Origin: Barthelona sp. PCE
Lineage: Eukaryota
Length of the DNA stretch: 64,000 bases
NCBI GenBank assembly: GCA_040285745.1
Contig: JAUFOR010000003.1
Span: 1,426,001 to 1,490,000, forward strand
Reading direction: 5' to 3'
The position numbers and the translations under genes were made by a program. Below the pieces are notes generated by a model. The model did no database searches. It saw only the letters and a program-made list of their open reading frames with translations, and was not told the DNA's origin. This document shows positions 1-64,000 of the stretch, one piece after another. Position 1 is the first letter of the stretch, and each line of letters starts with the position of its first letter.

Positions 1-225
1 TTGATATCCTGATCGATGAATAGATACTTTCTGATCTAGATACTCGACGCTGAGCTCTTTTAGAGCCTCCCTGCCCTCAAACATTCGCTGTTCTTCAGCA
101 ATGTAAGGTCTGAACCGACTGACTACAAAAACATTCCCATCTGAAACTGACTGTGCTCTTCTCCTACTTTGTGAAATCTCCACTGGCTCCTGTACAGACA
201 AACTCGCCCTTGGGGGCTTTGTCAT
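1..225 (-). CDS. Kinesin motor protein, 5' part (runs off window start)
   Basis: Manual translation from ATG 225: MTKPPRASLSVQEPVEISQSRRRAQSVSDGNVFVVSRFRPYIAEE... NVxVxxRxRP is the first motif of kinesin motor domains. The frame is open to position 1. Not in ORF track. Confidence 0.7.
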   Translation of the reverse strand, partial: MTKPPRASLSVQEPVEISQSRRRAQSVSDGNVFVVSRFRPYIAEEQRMFEGREALKELSVEYLDQKVSIHRSGYQ

Positions 226-740
226 TGGAGAATGAGATTGAAAAAGTAAAAACAAAAAATTGTTGCAGTGCAAGCATTGTGTGATGCGAATGTACATTTT
301 AGACCATAATCGTTGGATGATAATAGCTCTATTTTGAAAAGAGAAGCACCTGCGTTTTTTTTTTTGTAATTTTTTGATATATTTGTGAATATACTTTAAT
401 AATAACGCATAAAATGCAATAAAAACTTCTGGTCTCTCTTTTAATAAAAAGAACATTGCAGAACCAAAATATGTTGTTGTGAAATCTTTACACAATCATG
501 AAAGAGGTTGTGTATGTATTTAAAAGATATTCACTGGCTTAACTACCGATAAATGTGCAATTTGTGGAAATTCTATATTATTACAATCCATATCATTCAT
601 CTGTGAAGTATTTGTCTCCTTTTCTGAATTTAAACATACTTTAAATCTGTTAAGCAGCTTTCAACGCTTCCCAACCAGGTAACCAATGTTTTCTTTTTTT
701 CACTCCGTTTCTGCAATTTTTGCATATCTAATCGTGTAAG

Positions 741-1790
741 ATGAATGATATTAATCAAGCTATCGAACAGCTTAGACAAGGGAAATTCCTCAGGGAAGTT
801 CAGATGAAGAGCATCATAACAAGAGTATGTAGTGTAGTTTTTCCATCATTTAACATAGCAACTGAGCATATATGTTCAACTAAACGTCATTTTAAGCACG
901 GACTGTATTGCACGTTGAATATAAGGATTTTTCTATCTTATTCATTATTCTCTAACACTTAGTGTATTGAACTGTTCTCAAAAGAACCCAATATTGTCAT
1001 GCTGAAGCCGCCTGTCACAATTGTAGGCGATATTCACGGACAGTTACATGATCTTATTGAAATTTTCCGCATTGCAGGAGATCTACCTTACACAAGCTAC
1101 CTTTTTCTGGGTGATTTCGTTGATAGGGGCTACTACAGCGTTGAATGTGCTAGTTTATTGTTTGCTTTAAAAGTTAAGTATCCCAACCGTATCACACTAT
1201 TAAGAGGTAATCACGAGTCAAGACAAACAACACAGCTGTATGGATTCCACGAGGAGTGTGTCCGAAAGTACGGTAATTCCAATGTATGGCGATCATTCAT
1301 CCAGGCATTTGATTGTCTGCCAATCAGCGCTACAGTAGACTCAATATTTGCCCTCCATGGTGGTTTGAGCCCAGTAATCGATACACTTGATCAAATCAAG
1401 AACTTGGAGAGGAAGCAAGAAGTGCCACATGATGGAGCTCTTTGTGATCTTCTTTGGAGTGATCCTGATCCACGCCAGGGTTTCTTCCTCTCTCCCAGAG
1501 GCGCAGGATTCATGTGGGGTTCAGGATGTAGCGATGGTTTCCTCCATAGGAATGGACTCTCTCTTATTGCACGTGCTCACCAGGTTACAATGGACGGATA
1601 TCAATATATGCACAACAATAAGGTCGTCACCATCTTCTCTGCACCGAATTATTGTTACAAGGTTGATAATTTAGCTGCTCTTATGGAGGTTGACAACCAT
1701 TGCGATCATTCTTTCCAAGTTTTCGAACCTGCTCCTCGTAGAGGACAACCACACGTAACACGCTCATCACCTGAATACTTTGTCAGCTAA
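741..1790 (+). CDS. PP2A-family Ser/Thr phosphatase catalytic subunit, join(741..824,963..1790), 303 aa
   Basis: PPP motifs GDIHGQ, GDFVDRG, RGNHE, SAPNYC. Tail [17 protein letters not shown] resembles PP2Ac RRGEPHVTRRTPDYFL. Removing 825..962 joins ...SIITR to [14 protein letters not shown] in frame. Confidence 0.93.
825..962 (+). other. Spliceosomal intron, 138 nt, phase 0
   Basis: GTATGT...TCTAACACTTAG; removal restores a continuous PP2Ac N-terminus. Confidence 0.92.
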
Positions 1791-2198
1791 CTGATTAATA
1801 AAATACTTTATCCAATAATATTTGAGACAGCACCCCCAAAACTTACTGATGAACATACTATCTTTCAGTAAGCTGATACTGTTTCCCACATCACGTATAT
1901 GTTGTCCCGTTTGGCCGCTTCAGCATACTACAACACCCAATTTAGTAAAAATGTTACATATGTTAAGATATGATCGAAATCCACTTTTTTAATCTGAAGT
2001 ACCAAAAATGCTACGCTACGCCGCCCCACCGTTTTTTGAAAGCTTTCATAAAGAATAATTCAATTTGAGATGCTCAGATTCAAATTTCATCCGTTAAGGG
2101 GTTGTAAAGCATCGGCAGTCGCTTTAATATCTGTTTAACGAACATAATTCACTACATATAAACCAATAGACTGTTTAAAAAATTTTTCTCTACTTCAA

Positions 2199-3623
2199 AT
2201 GTTTATTAAACTTATTAATGGCACGATCGTAAACCATGATGGTAGATACGAGGGGGACGTTATCATTGACTCCACCACAGGCAAGATTTGTCAATCTCCT
2301 GCAAAAACTGTTCATAAAGTAATTGATTGTACAGGAAAATACATCATTCCTGGTGGCATTGATCCACATGTGCACTTCCAAATGCCTTTCTGTGGTACAG
2401 TTAGTATAGATGACTTCGAAAATGGTTCTAAGTGTGCTCTAAAGGGAGGTACCACTATGTTTATTGATTACGCCCTTAAATCCGATGAGCCCAACTATAA
2501 GGCTGCCTATGACACATACAGAAAGAAGGGAGAAAGCTCATGCTGTGATTTTGGTCTGCATATGATATTTGTCGATTATAATGAGAATATTGAAAAGGAA
2601 ATGGAGTTTGTACGCACAGAAGGAATTACATCTGCTAAGTTTTTCTACGCATATCGTGGGGCTTTGATGATGGAAGAGGAAAAAATGCCTGCTTTCCTTA
2701 CTAAATGCAGAGATCTCAAACTCTTACCTCAAGTACACTGTGAGGACAGTGATATTGTTGACGCTGAGCGTACCAGGATCTTTGAAGAATACACCCCTGA
2801 TCCATTCGGACATTGTTTAAGCAGACCCCCGTATGCAGAAGGTGTCGCTGCCCAGCGCTGCATTGAACTCGCTTCAGAAACCGATGTACCACTGTACATT
2901 GTCCACAACACACACCCTGAGTCAGTTGAAAGAATAGTCAACGCAAGTCAGCAAGGAAAAAAGATTGTTGGTGAAGCGTGTATTGTTCATATGGCTATGG
3001 ATTGGCGTGGTGCGCAGAACAAGAACTTTGATATTGCTGCGCAGCATATACTGTCTCCACCTCTGCGTGAGTACGGCATCAATAATTATATTAAGAATTA
3101 CATTGTGGACGGTGATCTGAAATTAGTCGCCACTGATCATTGTGCTTTCAATGTTGAACAACGCAGGATGGGTGCGGAAGATTTCCGTCGAATCCCTAAT
3201 GGAATGGTCTCTGTCGAGGAAAGATTGATGGTTTTGCATGAGCTTCTTGTCAATACAGGCCGTATTACAATGGAAAAGTTCGTTGAGGTATCGTCTTACA
3301 ACGCCACACAATTATTGGGTATTCCTAACAAAGGTTATATTGCACCTGGTTATGATGCTGATATTGTGATATGGGATCCGACAAAAGAACGTGTTTTAAG
3401 TGCTGAAACTCATCAATCCCACGTCGAAGTGTCGGCTTGGGAGGGCTATTCAGTTACTGGAACACCTGAGATTGTGATTTCACGTGGTGAGATTGTTGTT
3501 GAAAATGGTGAGCTGACTGATGCAGTTGCACCTGGTCGTGGTCAATACATTAAACGTGAAGATTCAATTTTGTTTAGTGATGAAATAAAAAAACTGACAT
3601 ATAACCATACAAAAGAGACTTAG
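2199..3623 (+). CDS. Dihydropyrimidinase / D-hydantoinase (cyclic amidohydrolase)
   Basis: PGGIDPHVH, GGTT, Lys in SAKFFYAY, VHCED, IVH, SPPLR, ATDHC, IPNG, DADIVIWDP. Confidence 0.92.
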   Translation: MFIKLINGTIVNHDGRYEGDVIIDSTTGKICQSPAKTVHKVIDCTGKYIIPGGIDPHVHFQMPFCGTVSIDDFENGSKCALKGGTTMFIDYALKSDEPNYKAAYDTYRKKGESSCCDFGLHMIFVDYNENIEKEMEFVRTEGITSAKFFYAYRGALMMEEEKMPAFLTKCRDLKLLPQVHCEDSDIVDAERTRIFEEYTPDPFGHCLSRPPYAEGVAAQRCIELASETDVPLYIVHNTHPESVERIVNASQQGKKIVGEACIVHMAMDWRGAQNKNFDIAAQHILSPPLREYGINNYIKNYIVDGDLKLVATDHCAFNVEQRRMGAEDFRRIPNGMVSVEERLMVLHELLVNTGRITMEKFVEVSSYNATQLLGIPNKGYIAPGYDADIVIWDPTKERVLSAETHQSHVEVSAWEGYSVTGTPEIVISRGEIVVENGELTDAVAPGRGQYIKREDSILFSDEIKKLTYNHTKET

Positions 3624-3945
3624 CACATTTTTGGAATAAAGCAGGTTGAAGAATATTCCCACCAAAATATTCACCAGAACACGAAAGGCTGACAGCTTCC
3701 CTACTCTCAAACGTTCGGGTTCTGGCATAAGATGAACGGCTAAAAAAAACAGAGGTGAGAAAATCATACAATCGCCATAGGTACAACAAAACCGCAGAAA
3801 AGGGGCACAAATAGCAATTTATATCCACTAAACGCTTCACAAAGAACAGATACTGTCAACAAAATAAGAAATTCTTGAATTCTCTTTTCTACTTTTATTC
3901 TCTCGTTTTTTTTTTCGTTTTATTCGAATTTTCATAACATCCCTC

Positions 3946-6756
3946 ATGAATAACCGTTTAACGTTAAAGAACCTTTTGTTTTTAATTTTTGCTTTGCTGG
4001 CAACATGCTCAGCTGTCGTCATTCCTTGCTCGACATCTGAAACCACCCAGCTGTCAGCAGGAACTACAACATTTACTTTAGATTACTTAAACCGATGTGA
4101 TTCTCGAACAACCTTGAGAACAAACACATACGGACAAGCTATTAAGATAACCATCAATGAGTTCAGTTTGGAAGCTCATAGTACTTGCAACTATGATTAC
4201 ATTTCGTTTGAAGGTGTTGATGGCATATCCCCCACAAGTAGATACTGTACTACTACCCCTTTTAATAGCACAATCGTTACTCCCTCTTCATTGAACTCAT
4301 ATGCCGATTTCTCAATTGTTTTCCATTCTGATGGCTCCGTCGTCCGCTCTGGTATGGATTTTGAAGTTGAAGTTCTTGATTTAGCTTCTCAATGTAACTA
4401 TGTCGGATATTACGTTGATGGCGCATGTGTCTGTATTGGCTCTGGATGTGTTACCAGTGAGCAATTCAGTATGCCATTGGACGATCTTTTGAATGATACG
4501 ATTTCTATCGCTCACCCTGAGGGAATGGTTTATTTTGAAAGCAGTTATCAGCATCGTGCAGATTTCTTCCTCAGATTCACCGCCTACCGTCGCAATGATG
4601 AGATCTTTAAGTTCAAGTTCGATACTCTTGCTCTTGAGAGAAACTATGATTACATTCAGTTCTCTGGGGTCGATTACATTTCTGAATCTCCTATTTATCG
4701 TACTTCTGATATCCTCGCCCTTTCTCGTGATGGGTATTTCTTCTCCAAGCGCGGGGAGGTACCAGTGATGTGGTTTCATTCCGATGGATCCGTCGTCCAA
4801 GCCAACCTCAACATGACATGGGAGTTAACCAATTACACTGATACGGTTGACGTTCACTGTCTCAACATGGGTCGTCACGTTTACAACACATCTTGCGCAT
4901 GTGATTTCGATAGTGTGATTACATTCAGCAGTGACTGTACGGGCGCCGAGAACGTTGTCTTCTTATCCAGCTTCAGCGAACATGAATCCGTTCACGCTGA
5001 TAATCTTTTTGTTTTCAAGAACCCCAACTACGGTCTCAACAACATGAGCGCTGTCATTGATCTTTGCGCCTCTCACATCATCAAATCCATCACTGTCGAG
5101 CAAGGTGGTGACACATCATTCGATATTTCTTATCGCCATGATATTTACGCCACACCTGTCGATATTACTACGTTTGACACTGCAATGGATGTTGAGGAGA
5201 GTACATGCATTTCTTTCATCTTTGAAAGCACTTCCATCCTTTCTGACTTCAACGTCACCATCACCACGCATAACCATAACTCAACTGTCATTGGTTGGTG
5301 CCCAGTTGGCTGTGGACACAATCAACAGTGCACTTCTTCTGGTTGTGAGTGCATGGAGGATTTTTCTGGTGCTGATTGCACCATTTTTTCCCAAGGTCAG
5401 TATCACGCTTTGCTCTCTGATGAGTATATCCAGCGTTCATACAACATCCTTGACGAGCTCGACTTCAACCTTGAGTTCACAACACTTGGTGTTGTCCGTG
5501 GCTATGCTACAATTGAACTCACTGGCATGCACGGTACCATCATTGTAATCCGCAATGGTCAAACTGAGACCACCTATCCCGCGGTGAACATCTTTGATTC
5601 AACTCAGATCTTTTCTTTCCACGTACAAGCCATGGATACCGTTACGATTCAGATCCCTAACCCCGTAGGAGTCATTGTCAGCTTTGACTACACTCGCAGT
5701 CTTTGTGATTGCGTGAATTGTGATCAACGTACATGCTCTTGCTATGCTGATTGGATTGGTGAAGAGTGTAATGTTTTTATGCCCAACTCTGGTTCCGAAC
5801 GCATTGTCGATACTGCATTCATTGAGTACAACTACGAGGAGATGCCTGACAACCTGGACTATACTTTGGACTTCTCCCCTATGATTTCATACGGTGAATA
5901 TTATATTGTACTGTTTGAGAATGCTGCAATTGAAGATTCATCCACTTGTGATTATGACTATATCCAACTCAACAACATCAAGTTGTGTGGTAGCACCGTA
6001 CCTTCTGCTGTCCGTTTCGATATGAGTTCTTTAAATACGATGAGAGTCCATTCTGACAGCTCCGTTCACTCTTCTGTTCGTATCAGAGGTTTCAGCGCCG
6101 TCAACATCCCGTCTACAATTACATGTCAGAGCGAGGAGACTGCATTCTACAACCCCTTTACTGATACAGAGGAATGTGCTATCAACGTCCGTCAGATTAG
6201 AAGAGGAAGCGACTATGATGACTATAACTATGATAACTACGAGTCTGAGTGGTTCTCTTCAATGGTCCGTGTCATTGTTGTACTGTTGATCGTCACTGGT
6301 TGTTGTTGTGGTTGTTGCGCTCCTTGTCGTAAGAAGACCAAGAAGACCAATGAACAAAGACCGACTGCTGCTCCTATCAAACCTATGAATGTCAACAAAC
6401 AAGTTCCTATTGTTGTTTCTGGTCAACCTGCACCTGCTCACGCTCCCAATGTACAGCCTGGTGTACCCACAGCTCAACCTCCAATTGTCGTCTCTGGTTA
6501 TCCTCAGCAGCCCCAGTACCCTTCATCATTACCTATTGCCAGCGCTCCTTCCATGTCATTTGCTCCCAGCATGCTTGGAATGTCTGCTGTTCCTCTTGTG
6601 TCATATCCAATGGCTGGAAGTATGTCTATGCCTCCCATGCCTATGCAGCCAATGAGCATGCAACCAATGCAGCAACACATGCCATCTTATAATCCTACAA
6701 TGGGTTATAATGCTCCTCAGCCTATGCAAAACTATCAGCCTCCCAAGCATTATTAA
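3946..6756 (+). CDS. Type I membrane protein with CUB-like and EGF-like repeats and a Pro/Met/Gln-rich cytoplasmic tail
   Basis: Signal peptide; repeated CUB signatures (CNYDYI...FHSDGSV, NYDYI...FHSDGSV, CDYDYI...VHSDSSV); EGF-like CECMEDFSGADC and CSCYADWIGEEC; one TM helix followed by GCCCGCCAPC. Confidence 0.8.
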   Translation: MNNRLTLKNLLFLIFALLATCSAVVIPCSTSETTQLSAGTTTFTLDYLNRCDSRTTLRTNTYGQAIKITINEFSLEAHSTCNYDYISFEGVDGISPTSRYCTTTPFNSTIVTPSSLNSYADFSIVFHSDGSVVRSGMDFEVEVLDLASQCNYVGYYVDGACVCIGSGCVTSEQFSMPLDDLLNDTISIAHPEGMVYFESSYQHRADFFLRFTAYRRNDEIFKFKFDTLALERNYDYIQFSGVDYISESPIYRTSDILALSRDGYFFSKRGEVPVMWFHSDGSVVQANLNMTWELTNYTDTVDVHCLNMGRHVYNTSCACDFDSVITFSSDCTGAENVVFLSSFSEHESVHADNLFVFKNPNYGLNNMSAVIDLCASHIIKSITVEQGGDTSFDISYRHDIYATPVDITTFDTAMDVEESTCISFIFESTSILSDFNVTITTHNHNSTVIGWCPVGCGHNQQCTSSGCECMEDFSGADCTIFSQGQYHALLSDEYIQRSYNILDELDFNLEFTTLGVVRGYATIELTGMHGTIIVIRNGQTETTYPAVNIFDSTQIFSFHVQAMDTVTIQIPNPVGVIVSFDYTRSLCDCVNCDQRTCSCYADWIGEECNVFMPNSGSERIVDTAFIEYNYEEMPDNLDYTLDFSPMISYGEYYIVLFENAAIEDSSTCDYDYIQLNNIKLCGSTVPSAVRFDMSSLNTMRVHSDSSVHSSVRIRGFSAVNIPSTITCQSEETAFYNPFTDTEECAINVRQIRRGSDYDDYNYDNYESEWFSSMVRVIVVLLIVTGCCCGCCAPCRKKTKKTNEQRPTAAPIKPMNVNKQVPIVVSGQPAPAHAPNVQPGVPTAQPPIVVSGYPQQPQYPSSLPIASAPSMSFAPSMLGMSAVPLVSYPMAGSMSMPPMPMQPMSMQPMQQHMPSYNPTMGYNAPQPMQNYQPPKHY

Positions 6757-7003
6757 TACTAGTTGTTTTTAGTTACATTTTTGTTAATATACAATGTAAA
6801 TACTGACTTTTATAATTGACACGTGTTTTTAGTAACTTAGATTTTCAATTACTAAATATGAAATCTCTACGAAAATTCTCATCACAATAACTTTAGCCAG
6901 ATTAAGGTGAATACATGGCGATAATATGCCTGTGGCGCAGAGTATATTGCGGTCAGCAGGTTTTTACACGTTAAGCGGTTTTTAACTCTTTTCTACTTTG
7001 AAT

Positions 7004-8647
7004 ATGAATCTCTTTTACGTGTTCTACCTTGCTGTTTTGGGCCTTGCTATTGTTTCTGCCGCCCAAGTTAAGGCAGTCGAAGCTAGTGTTTATGTATCGT
7101 CTGTTAGCTCCAACCCCCAATACCATATTAAGTTTGGTGTTTTGGATAAGTACAATGCTGCTGCTTTTGGTTACTACTATCCCGAGCAGAACGTTACAGG
7201 CTTTGATCGTCTTTACGTTCATTCCAACTCTCATTTCCCCGATGATGTTCAAGCGTATGCCATAGGTTTCCTCGAGGGAGCCATCACTGCACCTCAGCTA
7301 TACCTCACAAGCAGGAATTTCCTGAATAATGACTTTAGCGGAAAGCATACTCCAGGAAAAATTCTTGACTTCATGCACACTCAACTTCGCTGGATCCAAG
7401 ACGAGATCAAGGCAAACCCAGAGAGTCTTTATTGGAAAAACATTGAACTCGTTCTTAAGCAGTTCTTCGGTCTTGTCCGTGGTTATAACACCCAGTGCGA
7501 GGATTACCAAGCACTTGATTTTGACACGTTGTTCGCCATTGCATCAGCAGGTGAGCTTGCGGACCTAGTCCCTGGTCTCATTCCTTCGCAACGTTGTGAA
7601 TGGTATCGTTTTCCCCAAGAGGTTTGCCTAGAAGAAGCTGTCAAGCATCACTGTACTGCTTTCATCCGTTTGCTTCCCGACTATAGCGACATCTTTGCCG
7701 CACACAACCTGTGGACATCATACGGTAACCTCCGTATCTATAAGTATTACAACACTCCTTATTCCACAGTTCATGCCCCCAGTGTCTCGTTTTCAAGCAA
7801 GCCCGGTGATCTCCGTTCCAAAGACGATTTCTACCAACTCAGCTCAGGCCTCATTGTGCTTGAGACCAGCCTCCCTGTTTTGAATGACGACCCTTACAAG
7901 AAACTCACACCCGAGAAGACTATCCCCACCTGGATCCGTGTCATTGTCGCCAACCGTATGGCCAAGGACGCCGTCGAATGGACCACCCTCTTCAAGCAGT
8001 ACAACTCAGGTACACATAACAACGAATGGTTCGTGCTTGACACCAACAAATTCACCAAGGGTAAGCCCCTCCCCCCTCAATCTGTATTTGCACTTGACCA
8101 GAGCCCCGGTTACGTTGAAGTAATGGATATGACCGATGAACTGAACACCAACGGGTGGATCGCATCCATCAACATCCCACGTTCTAAGAAAATCTGGAGC
8201 GCAACCGGATATCCCGAATACGTCAAGAACTTTGGCAAGTATGGTCATTGGTTCAGCTATGAAGATGCCCCCCGTATGGCAATCATGCGCCGTGATGCGC
8301 CAAAGGTCAAAACATGGGATGATCTTAAGAAGTTCATGCGCGCCAACGATTATAAGAATGATGAGCTGTCTGAAGGATATCCTTTCAACCAGATTGCAGC
8401 ACGTTGGGATGTCATTGAAGAAAACCCACTCCACTTTAAACCCCAAGCTTATGGCGCTATCGATGCCAAGCTTACCAACCTCGAACGTTTACGTAACATG
8501 AATCCAGAGATTATTGCTGGCCCCACCACTGATGCTGATTATCTTGAGCCCTTCAACTGGGACACTGCATCTGTAGGTCAAGATACTAGCCACATTGGTA
8601 TGCCCAGTGTCTGGAAATTTGATTGGCAGGACGTTCGCCCCGAATAG
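7004..8647 (+). CDS. Phospholipase B-like protein (PLBD family, Ntn-hydrolase)
   Basis: Signal peptide; AYAIGFLEG, HCTAFIR (nucleophile Cys), SKDDFY, YNSGTHNNEW, GAIDAK. First ATG is at 7004. Confidence 0.9.
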   Translation: MNLFYVFYLAVLGLAIVSAAQVKAVEASVYVSSVSSNPQYHIKFGVLDKYNAAAFGYYYPEQNVTGFDRLYVHSNSHFPDDVQAYAIGFLEGAITAPQLYLTSRNFLNNDFSGKHTPGKILDFMHTQLRWIQDEIKANPESLYWKNIELVLKQFFGLVRGYNTQCEDYQALDFDTLFAIASAGELADLVPGLIPSQRCEWYRFPQEVCLEEAVKHHCTAFIRLLPDYSDIFAAHNLWTSYGNLRIYKYYNTPYSTVHAPSVSFSSKPGDLRSKDDFYQLSSGLIVLETSLPVLNDDPYKKLTPEKTIPTWIRVIVANRMAKDAVEWTTLFKQYNSGTHNNEWFVLDTNKFTKGKPLPPQSVFALDQSPGYVEVMDMTDELNTNGWIASINIPRSKKIWSATGYPEYVKNFGKYGHWFSYEDAPRMAIMRRDAPKVKTWDDLKKFMRANDYKNDELSEGYPFNQIAARWDVIEENPLHFKPQAYGAIDAKLTNLERLRNMNPEIIAGPTTDADYLEPFNWDTASVGQDTSHIGMPSVWKFDWQDVRPE

Positions 8648-8788
8648 TCATTGTCTTTATTGGACATTAGAAATAATAAACATATTTTTTTTAGTTTTAA
8701 GATTTTCTCCTCTTACCTACATTTGTTCATCATCATCATCAACTTTTAGCTTATTTTAAACAATTTCTCAAGCACTTATAACGCATTA

Positions 8789-9073
8789 ATGTCTTTATTC
8801 TATTCTTTATTCAAAAGTCTCCTAAAAACTGAAGTTAGGGTTGTTTTTAACACTGGAATGTCCGTCAAGGGGGAGTTATACTCAATCGATCACAGTAACA
8901 ACATCAGACTGCGTAATATAACCGTGGAAAATGTTGAACAGTTTCCTTTCTTAATCGGAAGCTCTGATCTCTTCATTCAGAATGACAATATCGATACAAT
9001 CGAGCCCTTAAACGCCAGAATTGATTATGATGTACTACAACAAGCCACAATCAAGGGTTTTACCAATTTCTAG
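8789..9073 (+). CDS. LSM2: Sm-like protein LSm2
   Basis: LFYSLFKSL N-terminus, Sm1 GELYSIDHSNNIRL and C-terminal LQQAT match LSm2. Confidence 0.78.
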   Translation: MSLFYSLFKSLLKTEVRVVFNTGMSVKGELYSIDHSNNIRLRNITVENVEQFPFLIGSSDLFIQNDNIDTIEPLNARIDYDVLQQATIKGFTNF

Positions 9074-9198
9074 ATTCCAATACATCATAACATTGTTTTT
9101 ATTATAGGCAGTAGAACGCCATACCAACATGCGTAGAGGGGTGTTCTATTTGCTGCCATAACTGTAAATCACACTTGGAAAATTGAGTTGCAAAGTAA

Positions 9199-9510
9199 CT
9201 ACTCAGCAGCTTCCATCTTAACCGACTCTTTTGGCTTTTCCTCCACTTCAACGGGAGCTCCCTTAAGATGGGTAAGTTTTAAACGCAAAGAAGATATTGT
9301 TTGTTGCATCGACACTACTTTATCAAGCAAAAAACTCTTCTCAGCTTCTAATCGATCAACCTGAGATACAAACTCCCTTCTATCATCCAATGACTGTTGG
9401 ATAACCTTCTGAGCCTCCAGAAATTGCTCTTTCAACCAATAATACTTCTTCTCATAATCAATATCGCTATTATCCCTCTCTATCTCTGTGTTATCGTTAA
9501 CCCCATCCAT
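9199..9510 (-). CDS. Small coiled-coil protein of unknown function
   Basis: 103-aa ATG ORF with heptad pattern (VDRLEAEKSFLLDKV); AATAAA downstream on the minus strand. Confidence 0.6.
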   Translation of the reverse strand: MDGVNDNTEIERDNSDIDYEKKYYWLKEQFLEAQKVIQQSLDDRREFVSQVDRLEAEKSFLLDKVVSMQQTISSLRLKLTHLKGAPVEVEEKPKESVKMEAAE

Positions 9511-9612
9511 TTTTGCCTGAACTGTGTGATAAGACCCAACGTTGAAAAGAATTATAAACGGAATTACAATTCACTACCTTATTCTTTCAAATTTTTTTTA
9601 TAATATGGTTCT

Positions 9613-10884
9613 ATGAGCGCAGAACATTGGTATTTCAGATTTTCATTCATCAATAAGGAAGATTTTGACGAATATTTACCCATTTTGAAGCAAATTCCTT
9701 CTTTGCTATCCATAATAAGGTCTTCTAATACCCCAAAAACCGTGGTCAACGATGTGAGGCAGCACCTATCCCTTGTATTTTCGCTATATGTAACTCAGTT
9801 CGAAAGATTCTTAAACGAAAACTCCCCATTCACTCATGAGAATGTGACTGATGTTATAGTTGCATACCATTCTTATCATTATGCCACAACATCTCTTTCA
9901 CAGAACAAGGTTACGAAACCTCAGAACAGCGTGTCTGTTTTGGAACAATTTTTCACAGAACTCTCTTCTTTTCTTGATGATACATGCACTCAAACTATTT
10001 CGTTGGGATGTGGTCTTATTCCTCTTGTCGGAAAAGAAAACTTTGAGATTTTCAACTACAGTTTGAAACCACAAATCTCGTTGGATAGTTATGAACCAAT
10101 CAAAAAGACCCGTGTATACACTTCAGGGGATGCGTTTCCAAGGTTAGAAAGGATTCTACCATCATTTACTCTGCAAGATTTTGGTTTTTTACCAGACTAT
10201 TTTGCATCATTTTTTGAAGAATTCTATACAATCAATACATTTCAATGTCCTACTTTGCGCAAATCTAGGTTTCTTTTACTCCATTGTAAGCTTGATATTA
10301 TGTTGGAAAAATTTGCCAACCTCAACGTTCGCTCTTTTTCTTTTGAACAGCAAAATCGTATAGATTTGGTTTTCCTTCCCTTGTTAAGTACCCTGTTTCT
10401 GCTTTCTGACCTGGATTTCTTCGGTAACAAACATCAAATTGAGAGAACAGTTACACACTTTAAGAGCATTGCGAAAAAGCAAATTTGCAGTATGATTGTG
10501 TCAAAAGGTATATATAAAATGGACAAGGCTGAATTTATTGCATTTTTTGATGTTCTGAGTGTTTTTTTTACAGACGAATATACACATCATAAATGTTTCA
10601 AAAGAGCACTAACGTTCATTCTGGAGGAAATCGTTAACGGAATGATACATGGCATGAAGACACAGCAATCTCTGGACCCTCAGATCATCACAGCTCAAGT
10701 GGAGCATCTTGAAAAATGTGCAGTCTTGCACAATTTAGATTATTTTTACACACCGCTCAAACGAGTACAGAACATTGTATTGGGTAGATATGGTCGCACT
10801 TGCTGTGCATGTCTTGTTTTAGACCGTGAATACGAAGAGGCAATACCAATCATGGAACTGCGCATGTGGGAACGAAAATTGTAA
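9613..10884 (+). CDS. Hypothetical alpha-helical protein, 423 aa
   Basis: Long ATG ORF followed by TGTAAATAAA; no motif recognised. Confidence 0.65.
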   Translation: MSAEHWYFRFSFINKEDFDEYLPILKQIPSLLSIIRSSNTPKTVVNDVRQHLSLVFSLYVTQFERFLNENSPFTHENVTDVIVAYHSYHYATTSLSQNKVTKPQNSVSVLEQFFTELSSFLDDTCTQTISLGCGLIPLVGKENFEIFNYSLKPQISLDSYEPIKKTRVYTSGDAFPRLERILPSFTLQDFGFLPDYFASFFEEFYTINTFQCPTLRKSRFLLLHCKLDIMLEKFANLNVRSFSFEQQNRIDLVFLPLLSTLFLLSDLDFFGNKHQIERTVTHFKSIAKKQICSMIVSKGIYKMDKAEFIAFFDVLSVFFTDEYTHHKCFKRALTFILEEIVNGMIHGMKTQQSLDPQIITAQVEHLEKCAVLHNLDYFYTPLKRVQNIVLGRYGRTCCACLVLDREYEEAIPIMELRMWERKL

Positions 10885-11502
10885 GTGATATTTATTGCTT
10901 TTTGTAAATAAACTAAGCTCATGTACATCTACGGACAATTATAAAATGTATATATATATATAGAAAAGGGTGTAATCTAACTTTACAAAAAGTTTTCTTT
11001 AAAACCACAATTATAAGGTTTCTAAGGATTTTGTTGTGTTTGTGACTGTATTTTACCATAGTATTTCCGAAAAAAAGATTTATTTACCATAAAATTGAAA
11101 AAAGTAGAAAGGATCAAATTGCTTAACTAGCTTTTTTTAATACTATACAAGTATCTTTACAATATCTTCCTAATCAAAATAAATTGAAATTATTAAGCAA
11201 AAAATACACTTGAAAATGGTTAAAAAACGAATAATTAAAATATTTAACCAACAAAAAGCAGTGAATTTGTTTACTTTTTGAGATTTTTTTATTTTTTTAA
11301 ATAATTAGGATGACGAATTGATATATGGTTATAAAAAGGTAATTGTCGACTTAAATGTATGAACAAACGTTAGAATAGTTGAATAAAAGGAAAAACAAAA
11401 ATATGCTCGTTTTACATTTGTCAATTCTCAGAGAATGCTTTAACTATCATGTTAATCTTGAAAATTGAAGATAATAATAGGAAATTCTCAATTAAGCATG
11501 AT

Positions 11503-11516
11503 ACCTGCATGCAGGT
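11503..11516. promoter_or_regulatory. Perfect 14-bp palindrome ACCTGCATGCAGGT (two inverted GCAGGT motifs)
   Basis: Lies 134 nt upstream of ATG 11650 in an AT-rich spacer; the same hexamer recurs in other spacers. Confidence 0.35.
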
Positions 11517-11649
11517 TAAGGAAGTTAGCCTTATATAGTAATGTATAGCATTGGGCACATATGAAATTAATGAAATACTCAACTAGAGTCGTTACAAACC
11601 TGATAAATGTTGTTGTTTACTTTTTTTTACTCTTTATCAACTCTTTACG

Positions 11650-14376
11650 ATGCTGAGCACAGGGGCTATTAAAGTATTGAAGACACCACTAAGACACCCA
11701 TCGACCCGTTGTGGGAGCCGGAATGCGTTCCTGAATCTAAGTTATCAGAAGCGCATCAGCGTTCTTTACTTGTTGAGCGGTCTAGGTCCTAAAGATATTA
11801 TTCTTCCATCGGGGTTGAGCAGTATTGTTGACGTTGATACTCTGTATATTGATATGGAAGGCATGGTTTCCGGTTTAGCGCATAAGCATAAACTTGATTT
11901 AAGTGATATTCCGTATGCTGACCACGAAACAACCCAGATCCAGCATACAATTTTATCCAGCTTCAAGCTACAATCTCCAGAAGCGACTCAGGAAGCATTA
12001 TCACCATTTTGTATTGAAAAACAGGAATTGATGGACTCACCGTGTATAGATGTTGAGAATTCGATGTTAGAAGTTGAAAATCCTCGTAAATCCGAGTTCA
12101 TAAAGAGAGATTTGTTAGTGTGCGGCTTTCAACATCTGTGGTTGACAATGATGCCTGTAGGGAAGGATGAGGCAAAAATAGAAAGCCTGAGTCAGGTCAG
12201 AGTCATGTTTTCTATCTCTCATTTGAAGTTTGGCTTTATGTCTCTTGTTTTTGATAAGATGAGGGGAGAGTTCGACGCTTTCAATGCAAAAACACTCATT
12301 CAGTTGCTCATATGTATCGTTGATTCATCTTCTCCGAACACCTCGATACAGTGGTGGACAAAACCGCTTTTGTTAATGATCCGTAGCTGTATAGATGCTG
12401 TTACAGGTGTTATTCCCAATATCTCTGAGATCGAAGACGGTCTTCGGCTCATCGAGGAGTGCATCTCGTTCAACGGTTTGACGCTTAATGAGAAGTTCAG
12501 GGAGCAGTTCTTACGTCTTTTCCCAGAAGATATGGCTGTACCTCGCAGTCTCATTGATGATATGTTCCACGCCTTTTACATGAGCTGTTTCAGCAAGGAC
12601 AGCAGCCCCATCAATGAGATGTTACTTGCTCTTGTCGAAGACCACACCGATTCTTTTCTTGGTGAGACTACGGTTCACCGTATAAATGAGCTGAAACTTT
12701 CGTGTGTTCTCGATTTTGTGCTAGTGAATCCATGTGACGCCATGGTACACTTTGCATGTGACATGGCAGAGTCGATCAACCTTAAAGAGATCAGGAACTG
12801 CGGGTCCCGTAACATCATTCGAGAATGGGTCACTAGCCAGCTGGTGGAGTTTAGATCCTATGATAAACCTGTCGCAGTCTGGGGCATGTGTCTTCAGCTG
12901 TTGAAGGATGTCATAGATGATGATTTTGAGTTGGTGATGGAGGCCAAGTACCAAGCTCAGATTTTGTCCAATTCAGAATTTGAAGACGTAGACCCGTTCC
13001 AGCAGCTCGAGAACGTGGCAAGGGCTTTCATGCGTGACGTCGACGTTGCCAACGAGTTGTTGAACAACGATCGTGGCAAGCGAATTCTGTTTTTACTGAA
13101 GAAGGCATGGGTTACAATCATCAACAAATACTTTAATAGTTTTATTGACGCTAGCATTGGTATTGACGACCGATTGTTCGCGTTGTATCCACACAACGTG
13201 AAATCAATGAATGCTTATCTCCCGGAGGAGCTGGCCATCGATATAACTGAAGTTTTTGATAGTGTCATTGAGAGGAAGTTAGTCAGTGAAGTTGGCGAGC
13301 TCAGCGCTAAGATGAAGATTATCGTCAAGGACGACAGCCCAGTACCCAGTGCTTCATATACATCCACATATACTCAGTTTCAGCGGTTCTTTAACTCCCG
13401 TGTCAGCCCCTTCTTTGATCCTTCCTATGATGTTTCTATTTCGCATCATATGCTTGTTACACTCACATACTACATGCAGAACTGCGCCATGGTTATTACT
13501 GCACACTACAAGCCGGAGAACCTGAAGCCAACAGCTTTACTTAATTTATCTGTCTCGCCGCATCCGTTTATGCCCCATCCAGTGATCCAGAGGATGCACG
13601 AGATCGGGTGCATGGGAGGGACTCCTGCTATCCAGACGCAGGTGAGCACTATTACAACAGAGGAGCTAATATTGAAGATTAACACATTGACTGAGCTCAG
13701 GAATTACTTCATCACGGCTTTTGGCAAGGTTTATGATTTTGCTATGCGCCATGAGATGGCGGACATTGCTATGCAGATCTCTCGTATCAACCTCAGCGTC
13801 CAGGACAAGGTGACGAATGCTATAAAGCAGCTCATCAGTTTTGCAGCTTGTTCATTTGTGCACCACGACTTCCGCTTTCAGTTACAGCCGTTGTACATCC
13901 CTGATCTAGGCAATGGCATCTTTATGGATGGAGTTTTTGAAGATATGTGTGAGCTCCACTCTAGGACGTTCCAGAACATCTACCACTTGCATCTTAGAGA
14001 AATCAATGGCGCGACGCTTGAGTGGTTGCTTTATTTCATCAAACATAAGATATTAGGTGATATCCAAGTCAAACACACACCAGATTTCATTTCTGTTCCC
14101 ATCGAGGACATTCATAACATTTGCAAGGAATTCAAGACGATGTCAAACCCGGACAGATGCGCTGAGCTCGAGAAACAGTACACAATGGAGATTGGTCGAG
14201 TTCTTAACGTACAGACTGATGATTTGTTACACAGTTTGGAGCAGCAACGCAAGAAACGTCTGGACATGACGTTTGAGGAGCAGCTTAGAGCTCTATGTGT
14301 GTTGCATCATCGTCAGTTTGACGAAAAAATCACCAAAAAGTTTAACCTTTACTTAAAGGAGCTAAACATGCGTTAA
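11650..14376 (+). CDS. Probable Munc13-homology (PATROL1/DUF810-like) tethering protein
   Basis: 908-aa helical ORF. TEELILKINTL, FVHHDFR..LYIP and terminal LRALCVLHHR resemble motifs I recall from PATROL1/Munc13-like proteins. Confidence 0.5.
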   Translation: MLSTGAIKVLKTPLRHPSTRCGSRNAFLNLSYQKRISVLYLLSGLGPKDIILPSGLSSIVDVDTLYIDMEGMVSGLAHKHKLDLSDIPYADHETTQIQHTILSSFKLQSPEATQEALSPFCIEKQELMDSPCIDVENSMLEVENPRKSEFIKRDLLVCGFQHLWLTMMPVGKDEAKIESLSQVRVMFSISHLKFGFMSLVFDKMRGEFDAFNAKTLIQLLICIVDSSSPNTSIQWWTKPLLLMIRSCIDAVTGVIPNISEIEDGLRLIEECISFNGLTLNEKFREQFLRLFPEDMAVPRSLIDDMFHAFYMSCFSKDSSPINEMLLALVEDHTDSFLGETTVHRINELKLSCVLDFVLVNPCDAMVHFACDMAESINLKEIRNCGSRNIIREWVTSQLVEFRSYDKPVAVWGMCLQLLKDVIDDDFELVMEAKYQAQILSNSEFEDVDPFQQLENVARAFMRDVDVANELLNNDRGKRILFLLKKAWVTIINKYFNSFIDASIGIDDRLFALYPHNVKSMNAYLPEELAIDITEVFDSVIERKLVSEVGELSAKMKIIVKDDSPVPSASYTSTYTQFQRFFNSRVSPFFDPSYDVSISHHMLVTLTYYMQNCAMVITAHYKPENLKPTALLNLSVSPHPFMPHPVIQRMHEIGCMGGTPAIQTQVSTITTEELILKINTLTELRNYFITAFGKVYDFAMRHEMADIAMQISRINLSVQDKVTNAIKQLISFAACSFVHHDFRFQLQPLYIPDLGNGIFMDGVFEDMCELHSRTFQNIYHLHLREINGATLEWLLYFIKHKILGDIQVKHTPDFISVPIEDIHNICKEFKTMSNPDRCAELEKQYTMEIGRVLNVQTDDLLHSLEQQRKKRLDMTFEEQLRALCVLHHRQFDEKITKKFNLYLKELNMR

Positions 14377-14389
14377 ATGTAAATAGATT

Positions 14390-16879
14390 CTATTCCCTAC
14401 GCATGTACATAAGGACGTAGGCGGCAGAACCAGAGACTGAGTTCAAATCACATGAGCGGACGTGAGAGTCGTCGCAGTAAAACCAGGATCTGTTCACAGC
14501 ATGCTTAACAGCAGCAGTGTAATGGCCTCCTCCCAGACTGCCATGGTGCAGAGAAACAGCGTATAACTCATACACAGTGGATTGTTGTGGGTGCTCAACG
14601 AAAGGGGCAATATCAATAACCTCTGGGAAGTCGATGTCGGTATCTACTCGATGATAGCGTGAGCTGTTAGCACCAAAGCGTTTAAGCTGGATAGTGAGCA
14701 TCTTGGGTGCACTCCAGAGCTTAGTCATCTTAACAGGTGAAACTCGTTGTTTGCAGTGCGGGCACTTCCATGTTTCATCAGTGTCTAAGCACTCTGGCGT
14801 TGACAGCTCTTCGAAACAGTTACGCAGGCTGATACCTTTTGTTCCAAGGCTCTCTAAAACAGAGTTATCCTTACGGACACCGTTCAGATCCCGTGTCAGG
14901 GCAGTTGTTAGTGTAGAAACAGAATCGCTGCCAATTTCAGCAACAAAATAATCGGTATTGTACCCAGTAACATGTTTAATACCCAATATGTCCACACCAT
15001 GAATCTCAATTATCGGATCAATGATGTCAGAGATAGTTGCAGGGTTAATCTCATCGCGCTGACCTGTATAGCTGATGAATACTGGGGCAACACTCAGTTT
15101 ATCGTATGATGTACGGCCGTATGAAGAGCGGGATCGCTTGCCAAAATGCACAGCTAAAACTTTGTGCTGTGGACTGGCTGTGCTACTGTTCGCAGTCTCA
15201 AACGCCAACAGCTTAGAATCGGCAGGGCGAGAGTAGTAAGAGCGGGCGGCCTCCACACGTTCATTACTGTCGATGACCTTGAACTCAACGGATGACTTGC
15301 CTCTGTTAGGAGAGCGGTTGCTGTATGATGAGTAACTTGAAGTGTAGTTGTATGTGTAAGAGCGTTTCTGTGACATACGGGCAAGGCCGAACATCGACGT
15401 GTTGATACCAAGCTTCTCGGCTATAACCCTTTTGAGTGAGCTTCCCACAATATCGCTTGATCCAACAAAGCCAAACTCAACAGGTTCGCCATCTCTAGGA
15501 ACAAAAACAACGCGGAAAACCTTCTTTGGTGAAGGAATAGGGAGTGAAAGGACCATAAACGGGTCGAAAGTGTGACTCTCACCGTTGCAGTTTGTGCATT
15601 TGAGGCTACCATAGTATTGGCCCTGTATGTCGGCCATTATTGGGTGCCTGATCTGCGATTGGTGCGCTTCCCAGTACAGCCTAGCGTGTTCATCCCTTGT
15701 TTTGCAGAGTTCAGGGACTTCCACATATGTCTTTTTCTTATTCTGGTTCATGTCCTCTAATAGGCCATCAAGAGTTGACAGGATGAGTTCGTGTGAGTCC
15801 TCCTGGGCAAAACCACGGAACCGGGGATTGAACCTCTGAATTGCTTGTTTAAAGTCTCGTGGAGCAATACTTCTGAACTTTCCAGACCATGCGTTCTCTA
15901 TGAGCTCACCGAAACCACGGGCGACATGACCTCCTGTACCATCCTTGTTTTTCTTGTTAATCATGGACCTCCAGCTTGTTGATAAGAAAAACTCAATGAG
16001 TGGAGGTGAGGAGAGCAGACATTGCAGTCCACTGTTCATAAAACAAGTGTTTCCCATGTTGTTTAGGCCAACCACACCGGCACCTTTCTTGCTCGAAAGT
16101 ATTTCAACCAGTTGTAATGGCAAAACTTGTGATTCACCGACTTGGGCCATTGTGATGGCTCCTGGTTCAGGTTCATCTGTTTCAGACTCGGACTCAGTCT
16201 CTGCTGGAAAGCTTTCGATTGAGCCGAAGATATCGTTGTTCTGCTGACTATTGGCTTCTGTATCATGATATGATACATGTTTTGCATATCCACGCAGCGG
16301 GTTTGAACCTGTGTTCTTACGAAGTGACTTGACAATGATGCGGCAGAACTGTTTGGGGATAATACTGAATATGCTACGATTACCATCAAGCTTGATGGTA
16401 GATCCATCATTGGAGTAATAAAGGCTACATACGTCCTTATCGTAGCCCATAGACCCCTCGAAGCGCTCCAGGACGGTGTTGGCAGTCTCATCAGAGAAAA
16501 CTAAGCCATAAACAATCTTCATCTCGTCTGTTATGCAAATTGGAATTGCTGGAACCCAGCGATGATTAACACCTGCTCCAATGCGCTTAACGTGAATTGG
16601 GGTTGATAGCTTGTTCTTAAAATGATCTTCAAGAGTCTTCCACACCTTTTCACTTACAAAAACTGCGTCAACATTCTTTTCGACTGTTGACATTAAGATC
16701 CAGACCTTGCTTCTATCCTGGAACTCAAACGGCTCACTGATATCTGTGTTATCGATAGGATTGTTGGTGATGGATGTGGTTAATGAATTAAGCCATGTGT
16801 TAGAGATTGCGTATCTGATTTCTCCGTTTGTACCCTCGTCATCGAGCTGGATTAGCGAGTTTACGTATTGAAAATCCAT
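14390..16879 (-). CDS. Ubiquitin-specific protease with N-terminal DUSP domain (USP4/11/15-like)
   Basis: Cys box GLNNMGNTCFMNS, QEDSHE, split CxxC pairs, His box HHGSLGGGHYTA; DUSP-like YAISNTW...PIDN. First ATG is at 16879. Confidence 0.9.
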   Translation of the reverse strand: MDFQYVNSLIQLDDEGTNGEIRYAISNTWLNSLTTSITNNPIDNTDISEPFEFQDRSKVWILMSTVEKNVDAVFVSEKVWKTLEDHFKNKLSTPIHVKRIGAGVNHRWVPAIPICITDEMKIVYGLVFSDETANTVLERFEGSMGYDKDVCSLYYSNDGSTIKLDGNRSIFSIIPKQFCRIIVKSLRKNTGSNPLRGYAKHVSYHDTEANSQQNNDIFGSIESFPAETESESETDEPEPGAITMAQVGESQVLPLQLVEILSSKKGAGVVGLNNMGNTCFMNSGLQCLLSSPPLIEFFLSTSWRSMINKKNKDGTGGHVARGFGELIENAWSGKFRSIAPRDFKQAIQRFNPRFRGFAQEDSHELILSTLDGLLEDMNQNKKKTYVEVPELCKTRDEHARLYWEAHQSQIRHPIMADIQGQYYGSLKCTNCNGESHTFDPFMVLSLPIPSPKKVFRVVFVPRDGEPVEFGFVGSSDIVGSSLKRVIAEKLGINTSMFGLARMSQKRSYTYNYTSSYSSYSNRSPNRGKSSVEFKVIDSNERVEAARSYYSRPADSKLLAFETANSSTASPQHKVLAVHFGKRSRSSYGRTSYDKLSVAPVFISYTGQRDEINPATISDIIDPIIEIHGVDILGIKHVTGYNTDYFVAEIGSDSVSTLTTALTRDLNGVRKDNSVLESLGTKGISLRNCFEELSTPECLDTDETWKCPHCKQRVSPVKMTKLWSAPKMLTIQLKRFGANSSRYHRVDTDIDFPEVIDIAPFVEHPQQSTVYELYAVSLHHGSLGGGHYTAAVKHAVNRSWFYCDDSHVRSCDLNSVSGSAAYVLMYMRRE

Positions 16880-17065
16880 AACTTTGAGAAGTGAAAGATG
16901 GAAAATGTGTAAAAACGGGGTTAACATCTTTTGTTTTGGCTGAATATCCTCCAGCAATCATCCTTACCACAAATAGAAAAGTAATTCAAGTATACTGATG
17001 CTTTGATAGAGATTTTTTTTTACTGCACAGTTTTAACGTTAAGAATTTGTTTAGTAATGTAAAAC

Positions 17066-20000
17066 ATGGTTGAAAAACAACCTTTTCGAAGATATAGCTT
17101 TGTGTCTGAATGCTTTTCTGTCTATTTTTTTACTCACCTTTTCTTACCTTTTGCGTTATTTTTGATGTTCACAAGTGAACCAAATCAATCACCGTATATC
17201 AATGAGCTGAAGCATGAATTTAAAATCCCTGTCTCCCGTTTGATTTTAGCGTCAAGCCTCAAGGATAGCTTTGTTTTCTCTAACAAACGCTTCAATCTAA
17301 CAGTTTCTTCACGTATGGTCCCCAACCATCTTTCTTTCTTTGTTGAGGCTGATTTTGATATTGCTCCAACTGAACGGTTTGAGACCAATCTTAATCTTGG
17401 TCTTTTCAATTATGTTGGTCGCGAATACATTGAAATACCCTTACGTCTGGAGTTTCATTCCGAAAAGAAGTCTATTGGTGTTCCTTTTTTCATTCCACTA
17501 GATGATATTTATCATGAAACTGTTAAAGGCAGAAAGGAGCAAATGTTCAGCAGGCTGTCAAGCGAGAAGAACCCTGGAAAGTTTGTTTCTTCCAATTTGG
17601 AGAAATTTTTCACATTAAAGGAGAAGTACATTCGTGACGGTTCAATTTATGTTCGTGCACGTCTTTTTGACACAACAAAACCCCGTTACAACAACCCCAC
17701 TGTCCCTGAAATGCTCGAATACATCGAGAACATGCCAGAGAAGCTTCCTTTAGGCGTGGGTAATCAAGGTGCTACTTGTTACCTTAATTCGATGGTTCAG
17801 ACTCTTTACCACGTTGAATCCTTCAAGGACGTTATCGAAGATGCTAACATCGATCCCAACGCGTGGGGCATGTCACGCAGACCAGTTGTTTTGGAACTGC
17901 GTCGTCTTTTTAAGTGGCTTGATCGTGGATTTTGTGCAGCAGATACCCGTGGACTCACAAGTTCTTTCGGTTGGTCAGGCGAAGTCAACGTACAGCACGA
18001 TGTACAAGAGTTCTTTACTGTCTTGATGGGAAAACTCCAGGAGCATTACATGAATGTAGCAAAGGCGAAGCTCGATGAGTTAGTTGAGCCTTCATTCCAA
18101 GAAATCGAGAACATCGTGCGCAACAACGTGTTCTCATCACCCGTTGATGATTTGTTCGAGGGTTCATTCTGTTCATATTTGCAATGTTGTGACCCTGATG
18201 TACCTTTTTTTAGCGCCAACCTCGACAAGTTCCGTTCAGTATCTGTTCCTGTCAAGGGTTGCTCTTCTTTAAAGGACTCACTGCGTGCAATCAGCAAACC
18301 AGAGGTGTTAGATGGTGAAAACCAGTATGATACGGAAGACTACGGTCTTCAGGACGTTTATAAAGGACAGCTGTTCCATAAGCTTCCGGGAGTTCTCATG
18401 TTCCACCTGCAGCGTATCGCATATGACTGGAGGGCTGACACAATCACAAAGGATCGTTCCGAGCTCAAGTTTGACGAAGAGATCGACATGAAGCCTTTTG
18501 TCTTATCGCGAAAGAACGGTAGAATCATTGAGCTATGTGAGCGCCACGACGTTCGTAAGAAGCTTAATAAGTTGGATGAAGTTTCACAGCACGATCACAG
18601 ATTTTCAAAGGAATATTTCATTGAGAACGGTTATCCGGACCGTAACCCAGATTATTCGGACGTTAAGACGTTCAGCGGTGAGCCACCAATCGTTAACAAG
18701 TGCACCAAGTACAAACTGGCCGCAGTTATTGTCCATTATGGTGACGTAGATTCAGGACATTATTATTGCTACTGTTCCCCGCTCAACGATCCTAACGGTC
18801 AATGGATGCGCTTTAACGACAGCCGAGTGACTCCTGTGTCCAGATACGAGGCGATGGAGTGCAACTTTGGAGGTAATAACACTTGTGGTCCCCGTGGTGA
18901 GGCATACATGCTCGCTTACATCCGCAAGGATCTTCTCGAAGCAAAAGGTGCGGAGGAAGAGGTGTACACACCAGGAGACCCCATTGCCACGACGATAGAT
19001 GAGGTTGATCATTACAGAATGATGGATTTCATGTACAACAAGAAGACCACCCCCAGTTTCAACGTCCAAGTGATGCAACATCCTGAGGGCGACTATACTC
19101 GAGGGTTGCCGCCGAAGAAAGTCGTGCAATCGTTCAAGCGCTTTGGTGACATGACGATCAGTGATGCTCTGACCGTTGACAAGCAGAACTTGATGCTCAA
19201 GTCAATTTATGACAATTGGCTCGCTTCATACGAATTGCTGACGACGGTTGCCGGGGATCCGCAGCAGTTCGAGTCAATGAAACCACTTTCCGAGCTCAAG
19301 ATTGAGAACATTGCTCATCATAGCATTGTCAAGGAGGGTGACGAGGTTGAGCCCACCGAAATCCTCACTAAAGACCTTGTTTTGTACGGAACAAAGCCGC
19401 TGGCCATCGTCCAGCAGTCGAATTCCCTCGAGTCATGCGCTAAACTTGCCGAGATGCAGAACCGCCTTGCCAACGATTTTGACGAGCTACGGTTCGTCCC
19501 CTCTTCCATTGAGGCATCCCAGGACCCCCGTGTCCACCAGTGGCGCTCGCCGATGAGAAGTGTTGCCGGAAATATAAGGTTGATGTCCACAACTGTGCTC
19601 AACCCAGAATGTTCATCCTTCACTGAATTGGTGCCCATCAAGAAATTCATGGATCAGGTCAGTTTTGTTGGTTACATCGCGGTTAACGTCAACATTCCAA
19701 TCAAACAGCAAATATCACAATCAAAGCATGTTTCCGATGGAATCACAGTTTTTGTTGAGGGTGGTCCTTCAATCGATGATGATTACATGCACGTCCCGTT
19801 CAAGAACACAATTTATGTCATCACAGCGTATCCAAGTCAATATATTCAAGAGATTGAACATCGTAACAGTCATGTTAGTTTGGAATTGCATGATTACGCT
19901 GAGCATACTAAGGTATTAGGAGATATCCGCATTCCCCGCACGGACAACTACGAACAGCTCTCCAGTAGGGTAGCAGAGATCGTCAATGTTCCCTCGGATC

Positions 20001-20893
20001 AGGTGCGCATGTACCCACACTTTGCCATTAACAATGGTCCCTCAACTCATCCTCTTTCACACGAGAAGGAGATCACTGTTAAGAAATGGTGGTGGACAAG
20101 CACTGCAATGGTGCCCACTTCTGTTGATGAACTGTTCCCTCCTCGTAAATCAATGGAGAACAAGCCTGTCATACTTTATGTTCGCGCTTCGGATATTCGT
20201 ATCAGTGACCAGTCACAGTTTATTAATCAGAGATTCATCATTGTTACTGACTCGCTCACGAACAAGGATCTGAAGCCTGCAGAACGTCATCGAATGATGA
20301 TTCCCGTTTTAGATTATGCGTATGAGATTAAGAAGGAGTTTCACGGAAACGTTGCGATCGAATCAGTCGTTGAGGCTATCAAACATGAGTATGAGCTTCC
20401 AGGTACGTTCACGGCATACAGTAGTTATATTGGTGGCAAGCTTCTCAAGAAGCAGCTTGATCCATCTTTGAAGCTAGTTGGTGTTGGTAATGATCTTTAT
20501 CAACCAATTGTACTCATTAACAAATCTGAACGCCCCAACATGGACAACTTCATTTGGACCGAGTTTTCGTTCTGCCGCATGGTGCTCTCCGACCGCGGGC
20601 TTGCCGTCGGTCACATTGGTCATCCATTTTTCTGCTGGGTGCCCCGTGATTATGATGTACTTAACTTTAAGCTATTCTTGGCTGCCCACTTTAATGTAAC
20701 AACAGCTTTGTTTGAGAATTGTCGTTTTGCAAAGCTGAGTAGATCTACGTATCAGAAGGAGTCTTGTTGGATTGATCAAGAGAGTAAGCCAATCACTTCC
20801 GTCTATAATGGAAAGCCTAATCAAATGATCGGCGTTGTTGTTTCATTTGAGAATTTATTCCAACATAACGCCGAATCCCTTGTCATTTACTAG
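17066..20893 (+). CDS. USP7/Ubp15-like ubiquitin-specific protease (MATH-like, USP, UBL-like regions); start may be ATG 17165
   Basis: GVGNQGATCYLNS, LTSSFGW, QHDVQE, LDGENQY, VHYGDVDSGHYY, AYMLAYIR. Confidence 0.88.
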   Translation: MVEKQPFRRYSFVSECFSVYFFTHLFLPFALFLMFTSEPNQSPYINELKHEFKIPVSRLILASSLKDSFVFSNKRFNLTVSSRMVPNHLSFFVEADFDIAPTERFETNLNLGLFNYVGREYIEIPLRLEFHSEKKSIGVPFFIPLDDIYHETVKGRKEQMFSRLSSEKNPGKFVSSNLEKFFTLKEKYIRDGSIYVRARLFDTTKPRYNNPTVPEMLEYIENMPEKLPLGVGNQGATCYLNSMVQTLYHVESFKDVIEDANIDPNAWGMSRRPVVLELRRLFKWLDRGFCAADTRGLTSSFGWSGEVNVQHDVQEFFTVLMGKLQEHYMNVAKAKLDELVEPSFQEIENIVRNNVFSSPVDDLFEGSFCSYLQCCDPDVPFFSANLDKFRSVSVPVKGCSSLKDSLRAISKPEVLDGENQYDTEDYGLQDVYKGQLFHKLPGVLMFHLQRIAYDWRADTITKDRSELKFDEEIDMKPFVLSRKNGRIIELCERHDVRKKLNKLDEVSQHDHRFSKEYFIENGYPDRNPDYSDVKTFSGEPPIVNKCTKYKLAAVIVHYGDVDSGHYYCYCSPLNDPNGQWMRFNDSRVTPVSRYEAMECNFGGNNTCGPRGEAYMLAYIRKDLLEAKGAEEEVYTPGDPIATTIDEVDHYRMMDFMYNKKTTPSFNVQVMQHPEGDYTRGLPPKKVVQSFKRFGDMTISDALTVDKQNLMLKSIYDNWLASYELLTTVAGDPQQFESMKPLSELKIENIAHHSIVKEGDEVEPTEILTKDLVLYGTKPLAIVQQSNSLESCAKLAEMQNRLANDFDELRFVPSSIEASQDPRVHQWRSPMRSVAGNIRLMSTTVLNPECSSFTELVPIKKFMDQVSFVGYIAVNVNIPIKQQISQSKHVSDGITVFVEGGPSIDDDYMHVPFKNTIYVITAYPSQYIQEIEHRNSHVSLELHDYAEHTKVLGDIRIPRTDNYEQLSSRVAEIVNVPSDQVRMYPHFAINNGPSTHPLSHEKEITVKKWWWTSTAMVPTSVDELFPPRKSMENKPVILYVRASDIRISDQSQFINQRFIIVTDSLTNKDLKPAERHRMMIPVLDYAYEIKKEFHGNVAIESVVEAIKHEYELPGTFTAYSSYIGGKLLKKQLDPSLKLVGVGNDLYQPIVLINKSERPNMDNFIWTEFSFCRMVLSDRGLAVGHIGHPFFCWVPRDYDVLNFKLFLAAHFNVTTALFENCRFAKLSRSTYQKESCWIDQESKPITSVYNGKPNQMIGVVVSFENLFQHNAESLVIY

Positions 20894-20902
20894 TAAAATT
20901 GT

Positions 20903-22093
20903 CTATTTAACAAGTTCAAATAGATTAGGGCGAGAACTAACTCTCACAGAGTGAAGTGGTGCATGCGACAAGGAGCTCTGTGCCTCAAGGAATGCACTGT
21001 TCCATCTGTTTCTGAGCGACAGATCGGATGCGGAGGGAAGGGTTTGAAGTAACTCACTGAAACGTTCATTGGCATCAACCATTGATGATTGGACCTCTAC
21101 AACAGGGAAACATGATGATATGTCCACCATTGCTGCCAACACAATGGTTCCATCTTCAGTACCGTACAATAGAAATGTTTCATCAGGGTATTCAGCATTG
21201 GAAGTAATAATACAGTTATCGTTTGACAACTCCTGTCGTAAACTCTCTGCAAACGATACGTTTGTGATCATCTCATCGACATCTAGATCTTGTAGGAGTG
21301 ATTTCACATAATAATATGGAGCGGTTAGTACTTCAAGAGTAACTGCTGTTTTTGGGATTTTTTCCACCATAACCAACTTATCTGAAAGCTTTAAAGGGCG
21401 GCATATTATGTGCCCGATAGCCATAGAGTCAGTGGTTCGAGTTCTAGATAAGGATTTCTGACATACAGCAGTACTTTCTCTGTTACAACACATGCACACC
21501 TTTTTTATGGGTGGTTGGGGGAGAATTATTGGGTAAAGGTCTGCCTTTAGCTTCAATTCAGTGTTAAACATAGAGAAAACTATCCTTCTCTTTAATAAGC
21601 GCTGCATCTCACTTCGAAACAGTGTTTCAAAGTGGTCTACACTGGATATGACGTGGCAGGCACGACCGTAGCGTTCTACCTCATCAACAGCAGCATTTCT
21701 ATCAATAAAATCTTCTATCAATTCATCGCCCGGCATCTGCGCGATAAACACAGTTATTGAAGATTTTGAAGAAAGAATTATGTCTCTCACAGCCTGAACT
21801 GTGGTTCCAAGACAGCCAAACATAATTAAAAATACTGTAGACTGTGTTTTAAATGAGCCAAGCAAAAAATTCTCGAATTGTGGTATGTCGTCTAATAAAT
21901 TGAGCAGTCCCAGGCTTTCACCAGGAAGACCGAATGACTGCTTACCATAAATAAAGAAAAACTGTTCAAAGAAACTTGAATCAGAAAAAAATAAACTCAA
22001 ATGCACCACACGTTCAAAATAGCCCTTAAAAACACCCCTCGAGTCACGATTTCCGCTGCTTTGACCCACAAAAACTGATACCCTCGTATTCAT
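20903..22093 (-). CDS. Probable M1AP (meiosis 1 associated protein)-like protein
   Basis: LKLKADL, KLVMVEKI and LDVDEMITNVSFAESLRQEL resemble, in the same order, segments I recall from human M1AP (LCLKCDL, KLQVIKAL, LDWDELETNQQHFHALCHSL). Confidence 0.5.
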   Translation of the reverse strand: MNTRVSVFVGQSSGNRDSRGVFKGYFERVVHLSLFFSDSSFFEQFFFIYGKQSFGLPGESLGLLNLLDDIPQFENFLLGSFKTQSTVFLIMFGCLGTTVQAVRDIILSSKSSITVFIAQMPGDELIEDFIDRNAAVDEVERYGRACHVISSVDHFETLFRSEMQRLLKRRIVFSMFNTELKLKADLYPIILPQPPIKKVCMCCNRESTAVCQKSLSRTRTTDSMAIGHIICRPLKLSDKLVMVEKIPKTAVTLEVLTAPYYYVKSLLQDLDVDEMITNVSFAESLRQELSNDNCIITSNAEYPDETFLLYGTEDGTIVLAAMVDISSCFPVVEVQSSMVDANERFSELLQTLPSASDLSLRNRWNSAFLEAQSSLSHAPLHSVRVSSRPNLFELVK

Positions 22094-22952
22094 GGTAAGG
22101 ATTGAAAAGTTGAAAACAGTTTGTATTTGTAGGATGGAATTTCAGTGTAGTGTACCTGCATTAGCTTTAGTGTTACACCATTCAAAGCGGAGGAAAAGTC
22201 TATATATCAGTAGTGAAAAATGTGCTGTTTACCGGTGTATCATCTATTGTTGAACACCTAAAAATCTAACTGGAATGTGCCTGACTGGGGAATTTGAGTG
22301 AATTTCAACCATTCGCATAATCGTATCCTTCAACCATATTTGATGAAAACTACCGGCATCTCATTTTGTTGAGCACACCCAAAGTTTACCATACAAATGT
22401 GCTTTATTGTGGACCTCAACTCTGCTCCAAAAATTGTAGAACGTTTTCGTAGAAAATAATCTTGTAATTCAAATTCTGAGTTGTTTCACTCACCCTGACC
22501 GTCCTGGTACGTGTGTGATCGCTAATATACCTTTTTATGCGTATATTTAACGTACTTATATAGCTAACGCTGTAGTAAGTACGCAATTTTTTTATTATTC
22601 TTAATTCAACTTTACAACTGTTACATTGTGTTAATAAACATTGTTTAAGCGTGTTGATTGTAATTTCATTGATTTTCTTTTTTTCTTCACAGTTTATAGG
22701 ATACTTGTTTTGCCCAGAGCAAAGTTATTTAGGTTTCAATGAATTAAGTTGGGATTATATCCAGGACCGAATATAATTTTACGTTAAAATTGGAATGATA
22801 TCGAGATATGTTTTTTTTTGAGTTCATAATACTCTGAGAATTAGTATCAAGGATAAATCCAAACTTCACACAATATAAGCTTCATTACATGTTCCCAATG
22901 ATGTATTTTTTACGTTTTTTGTCATCTTTCCTTTTACTCGAAGCTGCACTGG

Positions 22953-23924
22953 ATGCAGACTTTTATATGTATTTTTTGTGCCGTACTTGGGCTTTTAGGA
23001 AGTTCTCTATGGCTTTTGGGGTATTTTTCTTCAAGTGATGCAAAGAATGTGAATTTTTTCTTTCTCATCAACTTTTTGATGGCATCCATATTCATATATA
23101 GCCTTTTGGTGCTTTATAATTTCCTTGCAGCATATGATACAAATTCTAATCTGCTTCTTCACAGTATATATTTTAAAGCAATCAGCTTTGTGGATATATT
23201 TATTAATGCAATGAACCTTTGTATTGTATGTCAGTTTGTATTCAAGCTGGCTGAGAGTACAAGGAGTCAGCGTTCGACATCATCACCAATAGGTTTTTTC
23301 TGGATAGCTCTACTCACAACATTATTGATGTTTCTTGCCCTTGTTGCCACAGCAAAACCATCGCTTTACACAAACCGTAACAACATATCCGTCAAAATAC
23401 GGTACATTTTTGACCCATTTAATACATCAATTAATCTACTCGACTGGGCACAAGTATTTCTGGTGGGTGTGAGTCTAATCCTGTACCTATTCGCGTTTGC
23501 ACGGTCTATTTATCAAATGGGACTTAAACGTATATCGATTTTATTCGAAAGCTTTTCCATTCCTTTATTATATCTATTAACAATGTTTTTTATTGTCCCA
23601 TTGGCACTGTCGCAAAAGGAAGAAACTAAGATACACTTGAATATAACAAAAATGTGCTTCTTATGTTTACAAGGTTTTTGGTTATTTGTTTCTTTAATAT
23701 TAAAACCAAATGTAATTTTGAGCATATACAACTCAATATTTTTACCAAAAAATGCTTCAGAAAAGGTACTCAGATTTAATAATCAGATTTCATTTTTAAA
23801 ACTAAGATTCCAAAGTTTCTTTTACGCAATTTTAGGTATTGTAGACCCAATGGGAAGTCTTAATAGTTTTAAAGACGTTCTAGGACGTCTGGAAAACAAC
23901 GATGAGTGTACAAGGATGCTTTAA
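22953..23924 (+). CDS. Multi-pass (about 7 TM) membrane protein, GPCR-like
   Basis: About seven hydrophobic segments in 323 aa; LQGF in the last helix recalls family-B/CAR-like receptors. Confidence 0.5.
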   Translation: MQTFICIFCAVLGLLGSSLWLLGYFSSSDAKNVNFFFLINFLMASIFIYSLLVLYNFLAAYDTNSNLLLHSIYFKAISFVDIFINAMNLCIVCQFVFKLAESTRSQRSTSSPIGFFWIALLTTLLMFLALVATAKPSLYTNRNNISVKIRYIFDPFNTSINLLDWAQVFLVGVSLILYLFAFARSIYQMGLKRISILFESFSIPLLYLLTMFFIVPLALSQKEETKIHLNITKMCFLCLQGFWLFVSLILKPNVILSIYNSIFLPKNASEKVLRFNNQISFLKLRFQSFFYAILGIVDPMGSLNSFKDVLGRLENNDECTRML

Positions 23925-23971
23925 CATTGTAAATATTATTTATCTCCTTTCATCATTTCTTTTATAGAATT

Positions 23972-24721
23972 ATGGTCAAAGTGGCTACAAATGGGCGAAC
24001 AGGTAGTAGCCAATTGGCATCATGTATTGTTATTATCTTTGCATCAATTTTTTTTGGCATTTCAATTCCCAGAATTATTTTTGCGTTATTTGGGAACAGT
24101 ATCCTTTTCCCAGTGGGCGCCTTCATTATGATATGTGTGGTTATATTCTTGTATAAGAAAATTGACTCACTGTTTGATCCCAAGACCCTCGAAAAGAACA
24201 AAGATATGTTGTCACATTCAAATTTGGGGGTATCCGTGTGTTTTGCAGCGGGTATACTATTTGTAGCTTTAGTGTTCTGTGTATTAAAACACAATTATGG
24301 GAGTTTTAGGCAAGAGCTTAATTCTTCTATATGGAATGTTTTCATCATTCCTTTATATGAAGAGATAATATACCGTGGTTTCGTCTTCCGTGTTGTGTCT
24401 TATCAATTCGAATGGCGTCAGGCAGCTGCTATTTCATCACTTGCTTTTGCACTCTCACATCTATCAGATTACCAACAGTGGTCTATATTATTTTACAGCA
24501 GCTTTTACGCCATGTGCATGGGCTTGTTCTTATGTCGTGTTATGAGTAGTATGTTAATTCGTTTCAAATCTAAGGCAGTTTTTTGCCCAATGATCATTCA
24601 CGTTTTTTATAATGCAATTGCTTCATTCAGTGGGCAATACAACGGTACCGTGGAAACCACACATATGACCATATTAAGTGTTACGGCCCACATAATTCTT
24701 GCAATAGTTTCATTATTGTGA
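23972..24721 (+). CDS. CPBP-family (type II CAAX / Rce1-like) intramembrane protease
   Basis: EEIIYRG, FALSH and HVFYN match the CPBP motifs EExxxR, FxxxH and HxxxN. Confidence 0.85.
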   Translation: MVKVATNGRTGSSQLASCIVIIFASIFFGISIPRIIFALFGNSILFPVGAFIMICVVIFLYKKIDSLFDPKTLEKNKDMLSHSNLGVSVCFAAGILFVALVFCVLKHNYGSFRQELNSSIWNVFIIPLYEEIIYRGFVFRVVSYQFEWRQAAAISSLAFALSHLSDYQQWSILFYSSFYAMCMGLFLCRVMSSMLIRFKSKAVFCPMIIHVFYNAIASFSGQYNGTVETTHMTILSVTAHIILAIVSLL

Positions 24722-25252
24722 TAGCACTTAAAAGTTTCTCTAAGAAGCAATAAATAGTAGATACACAGTCATTAATATGGATGTCAATTTTTTTCGAGCA
24801 CTTTTTGCAAATTAAAATGAACCGGCAAGTGTTAAAGAACTTTTAGATCACTGATTTTAAGTTGGAGCCACGTGGTTTAGATATTAGGAATGTCAGCGGT
24901 ATATCATGCTTTATACTGAACAGACTTTTGACTTCAATAAGGCGATGAAAAATCACGTGCTTCAGTCGGTTTTTCTGCACTTATCATGCTCTATAGGCTC
25001 ATTATTAATGCGAAAACTCAAAAAACATCTCAAAAAAGGATTTTTTTATTTAAAATGTCAAATTCTAGAGATAAGTAGAATGACACCCAGATTTCACCAT
25101 CTAAATGCTCCACTGATAGGGTCATACATGTAGGAAAATGTCGATACGCAAAAAAGGAAGTTTTTAAACATGAAATTTCTATTTCATCCTCTTTCTTTCG
25201 GACTCGCACTGATTTTTTGTTTTAAAAAGAATCTACAAAACTTTATATATAT

Positions 25253-26461
25253 ATGCCAAGCATTTCTGACATGTCTGGGCTGATAGGCTATTCTCTCTTA
25301 TCAATCCTTGCTTCTTTCCTATGTTCTTTACTGGAATCGTCTCTACTTTCGGTCCCTTACTCATATGTTGTGAATTCTGCAGAAACAGGATCAAAGGCAG
25401 GAAAAAAGATGCTTAAACTGAAAGATTCTTTAGATAGACCTTTAGCAGCTATTTTAAGCATGAATACAATCGCACATACAATTGGTGCATCTGGTGTAGG
25501 TGCCGCAACTGGTGTTGTATTCGGAGAAAAGTGGGTCACACTTTCAAGCGCTATTCTTACTCTTGCTATGCTCAGTCTTAGTGAAATTCTTCCTAAAACC
25601 ATTGGTGCTAACTCATGTAAGAAGTTAATGGGATTCACAGGCACAACAATTAACATTTTGATTATTATTGTCTACCCCCTCGTGTGGTTGTGTGAGAAAC
25701 TGAGTAGTTGTCTTGGTGGAGAAGGTGAAGGCCACGGTGTTGTATCACGTGATGAGATCAAGACCATTGCTGATTTAGCGTTGGATGCCGAGCAAATCTC
25801 AAAGGATGAAGCTCAGTTCATTAAGAATATTATTCGTGTTACTGAAGTACCTATTGCTGATATTATGACCCCCCGTATTGTCTTAAAGTACCTTGAGGCC
25901 GATTCTACAGTTGGTGAGATCATCGAACAAGGTCTTATGCGTTATGCCCGTATGCCTGTTTTTGGTGAGACAATGGATCATCGCGTTGGTTGGGTACATC
26001 GTAATACCCTTCACGAATTGAACAGAGTTGGTAGAGGTGACACTTTAATTGGCGAAATCGCCCTCCCTGTAACAACCGTCGCCGAAACCGAGTCTGTACC
26101 AAAATGTTTCACAGAGATGCTGAAGAGACGTGAGCAAATGTTCATTGTTGTTGATGAATTCGGTGGTACTGATGGTTTAATCTCTATGGAAGACGTTCTG
26201 GAAAGCATTCTTGGTCTTGAGATCATGGACGAGTTTGATGATAACGAGGACCTTAGAGAGGTTGCTCGTAAGATGGCACAAAGCAGATCACAGAATGCTG
26301 AAATAAGATCAAGTCAAAAGAATCTGAGAAAGAATGTTAATACCACTGCTGTAGAAGATATTCAAGTTACTCTTGATGTCAACGATGAATTCGGTGGTGC
26401 TGCATTGTCCAGCACATCATCAATGACTGATACTCCCCTTATGCAAAATAATACGAAATAA
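25253..26461 (+). CDS. CNNM/DUF21 transmembrane plus tandem CBS domain protein (CorB/TlyC-like)
   Basis: SFLCSLLESSLLS, RPLAAILSMNTIAHTIGA, SEILPKTIG, DIMTPR, VVDEFGGTDGLISMEDVLE. Confidence 0.9.
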   Translation: MPSISDMSGLIGYSLLSILASFLCSLLESSLLSVPYSYVVNSAETGSKAGKKMLKLKDSLDRPLAAILSMNTIAHTIGASGVGAATGVVFGEKWVTLSSAILTLAMLSLSEILPKTIGANSCKKLMGFTGTTINILIIIVYPLVWLCEKLSSCLGGEGEGHGVVSRDEIKTIADLALDAEQISKDEAQFIKNIIRVTEVPIADIMTPRIVLKYLEADSTVGEIIEQGLMRYARMPVFGETMDHRVGWVHRNTLHELNRVGRGDTLIGEIALPVTTVAETESVPKCFTEMLKRREQMFIVVDEFGGTDGLISMEDVLESILGLEIMDEFDDNEDLREVARKMAQSRSQNAEIRSSQKNLRKNVNTTAVEDIQVTLDVNDEFGGAALSSTSSMTDTPLMQNNTK

Positions 26462-26521
26462 AGTTTCCGCTTTTTTTATTTTTACTCATTTAAATAATTA
26501 TTTTATGGTCTAAGTTTATGC

Positions 26522-29500
26522 ATGAAGAAATATTTTTCGTTCCCTACAATTTCAGAGGATGAACAAGAAGATCAAGTTGATTCTGCTGAAGTAGAACGTG
26601 TGTTTAACTCTGAAGAGTATTGGATAGGTGACAGCGATGCTATGGTTTGTTACGGGTGCTCACAGTACTTCTCTTTAGTGAAGAGAAGGCATCATTGTCG
26701 ACTTTGTGGAAGAATTTTTTGTTCCAATTGTAGTTCGAAATTTCAAATGTGGGACTTCAACATACGCTCATGTTTTGACTGCTATTCGGTATTTAAGCGT
26801 GGAAATCTTAATTTCAAAGAAGCAAAAAATTTGCAGAATTTATCTGGTCTAGATAGTGGACCTACGTTCCTTGAGCAACATACACACTTCTCACAAGCCG
26901 TTATTTGGTACGGAGGCACGCCTAAATCAGTGCACAAGAACGTGTTTGATATTACAAATCCTGTTTTAGGATTATCGCATTATCATGACAGGATCACACA
27001 GATAAGAGCTCTCACACACGGCTCTCGTTTGCTAGGTATGTTCCATCCTGAAATGTCGGTGGTCTCCTCCTCGTCAGTCAACACAATGATGAACGCGTGG
27101 CTTACTTCCCTTCGCTCCTCAAGGAAGGTGTTTGTTGAGGCAGCTATAGAGCGAATATACTCGTTTTTTACGCTGCTATTCACCTCACACGGACTCGATA
27201 TCAAATGTAGAAAACTTGCACAGAGCTTACATTCCTTTGTTGAGTCATACATGAGTCTATCGTTCAGGGAGAAGCAGACGTTCAGAGACCCGGCGTACAT
27301 AATGCCAACTCTGCGCACTGAATCTGCATGCGAACAGTCTGCCGCAAGCTTCACCTTCCACGATGGATTGTGCTTTAAGCACTTCCCTTTGTATATTCAT
27401 CAAGCAAAGCGTGTGGCACAGAGGTGTCTTCTGTATGTAGGATCTCTGGGTTGTGTAATCAATCGTAAGACAATGTTGTCAACTGCCAATATTTTTGACG
27501 CATCACAACATTTGTTATCATGCGCTGTTTCCGTCGCTAAACGCATTGCCGACCACGAAGTGGACATTGTGCTGCTGTCAGGCCGTATATCGACCGAAGT
27601 AGCCAATTTTTTTAGTGATAACAACATCATTGTCATACCAATGATTCCATTGCGCATCATTCGAATTATTTCTATATTGTCTGGACAACGGGCAGTTTTT
27701 AACGTTTGTGAGCTTAATAATGAGTTGGATTTCGTCCCGCTAGATTTCGAAACCAACTCTGATACATTTACAAGAATTCAGCACAGTAGCTGGAGCGCCA
27801 GGACCTTAGAATTGTCCTGCTTTGGACAGTTGCACTCCATTGCTGACGAGGCAGTTCATCTTGCGCTGCGTGAATTTCACAGCGCTTTGTCTATTAATGA
27901 ATTGTCAGTGGCGTTAGGATTTTCGATTTCACCAATGAATTTTTTGGCATTTCCGATGATTTTCGCCAAGGAATCTGTTTCTTCATCAGGGAGCCTCAGC
28001 AGGTTCTTTCCGTCCGCGCAGATGAATAATTTACCTGATGCACCAAAATTGAGCAGTGATTCAGTATCGCATTCGTTCCCACAATCAACGTACTATACAC
28101 TTCACCGGAAATCAACGCTTGATACTTTTTTCATGCCCAGTAACAGCATATTGCTCAGCACAGCAGATGTCATCAGCGTTAAGCGACATAAGAAACCAGA
28201 CTTTAAGCGATTGTTTAAGCAGTCGCTCAGTATGGCGCATGCATCGCTCAGCTCCGTCTCTTTCTTGTTCTCAATGAAGTGTACATCGCCGTTAGGACAC
28301 TGTACGCAGCCACAGTACCGTGTGATACATTTTGACGCCGAGTCCGACTGTTTGTTAGGAGAGTATGTGTTTGAAACATATTTGGCAGTTAAGGAAGGTA
28401 AGAAGTGTCAGGCACACGAGTTCGCTGGTAAGTCACTTGATCAGCAGCTGCAAGAAATTGTGTTCGACACACAATCCTTGCGAGAGTCACCATATCTCCA
28501 ACCGTGTTCAGGTGCAGATATCACACATCACACATCTGTCTTTTACTGCAACGACGTGGTCGTTGAGTGCCAGGTATTCCACCATACAGCAAGGTTGGTT
28601 AGCAGTGGGTGTCTGTATGCATGGATCGCCGATCACAGTGGCAGCATGACCTCCCCACCAATGAGAATTTCCAGCACGCTCTCGTTCGGTCGTTTCCTGT
28701 GCATGCTTTTCACACAGCCAACAGGGCAGCTGTTAGACATATTTAACATGAAGGATGCAGGTCGTTCATTGATGGGATGCAACATCTACGTTGGGTTTGA
28801 GGATATCGCAATTTGCTTCAGTGTAGACAAGTGCATCATATATGAGTTGAGTTATAACAAGCACATAACAGATGTGAGCGCGGTTCACACGTCTCAGCGC
28901 CTGGCAAAGGAACTTGAAACTATGTCTGCTTTGGGAAACGCAATTTATGAGGCTTTTATCAATAGTTTCCGCACACTCCTTGACGAAGACGTATTCATAG
29001 AGGAAAGCGTTGAACACACACAGCTACGGGACGATATCAAACAGTTGCAGAAGGAGCATAAGCGCTTTGGACATAATTTAAATGATATTGCTCAGAGACG
29101 ATCAATACTGGCTTTCAACAATGTGAGGGCGAATCTATTGAACGTTGTGCGTAATTGGCAGGCCAAATGTATCAAATATGTGTCCATAGGTAATCAAAGC
29201 GATCTTGTTAACATCACAACAAGGAAGTCTGCACCGTATGTCAATGTCAATTTCGTATCACCTTCGCTGTCACCCGTACAGTCCCCTGTTGAAGAGGTAC
29301 CACTGGATGACATGTTCAAGAGCGACTCACCGAGCGAGCTTGAGGGTGTTGATGTATCACCAATCCATCGCCCCACTCCGTTTACATTGGGCAGGGCACG
29401 GCGAACGCCATCACCTTTTGCTGGTATACGCAGTCTCGACATCAGATCTCAGCCATTTGAGCGTACAGTAACGCCTCCCGCACCACGTATAACTGATCCG

Positions 29501-30796
29501 GGAGAAGAGCTCATGACTGACTCAGATTCAGGATTTGAGATTGACATATCGACACTCACAAACAAATCGACAGATGTCCAGATTGTTGTCGAGGTCAATG
29601 ATGTCGGGGTATCAACGTTTTTCCCACCCTCCTTACATCTTACAATCCCTGATGCTATCACTCCTATGAGATTTGTTCCCATCAGAGAGGATGAGCCCAG
29701 TAGTATCATATCATGTGTTATTTCATCAACTCTTTACGAAGAGACACTGGCCAGTTTGAGCTCCTCATGTGGGCTTGCAGATCACCTGTACAACAGAGGT
29801 GGATCGCTCGATGCCAAGGAGAAATGCAAACTTCAAATGTTATACCACAATAGTGATATGGTCTCAGCACAGATTGTGCTGGAAAGTAAGAAACTTACAC
29901 GCTTCACTTGTATTGTTTACTTCCCTCTACAATTCGAGGCATTGCGAAAAGTGTATATGGGTGAGAATTCTGACTATATTGAGAGTCTTTCGCGCTGTAA
30001 CTCGTTACAGGCAATCGGTGGAAAATCAGGAGCTGAATTCTTCCGCACTCAGGATGGAAGATTCATCCTCAAAAGCATTAAGGGCATCGAGTTGGATTTA
30101 TTCTTAACGTTGGGACCGGCATATTTTGAATACATGGTTAGTGTTTTGTTTGGCGATGTACCTTCAGTGCTAGTGAAGATTTTAGGTCTGTACACAATCA
30201 CTTACAAAACATTTGACGGTCAAAATGTTCGTCTGAACTTGCTGGTAATGGAAAATTTCTGGTATCGACGTTCTGTTGATGTTGTATATGATCTGAAAGG
30301 ATCACTTCGGAACAGATATGCGCGTAATAAGATTGTTGATGATCGTGGAGAGATTAAATCTGTATTTTTGGATGAGAATTTAGTTGAAAACAATTTCCAT
30401 AATCAGCTTTTTACTTCTGCCCGATCCAAACGAATTTTTAATTTCGCAATTCACAACGATTCACAGTTTCTCATGGACAACAATGTGGTAGATTATTCGC
30501 TATTAATTGGAATTAACGAGGATAAACAGGAAATAGCAGTTGGTATCATTGATTATGTGAGGTCCTATACATGGGACAAGCGTGTTGAGTCTATTTTGAA
30601 GAGTTCAGGAATTTTTGGTGAGAGTGGCAAGCGACCAACAGTTGTACCACCAGAAATTTATCAGAAGAGGTTCAAAGATGCTCTTTGGAGGTATTTCATC
30701 GCACTTCCCAAGTCCACATTTCCACTACCACCATCACAGAACTTCTTAAACCCCGATAGCGAAGAAATTGACAGAGAGGTCCTTTCAATGAAGTAA
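26522..30796 (+). CDS. FAB1: Fab1/PIKfyve PtdIns3P 5-kinase
   Basis: N-terminal FYVE (RRHHCRLCGRIFCSNC); C-terminal PIPK domain with GGKSGA, YDLKGS, DYSLLIG, GIIDYVRSYTWDK. Confidence 0.92.
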   Translation: MKKYFSFPTISEDEQEDQVDSAEVERVFNSEEYWIGDSDAMVCYGCSQYFSLVKRRHHCRLCGRIFCSNCSSKFQMWDFNIRSCFDCYSVFKRGNLNFKEAKNLQNLSGLDSGPTFLEQHTHFSQAVIWYGGTPKSVHKNVFDITNPVLGLSHYHDRITQIRALTHGSRLLGMFHPEMSVVSSSSVNTMMNAWLTSLRSSRKVFVEAAIERIYSFFTLLFTSHGLDIKCRKLAQSLHSFVESYMSLSFREKQTFRDPAYIMPTLRTESACEQSAASFTFHDGLCFKHFPLYIHQAKRVAQRCLLYVGSLGCVINRKTMLSTANIFDASQHLLSCAVSVAKRIADHEVDIVLLSGRISTEVANFFSDNNIIVIPMIPLRIIRIISILSGQRAVFNVCELNNELDFVPLDFETNSDTFTRIQHSSWSARTLELSCFGQLHSIADEAVHLALREFHSALSINELSVALGFSISPMNFLAFPMIFAKESVSSSGSLSRFFPSAQMNNLPDAPKLSSDSVSHSFPQSTYYTLHRKSTLDTFFMPSNSILLSTADVISVKRHKKPDFKRLFKQSLSMAHASLSSVSFLFSMKCTSPLGHCTQPQYRVIHFDAESDCLLGEYVFETYLAVKEGKKCQAHEFAGKSLDQQLQEIVFDTQSLRESPYLQPCSGADITHHTSVFYCNDVVVECQVFHHTARLVSSGCLYAWIADHSGSMTSPPMRISSTLSFGRFLCMLFTQPTGQLLDIFNMKDAGRSLMGCNIYVGFEDIAICFSVDKCIIYELSYNKHITDVSAVHTSQRLAKELETMSALGNAIYEAFINSFRTLLDEDVFIEESVEHTQLRDDIKQLQKEHKRFGHNLNDIAQRRSILAFNNVRANLLNVVRNWQAKCIKYVSIGNQSDLVNITTRKSAPYVNVNFVSPSLSPVQSPVEEVPLDDMFKSDSPSELEGVDVSPIHRPTPFTLGRARRTPSPFAGIRSLDIRSQPFERTVTPPAPRITDPGEELMTDSDSGFEIDISTLTNKSTDVQIVVEVNDVGVSTFFPPSLHLTIPDAITPMRFVPIREDEPSSIISCVISSTLYEETLASLSSSCGLADHLYNRGGSLDAKEKCKLQMLYHNSDMVSAQIVLESKKLTRFTCIVYFPLQFEALRKVYMGENSDYIESLSRCNSLQAIGGKSGAEFFRTQDGRFILKSIKGIELDLFLTLGPAYFEYMVSVLFGDVPSVLVKILGLYTITYKTFDGQNVRLNLLVMENFWYRRSVDVVYDLKGSLRNRYARNKIVDDRGEIKSVFLDENLVENNFHNQLFTSARSKRIFNFAIHNDSQFLMDNNVVDYSLLIGINEDKQEIAVGIIDYVRSYTWDKRVESILKSSGIFGESGKRPTVVPPEIYQKRFKDALWRYFIALPKSTFPLPPSQNFLNPDSEEIDREVLSMK

Positions 30797-30908
30797 TTCA
30801 TTAGTAAATATAGCGATATGCTTGATTCACTAACGAACAAGTTAGTGGAAGGGATAATGATTAAGTGATGAGTATATTCAAGTTATTTACTTTTATCTAC
30901 TTTAAAGA

Positions 30909-31318
30909 ATGCCCGCTCGTGTTGACCCCGAACTTTGCCAAGGTATTGGTAGCTGGTATGTCCATAATATGAGCACTTTGAAAGAAAGATGCTATTAACA
31001 GTAGTCTTTTAGTTATTTAATCATCTGCAGCCAAATGCTGCACCTTGGATTCGAATATATGCATGTGAATTTGTCATTGCGACCTTTTATGTATTGGATA
31101 TTTTTTTTGCATAGATGAACGGTTGAAGGACGTTTTTGGTTGTTACAAGATGATTATGTGCTCGTTAAGTAGTGATTCTAACATTTAGTGTTGATGTTTG
31201 CCCCGTCGCCGCCATCACTATGAACGATGAGGACAAGGCTGTCGTTGACGCTGATGTCTGCATTGATTGTAGCGCCTGTGTTGATGAGTGTGCTGCTCAA
31301 GCTATCTCCATGGAGTAG
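30909..31318 (+). CDS. Bacterial-type dicluster ferredoxin, join(30909..30955,31189..31318), 58 aa
   Basis: Spliced product MPARVDPELCQGIGSCVDVCPVAAITMNDEDKAVVDADVCIDCSACVDECAAQAISME, with CxxIxxCxxxCP and CxxCxxCxxxC motifs. Not in ORF track. Confidence 0.92.
30956..31188 (+). other. Spliceosomal intron, 233 nt, phase 2
   Basis: GTATGT...TTCTAACATTTAG; splicing rebuilds a Cys codon (TG|T) of the Fe-S motif. Confidence 0.92.
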
Positions 31319-31417
31319 ATTTAATAAAGTGTCTGCAATACTAATTTATTTTTTGATTATGTAATTTTTGTGGGGGCAAATGCAATGTTTAGGGTATAAC
31401 ATGCAAAGTTAATAAAC

Positions 31418-32143
31418 CTAAAGCAATTGACAAGTACATTCTGTTCTTGCAACATCTGGCACAACTTTTTCCGAAACTTCGCTTATACGATCTGTTGTAC
31501 TACTAACTTCTTTCGGTGAGTTGAGTGGGGACAGTAAATCGTCCAAACTCAGGCTATTGCGTGTTGAATTAGTCTTCTTTGAGCTAAACGGAAATGCTTC
31601 AGTTGGTTCAGTATCATTTGTGAAAGTATGCATTAGATAGTAGAGATATCGGTAGTGAACTCGCGAAAAAATGATCGGTAAGTCATTACCAAACACTATT
31701 TTGAATGCTTTGTTAAAGTTCTCTTTCCGTAAACGTAACAAATAAGCAGTTGTGTGATATCTTAATACTATATCTTGATCGATCATGAGACTGAGGGGGA
31801 CTAGAAGGTCCTCATATAGTGCGATATAATGAATAAGTTGATTACTTTCTACTGCTGCCCATCCTGCTAATATCAAAAAAAACTCTTGAAAACTAACCGA
31901 TCCAGTAGAATTGTAGTCTAAGATGTCGAATATGGAGCTTAAGCTACTGATTTGGAGGAATGTAATCTGTCTTAACCCATCTAAAAAGGAACTTTCAGGC
32001 ATTGCTGAATTCCAGCTGACTGCTAATGTTTGATACCATTCTTTCATGGCATTGAACCCCTCTTCTGTGTGTATATAGTTGAAGAATTTATCGGGCGGCG
32101 AGTCAAATATGTTCTTGAATTGCTGTGGACGAAAAATAGACAT
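31418..32143 (-). CDS. EF-hand protein with C-terminal CaaX (CQLL)
   Basis: EF loop DYNSTGSVSFQEF; terminal CTCQLL*. Confidence 0.7.
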   Translation of the reverse strand: MSIFRPQQFKNIFDSPPDKFFNYIHTEEGFNAMKEWYQTLAVSWNSAMPESSFLDGLRQITFLQISSLSSIFDILDYNSTGSVSFQEFFLILAGWAAVESNQLIHYIALYEDLLVPLSLMIDQDIVLRYHTTAYLLRLRKENFNKAFKIVFGNDLPIIFSRVHYRYLYYLMHTFTNDTEPTEAFPFSSKKTNSTRNSLSLDDLLSPLNSPKEVSSTTDRISEVSEKVVPDVARTECTCQLL

Positions 32144-32441
32144 TAATTCATATGCGTGTGTGTGAATCTGTGTGAATAGTACAAATTATCCCTGTTTGCG
32201 AAGAAATTTCCCAAATATTGCTTGTATGAAGCTATAAATAGTGAAACAGCAGTTTGAGCAATAATATATATGCTTCTAAGTCTTTAATAGTTTATATTTT
32301 CATAATTATACTCATTCATCCGAATAAAATAGCTTTAGTATGTCATAAAACTGAGATTGTTTTGCCTGCACGTTCTTACTTACACTGTGTGGCTGATCCT
32401 TGCTTGGAGAAGCAAACTGTGGTCAAAAGGGACAGCTGTGA

Positions 32442-35400
32442 ATGTGTAAAAAAATGCGAACATGGACTCTACAGCAAACTTTTGTTTTTGCAAATTATTC
32501 TTCTTTCACAGCATTTGATGCTCACAGTACATGTATGATCCTATACGAGTGCCTGTCAAGTATCAAAACATTCTTGGAAACAAGTAATATTGTTGAAATT
32601 GGGCTTCTTCGCGATTTTATACTTTCCTTAAGATCCCAAACAGTTCCACTCTCGAAGGAGTGTCTGGAATTGTTCACATCTATCACTGATGTTGCATTCC
32701 AGATAAGCGATTCTTTCTTTGTTGAGATAGTTTTCCGTCTACTGTTTCTTCAGCTCAAAACATCTCAAACAACTCTTATACCCCTTATACACCAGCTATA
32801 CCATCTGCGTCCCTTCTCATTAGCACTGATCGACATTGAGAACTCTAATGATTTGTGTAAGAGACTGTTATTTCTTGTTTCTCGGTATTCAAACAAGATA
32901 ATTGCATGGTTTTTGTGTATTATTGTGGCTTCCAAACAGTTTGATAATTTCAATCTATTGAATATGTTCCCGTCATCTGTCTTTGCTGAAATGGATTCAA
33001 CTTTTATTCTTTGGGCGCTCAGGCAGCACATGCCCGCCACAGCCCCCTCGCCCGTGGGCGTGATTGAGCGTACCAAGCGTGCAAAGGCGTTCTCATGGTT
33101 GGATACACTGGAGTGCGGTGCCGTGTTAGACTATCTTCCATCTCTAATAGTAATGGGGTATGTACCCTCACCATATCGTCGCACCAAGCTGCTTGAGGAG
33201 GCAACGATCAGCGATCACCCGCTGCTTCCATCTCTGTTGTTGAGATTCTATGATGAACCAATGACAGAGGAGGAGCTTTCTTTCTTTGAGTGGCAGCCAA
33301 CGTTACTACAGATAACATCACCAGTAATGAAGAACTTTGAGCGGTTGAAGGAGTCTAAACCAATTGTGCAAATGTTACTATCGACAAATGCCGAGGATGT
33401 TGTGGACATTAAGCAGATATTGATGATCGAACGCCTTCTTATTGCCACAAGGCTGGACGAATCAATGCAGGAGACCATAGGCCAGCTCCATCAGCTCCTC
33501 GCTACACTGCCTTTGGACCCAGCAAAAGTTCAACACTTCTTGAACGTTGACTCACAATTGTTAGCAGTTGAGGTTCCATCCAGCGAACAGCCGACATTGG
33601 TGTTGGAGCAATCAACTCCACCTACTGCTGTCGCCAATACACCAGTTTCGATTGTTACGGAAATGGAGGACTCGATGATGAGCCTTGTCACAATGGCATT
33701 AGACTCTTGCTCACCTTGCTCACCCTCTTCTGAGAAGGGTGTTACCGATCTAATTTCATCGTTTGTCGAGAAGCTTCCGCCACAATCGCATCGTAAAAGG
33801 CCAAAGTCTTTCAGACGTATGGAATCTGCCCATCCTCAGAACGCTTCACCTGATGAGATTTTCATCACAAAGAGTTGTACAACTGCTAATATCATTGGGC
33901 AGCTCCGCCGATGTACATATGGGATTCAGAAGGAGGCGTTTTACGCAGCTAGGCTCATTAATAACGAAGAGTCAATGCACTCGTTACGTGTGGTCCTCAG
34001 GCGCGTAACGACCAAGTTCAAGTTCAAGGTAGTTGACGCCTTAGTTGGTCTCGTATGCGCCATTGCTGCTGCTGGTGTGACTTTTGACACACACTTCTCC
34101 AACGCTCTGAGCGGGTTGGCGTTCATCACGCTCTTTCACGAGACTAAGGTGAGTGGGCAGCTTCTCAGCTGTGTTAAGGATAACGTTTCTGACATCGCAC
34201 TGTTCCCAGCGGTGCGCGTGAAGAACTCATCGTCGCTTGGTGCTATGATCTTTTGCAGGTCATTCCTCGATATTTGCAGGAAATTACGTGTACTTCCATC
34301 GCGTGAGTCTCTCTCCCGCATCTGTTCGGTCATTTTAGACCTATTATCCCTTAAGCAGTCGGGTGCACCCACCCTATGCACGTCTTTTGCTGAGTTTCTT
34401 ATTGAAAACCATGAACAGTGGAACGAGGATATCGCACAGGTACTCTACACATACGCTCTACACATCGTCTCGGAGTATGATATCAGCGACCCGTCTTTGA
34501 GGATGATGGAGGATATGGTAGGCTTCCCAACAGCGTTTTCACTTTCGCACAAGAATGCTGCGGTCCTACACGTGCACTTAGCATGGCTCTTGTCTCAGGT
34601 GTATGCCGATGTTGTGGTCACACTGCAATTCTTCTATTCATCTGCTCTGATGACCGTTTTGTTCGAGTTATCGGACGAGCACACTTCAGTTCATCCACCT
34701 TCGTTTGCCAAGTCCAACCTTTCCGTTGATTCTGCTGCTTGTCGGAACCACGCCGCTTACTGGCTCCTTACTGGGCTTGTCCAATTCGACCCATCGTTGA
34801 CGAGCTCAGATGCTGTGCGGCCGAACGTTTCACATTATCTTCGTTACTTACTATCCAAATCTGACGTAGATTTGAGTCCGCTGGGTAAGATTGACATTGG
34901 AGTTCGTCTCTTCTTTTTCTCTATTGCATGTGGTTATCACCGTTCGTTTGAGAAACATCTGTTTGAGTATTTTGAAGCATTTTACAAATTTTCTGAGGAT
35001 TTAAAGACACCTTTTGTATCATTTTCGAGCGATTTCCGCTTGAAAACAATTGGTCGTGCATTTTCTATTGTTATATCTGAACTTGAACCGTATCACGAGA
35101 GCGTTCCAGCCAACAAAATTGCCTCAAATCAACTTTCGACACTTAATCGTCTAACTATCCGTAGGCACTTAACCAGCACGCCAAATGCTCTAAAACATGA
35201 GAGCAAGTCGAGAGCGGAGCCAGTACGAAAGAAAATGCAGGCGATTCTTGCGTTTTTCGTGCACAGTCATAAGCGGCACATTATGCAGCTATTCGGACAT
35301 GGAGGCGACCTTGGGCTCCTTATGGACTTCATTGATAAGTCAGAGAAGACAGTTGTTGACTGTCCTGGCTTAACAGATTTCATGATGGTCATAGACTCTC

Positions 35401-36440
35401 TTCAAATTTTGAACATTAAGCTCCCTGTGAGAGATGATATCCCAGCCCTGTCGAGAAACGGCCTTACAACGATTGCAAAGCGCAGGAAAGAGATGGAGAC
35501 GGTGAATGCTAAAGTTGTGAGGGTTGCTGCACAGTTTTCAGTACAGGATATGATTGATCTTTGCAAAAACACGCACGTAGGCCATCTTCACAGGCTGGTG
35601 ATCACAGAGCGTGTTGGTGGCACAGTTGCGGACGATACACTGAAAGACAAATTATTTATTTTTGCTCCTTTGATTCGCGAACATTTTTTATGCGTGCACA
35701 AGACAGGTTATCATATTCTGCGCCCCGTATGCGATTCATTTTTACTGGGAAGGATCATGGCACTGTATGTTGAAACTCAGATTAATTTGGGAATTGAGTG
35801 GCCTAGTGAGCTGTACGGTTTGTTATGCGGTCTTTCTTTCCACCCAGAAGATGTGCTGCCGTTTGACCCCGAGCTACACATACGCATGGACTGGGTTGAC
35901 AACAACGATTTAGCTGAATTGGGTCTGCGATTTGAGGATGGCACGCCAGTTTCGGATCTCAACAAGAAGAGGTACATAATGCAATTCTCTCTAAAGCGAT
36001 TCACAGATTTTTTCCACGACTATGAGTTGTTGGTTAGGGGCTTCAGATCTGAATTGCAATCAGTTCCATTACTTCCAACGGAACTTAGTTCTGTGCTAAA
36101 TATCCAGGATGGTTTCGACATTGAAAAGTTGATGGATATGTGTGTTGTAGATGCATCTCTGTGCTCGAACAAGGAAAATGTGCAGACTCGTGTCGACTGG
36201 ATTCATAGATTCATGTATGAATCCGACTTTGTCATGCGGAACACATTGCTCCGTTTTATAACTGGTTCAACATTGGTACCTGTCACAGGATGGCGATTAC
36301 ACCTCACAGATGCAAAGAATAGACTTCCAGAGAGTAGAATATGTACAAACGCTCTAATTTTGTCTGATTTTGAAGATTATGATTCATTTTATCAGCATAT
36401 GATGATTGCTCTTGTTGATTGTCAGGGTATGCAGTTATAA
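32442..36440 (+). CDS. Large protein with divergent C-terminal HECT E3 ligase domain
   Basis: VSDLNKKRYI, LLRFITGST and LPESRICTNALIL (compare HECT LPxAHTCFNxLxL). Start codon uncertain. Confidence 0.75.
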   Translation: MCKKMRTWTLQQTFVFANYSSFTAFDAHSTCMILYECLSSIKTFLETSNIVEIGLLRDFILSLRSQTVPLSKECLELFTSITDVAFQISDSFFVEIVFRLLFLQLKTSQTTLIPLIHQLYHLRPFSLALIDIENSNDLCKRLLFLVSRYSNKIIAWFLCIIVASKQFDNFNLLNMFPSSVFAEMDSTFILWALRQHMPATAPSPVGVIERTKRAKAFSWLDTLECGAVLDYLPSLIVMGYVPSPYRRTKLLEEATISDHPLLPSLLLRFYDEPMTEEELSFFEWQPTLLQITSPVMKNFERLKESKPIVQMLLSTNAEDVVDIKQILMIERLLIATRLDESMQETIGQLHQLLATLPLDPAKVQHFLNVDSQLLAVEVPSSEQPTLVLEQSTPPTAVANTPVSIVTEMEDSMMSLVTMALDSCSPCSPSSEKGVTDLISSFVEKLPPQSHRKRPKSFRRMESAHPQNASPDEIFITKSCTTANIIGQLRRCTYGIQKEAFYAARLINNEESMHSLRVVLRRVTTKFKFKVVDALVGLVCAIAAAGVTFDTHFSNALSGLAFITLFHETKVSGQLLSCVKDNVSDIALFPAVRVKNSSSLGAMIFCRSFLDICRKLRVLPSRESLSRICSVILDLLSLKQSGAPTLCTSFAEFLIENHEQWNEDIAQVLYTYALHIVSEYDISDPSLRMMEDMVGFPTAFSLSHKNAAVLHVHLAWLLSQVYADVVVTLQFFYSSALMTVLFELSDEHTSVHPPSFAKSNLSVDSAACRNHAAYWLLTGLVQFDPSLTSSDAVRPNVSHYLRYLLSKSDVDLSPLGKIDIGVRLFFFSIACGYHRSFEKHLFEYFEAFYKFSEDLKTPFVSFSSDFRLKTIGRAFSIVISELEPYHESVPANKIASNQLSTLNRLTIRRHLTSTPNALKHESKSRAEPVRKKMQAILAFFVHSHKRHIMQLFGHGGDLGLLMDFIDKSEKTVVDCPGLTDFMMVIDSLQILNIKLPVRDDIPALSRNGLTTIAKRRKEMETVNAKVVRVAAQFSVQDMIDLCKNTHVGHLHRLVITERVGGTVADDTLKDKLFIFAPLIREHFLCVHKTGYHILRPVCDSFLLGRIMALYVETQINLGIEWPSELYGLLCGLSFHPEDVLPFDPELHIRMDWVDNNDLAELGLRFEDGTPVSDLNKKRYIMQFSLKRFTDFFHDYELLVRGFRSELQSVPLLPTELSSVLNIQDGFDIEKLMDMCVVDASLCSNKENVQTRVDWIHRFMYESDFVMRNTLLRFITGSTLVPVTGWRLHLTDAKNRLPESRICTNALILSDFEDYDSFYQHMMIALVDCQGMQL

Positions 36441-36477
36441 AAAGTAAAAACAAAGCGCTATCATTTACATGTGTTTG

Positions 36478-37938
36478 TTACAGGGGAGGTAAATTTTTTT
36501 GGCTAGAATTAGTAATAAATGGGTGACGTAAAGCTTCAGAAGGTGTCATACGTTCCGTAGGATCCCAAATGAGACATTTTTCAATAAAATCAATGAAAGT
36601 CTGGTTGTTCGTACGCAAACTCCTTGACAAGGTCTTTGTTGCCGGAATGTGTTTCTTACCACGACTGTTTGCAGTGATTCTTGGTCTACCTTTGGAGTCG
36701 AAGAATAATCTTCTTCGAGGTGATGACTCGATCATATCTATAGGGGGTATATCACAAACTTCCATTATACATTGGATTTGATCGTTCTCTGTCTCTCCTG
36801 GAAAAAGTGGATAACCAGTGTGGAATTCGGCTAAAATGCATCCTAAAGACCACATATCGATCTCACAACCGTATGCCAAACCCAAAATTACTTCAGGGGC
36901 ACGATAGAATCTGCTTTGAATGTATGTATAAATACGTTCATCAGAGAAACAACCGGAACCAAAGTCAATAATCTTGATACCACTTTTGTTAGCCTGTTTA
37001 AGAAGGATGTTCTCCGGTTTCATATCTGCGTGGACAATATTAGCTCTCGCCATGAATCGCATGCCATTCAAAATTTGAATCGAGAATCTTCTGATCAAGC
37101 TTAGTGACATTGGTGTAAAGTTGTTTTCCTTCATGAATTCATATAGATTCTGACTCAGGAGCTCTGTTACTAAGCATAAATGTCCTCTAAACTTAAAACT
37201 ACTCGTTAATTTCACAATATTCGCACGATCAGCTGCTCCATGGTCTCTCATGTATTCAAGCAGTTTGACCTCCACCAACCCCTGATGCTGGAACCGTTTC
37301 TTATTCCTAATCATCTTTAGAGCAACGATTTCATTGGTCTTATGATCAAGTACCTTGTAAACACGACCGAAACTACCCTTACCGAGCAAAGACATTAACT
37401 CGTAACGATATGCAATGTGGTCGTGCGTTTGGCCCTCATAATCACCTCTGTTATCATCAAAATCTCCAGGTGTTCTAGCTTTAGCAAACATGCTTCCTAA
37501 GAAGTATATTTCATTATAATTAAGGATCTCTTGTTTCTCATAGTCGGTCAAGGAGTTCGGATTATCTCTTAGAACTTCATTTGGCCTCATAAAATTGTTT
37601 GCAGAAGTTTTTTTATCTTCTACACCTTCTGGTTGTGTAACTACACGGTGACGTGACTTAGGTCGCTTAGATCCGGACATACGTCGGTAGGTTTGAGCTC
37701 CATTGTTTGTTGGTGGCAAACGGCGATGATATGTTCTGACTTTATGATTTCTGGCAGTTTGCACATTTCCTTTGACATAGTGCCTTGGTCCCGAGGGCAA
37801 ATTCTGAAGGTTTAGATTCAAATTTTTTAACTTTGGCAAGGAGGAACTGTTATTGGTACCAAAAGATTTATCTTTTGAAGAGGGACGACTGCCCCTTTGT
37901 ATAGCTGGGAGAACAATCGAATTATTCTGCTTGCCCAT
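36478..37938 (-). CDS. DYRK2-class dual-specificity kinase
   Basis: DH box FDDNRGDY, DHIAYRYE, HADMKPEN, DFGSGC, YTYIQSRFYRAPE. Confidence 0.93.
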   Translation of the reverse strand: MGKQNNSIVLPAIQRGSRPSSKDKSFGTNNSSSLPKLKNLNLNLQNLPSGPRHYVKGNVQTARNHKVRTYHRRLPPTNNGAQTYRRMSGSKRPKSRHRVVTQPEGVEDKKTSANNFMRPNEVLRDNPNSLTDYEKQEILNYNEIYFLGSMFAKARTPGDFDDNRGDYEGQTHDHIAYRYELMSLLGKGSFGRVYKVLDHKTNEIVALKMIRNKKRFQHQGLVEVKLLEYMRDHGAADRANIVKLTSSFKFRGHLCLVTELLSQNLYEFMKENNFTPMSLSLIRRFSIQILNGMRFMARANIVHADMKPENILLKQANKSGIKIIDFGSGCFSDERIYTYIQSRFYRAPEVILGLAYGCEIDMWSLGCILAEFHTGYPLFPGETENDQIQCIMEVCDIPPIDMIESSPRRRLFFDSKGRPRITANSRGKKHIPATKTLSRSLRTNNQTFIDFIEKCLIWDPTERMTPSEALRHPFITNSSQKNLPPL

Positions 37939-38359
37939 GGGTCATTTGTGTATTGAAATTCGAAAGAAGTCTAATAGAATAAAGCGCAAATAGTTTGAAT
38001 TGTTAGTGTTCTGTTGTTGTCGGGGAATATACACATCATCAAGTATGGGGGAAACAGCTGGATTTACTGTTTTGAGTAACATAGGCATGCAACGTTTTTG
38101 TTATCTATACTTTCTTATTTTTATTTCAATTGACAAAGCTAAATGTGTATTTGATTTAGGTATATACCACAAAAAGCGGACAAAAAGTTTCAATTCTGAA
38201 GTTAAAAGCTGATGAATATATTATTTTTTGAGGTTTGATGCAGTTTCATATGCTTGAATTACTTTTGTATTCCTTTTGAACGACAATTTCACAAATAGGA
38301 AAACTATATGTGCTGTATTCGCATATATACAATTTTTCATATATTGGGACGCATTCTGC

Positions 38360-39997
38360 ATGTCATTTTTGTTTAGAGGGAAACAAGAAGACGATTCCGA
38401 TGAGCGGGGCCCCATAGTAAGAGAGCTAACGAATTACGGTAATACTTGTTATCTGAATTCATTGTTTCAAAGTCTGTATAGCCTCGACATCATGAGATAT
38501 ATGTTCAACTCTCTAGACAAGCACTTTGAAATGTACACAAATCATCTTGATCCAACTGATCGAGAGTTTTTCAAGGAATTCATTAATTTTTACAACGCTT
38601 TAGGTCGTAGACAGAATCTACGACGAGAGGTACACCCAAAGAAATCATTTTTACGTGTTTTACAGAAGAAACTCGGAGTTGAGTTCGAGATTTATCAGCA
38701 GCAAGATACGATGGAACTTTTTCACTCAATTAATTCAATTTTTGAGGGCATTCTTGGGTCTACACTCACGTCACCCAATGAAAATCTGCCCACAGTTAAA
38801 ACAAGTATCTTTTCGTTTCCATTTTTAGGATTCATGAAGAACGTGGTTGAGTGTGACTCATGCAACCACCAAACTGTATCATTCGACAGTTTTTTTGACA
38901 TTTCTTTGCATTTAGAGTATACGAAGAAACGAATTTTTCCTTTTCCCTTTCCCTTCAAAAAGAAGGAATGGCCGGGTCTTGAACGATGTCTGGAGCTGCA
39001 TTTCAACAAGGATGAGCTTGAGGGGAAGGTTTGCGACCATTGTGAATCAGAAGATAAACACTCTATATCACATTTGATTTCTTCTTCATTTAAGCTCCCT
39101 ATCGTGTTAATGATTCACATCAAGCGCTTTTCTTTCAACAGGTCAATGTCTAAGATTGGCGCACACATACCATACCCGATGGAACTGAACATGCAACAGT
39201 TTTTTGACAGTAAGGTTGTGAACAACCCATTATATGCATTGAAGGCGGTTGTTGTTCATCAGGGAGGGTCTCATTTCGGTCATTTCGTTGCGTACATCAA
39301 AAGAGATGACGTTTGGTTTTTTACAAGTGACCGTGTTATAAAGGAAGTGACAGAAGAACGAGTTTTATCCCAACAAGCATACGTTTTGTTCTACGAACAG
39401 GTACAGAAAGCGCCTTTTGATGATCCAGTCTTTACATTTAAATCTTTTGATCAAAAGAAGAAGAATGTTGACTTCCCTTCAACTACGTCTGTTTTGAGCC
39501 TTTCAGAGCACGCCATGCGCGCATATTGCATAGAGTCATACAGAGGATTCAGACAAGGATGCCTTTTGCAATGTGAACATGGAAGACTTGTAAGAGAGAA
39601 TCTCTTAAAGCAGTTTGCAGTTTTTGTTGATGAGAAGCGTGGTATACCGTTGGAGGGCGTGTGCAAAGAAGAGGTTTGTATGGACAGGGCTCTCTTAGAT
39701 TGGGAAGTCAAGTTTGTTTCCCAGTTTGAGCTGGATCACTCTCTTTTATATTGTGCTATTGACAGTGACTGGGTGATTGCGTGGAGAAAGTACGTACGCA
39801 ACGACGGAGAGCATCCAGGAGCTATTGCAAACAATAATTTAGTCATACACAATCAGGTAATACCAGGGATGTCGTTAAGCACTCATTATCGCATGATTAG
39901 ACCCAATGTTTTTTATGCACTGCAGGCTCTGTATGGCGGGGGACCATGTGTCATTTGTAATAGTATCGATATATATGATTTGAAGGAGATACATTAA
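38360..39997 (+). CDS. Ubiquitin-specific protease with C-terminal DUSP domain
   Basis: LTNYGNTCYLNS, QQQDTME, VHQGGSHFGHFVAY; DUSP-like W..W...HPGAIAN...LYGGGP. First ATG is at 38360. Confidence 0.87.
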   Translation: MSFLFRGKQEDDSDERGPIVRELTNYGNTCYLNSLFQSLYSLDIMRYMFNSLDKHFEMYTNHLDPTDREFFKEFINFYNALGRRQNLRREVHPKKSFLRVLQKKLGVEFEIYQQQDTMELFHSINSIFEGILGSTLTSPNENLPTVKTSIFSFPFLGFMKNVVECDSCNHQTVSFDSFFDISLHLEYTKKRIFPFPFPFKKKEWPGLERCLELHFNKDELEGKVCDHCESEDKHSISHLISSSFKLPIVLMIHIKRFSFNRSMSKIGAHIPYPMELNMQQFFDSKVVNNPLYALKAVVVHQGGSHFGHFVAYIKRDDVWFFTSDRVIKEVTEERVLSQQAYVLFYEQVQKAPFDDPVFTFKSFDQKKKNVDFPSTTSVLSLSEHAMRAYCIESYRGFRQGCLLQCEHGRLVRENLLKQFAVFVDEKRGIPLEGVCKEEVCMDRALLDWEVKFVSQFELDHSLLYCAIDSDWVIAWRKYVRNDGEHPGAIANNNLVIHNQVIPGMSLSTHYRMIRPNVFYALQALYGGGPCVICNSIDIYDLKEIH

Positions 39998-40249
39998 ATT
40001 TGATCAAATATTTTTGCATTCGTTTAAAAGCCGCACACTGGTCATATCATGCGTTCTATCGGTGGATTGACCCGAGACAAGTATGAGTATGATGGAAGAT
40101 TGATTTTTGTTATAGTAAATTTGTAGTTTAGATTTTGTTAATGAAGAGATTTTGAATGTGCTAAATTCTAAGTTTGAACCGTATTTTAAAACTTTGTCTT
40201 TGATCCTTTGTACCAAAAATTTAGTTTTACAATACTTACTCTTTTACAC

Positions 40250-42284
40250 ATGCCTCGTCGTAGAGACAATGGTTTTCCTGTCAATCAGGGCTTTTATTGC
40301 AATCCCTTGGGTTCAAATGGGTTCAGATTAATGAATATGAATACTGATCCTGTTGTAAGCACTTTTTCTTTTGATTGCGATGATTTTTCATTAGGAATTG
40401 ATATTCAGAAGCGCACTGTTATACATGTCCACATTGATGAGTGTTTTGGAAACACAAAGCATTCTCTTTTTTTCTTTAGGTGTATGTTTGATCCGAAAAC
40501 GTATTATATTATGGAAGACACCAAATTTCAAAGCAGAAAAACGAAGAAGGTAATATTTTTGGATTTGGTTGATGAAGAACTCGTTTTTTCAGAAGTGAAG
40601 AGCTTTCATTACACCAATAGAAATCAAGAAATGGTTATGTTTCTGGACAGGGATACATCATACTGGATAGAATACGGAAGGATAACAGTTATCAGGTGGG
40701 ACGAAAAGGGCCAGATGCATGGAGTTGAAAATATTGTTACCAATTTCTATTGCCATACACTCGTATCAAATGTATTATTTTATTATATTAATGGGTCTAT
40801 AGCGTTTTCTCGATTCGATAACGAGGCTATTGACCGAAAAGAACTGGAAAATGTAGCTTTTGATTTCGACGTCCGTCCTGACATGAGAATGGTACAGAGC
40901 TTAATGCACCACAATGCGTGCTATTTGTGCAGGACAGAGGATTGTACAGAAGTTTGATTTCACCGATTTATTTCCTATGCTCAAGGAGTTAAGGATTAGC
41001 ATTGAAAGATTTCATATATGGTATCTGTCTGCTGAGCGTAAAGAAGCCATGTGTGTTATAGTGTCAAACGAAATTGCACACTTTTGTGTCTTCAAGAATG
41101 ATGAAGTTTCAGCTTTTCCGTTTATCTTTCCCAGGAGGACCAGTGCAGCACTTCCCCCGTTTTCAACTGAAATGGATCATAGAAGGTTTTTGACACGCAT
41201 GTATAGTGTTGTAGATTGTGAGTTTTCCAAATTTGAAAGATTTTATTCATTAAAGGATGTTATTTTGGAATGCAATGACTTGAAGTCAAGCCAATTAGGT
41301 ACATTCATGAACAGCATATTTTTTAAGACAAATTTTTTCCAGTTTGTATATAATTTTGTGGATAACATTATCTTTTATCAGAAATATAAAATTGATACAA
41401 ACCATGCATTCTATTATCGTTATATTGCAAAGATGCATGATTACGTAAAGAATACACTGAGAAGTGTGGACAATTTTGGTGTAGAAATGCAGATAATTGA
41501 TGTTGATTCCTTCAAGCTTGGAGAATATCCAGTTTATAATATTTTAACAGGGGCCAGCAATGTGTTACTCTTCAAAGAAGAACATGTGTATTGGTGGAGC
41601 TCGTATTGGAACGATGAAGTTGAGTATTTGAAGATATTGCGAACTTCAATACATACTGAGCAGACGGAATTGATAATCACTGTTGAGGAAGAAATCCCTG
41701 AAATAATTTACTGTGATTTGCAAAAAATCGTTTTGCAGTTTAGAAATTGTGCCAGGTGTTTTGAATTGAATGGCGGAGTCTGGGAGCTTACACGGGAATT
41801 AAATGAAAGGAAGGCATACATTAATCCTTATGCAACTGAGCTTTCTGTACAACGAACTAAGAAAAAGCATTTCTTTCTATGTGATGCTGATGAAGAGCTC
41901 AAAGTTCAACATAGGTCAGGTCTTTTCATCAAATTCCTATCACCACGCATTGTCTTGTTAGATTCAGGTATCTTCCGTATTACGAAGAGATGTCGTCTCA
42001 CAAACTTAATAGATTTCTCAGAGAATAATTTTACAGTAGCAGATGCAAACTGTTTCCAAACGCAGAATACTCTTACAATATTTGTGATATTGGATAGCAT
42101 GATTGTTCACCGCCGCTATATGTTCAACGATACGCATATTATCAGTTCGGAAGTGCTCGATAGTTCTCTGCAAGAATGGCTGACACATGCAGAGTTTGTT
42201 GAAGTTGATGTTTTCAGAGATCTGGGCGATCATGAGTCTTCAGGAAATGTTGTTGGGCAGATAGATATAAGAGGTGTTAATTAA
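40250..42284 (+). pseudogene. Lineage-specific beta-rich protein gene split by one +1 frame change (pseudogene, sequencing error or recoding)
   Basis: ORF 40250..40957 overlaps ORF 40914..42284 in the +1 frame with similar composition; AATAAA at the distal stop. N-terminus resembles the ORF at 61965. Confidence 0.55.
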
Positions 42285-42302
42285 TAAAATAGCTGTTGTA
42301 GT

Positions 42303-45248
42303 TTATTCAAGTTTACGATGGGTTTTTTGTTTCTTGTTAGGGCGCTTAGATTTACGTCTCTTCTTTGAGTCAATGATGTCCTTTGTACCACCAGGAACAA
42401 CCTGATCAACTGTTACAGAACCGGGTGCAATAACACGCTTAACACTGAGCAAGCCATCATTCTCAACAGTACCAATGTTCCTCTTTGCCATATCATTAAG
42501 GTGCTGTTGTAACTCGTCATCCATTTCATTGTTAACAGGTTCCATAGCTGGTGCCTCCTTATCGTAATGTGCCTTGATAAGATCGTCCATTGAGTTATGC
42601 ACGCGATGAATAATCTTTAAAAAGATGGCAATCAAGCGTTCAGGCTCGATCTTGAGGAACTTGCACATATCGTTAACATTGTGATGCTGGAAAGCCATTC
42701 CACAGAAGATAACAGTCTGCAAAGCACTGAAACTAACGTCAAGGTGGCGGTAGAACCAGAGATCACCGAGAATTGGTAGCAAATCCATTATCATATGGTA
42801 GTCGACCATTCTTTTTGTGTACAATTCCAGTCTTTCTTGATCCTGAGGCGTCATGACCTTATCGAGCTCTGCCTTGGTGTACAGGTCGATATCAGCCTTG
42901 AATCCAGGGCGTAACAGCATTGGTGGCACGATCTGAGGATTGATAGAACGGAAACTATAGCCTAACAAACGCTTGAAACGACATCGGAAGTCAGCTGTGA
43001 AACGTGTGAACCATTCGGGTTGGGAATCGTCAACGGGTCTGATCATCATACAACTGAACTCACCTGTTGTAACCGACAACTTCTGGCTGACATAAAACGG
43101 TTCATAACCGTGCTTCTTCCAGAACTTGAGCAGATGCTGCGTCAGGCCGTATGAAACGCCAAGCCAGTGGAGACGCATGGGCTCAATAGAGTCACATGGT
43201 AGCAGAAGAGGTAGGAGTTTCTTCTTACTGCGGCGCTTCTCAACGGCTTCGGAAAAGGCTGCAATTTTACCTTCATCCATAAGCTGTCTGTTATAGAACT
43301 CTTGATAGAGGGAGAGGGCGCGAGATCCGTAGCCCTTACCCTGATAGTTGGGATGTGTGGCAATACGGATGACACGGGCGCCCAAAAGCTCTGGGAAATC
43401 GTAGGCGGTAAACTGAGAGCTGATCATCCAAGGAATCATATCACCAGCGGCCTGTTCTCCATGAGCAAGTCTATTGTGCACGTCCTTCTGCTGAATACGA
43501 CCCTCAATAGAAACTTGGATAACACAAATGATGGTGGGTAGCTCAGCAACACCGGGTTGCATGGGTGCCATCAGTGCGAAGAGTCTCTGCGTAGGGGAGT
43601 CGCTCAAAAGCTGAAGATCATTGGGGGAGTTACGGTAGTGGCTACTGACCAAGATGTTCCAGCACTTCTTGAGGAACGCCTCGGCCGATTTCTTACCTGA
43701 GAAAAGTGTGTCTCGGTTGATTTCATAGAGCAAACAACTCTCAGCGTTCGGCAGGGATTCTGGCTTCTCTTTACCATTTGTGGTGTCAAGACATAGAACC
43801 GAATGCAACCAGCGCTCGACAGCATCGTTCGTCCCATACCTGATGGGATCTTTCATCTCGATAGTCATGAGTGGGCGGCCGAAGAAGGGGGAGCGGCGTT
43901 TGGGGTTTTTCATCTTCTCAACCAGCTTGAGTGAAAGAGATCGACCAGTGCCCTCATAACCAACAACTGTGGATGACATAAAGACCATTCCCATGTTCCC
44001 CTCAAACATACTGCGAACAGTGTCGAGTGGAATGGCGGCAGCCTCATCAATGACGAGCAAGTCGCTGGTCTTCTGTAGTGAGATCTCTTGAGGGGTGATG
44101 TATGTGAGGATTGAGCGATGGTGCTCCTTGCGGAGAACGATACTCTTGATGAGCGCCTCACTCGCCTCAAGAGAGCGTTCCTGTTCGATACCAGAGATAC
44201 CAACTTCCATTGCGCTTCTCTCATAGACCACATCAAAATGGGTAGTCTCCAAGTAGCCGAGTCTCTCAAGACCAACTTTGACAAACTCAAAGAAGGTGAT
44301 GAGGTTGGTGAGCGAAGGTGCTGTGACATTAACAACACTGTACTCTCTGTGGAGAGCAAGTGATGTCGCTAAACCAAGTGCAGCCGACTTTCCTCGACCA
44401 CGACCTGCAGTGATAACGGCCGTTCTCCTGATGTTTGACTCCTGGAGATAGTCAGTAAGCTTGAGGATAGTCTTTGTTTGATCCATTGTTCTGCCTAATA
44501 CGGCGAGAGAGATTTCACCCTTACCCAGCTCCTCCGTCTCACGAATGCTCTCATGGAACGCAACAAGTTCCGGGCGGATGATGTCCTCAGCTGTGGTGGT
44601 CACTTCTTGTATAACACGATGACGCCAATCTGGGAGGATAGACAGCTTATCATCAACAACGAAGCAGTTACTGCACTGTACGAGGGAGCGCATGAATCGC
44701 ATGTTGAAGCGTGGGGTGAGTGAATACACGTCATGTCTGTAGTTTTTGTGTACAGACATCTTGATGCTACCCATTGACTGAAGATCATCGATTGTATCCA
44801 GCAGGAATATAATCATACCACCGCCGCGGACGGTTTCGATGGTTCTGGCAAGAGAGTTGGGTGTAATAGCGTGAAATTCACTGAGAATGAGAACGTCAAA
44901 TGTTCTACCGAGAACCTTCTCCGTTTCGTTGTAATAACAGTAGCGGATGTTGTTGCTCGCGCGGAAAAGCTCAAAGGGATCTGAAGAACCACGTTCTACT
45001 AGACCCTTTTGACGACGCTTACGAACGTTTTTACGTCTGTTTGAGGTATGGAAGCCCAAGTTCCTGTCATAGCACCATAAGATGTCTCTTCTAGGTTCCT
45101 TGGAAGCCGTAGAGAGGAAATGATGTAACTGGTGCACTTGCTCACGTGCATATTTCCCCAGAATGACAAACATACTTCTTTGATTGATGCTAGGTGCACA
45201 GCATCGTGTGATGAGTTGGAAAATTCGTTGATCAACTTTGTGAATCAT
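42303..45248 (-). CDS. NAT10: RNA cytidine acetyltransferase NAT10/Kre33
   Basis: TPNSLARTIETVRGGG, Walker A AGRGRGKSAALG, DEAAAIP, GYEGTGRSLSLKL, SSHYRNSPNDL, RIATHP..QGKGYGS. Confidence 0.96.
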   Translation of the reverse strand: MIHKVDQRIFQLITRCCAPSINQRSMFVILGKYAREQVHQLHHFLSTASKEPRRDILWCYDRNLGFHTSNRRKNVRKRRQKGLVERGSSDPFELFRASNNIRYCYYNETEKVLGRTFDVLILSEFHAITPNSLARTIETVRGGGMIIFLLDTIDDLQSMGSIKMSVHKNYRHDVYSLTPRFNMRFMRSLVQCSNCFVVDDKLSILPDWRHRVIQEVTTTAEDIIRPELVAFHESIRETEELGKGEISLAVLGRTMDQTKTILKLTDYLQESNIRRTAVITAGRGRGKSAALGLATSLALHREYSVVNVTAPSLTNLITFFEFVKVGLERLGYLETTHFDVVYERSAMEVGISGIEQERSLEASEALIKSIVLRKEHHRSILTYITPQEISLQKTSDLLVIDEAAAIPLDTVRSMFEGNMGMVFMSSTVVGYEGTGRSLSLKLVEKMKNPKRRSPFFGRPLMTIEMKDPIRYGTNDAVERWLHSVLCLDTTNGKEKPESLPNAESCLLYEINRDTLFSGKKSAEAFLKKCWNILVSSHYRNSPNDLQLLSDSPTQRLFALMAPMQPGVAELPTIICVIQVSIEGRIQQKDVHNRLAHGEQAAGDMIPWMISSQFTAYDFPELLGARVIRIATHPNYQGKGYGSRALSLYQEFYNRQLMDEGKIAAFSEAVEKRRSKKKLLPLLLPCDSIEPMRLHWLGVSYGLTQHLLKFWKKHGYEPFYVSQKLSVTTGEFSCMMIRPVDDSQPEWFTRFTADFRCRFKRLLGYSFRSINPQIVPPMLLRPGFKADIDLYTKAELDKVMTPQDQERLELYTKRMVDYHMIMDLLPILGDLWFYRHLDVSFSALQTVIFCGMAFQHHNVNDMCKFLKIEPERLIAIFLKIIHRVHNSMDDLIKAHYDKEAPAMEPVNNEMDDELQQHLNDMAKRNIGTVENDGLLSVKRVIAPGSVTVDQVVPGGTKDIIDSKKRRKSKRPNKKQKTHRKLE

Positions 45249-45417
45249 TGTGAAAGCAAAATTGAATTTTGGAAAGGGATTAAAAGATTTAATCATTTTA
45301 CAAGTGTGTTGGGGACCCTCTCAGCGTAGGGAACAGGGTGCTAGTGTATCCTAGAGGAATATTTCCCAGAAATTACAAGAAAAATACAGTTTTTGTGTGT
45401 GTAGTGGATTAAAGAGA

Positions 45418-45711
45418 TTATATTTCAAGATACCCAGCAACATGAAGGACATCGTGCAAACTTTCCATAGGGATTTCGAATTCAGGGCGATTAGCTGGAG
45501 AGCCAAGCCAAATTAGTTTGTAGTGCATGTATTTGATAACAATCTCAAGAACGTTGGTGTTGAATGTCATGTTGAACTTGTTTAAGTTTCTAGATATATC
45601 AGCAGCGATCTGTTTCCTAAAATAAGGTGAAATAAGTGCAACATCGATACTTACTAAGAATTCATCGCCCTCTCCAGATATAATACTTACGTACTGTGGT
45701 GCTGAAGCCAT
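45418..45711 (-). CDS. ELOC: Elongin C, 97 aa
   Basis: From ATG 45711: YVSIISGEGDEFLV...VLEIVIKYMHYK...PEFEIP...VAGYLEI. Confidence 0.82.
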   Translation of the reverse strand: MASAPQYVSIISGEGDEFLVSIDVALISPYFRKQIAADISRNLNKFNMTFNTNVLEIVIKYMHYKLIWLGSPANRPEFEIPMESLHDVLHVAGYLEI

Positions 45712-45796
45712 TAAAAAAAAAAGGAAAGAAAGGAAAATGGAAAAGAAATGGAAAACAAAATTTTGTTTCTGTTTACAATGACATATGAAAATAATA

Positions 45797-47342
45797 TCAC
45801 TTTGATGAAGAAGACGAGCTGCCAATGGCAGAATAAATGAACAAATTCGATAAAGTGGCAATAGCAATAGTGTCTTCTGTTGGATGCCAGTCACAATGGA
45901 TGATTTTCTTGTTGAAATCAATATGACTGTGTTGCATAAGATTCCGTGTCCTCTTAGATGACCTTCTACCGCGTTTAGGCAATGAACGACTGGCTTCTAT
46001 CGCTGTATCGACAGTACCATTCGAGTCATAGATGTGGAACACATTGTTGTATGATCCAGTTAAGAAATGGGATCCAGAAGCGCTGGTTACAAGCTTGAAT
46101 CGATCAAACAGTGCTTCGTTTTCATACAATTCCAGTAATCGTGGTCGCAAATGTTCATGAACAGAAATCGAGCGAATAGGTTTCTGGGGTTGCCTCACAT
46201 CCCATAATTTAACACTGAAATAATCTCTTGTGACAAACTGATCAGAAGTCTTGTCTTTGAGAAACTTGATCGAGCCAATGTGATGCATAACTTCACTGAA
46301 GAAGTTATCCTGGGCGCTTGGGGTGTCGAAATTTAATGCTGGAGAGTCGTGTAAAGCTCGTTGACGGGTATCAATCAATCGTACTGAACCTCTAGTTGTT
46401 GCATAGGCAAACAATGAAGAGTTGACTGGATGAGCTTCACATGTGGTGATGATCTCAGACAACTGCTCCAAATCCGAAGGCTGCAGGTCAACAATCTGGA
46501 AGACTTCATCAGTGACACTAAGATTCCAAAGGTTAATTCGGAGGTCGTCTGCTGACAGATAGTGCTCTTGGTCAGGGCAAAGGCTCAGTGAGTTAATGTG
46601 GTGAATGTGACCAGATGCAAAAACACGCTTTGAGTTTGCCATAACAACGTTCTTTACGGGTGTTAAAGTGGGGAGGCGAAGAGATGGTGATGTTGTGTGC
46701 TCCGGGATACGGGTACGCATGCGGACCTCAGAGTGCATGTTTGTTGATACGGTTTTGACAGAACGTTGTGAAACTTGCCATAATTTAATGATCTTCTCAT
46801 TCGTAGTGAGCATCATTTGCTGGTTTGGTTGCTCAGGTAGCCAAACAATATCGTTGATTTTCTCTTCAATATCTTCAGAACGAAGATAATCGAATTGTGG
46901 TTCGTGTGATTGGAACTCCGTGTAATATGAGTACTCTGCAGTCGGCCTACGCGATTCTGTGCTGCTCTAGGTGTTAGATTTCGGTTTATAATGAAGAAGG
47001 TTGTGAGGTAATGCTATCCTTCATCCTTCATTTCTTGTCCATACTCTATTTGCTCGACGGAAAATGATGCATCGTCCTCCGTAGTCTCCAACTGAGATAT
47101 ATAATCCGTCATTTGAGAACTTTACGGTGTTAATCTTATCTGCTAGGTGTTAGAATGTACATGAGATATATTGCAAAGGTGCCATGACGTTAAGTTAGCA
47201 ACAAGAATGTTCTCACTGCTTGTAAATACTAAAATCGTTGTTCTTTCGCAATAAAATATTGATAGTGCATACCTTGGTTTATATCCTCCAGAGCAGCTCG
47301 TTCCCCAAATACTTGGCAAAATTTCCATGCCTTGTTCTGCAT
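45797..47342 (-). CDS. PP2A regulatory subunit B55/Cdc55, exons 47342..47273, 47142..47045, 46966..45797; 445 aa
   Basis: Spliced N-terminus MQNKAWKFCQVFGE...ADKINTVKFS...GDYGGR...EFQSHEPQFDYLRSEDIEEKIN; SADDLRINLW; TRDY; TGSYNN. Confidence 0.94.
46967..47044 (-). other. Spliceosomal intron 2 of B55, 78 nt, phase 0
   Basis: GTATGG...ATCTAACACCTAG; unspliced reading ends at the acceptor TAG. Confidence 0.9.
47143..47272 (-). other. Spliceosomal intron 1 of B55, 130 nt, phase 1
   Basis: GTATGC...TTCTAACACCTAG; restores the frame. Confidence 0.92.
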
Positions 47343-47719
47343 TTTTTATCGTTGCTATATGCTATAAGGAAGTGAAAAGGAAGAAGAAACAGATAACATA
47401 AAATACAGTCAATCTGTGTTGCGGAGTGCATATGTATTATCACATAGAGTGGAATTTTGACACATAAATCTGTCTTTATGTGAAACAAACAGTTTTATTT
47501 TTCCTAATGTGGTTTTTCAGATTTTTTCTTGCAATATCCCAAAGTTTTATTGGTTTTGTTGGTATCAACCCCCCCCCTGCAGGGTTATATCAGTAATATT
47601 ATTGGCAAGCTTCAATTTTTGTGACCAGTAATGAAGTATGTCTTAATATGTTAAATTACCACATTTTTTACTCGATCCAAAGGTTTTTATGCATTCCTAT
47701 TGCTAAATTGAAACAAATT

Positions 47720-48907
47720 CTAGACTGAGATTCCAACCTTTTTCTTTTTAGCATTATTGTTATTCGCATTGTATTCGGCAACAAAGGCATTATAACGCTG
47801 TGTGCAGTGTTTGAATAGTATATACAAAGCATAAAAACAAAAGCAAGCAAACAAGCAAGCATAAACCCTCAACGCACTCTGATAGATAACAGAGAAACTG
47901 AATTCAAACAAATCACCCTTTAAAAAGTTGCTATTTGACCCAAAAAGAACTAGTATTAGCTTTCCTAAAAATCCTAGAGGGAAAATGCTTGTTGTAACAA
48001 TCACAAAAGGAATCCAGATCCGTCCAGCACCCATTTCCCAATCACAATCAGCGAAAAATTTAGCAATAACAATTGTAGATACAACCCATAGCAAGAAATC
48101 TGCAAGGAAAAAAAGAAAGGAAAGAAAGCCAGTGTTGATAAATATGCAAGCAACAGTTAGGTACATAAGTGCACCGTTTGTAAAAAAGGACACCATCACT
48201 AAGCGTTCCCAAAGCATGCGGTTGGCTTTGGCTTTTTTCTTTTCAATATGTTCATGTAACTTATTAATTATCAATATGTGTGGTTTAATTGTACAAGTTA
48301 ATAGGTAGAAAAGACAAACCGCAACCAATATAAGCTCTGAGAGGAATATAGCTCCCTCTATCAAACCACTATATATTAGCAAGGGCGCGTTAGTAGGAAT
48401 CCAATTAATACAATCGTAATAATTCAAGGTATTGGTGTTATGGTAAACAACGGGGGCAAGGTACAGCTGTCTGTTACAGAAACACATGAATGCGAGGAAA
48501 GCATATGTTGCGAACAGAGAACCTATTGCTGCACTGATATATTTAAATACATAGAAGCGATTGAAATATTTCCTAACAGACTTTGAAGTGAGTCTTAGCA
48601 TGTGTAACATTGAAACGTTAACTACAACGAAGAAAAATAATCTGGAATAGTATAAAACTGAGGAAATTTGTGCAAACAACATCAGAATATCAATAATAAG
48701 CAGTATCAATAATATTATATTGAAGTTACAAGATTGTTCTTCTTTTCTACATGAATCAACATCTAAAACGGGATCAATATTGTTTAGAGCATCTGTTTTT
48801 TGGGTCACGTGAGCAAGTGAAGCAGTATTTGCAATGTCAGACGAAAAAATTTCGGTGAAATAGTTGAAGTAATTGATAGCAAAAATGTTTCGTTCTTTTT
48901 GCAACAC
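47720..48907 (-). CDS. Multi-pass membrane protein of unknown function; start uncertain
   Basis: Long ORF with several hydrophobic helices and a basic tail; the first ATG lies about 75 codons into the frame. Confidence 0.6.
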   Translation of the reverse strand: MLQKERNIFAINYFNYFTEIFSSDIANTASLAHVTQKTDALNNIDPVLDVDSCRKEEQSCNFNIILLILLIIDILMLFAQISSVLYYSRLFFFVVVNVSMLHMLRLTSKSVRKYFNRFYVFKYISAAIGSLFATYAFLAFMCFCNRQLYLAPVVYHNTNTLNYYDCINWIPTNAPLLIYSGLIEGAIFLSELILVAVCLFYLLTCTIKPHILIINKLHEHIEKKKAKANRMLWERLVMVSFFTNGALMYLTVACIFINTGFLSFLFFLADFLLWVVSTIVIAKFFADCDWEMGAGRIWIPFVIVTTSIFPLGFLGKLILVLFGSNSNFLKGDLFEFSFSVIYQSALRVYACLFACFCFYALYILFKHCTQRYNAFVAEYNANNNNAKKKKVGISV

Positions 48908-49237
48908 AATCGGAATTTAAGACACTGTTTTTATTTAAAAGAAAGAGTATGATGTAATTGAGAACATTTTTTTTTAATGGGTATTTGTATGACGCGCATT
49001 ATTTACTTTTGATACTTTTTACAGTTTTGAAGACACCAATGAGCTGTCAGTAACTGGTTATTTTTTTGTTAGAAGTGGTCAGCAACAGTAAGCAGGGAAT
49101 CTGTTATTACAATGATATCTCTGTATTCCACGTTTTACAAGCTGCTGACTCGATAAGTATAGATATTGCGCTGTTTGAAGCGATTAATCGCAGTTTTTAT
49201 AGTGCACATTTTTTTTCACCCCCTTTGCATCATTACA

Positions 49238-49792
49238 ATGAACTCTCAATTGAATCAAAATCAAATCCCCTCCACATCCGCCGTCTTTGGTAAAAACAAA
49301 ATCCTCGAACTGATTGAAGAAGGTTCCATCACAATTACCCCATATAGTCCTGAACTCATCGGGCCTGCTTCAGTTGATCTGAAGCTTGGAAACGAGTTCA
49401 GGTATTTCAATATGCAACCAAGCACCATTGACCTCAACAGTGATGTCAATTATAAGGATTACACCGAAAAGATTCATGTAGCAGATGGTGAACCATTTGA
49501 GATCCCCCCCAAAACACTTGTTCTGGGTATCACCAAGGAGAAGATCAGTTTAAGCCCCGAGATCTGTGGATTATTGGAGGGACGTTCAAGGTTCGCTAGA
49601 ATGGGACTCTTTGTACACGTAACAGCAGGATTTATGGCACCAGGAATCGAGAACCATCAGGTGCTTGAAATATTTAACGCTAGTCCCACCACAGTTCGCG
49701 TATATCCTGGAACCCCTATTTGTCAGTTTATCTTTATGTCATGTGAAGGTGCTGATAAGTATCGTGGAAGTTGGGCTAACCAAGAGCTCTAG
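49238..49792 (+). CDS. dcd: dCTP deaminase (trimeric dUTPase superfamily), 184 aa
   Basis: PASVDLKLG, LGITKE, LEGRSRFARMGL, TAGFMAPG, LEIFN, ICQFIF, YRGSWANQ. Confidence 0.88.
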   Translation: MNSQLNQNQIPSTSAVFGKNKILELIEEGSITITPYSPELIGPASVDLKLGNEFRYFNMQPSTIDLNSDVNYKDYTEKIHVADGEPFEIPPKTLVLGITKEKISLSPEICGLLEGRSRFARMGLFVHVTAGFMAPGIENHQVLEIFNASPTTVRVYPGTPICQFIFMSCEGADKYRGSWANQEL

Positions 49793-49994
49793 AATAAACA
49801 TTTTTTTTTTGACACATAAACAATATTTTGAGTTTTACAGAAGACCCCAGTTTTTGCAAAAAAATGATAAAGAATACTAGGGTCATGCAAAATAAGAAAC
49901 TGATTAATATCTGGATTATCGTCCTATCTAGCTGTAATTTTGATGAGAGTGAAATCATAGAGCATAACTAAAAAAAAACCACTAAGCTCACTCA

Positions 49995-52278
49995 CTATCT
50001 TGCAGAACTAGGACGGGAAGCAACAAGACTATCTTCATAGTACTTATAGTTATTGCTAATACTCTCCATGATTTGTAAAGCACGTTTTTCTTCAGGGAAA
50101 ACCTTGACAAATGCCTCAAAAGTAGGTTCAACAACAAATTTGATAAAGTTAAACTGACACTTAGGGAGCGAAGCAGTATCTCTATCACAGAAAGGTGAAA
50201 CTTGGAGACCAAGTGACTTCTCTTGATCACCCTACTTACCGAACTCTTCCATAACATGCTGAGCCCACCTATACGCAATAGGTCTAGGACGTGCGGGGTT
50301 TGAGATATCAGCCACTTTCATTATCATCTGGGTAAGCAGCAGCCTGTCAGCCTCCTCAGTGAAGACGTACTCGTCCATACCCTGGAGACGAGTCTTAAAG
50401 CTACCAAGTATATCGAAATGTTTGGCCATGTCAGTAGCCAGAACGAGATCAATGACATGCTTACGGAACGTCATCTGCTCTTCCCGTGGCATGGAAGACA
50501 GGATGTTCATGTTCTTATCACTTAGAACACCCATAAAGACTGCACTGAGATGATGATTCTCGAGGACTGAACGATCATTGTAAACGAGGGCGAGGTGTGT
50601 CTGCTTGTTGATCTGGAATTGGTTTGTCGTTCCAGGGTGACCAACATCATGGATGACAGCGGAGAAAAGAAGCGCGAAAATCTCGAGATCCGTTAATCCA
50701 CGTTCGAGACCGCATGACGTCAACAAGAAATGTACGCATTGAAGAACGTCAGCTGCGTGTACGCGGGAGTGATATGGGTTCTCGACTTTGTACGCACTCT
50801 CAATCGCAATCAAGAAATTACGTAAAGTGGTATCGGAAATGCCAAACTTTGATGGAATATCGTGGTACAAAAAGATTGCGTAGCCGACAAACAAGAGCGG
50901 CTTCTGCGTCGACTCATCAATGCGGTGGGCGCTAAAGTTCCATTCCTTTAGATTCTTAGCAAGGTCACCATACGAAACTTCCGTCTTCTCAGACTGGCTC
51001 ATCATTCGTGATACACGAGTAATGACTGCGAAATTGGTCATACGGTTACGCGAAGGCTCTCCAAGTGTTGTACCGCCGTTTGTAGGTGAATTGAGAGAAG
51101 GTGATGACGACTCAAACTTCTTGTTTGCAAAGAGAACATTCATTTCTCCGAGCCATCCACTCAGCTCCTCATCGTTCATGTTGTCCGCATGTGAGATGAT
51201 AGGGTTGTGAAGACGATCACTGAGTGAAAGCTCAGTGACGACGTAGTCGATAATAGCGATGTGTTCCTTACTCAAAGGAGCATCCTGTTTCAGCGCCTTC
51301 AGGAGCGCAAGGACCTTGGACATAGGTGTTTCTACCTTGTCTTCGCTATGTACGTAACGTTGGATCTGATCTTCAAGTGCTGCGTTACGCTTCTGAAGAC
51401 GGAGCAGTTCCTGCTTTGATTCAGAGATTGTATCAACGTAACGCTGGACGAATGACTGGATGTTGAGGAACAGTACACCAAGAACGGTGATACACACAAA
51501 AATCGTAAGCGATCTTGACCAGCTGATGGGCTCAGTTAGAGGCAAGCCCTTATATGCGTCGTTGGACATTGCAGACGTATCCTGATAGAAATAGTCCATG
51601 AACAAAAGGCAAGAAGAGTAAACAACAATTGTTAGGAAAATATACAACGAAATTTTTCTCTTGAGCTCGGGATCATTAGATTGAAGGTGGATGGAGCACA
51701 CACAACTGAAGTAGATCAAGGCTACAGTCGCATGTGCCTCGCGTGCTGCGATCGTGATGATTGCGAAAGGGAGTAAACTCGCAAAAAGAGGAAAACTTGA
51801 GTAGGGATTAAAATATAAACGAATACGAGCAATACAAAAGTTAACAAAGAAAGCAAAGAGGTACGGGATTGCCGTACTGTAGCGTACATTAGATACCCAC
51901 TCACTGATTTCAGCGGTAAAAATGATGAATAACACCAGAGCATTAACTGCAATGGACTAAAGGTTAGGGTTTTGCAACGGCGTGCGAGTAGAAGTCTTGT
52001 AGACGTATTCAAACGAATGAAGTTCAATATTATTGAACAAAACAAAAAAAGATCTTCTTTCATTGTGAATAATGATGCATTGCCCAAAAATTACCATGTG
52101 TACGGCATGGGTGCCCGTATCTTAGTAAAAAATTGAAAAGACAAAATTACAGCAAGGAAAAATTGTTTAATCGCGTGTTCGTCTAAAATCTTCTATTCGA
52201 CAGCTGGAAACATACCTGAACTTGCAGTGGCCCTGTGATTGAAGGTCTAGACTGAGACTTTTTGATACTATTAGTCAT
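49995..52278 (-). CDS. Membrane-anchored class I cyclic nucleotide phosphodiesterase; exons 52278..52216 and 51956..49995; in-frame TAG at 50232..50234
   Basis: N-terminal TM helices and coiled coil; NPYHSRVHAADV, IHDVGHPG, VLENHH, LATDM, ADISNPAR, EEFGK*GDQEK, SPFCDR, CQFNFI. Confidence 0.88.
51957..52215 (-). other. Spliceosomal intron of the PDE gene, 259 nt, phase 0
   Basis: GTATGT...CCCTAACCTTTAG joins an ATG-initiated 21-codon exon (MTNSIKKSQSRPSITGPLQVQ) in frame to the main ORF, which has no early ATG. Confidence 0.87.
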
Positions 52279-52552
52279 TGAAATGGTATTGTACGTTAAA
52301 GCAAGTTCTTGAACTATTGAAATTCGCAAATAGATGTGCGGATCCATTTATGTCGAGTGTAAAGACTTAATTTGTGAAATTGTATCAGGAGTTATGCACC
52401 AAAAACAGTTCACTATATTACACATGTTTTTCATATAACTATATACTGAATATTGTCTGTATTATGCATAATTGCTGCATTGTGCGGAACCATATTTTCA
52501 AATGCGAATTCTACTAAACTTTTCAGAGCAGGTTATGTTGAATGCAAGTAGT

Positions 52553-55243
52553 TTACTTTTTCTGATACTGAAAGTTCTCATACGTTGGAACACCACGTTT
52601 TTCAAGTCCCAAAAATGAAGATAAAAATCTTCTAAAGGTCAAAATAATGAGACTTGGTGGCTGGCGTCTATCAAGTGATTGGAATTTAGCAATAAGTTCG
52701 TTTTCATAGTACAAAGCACACATGTCCGTCTTCTTACGATCTCTTTCGAAGCGTAGCGATTCGTCAAACGGTATTGTCACCGGTGTGTGACCACTAGACA
52801 TTTCTAACGCTACAGCGTCAGTGAATCTAATGGAAACGGTTTCGTCTTCCAGCTCAATATTATTCTGAACTAACACTTTGAAGCTCACAGTGCCCTTCTT
52901 TATAGCAGACTCAATGGGTCGAATGTACATTGGTGGTAGCTCTAATATATCAGTTGTGAGCACAATTGATTCTCCAGTAGTGCCATTTTCGCCGACAGGT
53001 GTTGCCTCAAGCTGTATTCTCCATCCAACATCATCGACTGTGGGTTGATACTTTGGTCGATAACATTTAATAGATCGAGAGCCAAAAACTTCATGTTTTG
53101 CTGTCCACTCAAAGATATGTTCGCCCTCGACGCCACCTTCATACATGTATGAGAAAACAACTGGCTTATGGAAAAACTTCTCACACTTAAACTCATGCTT
53201 GAATTTTGGCGTTACAGCAACGATCGGTTTAAAATCAAACGTATATATCGTGTTATCTGGTGCAGTCTCCAGTGCTATGCAAAGCGTTAACTGAATACCA
53301 ACATCCGAGTTCTTACACAGGTATTGGTCAAAGCAAATTTCATCCGTCATAGTAACCTTACTGAAGGAAATTCGTTTAAAAACGCCATCCAAGTTACGAA
53401 ACCACTCTACATATACGACACGATCATCAGCCATATCAGTTGTTAATTCGATTTCAATTATCTCACTCTCACTGTACTCCTTTGAATTATCGACACTGCA
53501 CTTCAGGTCATCATCAATTTTTTCTGTCTTTGTGGGCTCTTCTTCATCTTCAGGTTCTTCGAAGGCGTCAGGTTCTGGTGGAGCCTCAAAATCAATGTCA
53601 TCAAAATCATCTTCTTGCTCCTCAAAGCGTTCATACGTGATGATTCCTTCCTCATCAATCATTTGTTCAAAGCAAAGTGGGCACTGCCATGAATCGAACT
53701 CGGAGTCCGTCAGGACACTGTAACCGTCAGGAGCGTTCTGCAAGAATGTCAGGCAAGACAAACAGAATGTGTGACCACAAGACAACACCACTCGTTCCCG
53801 TGAAGCCAACGGGTCATCTTCCTGGTTGTCGTCGCTAAATTCAAAGTTGCACAACAGGCAACGATGCTCGCTATCGAAGAAAGAAGATATCTCATTGCTG
53901 GCCAAGTACTGCAAATTCTCTACACTTGAATTTAAAATACAATAGTAATCGGCACAGTACACATATTCCAGTGTCTCTACGAAGCCCTTCATGAGCTTTC
54001 CCAACCCCTTTGACTCAACATGACCACCTACCCATACGAATGGTGCTCCTGACTCCCAGTTTGGGATGCGACCGTGGAATGGTGTAAATATTACACCGTC
54101 TTCCATGTTTTCAGCAGGAAGATCACGATCATAGTAGTGCAAATACCGAGATGAGTGGTAGAATGGGTGTAGGAAAGCAGGATGGTGACACTGACTTGGC
54201 TCTTTGCAACGACACGGAGCTAAACTCTCAAGCACATCAACCATATGCTTTGCCAGCATGAAACAGTCGTGTACGAGCTCGTTCTCCGGCCTTACCGGGT
54301 CCTGCTCATGGAAGAACCTGTTCTCTGTGTTGTGAAAGTGAATTGCAAGATATAGTGTTAGTTGATTTAGCACAAATCTGACGAGATGCTTGTACTTACC
54401 CTCAAAGTTGATACGACATATGAGATCACACATGTCATCAGTTATAATTTTGTTAGACTGTTGAGCACATAACAAGTTTCGTGCAAAACAATTGAAACTA
54501 CTAATCTCTACATTGGAAAGAAGAGCGAAATGAACCAACTTTAAGAATTCTGGCCACTGAAGGAAGAGTCCAGAGAAATATGACTGAATAACGAATTCAC
54601 GTAAATCCAAGCGAAAATAAGTGTGAACTTTCTTAAACTGTTGCTTTATATTATCAGAATCATAACAAAAACAACAGAACTTGAAGAGATTCTCAAGGTA
54701 ACGGGATTTATCGAACCTCACATACATTAAATTCGTGTCACTCTCAACGTTAAGTGCATTCGTTTCATAGTTGCTATAAATCGTTAGCACTTGAATATTT
54801 GACACGACAGAATCATAGAATATGTTCTGAAACAGCGTGTAGAAGTCCTGTTTAAAGTCCAACGTCAATATAGGGTCTTCCAAACACAAGTTGACAAAAA
54901 ATGCACATCCTATAATGAACCTTATCACCCCTATATATTTCTGATCGTTGACGTAGCACCCCTCATCACACTCGTACAGGAAAATTGGAAGAACTAACTC
55001 TTTAAGATAGGATTTTTTCCGCAAAAATAAAAGATGCAATTGTTCTCTCGGAAGTGAGAGATCAGTCAGTAATTCTTCATCAAAGTCGAAAAAATTGACT
55101 AAAACCTCGCGGGATCTGGGTCCAAAAAATGAATAAGGTAAACATGAGCCATAAAATGAGGAGTCCAAATCAAGCTTGTGGGTTCTTTGTTTCCAGTTGT
55201 CGACTGTGATGTCGCTGGCAACCAACGACAGGGAAACACTCAT
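52553..55243 (-). CDS. C3HC4 RING protein with AIR9 A9-like Ig repeats
   Basis: RING CLLC...CGHTFCLSC...CPLC; acidic linker; A9-like YEGGVEGEHIFEW and YQPTVDDVGWRIQLEATPV. First ATG is at 55243. Confidence 0.72.
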   Translation of the reverse strand: MSVSLSLVASDITVDNWKQRTHKLDLDSSFYGSCLPYSFFGPRSREVLVNFFDFDEELLTDLSLPREQLHLLFLRKKSYLKELVLPIFLYECDEGCYVNDQKYIGVIRFIIGCAFFVNLCLEDPILTLDFKQDFYTLFQNIFYDSVVSNIQVLTIYSNYETNALNVESDTNLMYVRFDKSRYLENLFKFCCFCYDSDNIKQQFKKVHTYFRLDLREFVIQSYFSGLFLQWPEFLKLVHFALLSNVEISSFNCFARNLLCAQQSNKIITDDMCDLICRINFEGKYKHLVRFVLNQLTLYLAIHFHNTENRFFHEQDPVRPENELVHDCFMLAKHMVDVLESLAPCRCKEPSQCHHPAFLHPFYHSSRYLHYYDRDLPAENMEDGVIFTPFHGRIPNWESGAPFVWVGGHVESKGLGKLMKGFVETLEYVYCADYYCILNSSVENLQYLASNEISSFFDSEHRCLLCNFEFSDDNQEDDPLASRERVVLSCGHTFCLSCLTFLQNAPDGYSVLTDSEFDSWQCPLCFEQMIDEEGIITYERFEEQEDDFDDIDFEAPPEPDAFEEPEDEEEPTKTEKIDDDLKCSVDNSKEYSESEIIEIELTTDMADDRVVYVEWFRNLDGVFKRISFSKVTMTDEICFDQYLCKNSDVGIQLTLCIALETAPDNTIYTFDFKPIVAVTPKFKHEFKCEKFFHKPVVFSYMYEGGVEGEHIFEWTAKHEVFGSRSIKCYRPKYQPTVDDVGWRIQLEATPVGENGTTGESIVLTTDILELPPMYIRPIESAIKKGTVSFKVLVQNNIELEDETVSIRFTDAVALEMSSGHTPVTIPFDESLRFERDRKKTDMCALYYENELIAKFQSLDRRQPPSLIILTFRRFLSSFLGLEKRGVPTYENFQYQKK

Positions 55244-55322
55244 TGAAGAACGTGAAAAAGGTAGTGATTGTGTAAACACACTTTCAACTCTTTACTTTAA
55301 GGTTTAAGATAAGTTAAGGAAA

Positions 55323-56003
55323 ATGTCAAGGAGACCGGGTACGAGTGCAGCACGTGTACGTCGTAATCGACAAATTTCGACAGATATTTGGGAAGAAGAG
55401 CAGGATAAACTATATGGGCATAAAGCATTGTATTTACAAAGTGAGTTTGTACGTATTCGTTTGGAAAAGATGTTAGTTGCAAAGATTTCAACTGTTGTAG
55501 AGTCCATTCCAAGAATTTTAGATTATCTTAAGGAACGAGTGGACGAATTACTTAAAGTTGAACGTAAATATCTACAGCAAGCTAACTATCACAACATTGC
55601 AGTATTGTTAAGTAGCATAGCACCCTCATTTAATAATATTTCTGCAGAGTGTGGAGAACTAAATCGATTTTTCAGTGCATTTTTAACAAATTTTGAAGTA
55701 TTATCCAGCAAAATTATATTCTCTGAGCATGAATTTGATATGAGTAAGTTAAATGTATTGTATTGTAGTCTTCAACATAATTTAGGTTTGGTTGATGAAG
55801 CAATCAGCGAATTAAATATTGATAGAACAAAAGTGTTTGTAGAAGGTGATATCACAGAGCTAAATAAGAAGATGTTATCATTAAAATTGGAATTTGAACA
55901 TACTAATGATGTTTTTGAAAAAAATATGCATGAATTTCTTAGTTTTACTAAAAATCAGGTTAAAAATTATGTATCTGGGTTCTTTGAATCCTCTGATTCT
56001 TGA
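55323..56003 (+). CDS. Hypothetical coiled-coil protein, 226 aa
   Basis: ATG ORF, helical; no family recognised. Confidence 0.6.
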   Translation: MSRRPGTSAARVRRNRQISTDIWEEEQDKLYGHKALYLQSEFVRIRLEKMLVAKISTVVESIPRILDYLKERVDELLKVERKYLQQANYHNIAVLLSSIAPSFNNISAECGELNRFFSAFLTNFEVLSSKIIFSEHEFDMSKLNVLYCSLQHNLGLVDEAISELNIDRTKVFVEGDITELNKKMLSLKLEFEHTNDVFEKNMHEFLSFTKNQVKNYVSGFFESSDS

Positions 56004-56551
56004 GTTGCTTGTTTTTTATCAGCTTTTTCAGATTTCCTACGCTTTTTTCTCATTGCACGTTGTCTTTTACGTTTTTCTTTTTTGCTATCAGTGAATTTTG
56101 CAAGTTTTTGTTCAAGTTCTTTAACAATATCTTCATCTAAATCATTTTCTTTGGCAATTTTCAAGAAATTTTTGAGATGATCTTTTGAATCAATGTGCTT
56201 TTCGACTTGTTCCCAACTTAAAAGTTGTTTTTCAGCACAAAAGATACAGTTATAGAAGGAAGGACCTCTCCTTTTAATAAAAACAAACTCTGTGTCAGGA
56301 TTAACTTCTTCAGCCTTTGAAGTACCTGAAAAAACTGTGTTGTCCAATGGTGCAATATATGCACTGTACTCGGACTCTGAAAGGATCTCCTTTTCTAATT
56401 CAGTGTCGTCGAGAGCTTCAATAGCAGCAAGAGCATCAATTTCATCGTATTCCTCCCCTTCTCCATCTGAAAACATAACCTCTAGTGGGTCGATGTCAGC
56501 ATCGTCTTTGGTCTCCATCCACCTTTTTGCATACTCCAAACGCTTTGACAT
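55967..56551 (-). CDS. Acidic/basic protein with C2H2 (matrin/U1-like) zinc finger
   Basis: CIFC...HIDSKDH; acidic N-half; Lys/Arg-rich tail. Confidence 0.7.
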   Translation of the reverse strand: MSKRLEYAKRWMETKDDADIDPLEVMFSDGEGEEYDEIDALAAIEALDDTELEKEILSESEYSAYIAPLDNTVFSGTSKAEEVNPDTEFVFIKRRGPSFYNCIFCAEKQLLSWEQVEKHIDSKDHLKNFLKIAKENDLDEDIVKELEQKLAKFTDSKKEKRKRQRAMRKKRRKSEKADKKQATQESEDSKNPDT

Positions 56552-56986
56552 GGTAAGAAAATGAATAGCAATTCATGATTTGTGTTGGCACATTTTTTGA
56601 TGAGTTTAAGTGGGTTAGTATGTATTTTTATGCCATAAAGTATGTAAAATTGAGGAATTTGATGAATGTTTAAATTTTTACTCAGATAACTGCCAATATA
56701 GTCTAATCATGGATAAAAGCGAGCTTTAAAATTGCTGATACACTATTGTGATACCTGATAGGGTATAATGTATGCAATAAACATTGAAAGAAGTCTTTTT
56801 TGAGTTCTCTTCATCATAGGAACCTGCATATGTAAAAACATGTGAAAATGAGCTAAATGTCAAGTACGCCCTCCTCAAGTGCCACAAACAAACCATAAAT
56901 CATGAAAGAAAAGATCTCTCTATGTGCGCGCATTACCATTTCTCTCCTTTTCACATGTTTTTATTGTGCAGGTCTGTATGTAGGAC

Positions 56987-58186
56987 ATGAACAAACCGAA
57001 CCAACAGTCAGAACAGAGTCAAGCGAAGCCGCAGCAAAAGCAGAATCAGAACAAGGATCCAGAACAGTATCAGAACAATTCCTGTGTGTACAATCTAACC
57101 AGAAAGCTTCTAGCAAACTATTGCAAAATTAATGAACTTTATTACTCAGCACACGACGATAACAACGGTTATTTACGTGTTTCACAGAATGCTGAACTAA
57201 GTTCAGGTAGATTCAGGATAACAGGAAAGAAGCGCCTCGGAAAAGGTAGTTTTGGAGAAGTTTGGAAGGCCTTTGATTCTAAGGAAAATCAGAACGTTGC
57301 TTTGAAGATTTTAAGGAAAAGGAAGCATTTTGCTATCCAAGGAGCCAACGAAGCCGCCCTCTTAGCAGAACTTTCAGCGGAATATGATGTGAATGATGTT
57401 CACATAGTTTCGTTGTTAGGTAGTTTATATATAAGCAATCATTTTTGTTTAATTCTGGAGCTTCTAGACAAGAACCTGTACCAGATATACAGGAGTAAGT
57501 ATAAATCAGAGCTATTTCCACTAAATGCAGTGATTGAAGTAACAAAACAACTTCTTCAATCACTGAAAGCTTTACATAATTACAATCCACCAATCATTCA
57601 CACAGATTTGAAGCCCGAAAACATCCTGAGCGTTGGGCCGTGGGATGACCAAAACCCCAATGTGAAGATTGTTGATCTTGGAAGTGCAATGAAGTGTGAT
57701 GAGCCGCGAAAGTTTAATTATGTACAGAGTAGATATTATCGAGCACCTGAGATTCTACTGAGGTGTCACGATAACGATTACACAACAGCTATTGATATTT
57801 GGAGTCTTGGTTGTGTTATCGTGGAAATGATACTACGACAGCCATTGTTTAAGGGTCATAACAGTGCACAAATGGTATCTTTAATCGACAGTACGCTGGG
57901 AGAACCGCCCAAAGATATGCGTATTGGTAAGGATTTTGCAAAATATTACAATGATCTACCAGAGGATGAAGAGAGTGATTATGAAAGAGAGCATTGTTTA
58001 CTTTCAGTTCCATTAACGAAGCATCATGAACACCCTCGGATATTGTTTGCGCAATTGGTGGAGAGAACTGAAGATTACAGATGGGAGGTCTTGGGGAATA
58101 TGGTTGAACGAATGATTCAATGGAGAGCAGATGATCGTATGAGTGCAACTGATTTATTGAACTACATGATCGAACAGGGTCTTTAA
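56987..58186 (+). CDS. DYRK1/Yak1-like kinase
   Basis: LTRKLLANYCKINELYY, DDNNGY, IHTDLKPEN, DLGSA, YVQSRYYRAPE. Confidence 0.88.
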   Translation: MNKPNQQSEQSQAKPQQKQNQNKDPEQYQNNSCVYNLTRKLLANYCKINELYYSAHDDNNGYLRVSQNAELSSGRFRITGKKRLGKGSFGEVWKAFDSKENQNVALKILRKRKHFAIQGANEAALLAELSAEYDVNDVHIVSLLGSLYISNHFCLILELLDKNLYQIYRSKYKSELFPLNAVIEVTKQLLQSLKALHNYNPPIIHTDLKPENILSVGPWDDQNPNVKIVDLGSAMKCDEPRKFNYVQSRYYRAPEILLRCHDNDYTTAIDIWSLGCVIVEMILRQPLFKGHNSAQMVSLIDSTLGEPPKDMRIGKDFAKYYNDLPEDEESDYEREHCLLSVPLTKHHEHPRILFAQLVERTEDYRWEVLGNMVERMIQWRADDRMSATDLLNYMIEQGL

Positions 58187-58201
58187 CTGTCATTTAGATT
58201 A

Positions 58202-58855
58202 TTAACTCCTTACAGTATATACGTATGATTTAGCGTTATCAGCATAACTTCTTTTTAACATTTGTCGACCATTTTCTTTTGTTATAGTAATTAATTCTTG
58301 TGCCAATTCTTCAGGGAACCCATTATCTAGTAAAATACTAACCAATTTATGATCGGCAACACCACGACATATGTTTTCATATATCCAATCAAGCCATTCA
58401 TCTGGAACACGGTTCAGCATAAAGTCATAGAAGTCCAAATAGCTGACCTTTCCGTCGCTGTTGCTGTCCAGCTCGAGGATTTCTCTGATAGCCATTCGAA
58501 TAGCATCTTCTTCCCATCCTTCTTGGGCTAAGACCCTTCTGATACCATCAGGTGTAACAAATCCACGGTAGAGGTCTGATACGTCGAACTTTTTGAACTC
58601 TGCAAGTACATTAAGTTCTACTGGGGACTTATTGTGACGCATCTCCAGGAAAGTTTCGAAGTTGACTTTTGTGTTGGTTTGGCTAACCTCCCTGATGATT
58701 CCTTTGAGTTCTGTGATATCAGGATACAAACCCAGCGATCGCATAATAGTTCTGAGATCTGTGTGGGAAATTTGGCCATCTCCGTCGATGTCAAACATGT
58801 TGAAGAGATGTCGTGTGGAATCGAGCGGCTCAACGTAGTCGGAATTGAACAGCAT
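58202..58855 (-). CDS. Calmodulin/centrin-like EF-hand protein with C-terminal extension
   Basis: EF loops DIDGDGQISHTD and DSNSDGKVSYLD plus two degenerate loops. First ATG is at 58855. Confidence 0.82.
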   Translation of the reverse strand: MLFNSDYVEPLDSTRHLFNMFDIDGDGQISHTDLRTIMRSLGLYPDITELKGIIREVSQTNTKVNFETFLEMRHNKSPVELNVLAEFKKFDVSDLYRGFVTPDGIRRVLAQEGWEEDAIRMAIREILELDSNSDGKVSYLDFYDFMLNRVPDEWLDWIYENICRGVADHKLVSILLDNGFPEELAQELITITKENGRQMLKRSYADNAKSYVYTVRS

Positions 58856-59155
58856 GTGTGTAAAGGATACAGTGGAAAAAACGGTTGATTTGTGAAGTTT
58901 CGTTTGTTCCGCTGGTAGATACCGTGTATTTACCCTTAGTTTGGAATTATAATCGTATGAATTATAGTTTAGTGATACTTTGACCACAGTTTTAGAAAGG
59001 TTTGTTTGTCAGGTATTTGTGGGCTTTACTGGATTATTACAAAGTTAATATGGGATTAATTAACCTAATACGGTAACCAAATCTAACAAAGCATTCATAG
59101 GATTTGTTAAACAAAACTTTCCCTTTTCTTATTGTATTTTTCGGGTTCTTTTTGA

Positions 59156-59380
59156 ATGGATCTTAGTAGGAGGTTAGCAGCCATCACAAGCTACAAGGCA
59201 CAACTTGAGGGATTAGAAAGAGCATTGCCAGTTTCGCAAGCTTCACGTGAGCTTCTTCAACACATAAAATTGGTCAATGACCCGATGCTACCACAGATTC
59301 CAGACAACTTAAGCATATCCGGAGAGATACCTAACCGTTGGCGTGATAATACTGTTAGCTCAACGTGCTTTTGTCTGTAG
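59156..59380 (+). CDS. Heterotrimeric G-protein gamma subunit
   Basis: 74 aa with VSQASRELL, DPML, NRW and terminal CaaX CFCL*. Confidence 0.8.
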   Translation: MDLSRRLAAITSYKAQLEGLERALPVSQASRELLQHIKLVNDPMLPQIPDNLSISGEIPNRWRDNTVSSTCFCL

Positions 59381-60656
59381 CAGTATTCAACAGCACAACC
59401 ATCTGTACATAGTAGTTTCAGACACCTTAACTGATTTAATCACTGATTGTGATTAGTTCAATATTTGGAGGTTGTATTACGCTGCATTCGACTCAGATTG
59501 TAATCTTATGTACATTAATATCGTTAGCAACAATTTCAAAGCTGAAACAAAATCAGAAAGTTAACACGATCTATTCACTTGAGCAAATTAAGAGTTTGAT
59601 ATGCAGTATCATACATAATAGATTTTACGCTCTCCTTTTACATCAAAAATATAAAGGAGCAATTCAATGTAATCGGGAAGGTTTGTATGAGATCTGTAGT
59701 GCAAAATACATTTGTTTATGTATTAATTATTGATAATAATTGGAAAAATTGAAAAACCAACATTTATGTGAGTTATTTCACATTACAATGTATAAGATCG
59801 ATGGAAACCCATGAACAAGCGTGTTAGAAGAGCTAAATATGTTTGAACATGGTGTTTTTTTACTAAAAAATTTCAAAGAAGCTGATATTTCTGAACAAAT
59901 TCATCACATTGTTTTTCTTGTTAACCCTAAAACAGATCTCTGTACTAATGCTAATATGATGGATTACGATTTCTTGTATTTTTTATTGCGAGAACTATGA
60001 CGTACAATAGTACTTATGGAAATGTTACAATACAACGTATATGATTCTATCAACTTTAGAATGTTGTACTGATTCTATGTCACAAGTCCTTAAAAAGTCT
60101 GTTCTGGTTTCAAATACACACAGCGTCATGTTTTTTCAAATGAATATTGAAAACCAAGGGAAATTAGCTGTCTGGAAAAGGAGGCCAGCAGTCAGGAAGG
60201 TCACTTACACTCGTGGAAATAGATAATATTGGAAATGATGAACGTTTACAGAGATCTGTACGTGGTAGGATCAAAGTGGTACTAACAAATAAAATAAATT
60301 AATCCACGGAATGTAGTATGTGAGAATAAAAAATATCTAATACGAAATAGTGTCGTGTTATTCACAAGCGTTACAAAAATAAAATAAAAATTTGGGAGCA
60401 GTTCATAATACAACTATAGCATCCGTAGAGATCGCAGTTCCCGTAGAAGTGCAAGGAAATTTACAGTCTTGTGAGGAAATCTCAGAAATGATTCTATATT
60501 ACATTTCTTCACTTCTTTCATTATTTATGGTCATTTAAGGGGCAAATTAAGCTTTACCTAATAATATTACAGTGATATCAAACAAGTATATATAAGAAAA
60601 AGCGGCCGAAAATGAAAATAGATTCTTTCACTAAACATTACAATTTTTTGAAACAT

Positions 60657-60923
60657 TTACAAAACTCCGTCATCATACTCACTTTCTTGATCACTTTCTT
60701 GAACACGGTTATCCTCTGCTTCTTGAACATTCTGTTGAGTTCCAGAACACCCTATAACTACATTTCTTCGACCTTTAACTCTTAAATTTGTATTGCCTAT
60801 TTCGACATTTCCTACATTTTGATTGTTTTGATTCCCAAAATCACATCCAATAATAACACTATTGTTAGCTCTGAGGTTTTCCATACCTCTGTTACCAATT
60901 AAAACATTGTTGTTACCGTTCAT
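60657..60923 (-). CDS. Small Asn-rich protein with NxxIG repeats, 88 aa
   Basis: From ATG 60923: NVLIG, SVIIG, NVEIG, NVVIG. Confidence 0.5.
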   Translation of the reverse strand: MNGNNNVLIGNRGMENLRANNSVIIGCDFGNQNNQNVGNVEIGNTNLRVKGRRNVVIGCSGTQQNVQEAEDNRVQESDQESEYDDGVL

Positions 60924-61223
60924 TTTGGTAGCGGTGTGGAAAAATGAAGATAGTGGTATTTTTTGAAAGACTACAAGATGATATTCACTATTCATGAGCG
61001 AAGATCTGAGAAACAAACATGATTCATGACTAAACGGATGGGAAATTGTGTTTTATTAATGAATATCACTGAAGAAATTCTGTGTCAAGGTGTTTTTAAA
61101 TGAATCACACTATTTACTTTGCAAACACGAAAACAGAGTTTGTTTCTGGTTGGAGATTGATTTAGAAATCTGGATAACTGAACGAAATGTAACTTTCTGT
61201 GGAATCAATTGCACAAGTAACAC

Positions 61224-61306
61224 GATTATGACAGCTCAAACGCCCTTCAGCGTCCCGTGGTGCTGCGTGCGGGTCTGGTCTGCGTTGAGCTTGCGACTGA
61301 AGCTTT
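61224..61306. ncRNA. Candidate structured non-coding RNA (GC-rich hairpin)
   Basis: Nested pairings 61233-61243/61282-61291, 61247-61250/61275-61278 and 61254-61258/61269-61273 in an AT-rich spacer. Confidence 0.3.
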
Positions 61307-61964
61307 TATTGAAATCTTTTTGTTAAATTATTAAATTATGAGTAAAATATGTGCTAATTCAGCCAAAGGAACCATCATCGGAACGGAGCGCCTCTATCAA
61401 GAGCCTTGCTAACAAGAATGTTGATAGAGTTCACGCTGGTTCAAAATTTTGGAATTTTTCTCAGGTATATAATGTTATAGTCATCGCACATGATTAAGAG
61501 TAAGCTTCAAAAATGCATCCAACTAAAAAACAGTTAGAAAACATAAAGCAAGGTAAAATCGAAGATCCAATGTGCTTATTCCTTTGGAGCACTCGATCGG
61601 TACTGTTTCCCTGACCAAACGGTTTTGAATTTCACTAAAACTGTATATACGTAGTTATATAAAAACTTTCATACTCTTTACCATGTTAGGAAACTTTTGG
61701 GTACTGATTTAGAATTTTTTCATATCTAATGGGTCTTGGAGGTATTTTTTTCCTCATATTACGACAATATGCTTTCTGCATCTGCACAATTGTTTATCCA
61801 CGAATATGAGGAGAAAAGTATATTGCGACCAGGTTTTAAAGAAAAAATGGACATATGAGCAAAAGGTGATGAGTTTATCAAAAAGGCAACAAACTATATT
61901 AGCTCCTTTCTCACCTTTTTTCACAACTCATTACAGTTGTTCAGGTCTTCTTTTCTTTGCAAAC

Positions 61965-62900
61965 ATGCCACGGACGATCACAAGAGTCAGTGATGACTTT
62001 ATATTCACTCCAATCGGATCCAAAGTCGTTGTGAGTAGTAGTAATGAATATAGAAATACCAAGCGAATGTGTATAATGGACAAATACACCAGTTTAGCCA
62101 TATATACACCTTTGCAGGTGTTTACAGGGTGCAATTTTAAATTTGATATGTTGAGGCCCACTTTACAGGAACCATCTATCTTTTACCGCACGGCACACAT
62201 CGACGATGATTACTCCACGATTGAGATGTTCGATTTTTCTGATGGAGAGTTTAAGTTCATCAACAATGTTGATCTTCTCTTTGAGTTTCAAGGTTGTTTG
62301 TTGAATAGACGCTTTTTATTTTGTGAATCTCGTTCCCATTCCAGAAGCTCAAACGTTGAAGGTCATATTTTTGATCTAGAACTTGATGAAGACGTTAGTA
62401 TGCATATCATCAATCATGCAACCACTCTACAATACGTTGTTATCAGAAACTATGTTTTTTTGATTGGTTATTACAGAAACAAATGCAGTGTTAGGGGTAT
62501 GTTTTCTTTTGCAATTGCAAATGACTGAAAGCCTACTTTTGAAGAACATAATCCTATGATGTACGTTAGTCTTTGATCTCACACCAGGAGATAATCACAT
62601 AATCTGGAGAAAGGGTAAGAAGTACTTCAGCAGCATGGTTCTAGGTGGAAAATTGGCCAATTTCCAGTTTCTTTTTCAGATGACAAAGCGTGAAGTCAAT
62701 TGTTTATTTGTTTTAGGGATCATTGATATCCCACTATCATTCACAAGAAGAAAGCAACGTTTAGAGACGCTCCATTTGCCCTTGATCTGTACAATAACTC
62801 TCTTTTGCTGTTGGTGGGAGATCAAGGATATGTAGAAGTCAACGGTGTGAAAATGATTCGAGACAACGTAAAATTCATTAGTCTGTCGACTTCCACACAC
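61965..62900 (+). pseudogene. Truncated or decayed paralogue of the 40250 family; 3' boundary approximate
   Basis: MPRTITRVSDDFIFTPIGS resembles MPRRRDNGFPVNQGFYCNPLGS; the frame stops at 62528 and only short fragments follow. Confidence 0.45.
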
Positions 62901-62978
62901 AATGTGATGTCTCTAAATTTTCTGCATTTGGATTTTTTAAGTAGTTAATAGTAAAGAAAAACTTAACACTGTTTATTG

Positions 62979-64000
62979 TTAGAACCCCTGGAAGACCTTA
63001 CAATCATCACCAACCGTGTCAATCTTCATAAAACCAATTGCACGACCATCTAAACGGAGTGCAACAGCCTGCAAACACCTCTCGCCAACAACTCTGAAAG
63101 GCTGTCTTCTCACAACCTCGATTGTTATTCTGGGGTCATGTTTGATAGTGTGCCATATAGACTGTGCAAGGAAATGCACCTCCTTATCCGATGTTCCTAT
63201 TCTGCGGATGATACCTGTGATCATTTCACCGCACCAACAACATTCAATTTCTTCACCTAACAATAAAGGTCGTTTGGGGTTAAACAGCGGCGTCAGCCTG
63301 AATTCACCCTCAATGAGATCATACGTTTCATTGTCATGCTCCCACATGAGAATGTCACCGGGTGTGATGTTATGGTGACCAGCCAGGCGAATTTTGACAA
63401 AATCACCGGTTGCAGCTGCTGTTGTCATTGCTCCAAACACCTCGATAGACTTGACTGTGACAGCTTCAGCGTTATGGCCGACGAGAAGCTTGTCTCCTGT
63501 CGTCAAACAACCGCGCACGATACGTCCGTGAACGACAAGGCCCAACCCCTGCACAATTCCGCTCGAGAACACAACAACCATCGGTGGTTGCTCTAAGAGC
63601 TCACGGGAAGGTGCCTTATCGACGAGGTTCTTCTCCATCTGATCTAAAAGGGTGACGCTGGTCCCCAGATCCTCAGATGGAGCATTGATGTTAAGGTGGG
63701 GGGCCTGTACGGAGTTGGAACGCGCAACAATGGGCACAAAACGCACATTTTTGTTGAGTTTTAGTATGTGCATCAAAGCGTTCTTGACCTCGTTGAATTT
63801 AGATAACATATCAGCCTCACGATCCAGTTTGTTCACAGCGACGATCAGTGGATGGTTTTCATTCATTAAACCAAGAAAACTGGCAACACTGAGATGCTCA
63901 AAAAGTTGACCGGTTTTTGCAAACTGGACGATTTCCGAAATGGGGTCTGATCCGTCAACCACAAGCACAGCACTGTCGGCAACAACAGCACCACGGAATG
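62979..64000 (-). CDS. Divergent EF-1alpha/HBS1-like translational GTPase, 3' part (start outside window)
   Basis: ADSAVLVVD, G4 IVAVNKLD, domain II GLGLVVHGRIVRG, VKSIEVF...A..GDFV. Confidence 0.75.
   Translation of the reverse strand, partial: FRGAVVADSAVLVVDGSDPISEIVQFAKTGQLFEHLSVASFLGLMNENHPLIVAVNKLDREADMLSKFNEVKNALMHILKLNKNVRFVPIVARSNSVQAPHLNINAPSEDLGTSVTLLDQMEKNLVDKAPSRELLEQPPMVVVFSSGIVQGLGLVVHGRIVRGCLTTGDKLLVGHNAEAVTVKSIEVFGAMTTAAATGDFVKIRLAGHHNITPGDILMWEHDNETYDLIEGEFRLTPLFNPKRPLLLGEEIECCWCGEMITGIIRRIGTSDKEVHFLAQSIWHTIKHDPRITIEVVRRQPFRVVGERCLQAVALRLDGRAIGFMKIDTVGDDCKVFQGF

Follow-up and report, generated by a model that had tools for sequence, protein, structure and literature searches.

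Predicted pairing of intron ends in a barthelonid and its possible role in splicing

Do the complementary segments lying near both ends of introns in a barthelonid genome bring donor and branch point together for the spliceosome, or are they what any folded RNA of such length would display? We addressed this for five introns located in one 64,000-nt stretch of DNA (the window), within the genes for PP2Ac, ferredoxin, B55 and PDE:

825-962, plus strand: PP2Ac intron, 138 nt (46 codons in frame), phase 0, GTATGT...TCTAACACTTAG, without an end-closing stem
30956-31188, plus strand: ferredoxin intron, 233 nt, phase 2, GTATGT...TCTAACATTTAG, interrupting a Cys codon
47272-47143, minus strand: B55 intron 1, 130 nt, phase 1, GTATGC...TCTAACACCTAG
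47044-46967, minus strand: B55 intron 2, 78 nt, phase 0, GTATGG...TCTAACACCTAG
52215-51957, minus strand: PDE intron, 259 nt, phase 0, GTATGT...CCTAACCTTTAG

All five are real introns, cis-spliced and of the ordinary U2 type. Their removal leaves a continuous and homologous reading frame in every case, as judged by alignments or, for PDE, by the deposited model: the spliced PDE sequence is identical at every residue to the deposited 618-aa protein P0001. Eight B55 homologues were aligned across both B55 junctions; the intron 1 junction is collinear with all eight, exons 2 and 3 are likewise collinear with the homologues, and intron 2, if left unspliced, would introduce TGA as in-frame codon 8. 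The first residue of ferredoxin exon 2 aligns to residue 17 of 7Fe ferredoxins, a start that the 16 residues of exon 1 together with the split codon fit, thus supporting the junction. For PP2Ac, query residues 3-27 correspond to PDB chain residues 9-33 and residues 76-348 to 36-309, a gap in the alignment which shows the 46 codons to be an insert that PP2A structures lack. A relaxed scan of the window for further introns (GTATG ... YTRAY-N3-5-YAG) returned only matches judged to be due to chance, and the number of introns therefore remains five; the shortest is 78 nt, and a class of short introns of 35-45 nt, which might have served as a reference length, was not seen in the window.

The splice signals of these introns are uniform. 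Each begins with GTATG (GTATGT in three, GTATGC and GTATGG in one each), to be compared with the 5' splice site consensus VTATGTT of Giardia lamblia (PMC6679479), and each ends in YCTAAC-N3-TAG, such that the branch point is fused to the 3' splice site at a fixed spacing. The motif CTAACNNNTAG occurs five times in the window, where 1.18 occurrences are expected, and all five are the acceptors of these introns. Hence an extended donor, a fused branch/acceptor signal and a restored frame, which together mark a metamonad-type (Giardia/Trichomonas-like) cis-intron, were all found. The host itself is not the diplomonad that the sequence-only reading had supposed, as PDE exon 2 is 100 % identical to an NCBI protein labelled Barthelona sp. 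PCE; the GC content of the window (40.3 %) is also the same as the genome value tabulated for the organism, and barthelonids are sister to Fornicata (PMC11316075). A genetic code with TAG specifying Gln, to which a TAG lying in frame within the PDE gene at 50232-50234 had given rise, was rejected: when 11 further long ORFs were read in this way (PDE set aside), each TAG lay in the last 25 codons, beyond the recognisable gene or domain, within a 5' leader or in an intron acceptor, and TAG is thus a normal stop here.

Upon folding, four of the five introns were closed by a helix in the minimum-energy structure, in agreement with the sequence-only reading, and every stem was found where that reading had placed it, with the PDE stem counted at 17 bp instead of about 18. 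The complementarity within the PP2Ac intron had already been described as central and fitting poorly, which our analysis bears out (0.3 expected bp in the ensemble). The paired segments are:

52180-52199, minus strand: PDE 5' arm, preceded by 16 nt of intron, pairing over 17 bp with 51985-52005, duplex -15.1 kcal/mol
51985-52005, minus strand: PDE 3' arm, followed by the branch A after 20 nt and by the end of the intron after 28 nt
47243-47253, minus strand: B55 intron 1 5' arm, preceded by 19 nt of intron, pairing over 9 bp with 47169-47178, -8.3 kcal/mol
47169-47178, minus strand: B55 intron 1 3' arm, followed by the branch A after 18 nt and by the end of the intron after 26 nt
47024-47032, minus strand: B55 intron 2 5' arm, preceded by 12 nt of intron, pairing over 9 bp with 46990-46998, -7.2 kcal/mol
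46990-46998, minus strand: B55 intron 2 3' arm, followed by the branch A after 15 nt and by the end of the intron after 23 nt
30969-30976, plus strand: ferredoxin 5' arm, preceded by 13 nt of intron, pairing over 8 bp with 31158-31165, -10.4 kcal/mol
31158-31165, plus strand: ferredoxin 3' arm, followed by the branch A after 15 nt and by the end of the intron after 23 nt
871-880 with 914-923, plus strand: PP2Ac central complementarity, 10 bp, 46+39 nt left outside

In these four introns the helix joins a point 12-19 nt after the donor to one 15-20 nt before the branch adenosine, and the two linkers outside the helix, counted up to the branch A, total 36 nt in PDE, 37 nt in B55 intron 1, 27 nt in B55 intron 2 and 28 nt in ferredoxin. 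The closing stems of the PDE and ferredoxin introns are present in the centroid folds as well, and the predicted folds of the ferredoxin intron contain an inner helix of ∼18 bp besides the closing stem. The stems differ in their sensitivity to surrounding exon sequence. Those of B55 and PDE persist when 60-nt exon flanks are included, the PDE arms retaining 16.9 expected pairs with flanks of 0 or 60 nt and 7.4 with 150 nt, while the expected pairs of the ferredoxin arms fall from 7.7 to 0.0 once 60 nt of exon are added on each side.

The explanation that competes best with a role in splicing, and one we consider quite possible if short of probable, is that the stems represent chance complementarity and generic RNA folding. 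On this account AU-rich introns of 80-260 nt always hold helices, the ends of a folded RNA are close to one another, and whoever seeks a stem near the ends succeeds. It accounts for the near-constant span of 35-45 nt that had been claimed for the unpaired ends. When the first 7 and the last 12 nt were kept unpaired, 300 dinucleotide shuffles of each intron left a median of 36, 31, 34, 39 and 36 unpaired exterior nt at lengths of 138, 233, 130, 78 and 259 nt, respectively, and 57-69 % of shuffles fell within 30-50 nt. Shuffled sequences thus reproduce the span at all lengths from 78 to 259 nt, which is the outcome that the sequence-only reading had itself named as speaking against its claim. 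The real introns, folded under the same constraint, left 27 (PP2Ac), 21 (ferredoxin), 45 (B55 intron 1), 35 (B55 intron 2) and 27 (PDE) exterior nt; these values, which range from 21 to 45 nt, depart from those first proposed because the PDE and ferredoxin stems run past the ends originally chosen for them, and the figure of 35-45 nt therefore depends also on where a stem is cut. Since any folded RNA yields such a span, it provides no evidence that the stems aid splicing. This agrees with general theory, in which the two ends of a folded RNA are reported to lie a short distance apart, almost irrespective of its length and sequence (Yoffe et al., 2010; Lai et al., 2018; PMC3017586, PMC6193969). 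Our shuffles behave in the same manner; such end closeness, however, is a property of all RNAs, and does not predict a single strong closing helix like that of PDE.

In order to judge the stems themselves we compared their strength with that of shuffled sequences, using statistics that were picked after the data had been seen and that concern only five introns; p values are given in the order PP2Ac, ferredoxin, B55 intron 1, B55 intron 2 and PDE. The duplex energy between 40-nt end zones gave p=0.24, 0.29, 0.34, 0.035 and 0.0025, such that in three of the five introns the duplex is no stronger than in shuffles, as chance would have it. Against this, the strength of the 17-bp PDE stem was reached in only ∼0.25 % of 2000 shuffles, and it is the sole stem that is clearly beyond chance by itself. 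The longest gapless helix compatible with a span of 35-45 nt gave p=0.20, 0.16, 0.020, 0.005 and 0.96. The number of expected pairs between 30-nt end zones was 10.8 for ferredoxin, 12.1 for B55 intron 1, 9.8 for B55 intron 2 and 16.4 for PDE, compared with shuffle means of 3.0-4.8, and 0.15 for PP2Ac, which has no closing stem (p=0.83, 0.088, 0.048, 0.10 and 0.012; Fisher p=0.006). In end-zone pairing, four of the five introns thus rank among about the highest 10 % of their shuffles, a result that is stable across zone sizes (Fisher p=0.004-0.009 with zones of 20, 25 and 40 nt). When random segments of the window were used in place of shuffles, the Fisher p value was only 0.037, which again favours chance. 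Depending on the statistic, p ranged from 0.09 to 0.29 for ferredoxin, from 0.02 to 0.34 for B55 intron 1 and from 0.005 to 0.28 for B55 intron 2. An internal control, in which the sliding segment nearest the branch point was ranked among all such segments of an intron (ferredoxin 1/31, PDE 5/36, B55 intron 1 6/10, B55 intron 2 4/4, PP2Ac 8/12), carries little weight either way, as neighbouring segments overlap and part of the PDE arm falls beyond the final one.

Unconstrained minimum free energies were no better than those of shuffles in PP2Ac (z=+0.38), B55 intron 1 (z=+0.13) and B55 intron 2 (z=-0.56), values near zero that are expected if folding is generic; the dependence of the ferredoxin stem on its context and the lack of a stem in PP2Ac point the same way. 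Against this explanation, a single exterior helix closes four of the five real folds and only 29-60 % of shuffles, and three related lineages have been reported with the same pattern (PMC6679479). Considered as a set, the five introns show a modest excess of end-zone pairing over shuffles.

Only the two longest introns, those of ferredoxin and PDE, outfold their shuffles overall (z=-2.41 and -2.31 under constraint; z=-1.50 and -2.15 without it, where 16 and 2 of 200 shuffles, respectively, fold as well). They might accordingly fold for another purpose, for instance to regulate or because a non-coding RNA is embedded in them, with the closure of their ends a by-product, and the long inner helix of ferredoxin would suit such a role. 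We consider this improbable: nowhere in the window did a match to an Rfam family attain the gathering score, and no convincing snoRNA boxes were detected in the five introns, from all of which box C (RTGATGA or TGATG) is absent, with CTGA occurring once only, in PP2Ac. A search of the window for tRNA genes found none. A further source of paired ends has to be considered, as introner-type elements with inverted repeats create introns in some eukaryotes. That the arms are terminal inverted repeats of such a mobile element (MITE or introner-like), a remnant of what made or lengthened the intron and not a splicing device, is very improbable in spite of the resemblance of the PDE arms to imperfect 20-nt inverted repeats ∼175 nt apart, given that blastn of the five introns against the window recovered each intron and each arm only once (apart from chance matches of ≤ 16 nt, nothing but a 12-nt branch/acceptor motif common to the B55 introns), that no direct repeats were seen flanking the PDE arms and that repeats are reported to make up only 4.46 % of the labelled organism's genome (PMC11316075, Table 1).

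The reading we prefer, at a probability of about one in two, is that the closing helices have been selected for, at least in the PDE intron and probably in both B55 introns, and aid the splicing of long introns. A helix of this kind would keep donor and branch point together in introns that are too long for a reduced spliceosome to handle with ease, and selection would keep at least the strongest of them, namely those in PDE and probably both B55 introns. We infer that the helices would form in vivo and would help splicing there. The proposal that a short effective length is supplied by RNA structure survives in part: the helices in four introns and the excess over shuffles across the set speak for it, whereas the stemless PP2Ac intron and the flank-dependent stem of ferredoxin speak against it. 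As the PP2Ac intron, at 138 nt, has next to no end pairing, a strict structural requirement is unlikely. Relatives in which covariation of the arms could be followed were sought by a metagenome scan with B55 exon 3, which returned none; an equivalent scan with PP2Ac exon 2 yielded 80 loci, all of 53-59 % identity, which are generic eukaryotic PP2A and were not used.

The closest parallels are the long introns of Giardia lamblia, Spironucleus vortens, S. salmonicida and Trichomonas vaginalis (Hudson et al., 2019; PMC6679479), where the same role of an internal helix has been proposed. These have in common with the introns described here an extended 5' splice site, a fused branch/acceptor signal and an internal stem-loop, and the single-stranded remainder between their splice sites is 35-45 nt in Giardia and 25-44 nt in T. 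vaginalis. Structural shortening of this type is predicted for four of our five introns and not for PP2Ac. In its spacing, the arrangement CTAAC-N4-AG found here follows Giardia and Trichomonas (VCTRACACRCAG), whose signal is shorter than that of Spironucleus (RCTAACAARHTAG); the Giardia ferredoxin intron is in fact spliced in T. vaginalis (PMC6679479). Our introns, at 78-259 nt, are longer than those of S. vortens (40-67 nt). In further distinction from these cases, the host is a barthelonid and belongs to neither Fornicata nor Parabasalia, all five acceptors are TAG, one intron in five has no stem and the window holds no uniform class of short introns. The structures in that study are MFOLD predictions, with no shuffle control reported in the part available to us; because the single-stranded distance was matched here by shuffled sequences, published claims based on that measure need such controls. 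A second comparison is offered by the zipper stems of yeast (RPS17B and others; Rangan et al., 2025; PMC12350175), which exceed shuffles in many species and are needed for efficient splicing of some introns. The stems described here agree with zipper stems in helix length and starting position (8-17 bp, beginning after 12-19 nt) and depart from them in their linkers, with distances to the branch A of 15-20 nt and totals of 27-37 nt; the predicted tether is thus tighter than in yeast.

It had further been proposed that such introns are a possible precursor to trans-splicing. In the split introns of Giardia, complementarity after the donor and before the branch point holds the two halves together, much as the arms would do here (PMC6679479). 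In contrast to these, donor and acceptor in the window lie on one transcript, 78-259 nt apart: the search for orphan acceptors found no unaccompanied CTAACNNNTAG, each of the five having a GTATG donor upstream on the same strand, and halves on separate transcripts were not observed, all five acceptors being cis. Nothing in the window therefore points to trans-splicing. The arms, moreover, are of 8-17 bp, and similarly short stems in Spironucleus were judged probably too short for association in trans; the precursor idea is itself a speculation already published in the same source, and not a new inference (PMC6679479).

No description of barthelonid introns was found in the literature searched, and the main text of the genome paper for the lineage names introns only in its methods. 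Overall, our results point weakly to a new lineage for an already known phenomenon. If the stems are functional, structure-assisted splicing would reach a third deep metamonad lineage, which would suggest an early origin together with the fused branch-point/acceptor signal and not a separate rise in parasites. It seems to us unlikely that dependence on closing helices is ancestral to the part of Metamonada comprising Parabasalia, Fornicata and the barthelonids/skoliomonads, as opposed to a peculiarity of diplomonads and parabasalids. Should it be so, however, this 10-Mb genome, with perhaps hundreds of introns of 80-260 nt, would be the best natural data set for how RNA structure replaces lost parts of the spliceosome, and would also show how cis-introns become splittable.

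The conserved genes of the window carry five short interruptions, every one of which begins with a GTATG(T/C/G) donor and ends in Y-CTAAC-N3-TAG. The CTAACNNNTAG pattern, for which 1.18 matches would be expected in the window, has five there, each being the acceptor of one of these introns.

Introns and their stems (position, strand, gene, length; stem; nucleotides before the 5′ arm, which follows the donor, + after the 3′ arm, which precedes the branch point)
825–962, +, PP2A catalytic subunit (PP2Ac), 138 nt; 10 bp, central; 46+39 nt
30956–31188, +, 2x[Fe-S] ferredoxin, 233 nt; 8 bp; 13+23 nt
47272–47143, −, PP2A B55 regulatory subunit, intron 1, 130 nt; 9 bp; 19+26 nt
47044–46967, −, PP2A B55 regulatory subunit, intron 2, 78 nt; 9 bp; 12+23 nt
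52215–51957, −, class I cyclic-nucleotide phosphodiesterase (PDE), 259 nt; 17 bp; 16+28 nt

The unspliced PP2Ac translation aligned to human PP2A structures in two blocks (residues 3–27 with chain 9–33, and 76–348 with chain 36–309); thus the 46 intron codons, which are in frame and have the acceptor TAG as their sole in-frame stop, form an insert without counterpart in any structure. The spliced B55 model is collinear with eight homologues over both exon junctions, with intron 1 shifting the frame and intron 2 containing an in-frame TGA. In ferredoxin, exon 2 opens with a residue that aligned to residue 17 of 7Fe ferredoxins, which fits 16 exon-1 residues plus a split Cys codon. The spliced PDE model has exactly the sequence of a 618-aa protein deposited under the label Barthelona sp. 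PCE, and at 40.3 % the window has the same GC content as is listed for the Barthelona genome in Table 1 of PMC11316075. The diplomonad framing of the sequence-only reading was thus mistaken, as barthelonids do not belong to the diplomonads but form the sister lineage to Fornicata (PMC11316075). Intron GC is 31–37 %, compared with 40 % for the window, and in the gene models used four of the five introns lie inside the first 28 codons, with B55 intron 2 after codon 56.

Several observations on individual genes were also made. PDE exon 2 (49992–51956) has an in-frame TAG (50232–50234, −; FGK-TAG-GDQE) within a donor-site-like GTAAGTAG string, aligned to the Gln of the human PDE4D MEEFFRQGD stretch. 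The deposited model ends here, mid-domain, whilst frame and homology run for ∼76 more residues to a TAG-TGA end; TAG is a normal stop elsewhere in the window, and this one may be subject to stop-codon readthrough, may have arisen by very recent nonsense mutation or may be a base error. The sole protein in the searched collection identical to B55 (45797–47342, −), a 339-aa entry (P0121), has its start at an ATG inside exon 3 and lacks 106 N-terminal residues (exons 1–2 and the start of exon 3); therefore, both B55 introns may be absent from existing gene models. PP2Ac ends in PEYFVS (1776–1790, +), compared with PDYFL in human PP2Ac, and therefore lacks the terminal Leu, a methylation site in other eukaryotes. 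A small LSM-domain ORF (∼8800–9000, +; Pfam PF01423, E = 2.4e-4, under the curated cutoff) lies directly downstream of the phospholipase B gene, and was detected solely since reading TAG as Gln joined the two.

All stem arms listed by the sequence-only reading were found in place and pair as claimed. Minimum-energy structures include the four end-closing stems (all but PP2Ac), and those of PDE and ferredoxin also appear in centroid structures. With exon flanks added the B55 stems were kept, the PDE stem was kept at 60 nt and halved at 150 nt, and the ferredoxin stem was lost.

Folding statistics (in the order PP2Ac, ferredoxin, B55 intron 1, B55 intron 2, PDE)
Unconstrained MFE z: +0.38, −1.80, +0.13, −0.56, −1.89
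Constrained MFE z: −0.39, −2.41, −0.88, −1.67, −2.31
Best duplex, 40-nt end zones, p: 0.24, 0.29, 0.34, 0.035, 0.0025; Fisher p 0.0035 (2000 shuffles)
Longest gapless helix, span 35–45 nt, p: 0.20, 0.16, 0.020, 0.005, 0.96; Fisher p 0.0046
Expected pairs, 30-nt end zones, observed: 0.15, 10.8, 12.1, 9.8, 16.4; shuffle means 3.0–4.8
Same, p against shuffles: 0.83, 0.088, 0.048, 0.10, 0.012; Fisher p 0.006
Same, p against 130 random window segments: 0.82, 0.10, 0.12, 0.28, 0.023; Fisher p 0.037
Unpaired exterior nt, real: 27, 21, 45, 35, 27
Unpaired exterior nt, shuffle median: 36, 31, 34, 39, 36

As a set of five introns, the closing helices weakly exceed chance. Expected end-zone pairs gave Fisher p values of 0.009, 0.0055 and 0.004 with zones of 20, 25 and 40 nt, and a single exterior helix closes four of five real folds compared with 29–60 % of shuffles. 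The PDE stem was missed by the gapless-helix test because bulges interrupt it. Internal sliding-window ranks (8/12, 1/31, 6/10, 4/4 and 5/36, in table order) come from a poorly designed control and carry little weight.

The span between intron ends is another matter. With the 7-nt donor and 12-nt branch/acceptor motifs held single-stranded, each intron interior was dinucleotide-shuffled 300 times and refolded; 57–69 % of the shuffles left 30–50 unpaired exterior nt and 27–40 % left 35–45. Effective length thus does not grow with real length, whether in real or in shuffled introns, and the near-constant 35–45 nt span fails by the sequence-only reading's own yardstick of shuffled introns, whose medians are 31–39 nt. 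The figure hinges on where a stem is cut, the PDE and ferredoxin helices reaching further outward than the ends originally picked. The regularity is the generic closeness of RNA ends, known from PMC3017586 and PMC6193969, and is not meaningful; the sequence facts of the stem claim stand, its headline does not. An embedded RNA is disfavoured, as no Rfam family reached threshold in the window and no convincing snoRNA boxes were seen; as regards a mobile-element origin, neither the introns nor their arms recur anywhere else in the window.

Hudson et al. (2019, PMC6679479) already reported that 35–45 nt remain once long Giardia introns have folded and that those of Spironucleus and Trichomonas behave likewise, and proposed such stems as a possible route to split introns; the sequence-only interpretation is that hypothesis moved to a new organism. 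The splice signals described there for Giardia and Trichomonas resemble those of the window, in which no orphan acceptors, a sign of trans-splicing, were found. Yeast zipper stems are an experimentally tested analogue; as defined geometrically in PMC12350175, they differ from the present stems, which lie too near the branch point (15–20 nt) and have too short linkers (27–37 nt), so the likeness is one of mechanism, not family membership. Our literature search, covering texts other than supplementary files, found no paper describing barthelonid introns, and the Barthelona genome paper names introns once, in its methods (PMC11316075).

The 64-kb window, whose two strands carry 65 mechanical ORFs of ≥ 120 aa, has five introns. 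A relaxed scan gave a 195 nt candidate, GTATGG...CTGATATATAG (22200–22394, −), in the gap upstream of an ORF of unknown function (20855–22093, −); this interval may be a 5′ intron whose branch site departs from the consensus. By unchecked extrapolation from the window, a 10-Mb genome would hold hundreds of introns, far above the 4–13 tabulated for diplomonads in PMC11787283 (Table 1). The lineage alone is new, and nothing is new in kind; from five introns, one of them contradicting, it is plausible that end-closing helices are kept by selection.

Follow-up and report, generated by a model that had tools for sequence, protein, structure and literature searches.

The gene for a PDE4-like, membrane-anchored phosphodiesterase (PDE) in Barthelona sp. 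PCE carries an in-frame TAG at the codon for a Gln that is otherwise invariant in its catalytic domain. This TAG is probably genuine, a nonsense allele of the sequenced culture that arose from CAG recently in evolutionary terms. We infer that the assembly has the right base, that the mutation happened recently and that the shortened PDE has no activity. The lesion is most likely of an ordinary kind: one nonsense codon that cuts a PDE4-like gene for a membrane-anchored protein. Coordinates refer to the window, that is, the whole 64,000-nucleotide (64-kb) stretch of DNA that was analyzed. The features of the gene are as follows.

52347-49995, minus strand: PDE4-like gene of Barthelona sp. PCE, two exons, membrane-anchored product
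52216..52347, minus strand: exon 1, 44 codons, ATG at 52347-52345, from the GenBank model P0002 (start MDPHIY, ...PLQVQ joined to SIAVNA) and the sequence
51957..52215, minus strand: intron, 259 nt, junction implied by P0002 and read in the sequence
50235..51956, minus strand: exon 2 as far as Lys574, 574 open codons, from the ORF reading, Pfam and phmmer
50076..50774, minus strand: match to PF00233 (PDEase_I), residues 395-627 of P0001, spanning the TAG (Pfam, E 1.6e-85)
50232..50234, minus strand: in-frame TAG at the invariant Gln of the EFxxQGD motif, from the sequence and alignment
49998..50231, minus strand: 78-codon tail with the last catalytic-domain helices, including the codon for the substrate-pocket Gln (50156-50154) and a Phe, by homology
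49992..49997, minus strand: tandem terminators TAG TGA closing the full-length frame, from the sequence

The part of exon 2 up to Lys574 encodes a hydrophobic, multi-pass N-terminal region and a coiled stretch, together with most of the catalytic PDEase_I domain and its HD motifs for metal binding. Around the site, the minus strand reads GAA GAG TTC GGT AAG TAG GGT GAT CAA GAG AAG. A product that stops at the TAG has 618 residues, and one in which the TAG is read as sense has 697. The stop-to-stop frame is 100% identical to the GenBank entry 'hypothetical protein PCE1_001514 [Barthelona sp. PCE]' (P0002, 618 aa), the C-terminus of which (...MEEFGK) ends at the in-frame TAG. The intron of the PDE gene starts with GTATGT and ends with CTAAC, two bases and TTAG. 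An in-frame intron of 138 nt in a PP2A-like phosphatase gene (825-962, plus strand) has the same start and the same arrangement at its end, such that a branch-like CTAAC sits right at the 3ʹ splice site in both introns seen in the window (825-962, plus strand, and 51957-52215, minus strand). An apparent in-frame TAG before the PP2A-like ORF, at 960-962, is the 3ʹ end of that 138-nt intron rather than a stop.

Homology runs through the TAG without a break. With the TAG read as X, the frame matches Pfam profile PF00233 from position 1 to 235 of 238 (E 1.6e-85, with 287 bits where the cut-off is 24.8). In a phmmer search of the PDB, in which PDE4D and PDE4B were the best matches (E 3.5e-72), the TAG is aligned, ungapped, with the Q in PDE4D's EEFFRQGD stretch. 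We aligned 62 of the 119 other proteins listed, these being part of the best 120 of 351 matches, a set that includes the GenBank model of the same gene; that model was left out of the alignment, as were many near-duplicate vertebrate PDE1 entries, chosen by eye. The column of the TAG is Q in all 62 homologues, and the next two columns are G in 62/62 and D in 61/62. Residues H396, H400, H436, D437, H440 and D550, which we take from PDE4 structures to be the metal ligands, occupy invariant columns and are all kept in the Barthelona PDE. Four further invariant columns, G576, E579, F604 and P611, lie in the tail and are also kept. The tail contains Q601 (Q in 57/62 homologues) and F604 (F in 62/62), presumably the purine-recognizing Gln and the Phe clamp of PDE4. 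Hence, the substrate-pocket Gln and Phe clamp of a class I PDE are present in the gene, but only downstream of the TAG, and the frame is interrupted inside the catalytic domain at 50232-50234. By descent, the gene is a member of the class I PDEs (PF00233, PDE4-like), with an activity that is only putative.

The nearest homologues among the listed matches share 39–40% identity with the Barthelona PDE. The closest of these with the full architecture, a EukProt transcript (P0003), is 39% identical over 98% of the query and has Gln at the site. A skoliomonad homologue (P0005) also has Gln at the TAG position, and a stop at this point is therefore not conserved. No other PDE from Barthelona sp. PCE is among the 120 listed of the 351 matches, and paralogues may exist. 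Two codons before the TAG is a second unusual state, Gly573 (GGT, 50238-50240), at a column where the 62 homologues have F (38), Y (16), W (6) or L (2). Together, Gly573 and the TAG place two unusual states within three codons of a domain that otherwise resembles the consensus.

The gene shows no other sign of decay. Among the 34 columns of the catalytic domain that are at least 95% conserved, Barthelona departs from the consensus at one, where the median for the other sequences is 0. At the level of at least 90% conservation, 39 of 40 columns are at consensus, and the single departure equals the median of the other sequences. At the level of at least 80% (n = 51), there are two departures and the median is 3. 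The TAG is a departure at every level of conservation, and N397S is added at the 80% level. Mean identity to the 62 homologues is 43.5% for the tail (residues 576-627) and 41.8% for the part before the TAG (395-574), a comparison of little use for dating, since in a tail of only 234 nt neutral divergence of a few per cent would go unnoticed. On its own, the 78-residue tail matches PDE4B (E 1.2e-9), and the chance of 78 open codons at the stop-triplet frequency of this window is P ~0.016. The kept consensus, and a tail that resembles the homologues no less than the preceding part does, argue for a young change, and the gene is, as far as its sequence indicates, not an old pseudogene. With the gene so well kept, a null allele must be very young, or the allele is not null.

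The preliminary description of this locus had placed the TAG at the conserved Gln of the QGD motif, followed by an undecayed 78-codon tail and TAG TGA. The letters are exactly as it gave them, and the comparison with orthologues that it had suggested returned Gln in every aligned sequence. The tail likewise proved to be open from 50231 to 49998 and to be closed by terminators at 49997-49992, with the undiminished identity and the PDE4B match given above. It had also predicted that termination at the TAG would give an inactive enzyme. The confinement of Q601 and F604 to the tail agrees with this prediction, which draws on known class I PDE biology.

TAG is a normal stop in this window. The stop codons of the 33 other long ORFs are TAA (19), TAG (9) and TGA (5). 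A G-gamma gene of 74 residues (PF00631, E 1.8e-6) ends with a CaaX box, CFCL, followed directly by TAG, and one ORF ends with CQLL followed by TAG-G, which is the stop context of the PDE. In the phospholipase B gene and one UCH gene, the TAG comes four residues after full-length Pfam domains; across dcd, phospholipase B and UCH, the distance from the end of the Pfam domain to the terminating TAG is 4 to 17 residues. When each of the 33 ORFs was read for 80 codons past its stop, with stops as X, and compared with Pfam, no domain crossed a stop in any of them (0/33), a result that is informative for the 19 ORFs with any Pfam match and blind for the other 14. The 33 ORFs comprise 17,060 codons, of which 603 are Gln, such that the PDE is the one in-frame TAG case in ~17,700 codons. 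A variant code in which UAG is Gln would be recognized by many in-frame TAGs at conserved Gln positions and by a lack of TAG terminators; in the 64-kb window we found a single such TAG, and TAG ends 9 of the 33 long ORFs. Hence, as the preliminary description had also maintained, TAG is a genuine terminator elsewhere in the window and the code is not globally changed. Within the window, TAG is not read differently.

Judged by coordinates against the ORF list, the remaining 15 pairs of ORFs separated by a stop appear to be upstream of a start, or to share their place with a long ORF on the opposite strand or in a different frame; in the pairs at 9601 and 23922, one segment is the other strand or frame of a neighboring gene. 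Past the stop of the gene for CNNM there is a FYVE match, but it comes from the following gene, in the same frame after two TAA stops. These two genes, for a CNNM/CBS transporter-like protein (25226-26461) and a FYVE-PIP5K (PIKfyve-like) protein (26498-30796), both on the plus strand, are separated by TAA, 11 codons and TAA, and we saw no sign of their fusion.

How might the allele have arisen, and what would it do? We propose that a C-to-T change turned CAG into TAG, and that the resulting allele is either fixed or one of two. Only two single transitions can create TAG; CAG to TAG is one of them, and CAG accounts for 16 of the 23 Gln codons in exon 2 and the tail. Since one transition suffices and CAG is the prevailing Gln codon, a TAG at a Gln position is no hint of recoding. 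Ribosomes would terminate at the PDE TAG as at any other TAG. The 618-residue product would be without the final helices of the catalytic domain and, with them, the Gln and Phe that recognize the nucleotide, and would be inactive. Because the substrate-pocket Gln and Phe lie only past the TAG, the truncated enzyme is predicted to be dead, a step that rests on what is known of class I PDEs. At most, the background of near-cognate misreading, which at UAG often inserts Gln, might yield traces of full-length PDE.

The genomic context bears on whether such a loss is plausible. The Barthelona sp. PCE genome has 10.2 Mb in 8 contigs and encodes 5,064 proteins, and is described by its authors as the smallest known for a free-living eukaryote (PMC11316075). 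Given a genome of this size, ongoing gene loss appears plausible. On the other side, if Barthelona sp. PCE has no other class I PDE, a null allele would leave it with no cAMP/cGMP breakdown of this kind, which argues for residual expression.

The first alternative is that the TAG is an artefact of assembly or polishing, such that the true codon is CAG, the gene is intact and no molecule carries the TAG. We regard this as unlikely. The backbone was an ABruijn assembly of 66x Nanopore reads of R9.5 chemistry, which was corrected with Nanopolish and then, via Unicycler, with 308x Illumina reads (PMC11316075). A Nanopore backbone and the lack of any other defect in the PDE gene are what an artefact would predict. 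Furthermore, among the matches listed, protein collections gave no independent copy of the sequence, either near in length or in a shorter length class: a search for shorter near-identical fragments returned 48 matches, the best with 45% identity, and none from Barthelona sp. PCE. A metagenome scan with the PDE protein gave 141 pattern matches, none of which encodes a relative, and one with a 27-nt pattern around the TAG gave no matches. However, with 308x Illumina polishing after Nanopolish, a substitution error in unique sequence is unlikely. Within the 64-kb window, the 34 nt around the TAG are unique, and the site is not a homopolymer; the change is a clean in-frame substitution, unlike the typical residual errors of long-read assemblies, which are mostly indels in repeats. 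A heterozygous site would appear in the assembly as one allele.

The second alternative is functional decoding of the UAG, either by programmed readthrough or by a partial, genome-wide reading of UAG as Gln by a suppressor or strong near-cognate tRNA-Gln, with a useful share of the 697-residue enzyme as the outcome. The TAG lies exactly at an invariant Gln, and every conserved residue past it is kept. Furthermore, the misreading of UAG most often inserts Gln, Tyr or Lys, and the UAG of Moloney MLV gag-pol is read only as Gln, as described in a review (PMC13517186); a code in which UAG is Gln arose in the sister group Fornicata, in Iotanema spirale (PMC9161772), which suggests that the lineage may be prone to UAG reassignment. 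In addition, convergent genes in the window usually end 9–37 bp apart, and the PDE tail is therefore at least not old junk. Nonetheless, several observations argue against functional decoding, and we consider it improbable. As a terminator, TAG serves 9 of the 33 long ORFs as well as the G-gamma gene with its CaaX end, in one instance with the TAG-G context of the PDE; the 33 ORFs hold no second case; and ARAGORN found no tRNA genes in the 64-kb window. The stop is conserved in 0 of the 62 homologues.

Signals for readthrough were also absent from the positions where we looked for them. Shuffled sequences fold as well as the 141 nt that surround and follow the TAG (z -0.08). In a simple search for an H-type pseudoknot starting 5–12 nt past the stop, the best score was reached by 265 of 500 shuffles, and the best nearby hairpin, with 6 bp and 17 nt downstream, was reached by 55 of 500. 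The bases after the TAG, GGUGAU, to our knowledge match none of the leaky contexts (CARYYA, CUAG), and a purine at +4 is a strong termination context. Hence, of the marks of programmed readthrough, a known leaky context, a stimulatory structure and a stop conserved in orthologues are lacking; coding conservation past the stop is present, and a young nonsense mutation predicts the same. Readthrough in the absence of signals is ~1e-4 to 1e-3 in yeast (PMC13517186). With Gln among the insertions at UAG, such background misreading makes traces of full-length PDE conceivable, and no more. On balance, recoding has only two points in its favor: the otherwise perfect gene and the evolution of a UAG=Gln code in the sister group.

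A particular form of such decoding is ambiguity, in which a tRNA-Gln inserts Gln at a useful share of UAG codons while UAG ends most genes, as an 'ambiguous intermediate' toward the UAG=Gln code of Iotanema. We think this very doubtful. If it were true, Barthelona would make full-length PDE in a lower amount, which might be regulated. If a suppressor tRNA or more TAGs in frame at Gln sites came to light, they would mark a stop codon in transit to sense, and such a transit would adjoin several completed UAG/UAR-to-Gln reassignments in neighboring lineages.

U-to-C editing that restores CAG in the mRNA would explain the intact tail behind a genomic TAG, and is extremely improbable: we know of no nuclear editing of this type in metamonads, and the GenBank model that stops at the TAG belongs to a set built with RNA-seq support, according to the genome paper, the main text of which contains none of the terms 'stop codon', 'genetic code', 'readthrough' and 'pseudogene' (PMC11316075). 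Among the matches listed by a literature search on Barthelona and readthrough, phosphodiesterase, an in-frame stop or a suppressor tRNA, none was a Barthelona paper. The preliminary description had listed readthrough, editing and position-dependent decoding as ways to switch between truncated and active PDE, and had rated a recent CAG-to-TAG allele or a base-call error as at least as likely. The latter pair has become the better reading, whereas the three decoding routes found no support in any test run.

Several other routes around the TAG were considered and rejected. An intron is suggested by GGTAAGTAG, which resembles a 5ʹ splice site, and by a branch-like CTAAG followed by TCAG at 50164-50154. 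However, removal of the resulting 86 nt shifts the frame into an immediate TAA and loses invariant residues, and the homologues align without a gap. Excision of 8 or 9 nt would shift the frame or leave the protein short of three residues. Ribosome hopping is known from phage T4 gene 60; here, the invariant G, D and E would be lost in a hop from AAG to the AAG 15 nt further on. Frameshifting at the TAG is rejected because the same frame is homologous on both sides.

The PDE gene is convergent with a dCTP-deaminase-like gene (dcd) on the plus strand (49163-49792; PF22769, E 3.4e-43). The gap between the two is 202 bp if the tail is included and 439 bp if it is not. The dCTP-deaminase-like family (PF22769) is mostly prokaryotic, and the gene may have been acquired by lateral transfer. 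Other convergent pairs in the window end 9–37 bp apart (14376/14390, 20893/20903, 36440/36478, 42284/42303 and 58186/58202), and one pair (56003/55967) overlaps; this spacing is extreme compaction. Two long plus-strand ORFs without a Pfam match, 40190-40957 and 40905-42284, share ~50 nt in different frames; this may be a pair of closely packed genes or a single gene that has an intron or a frameshift. The window also has three UCH genes (14390-16957, minus strand; 17063-20893, plus strand; 38258-39997, plus strand) and one HECT ligase gene (32442-36440, plus strand) within 26 kb.

What does the TAG mean for the use of this genome? Should it prove to be a plain nonsense allele or an error, the consequence is for annotation, with PCE1_001514 standing in GenBank as a truncated model. 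Counts of genes for cyclic-nucleotide signaling in the 10.2-Mb genome should be read with this in mind, since the PDE may be dead or mis-called.

Comparison with known systems helps to place the Barthelona gene. The membrane-region PDE4-type class I PDEs, such as the 'cAMP-specific phosphodiesterase' of Tieghemostelium lacteum (P0004), have PF00233 with all of the metal-binding His and Asp residues, as does the Barthelona PDE, and P0003, P0004 and P0006 have the hydrophobic N-terminal half in common with it, over 93–98% of the length. Unlike those enzymes, the Barthelona PDE has a frame broken by the TAG, and Gly573 in a column that in 62 of 62 homologues is F, Y, W or L. UAR=Gln codes are found in hexamitid diplomonads and the oxymonad Streblomastix, and the nuclear code of Iotanema spirale (Fornicata) offers the likeness of a metamonad with TAG at the Gln position of a conserved protein. 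In those metamonads, however, in-frame TAGs are frequent and TAG is no terminator, whereas Barthelona has a single case and uses TAG to terminate ORFs. Moloney MLV's gag-pol junction resembles the PDE site in that a UAG is followed by G and Gln is the amino acid needed. There, readthrough is driven by an 8-nt spacer and a pseudoknot (PMC13517186). In contrast, the Barthelona PDE has no downstream pseudoknot or stable structure, is a cellular gene, and has a stop that is not conserved in its homologues. The closest likeness is to the ordinary nonsense alleles of reference or laboratory strains of microbes, in which CAG has become TAG in a gene that is intact and has an open and homologous frame downstream. 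Such alleles are private to the assembly of one strain, and the Barthelona TAG is known from one strain.
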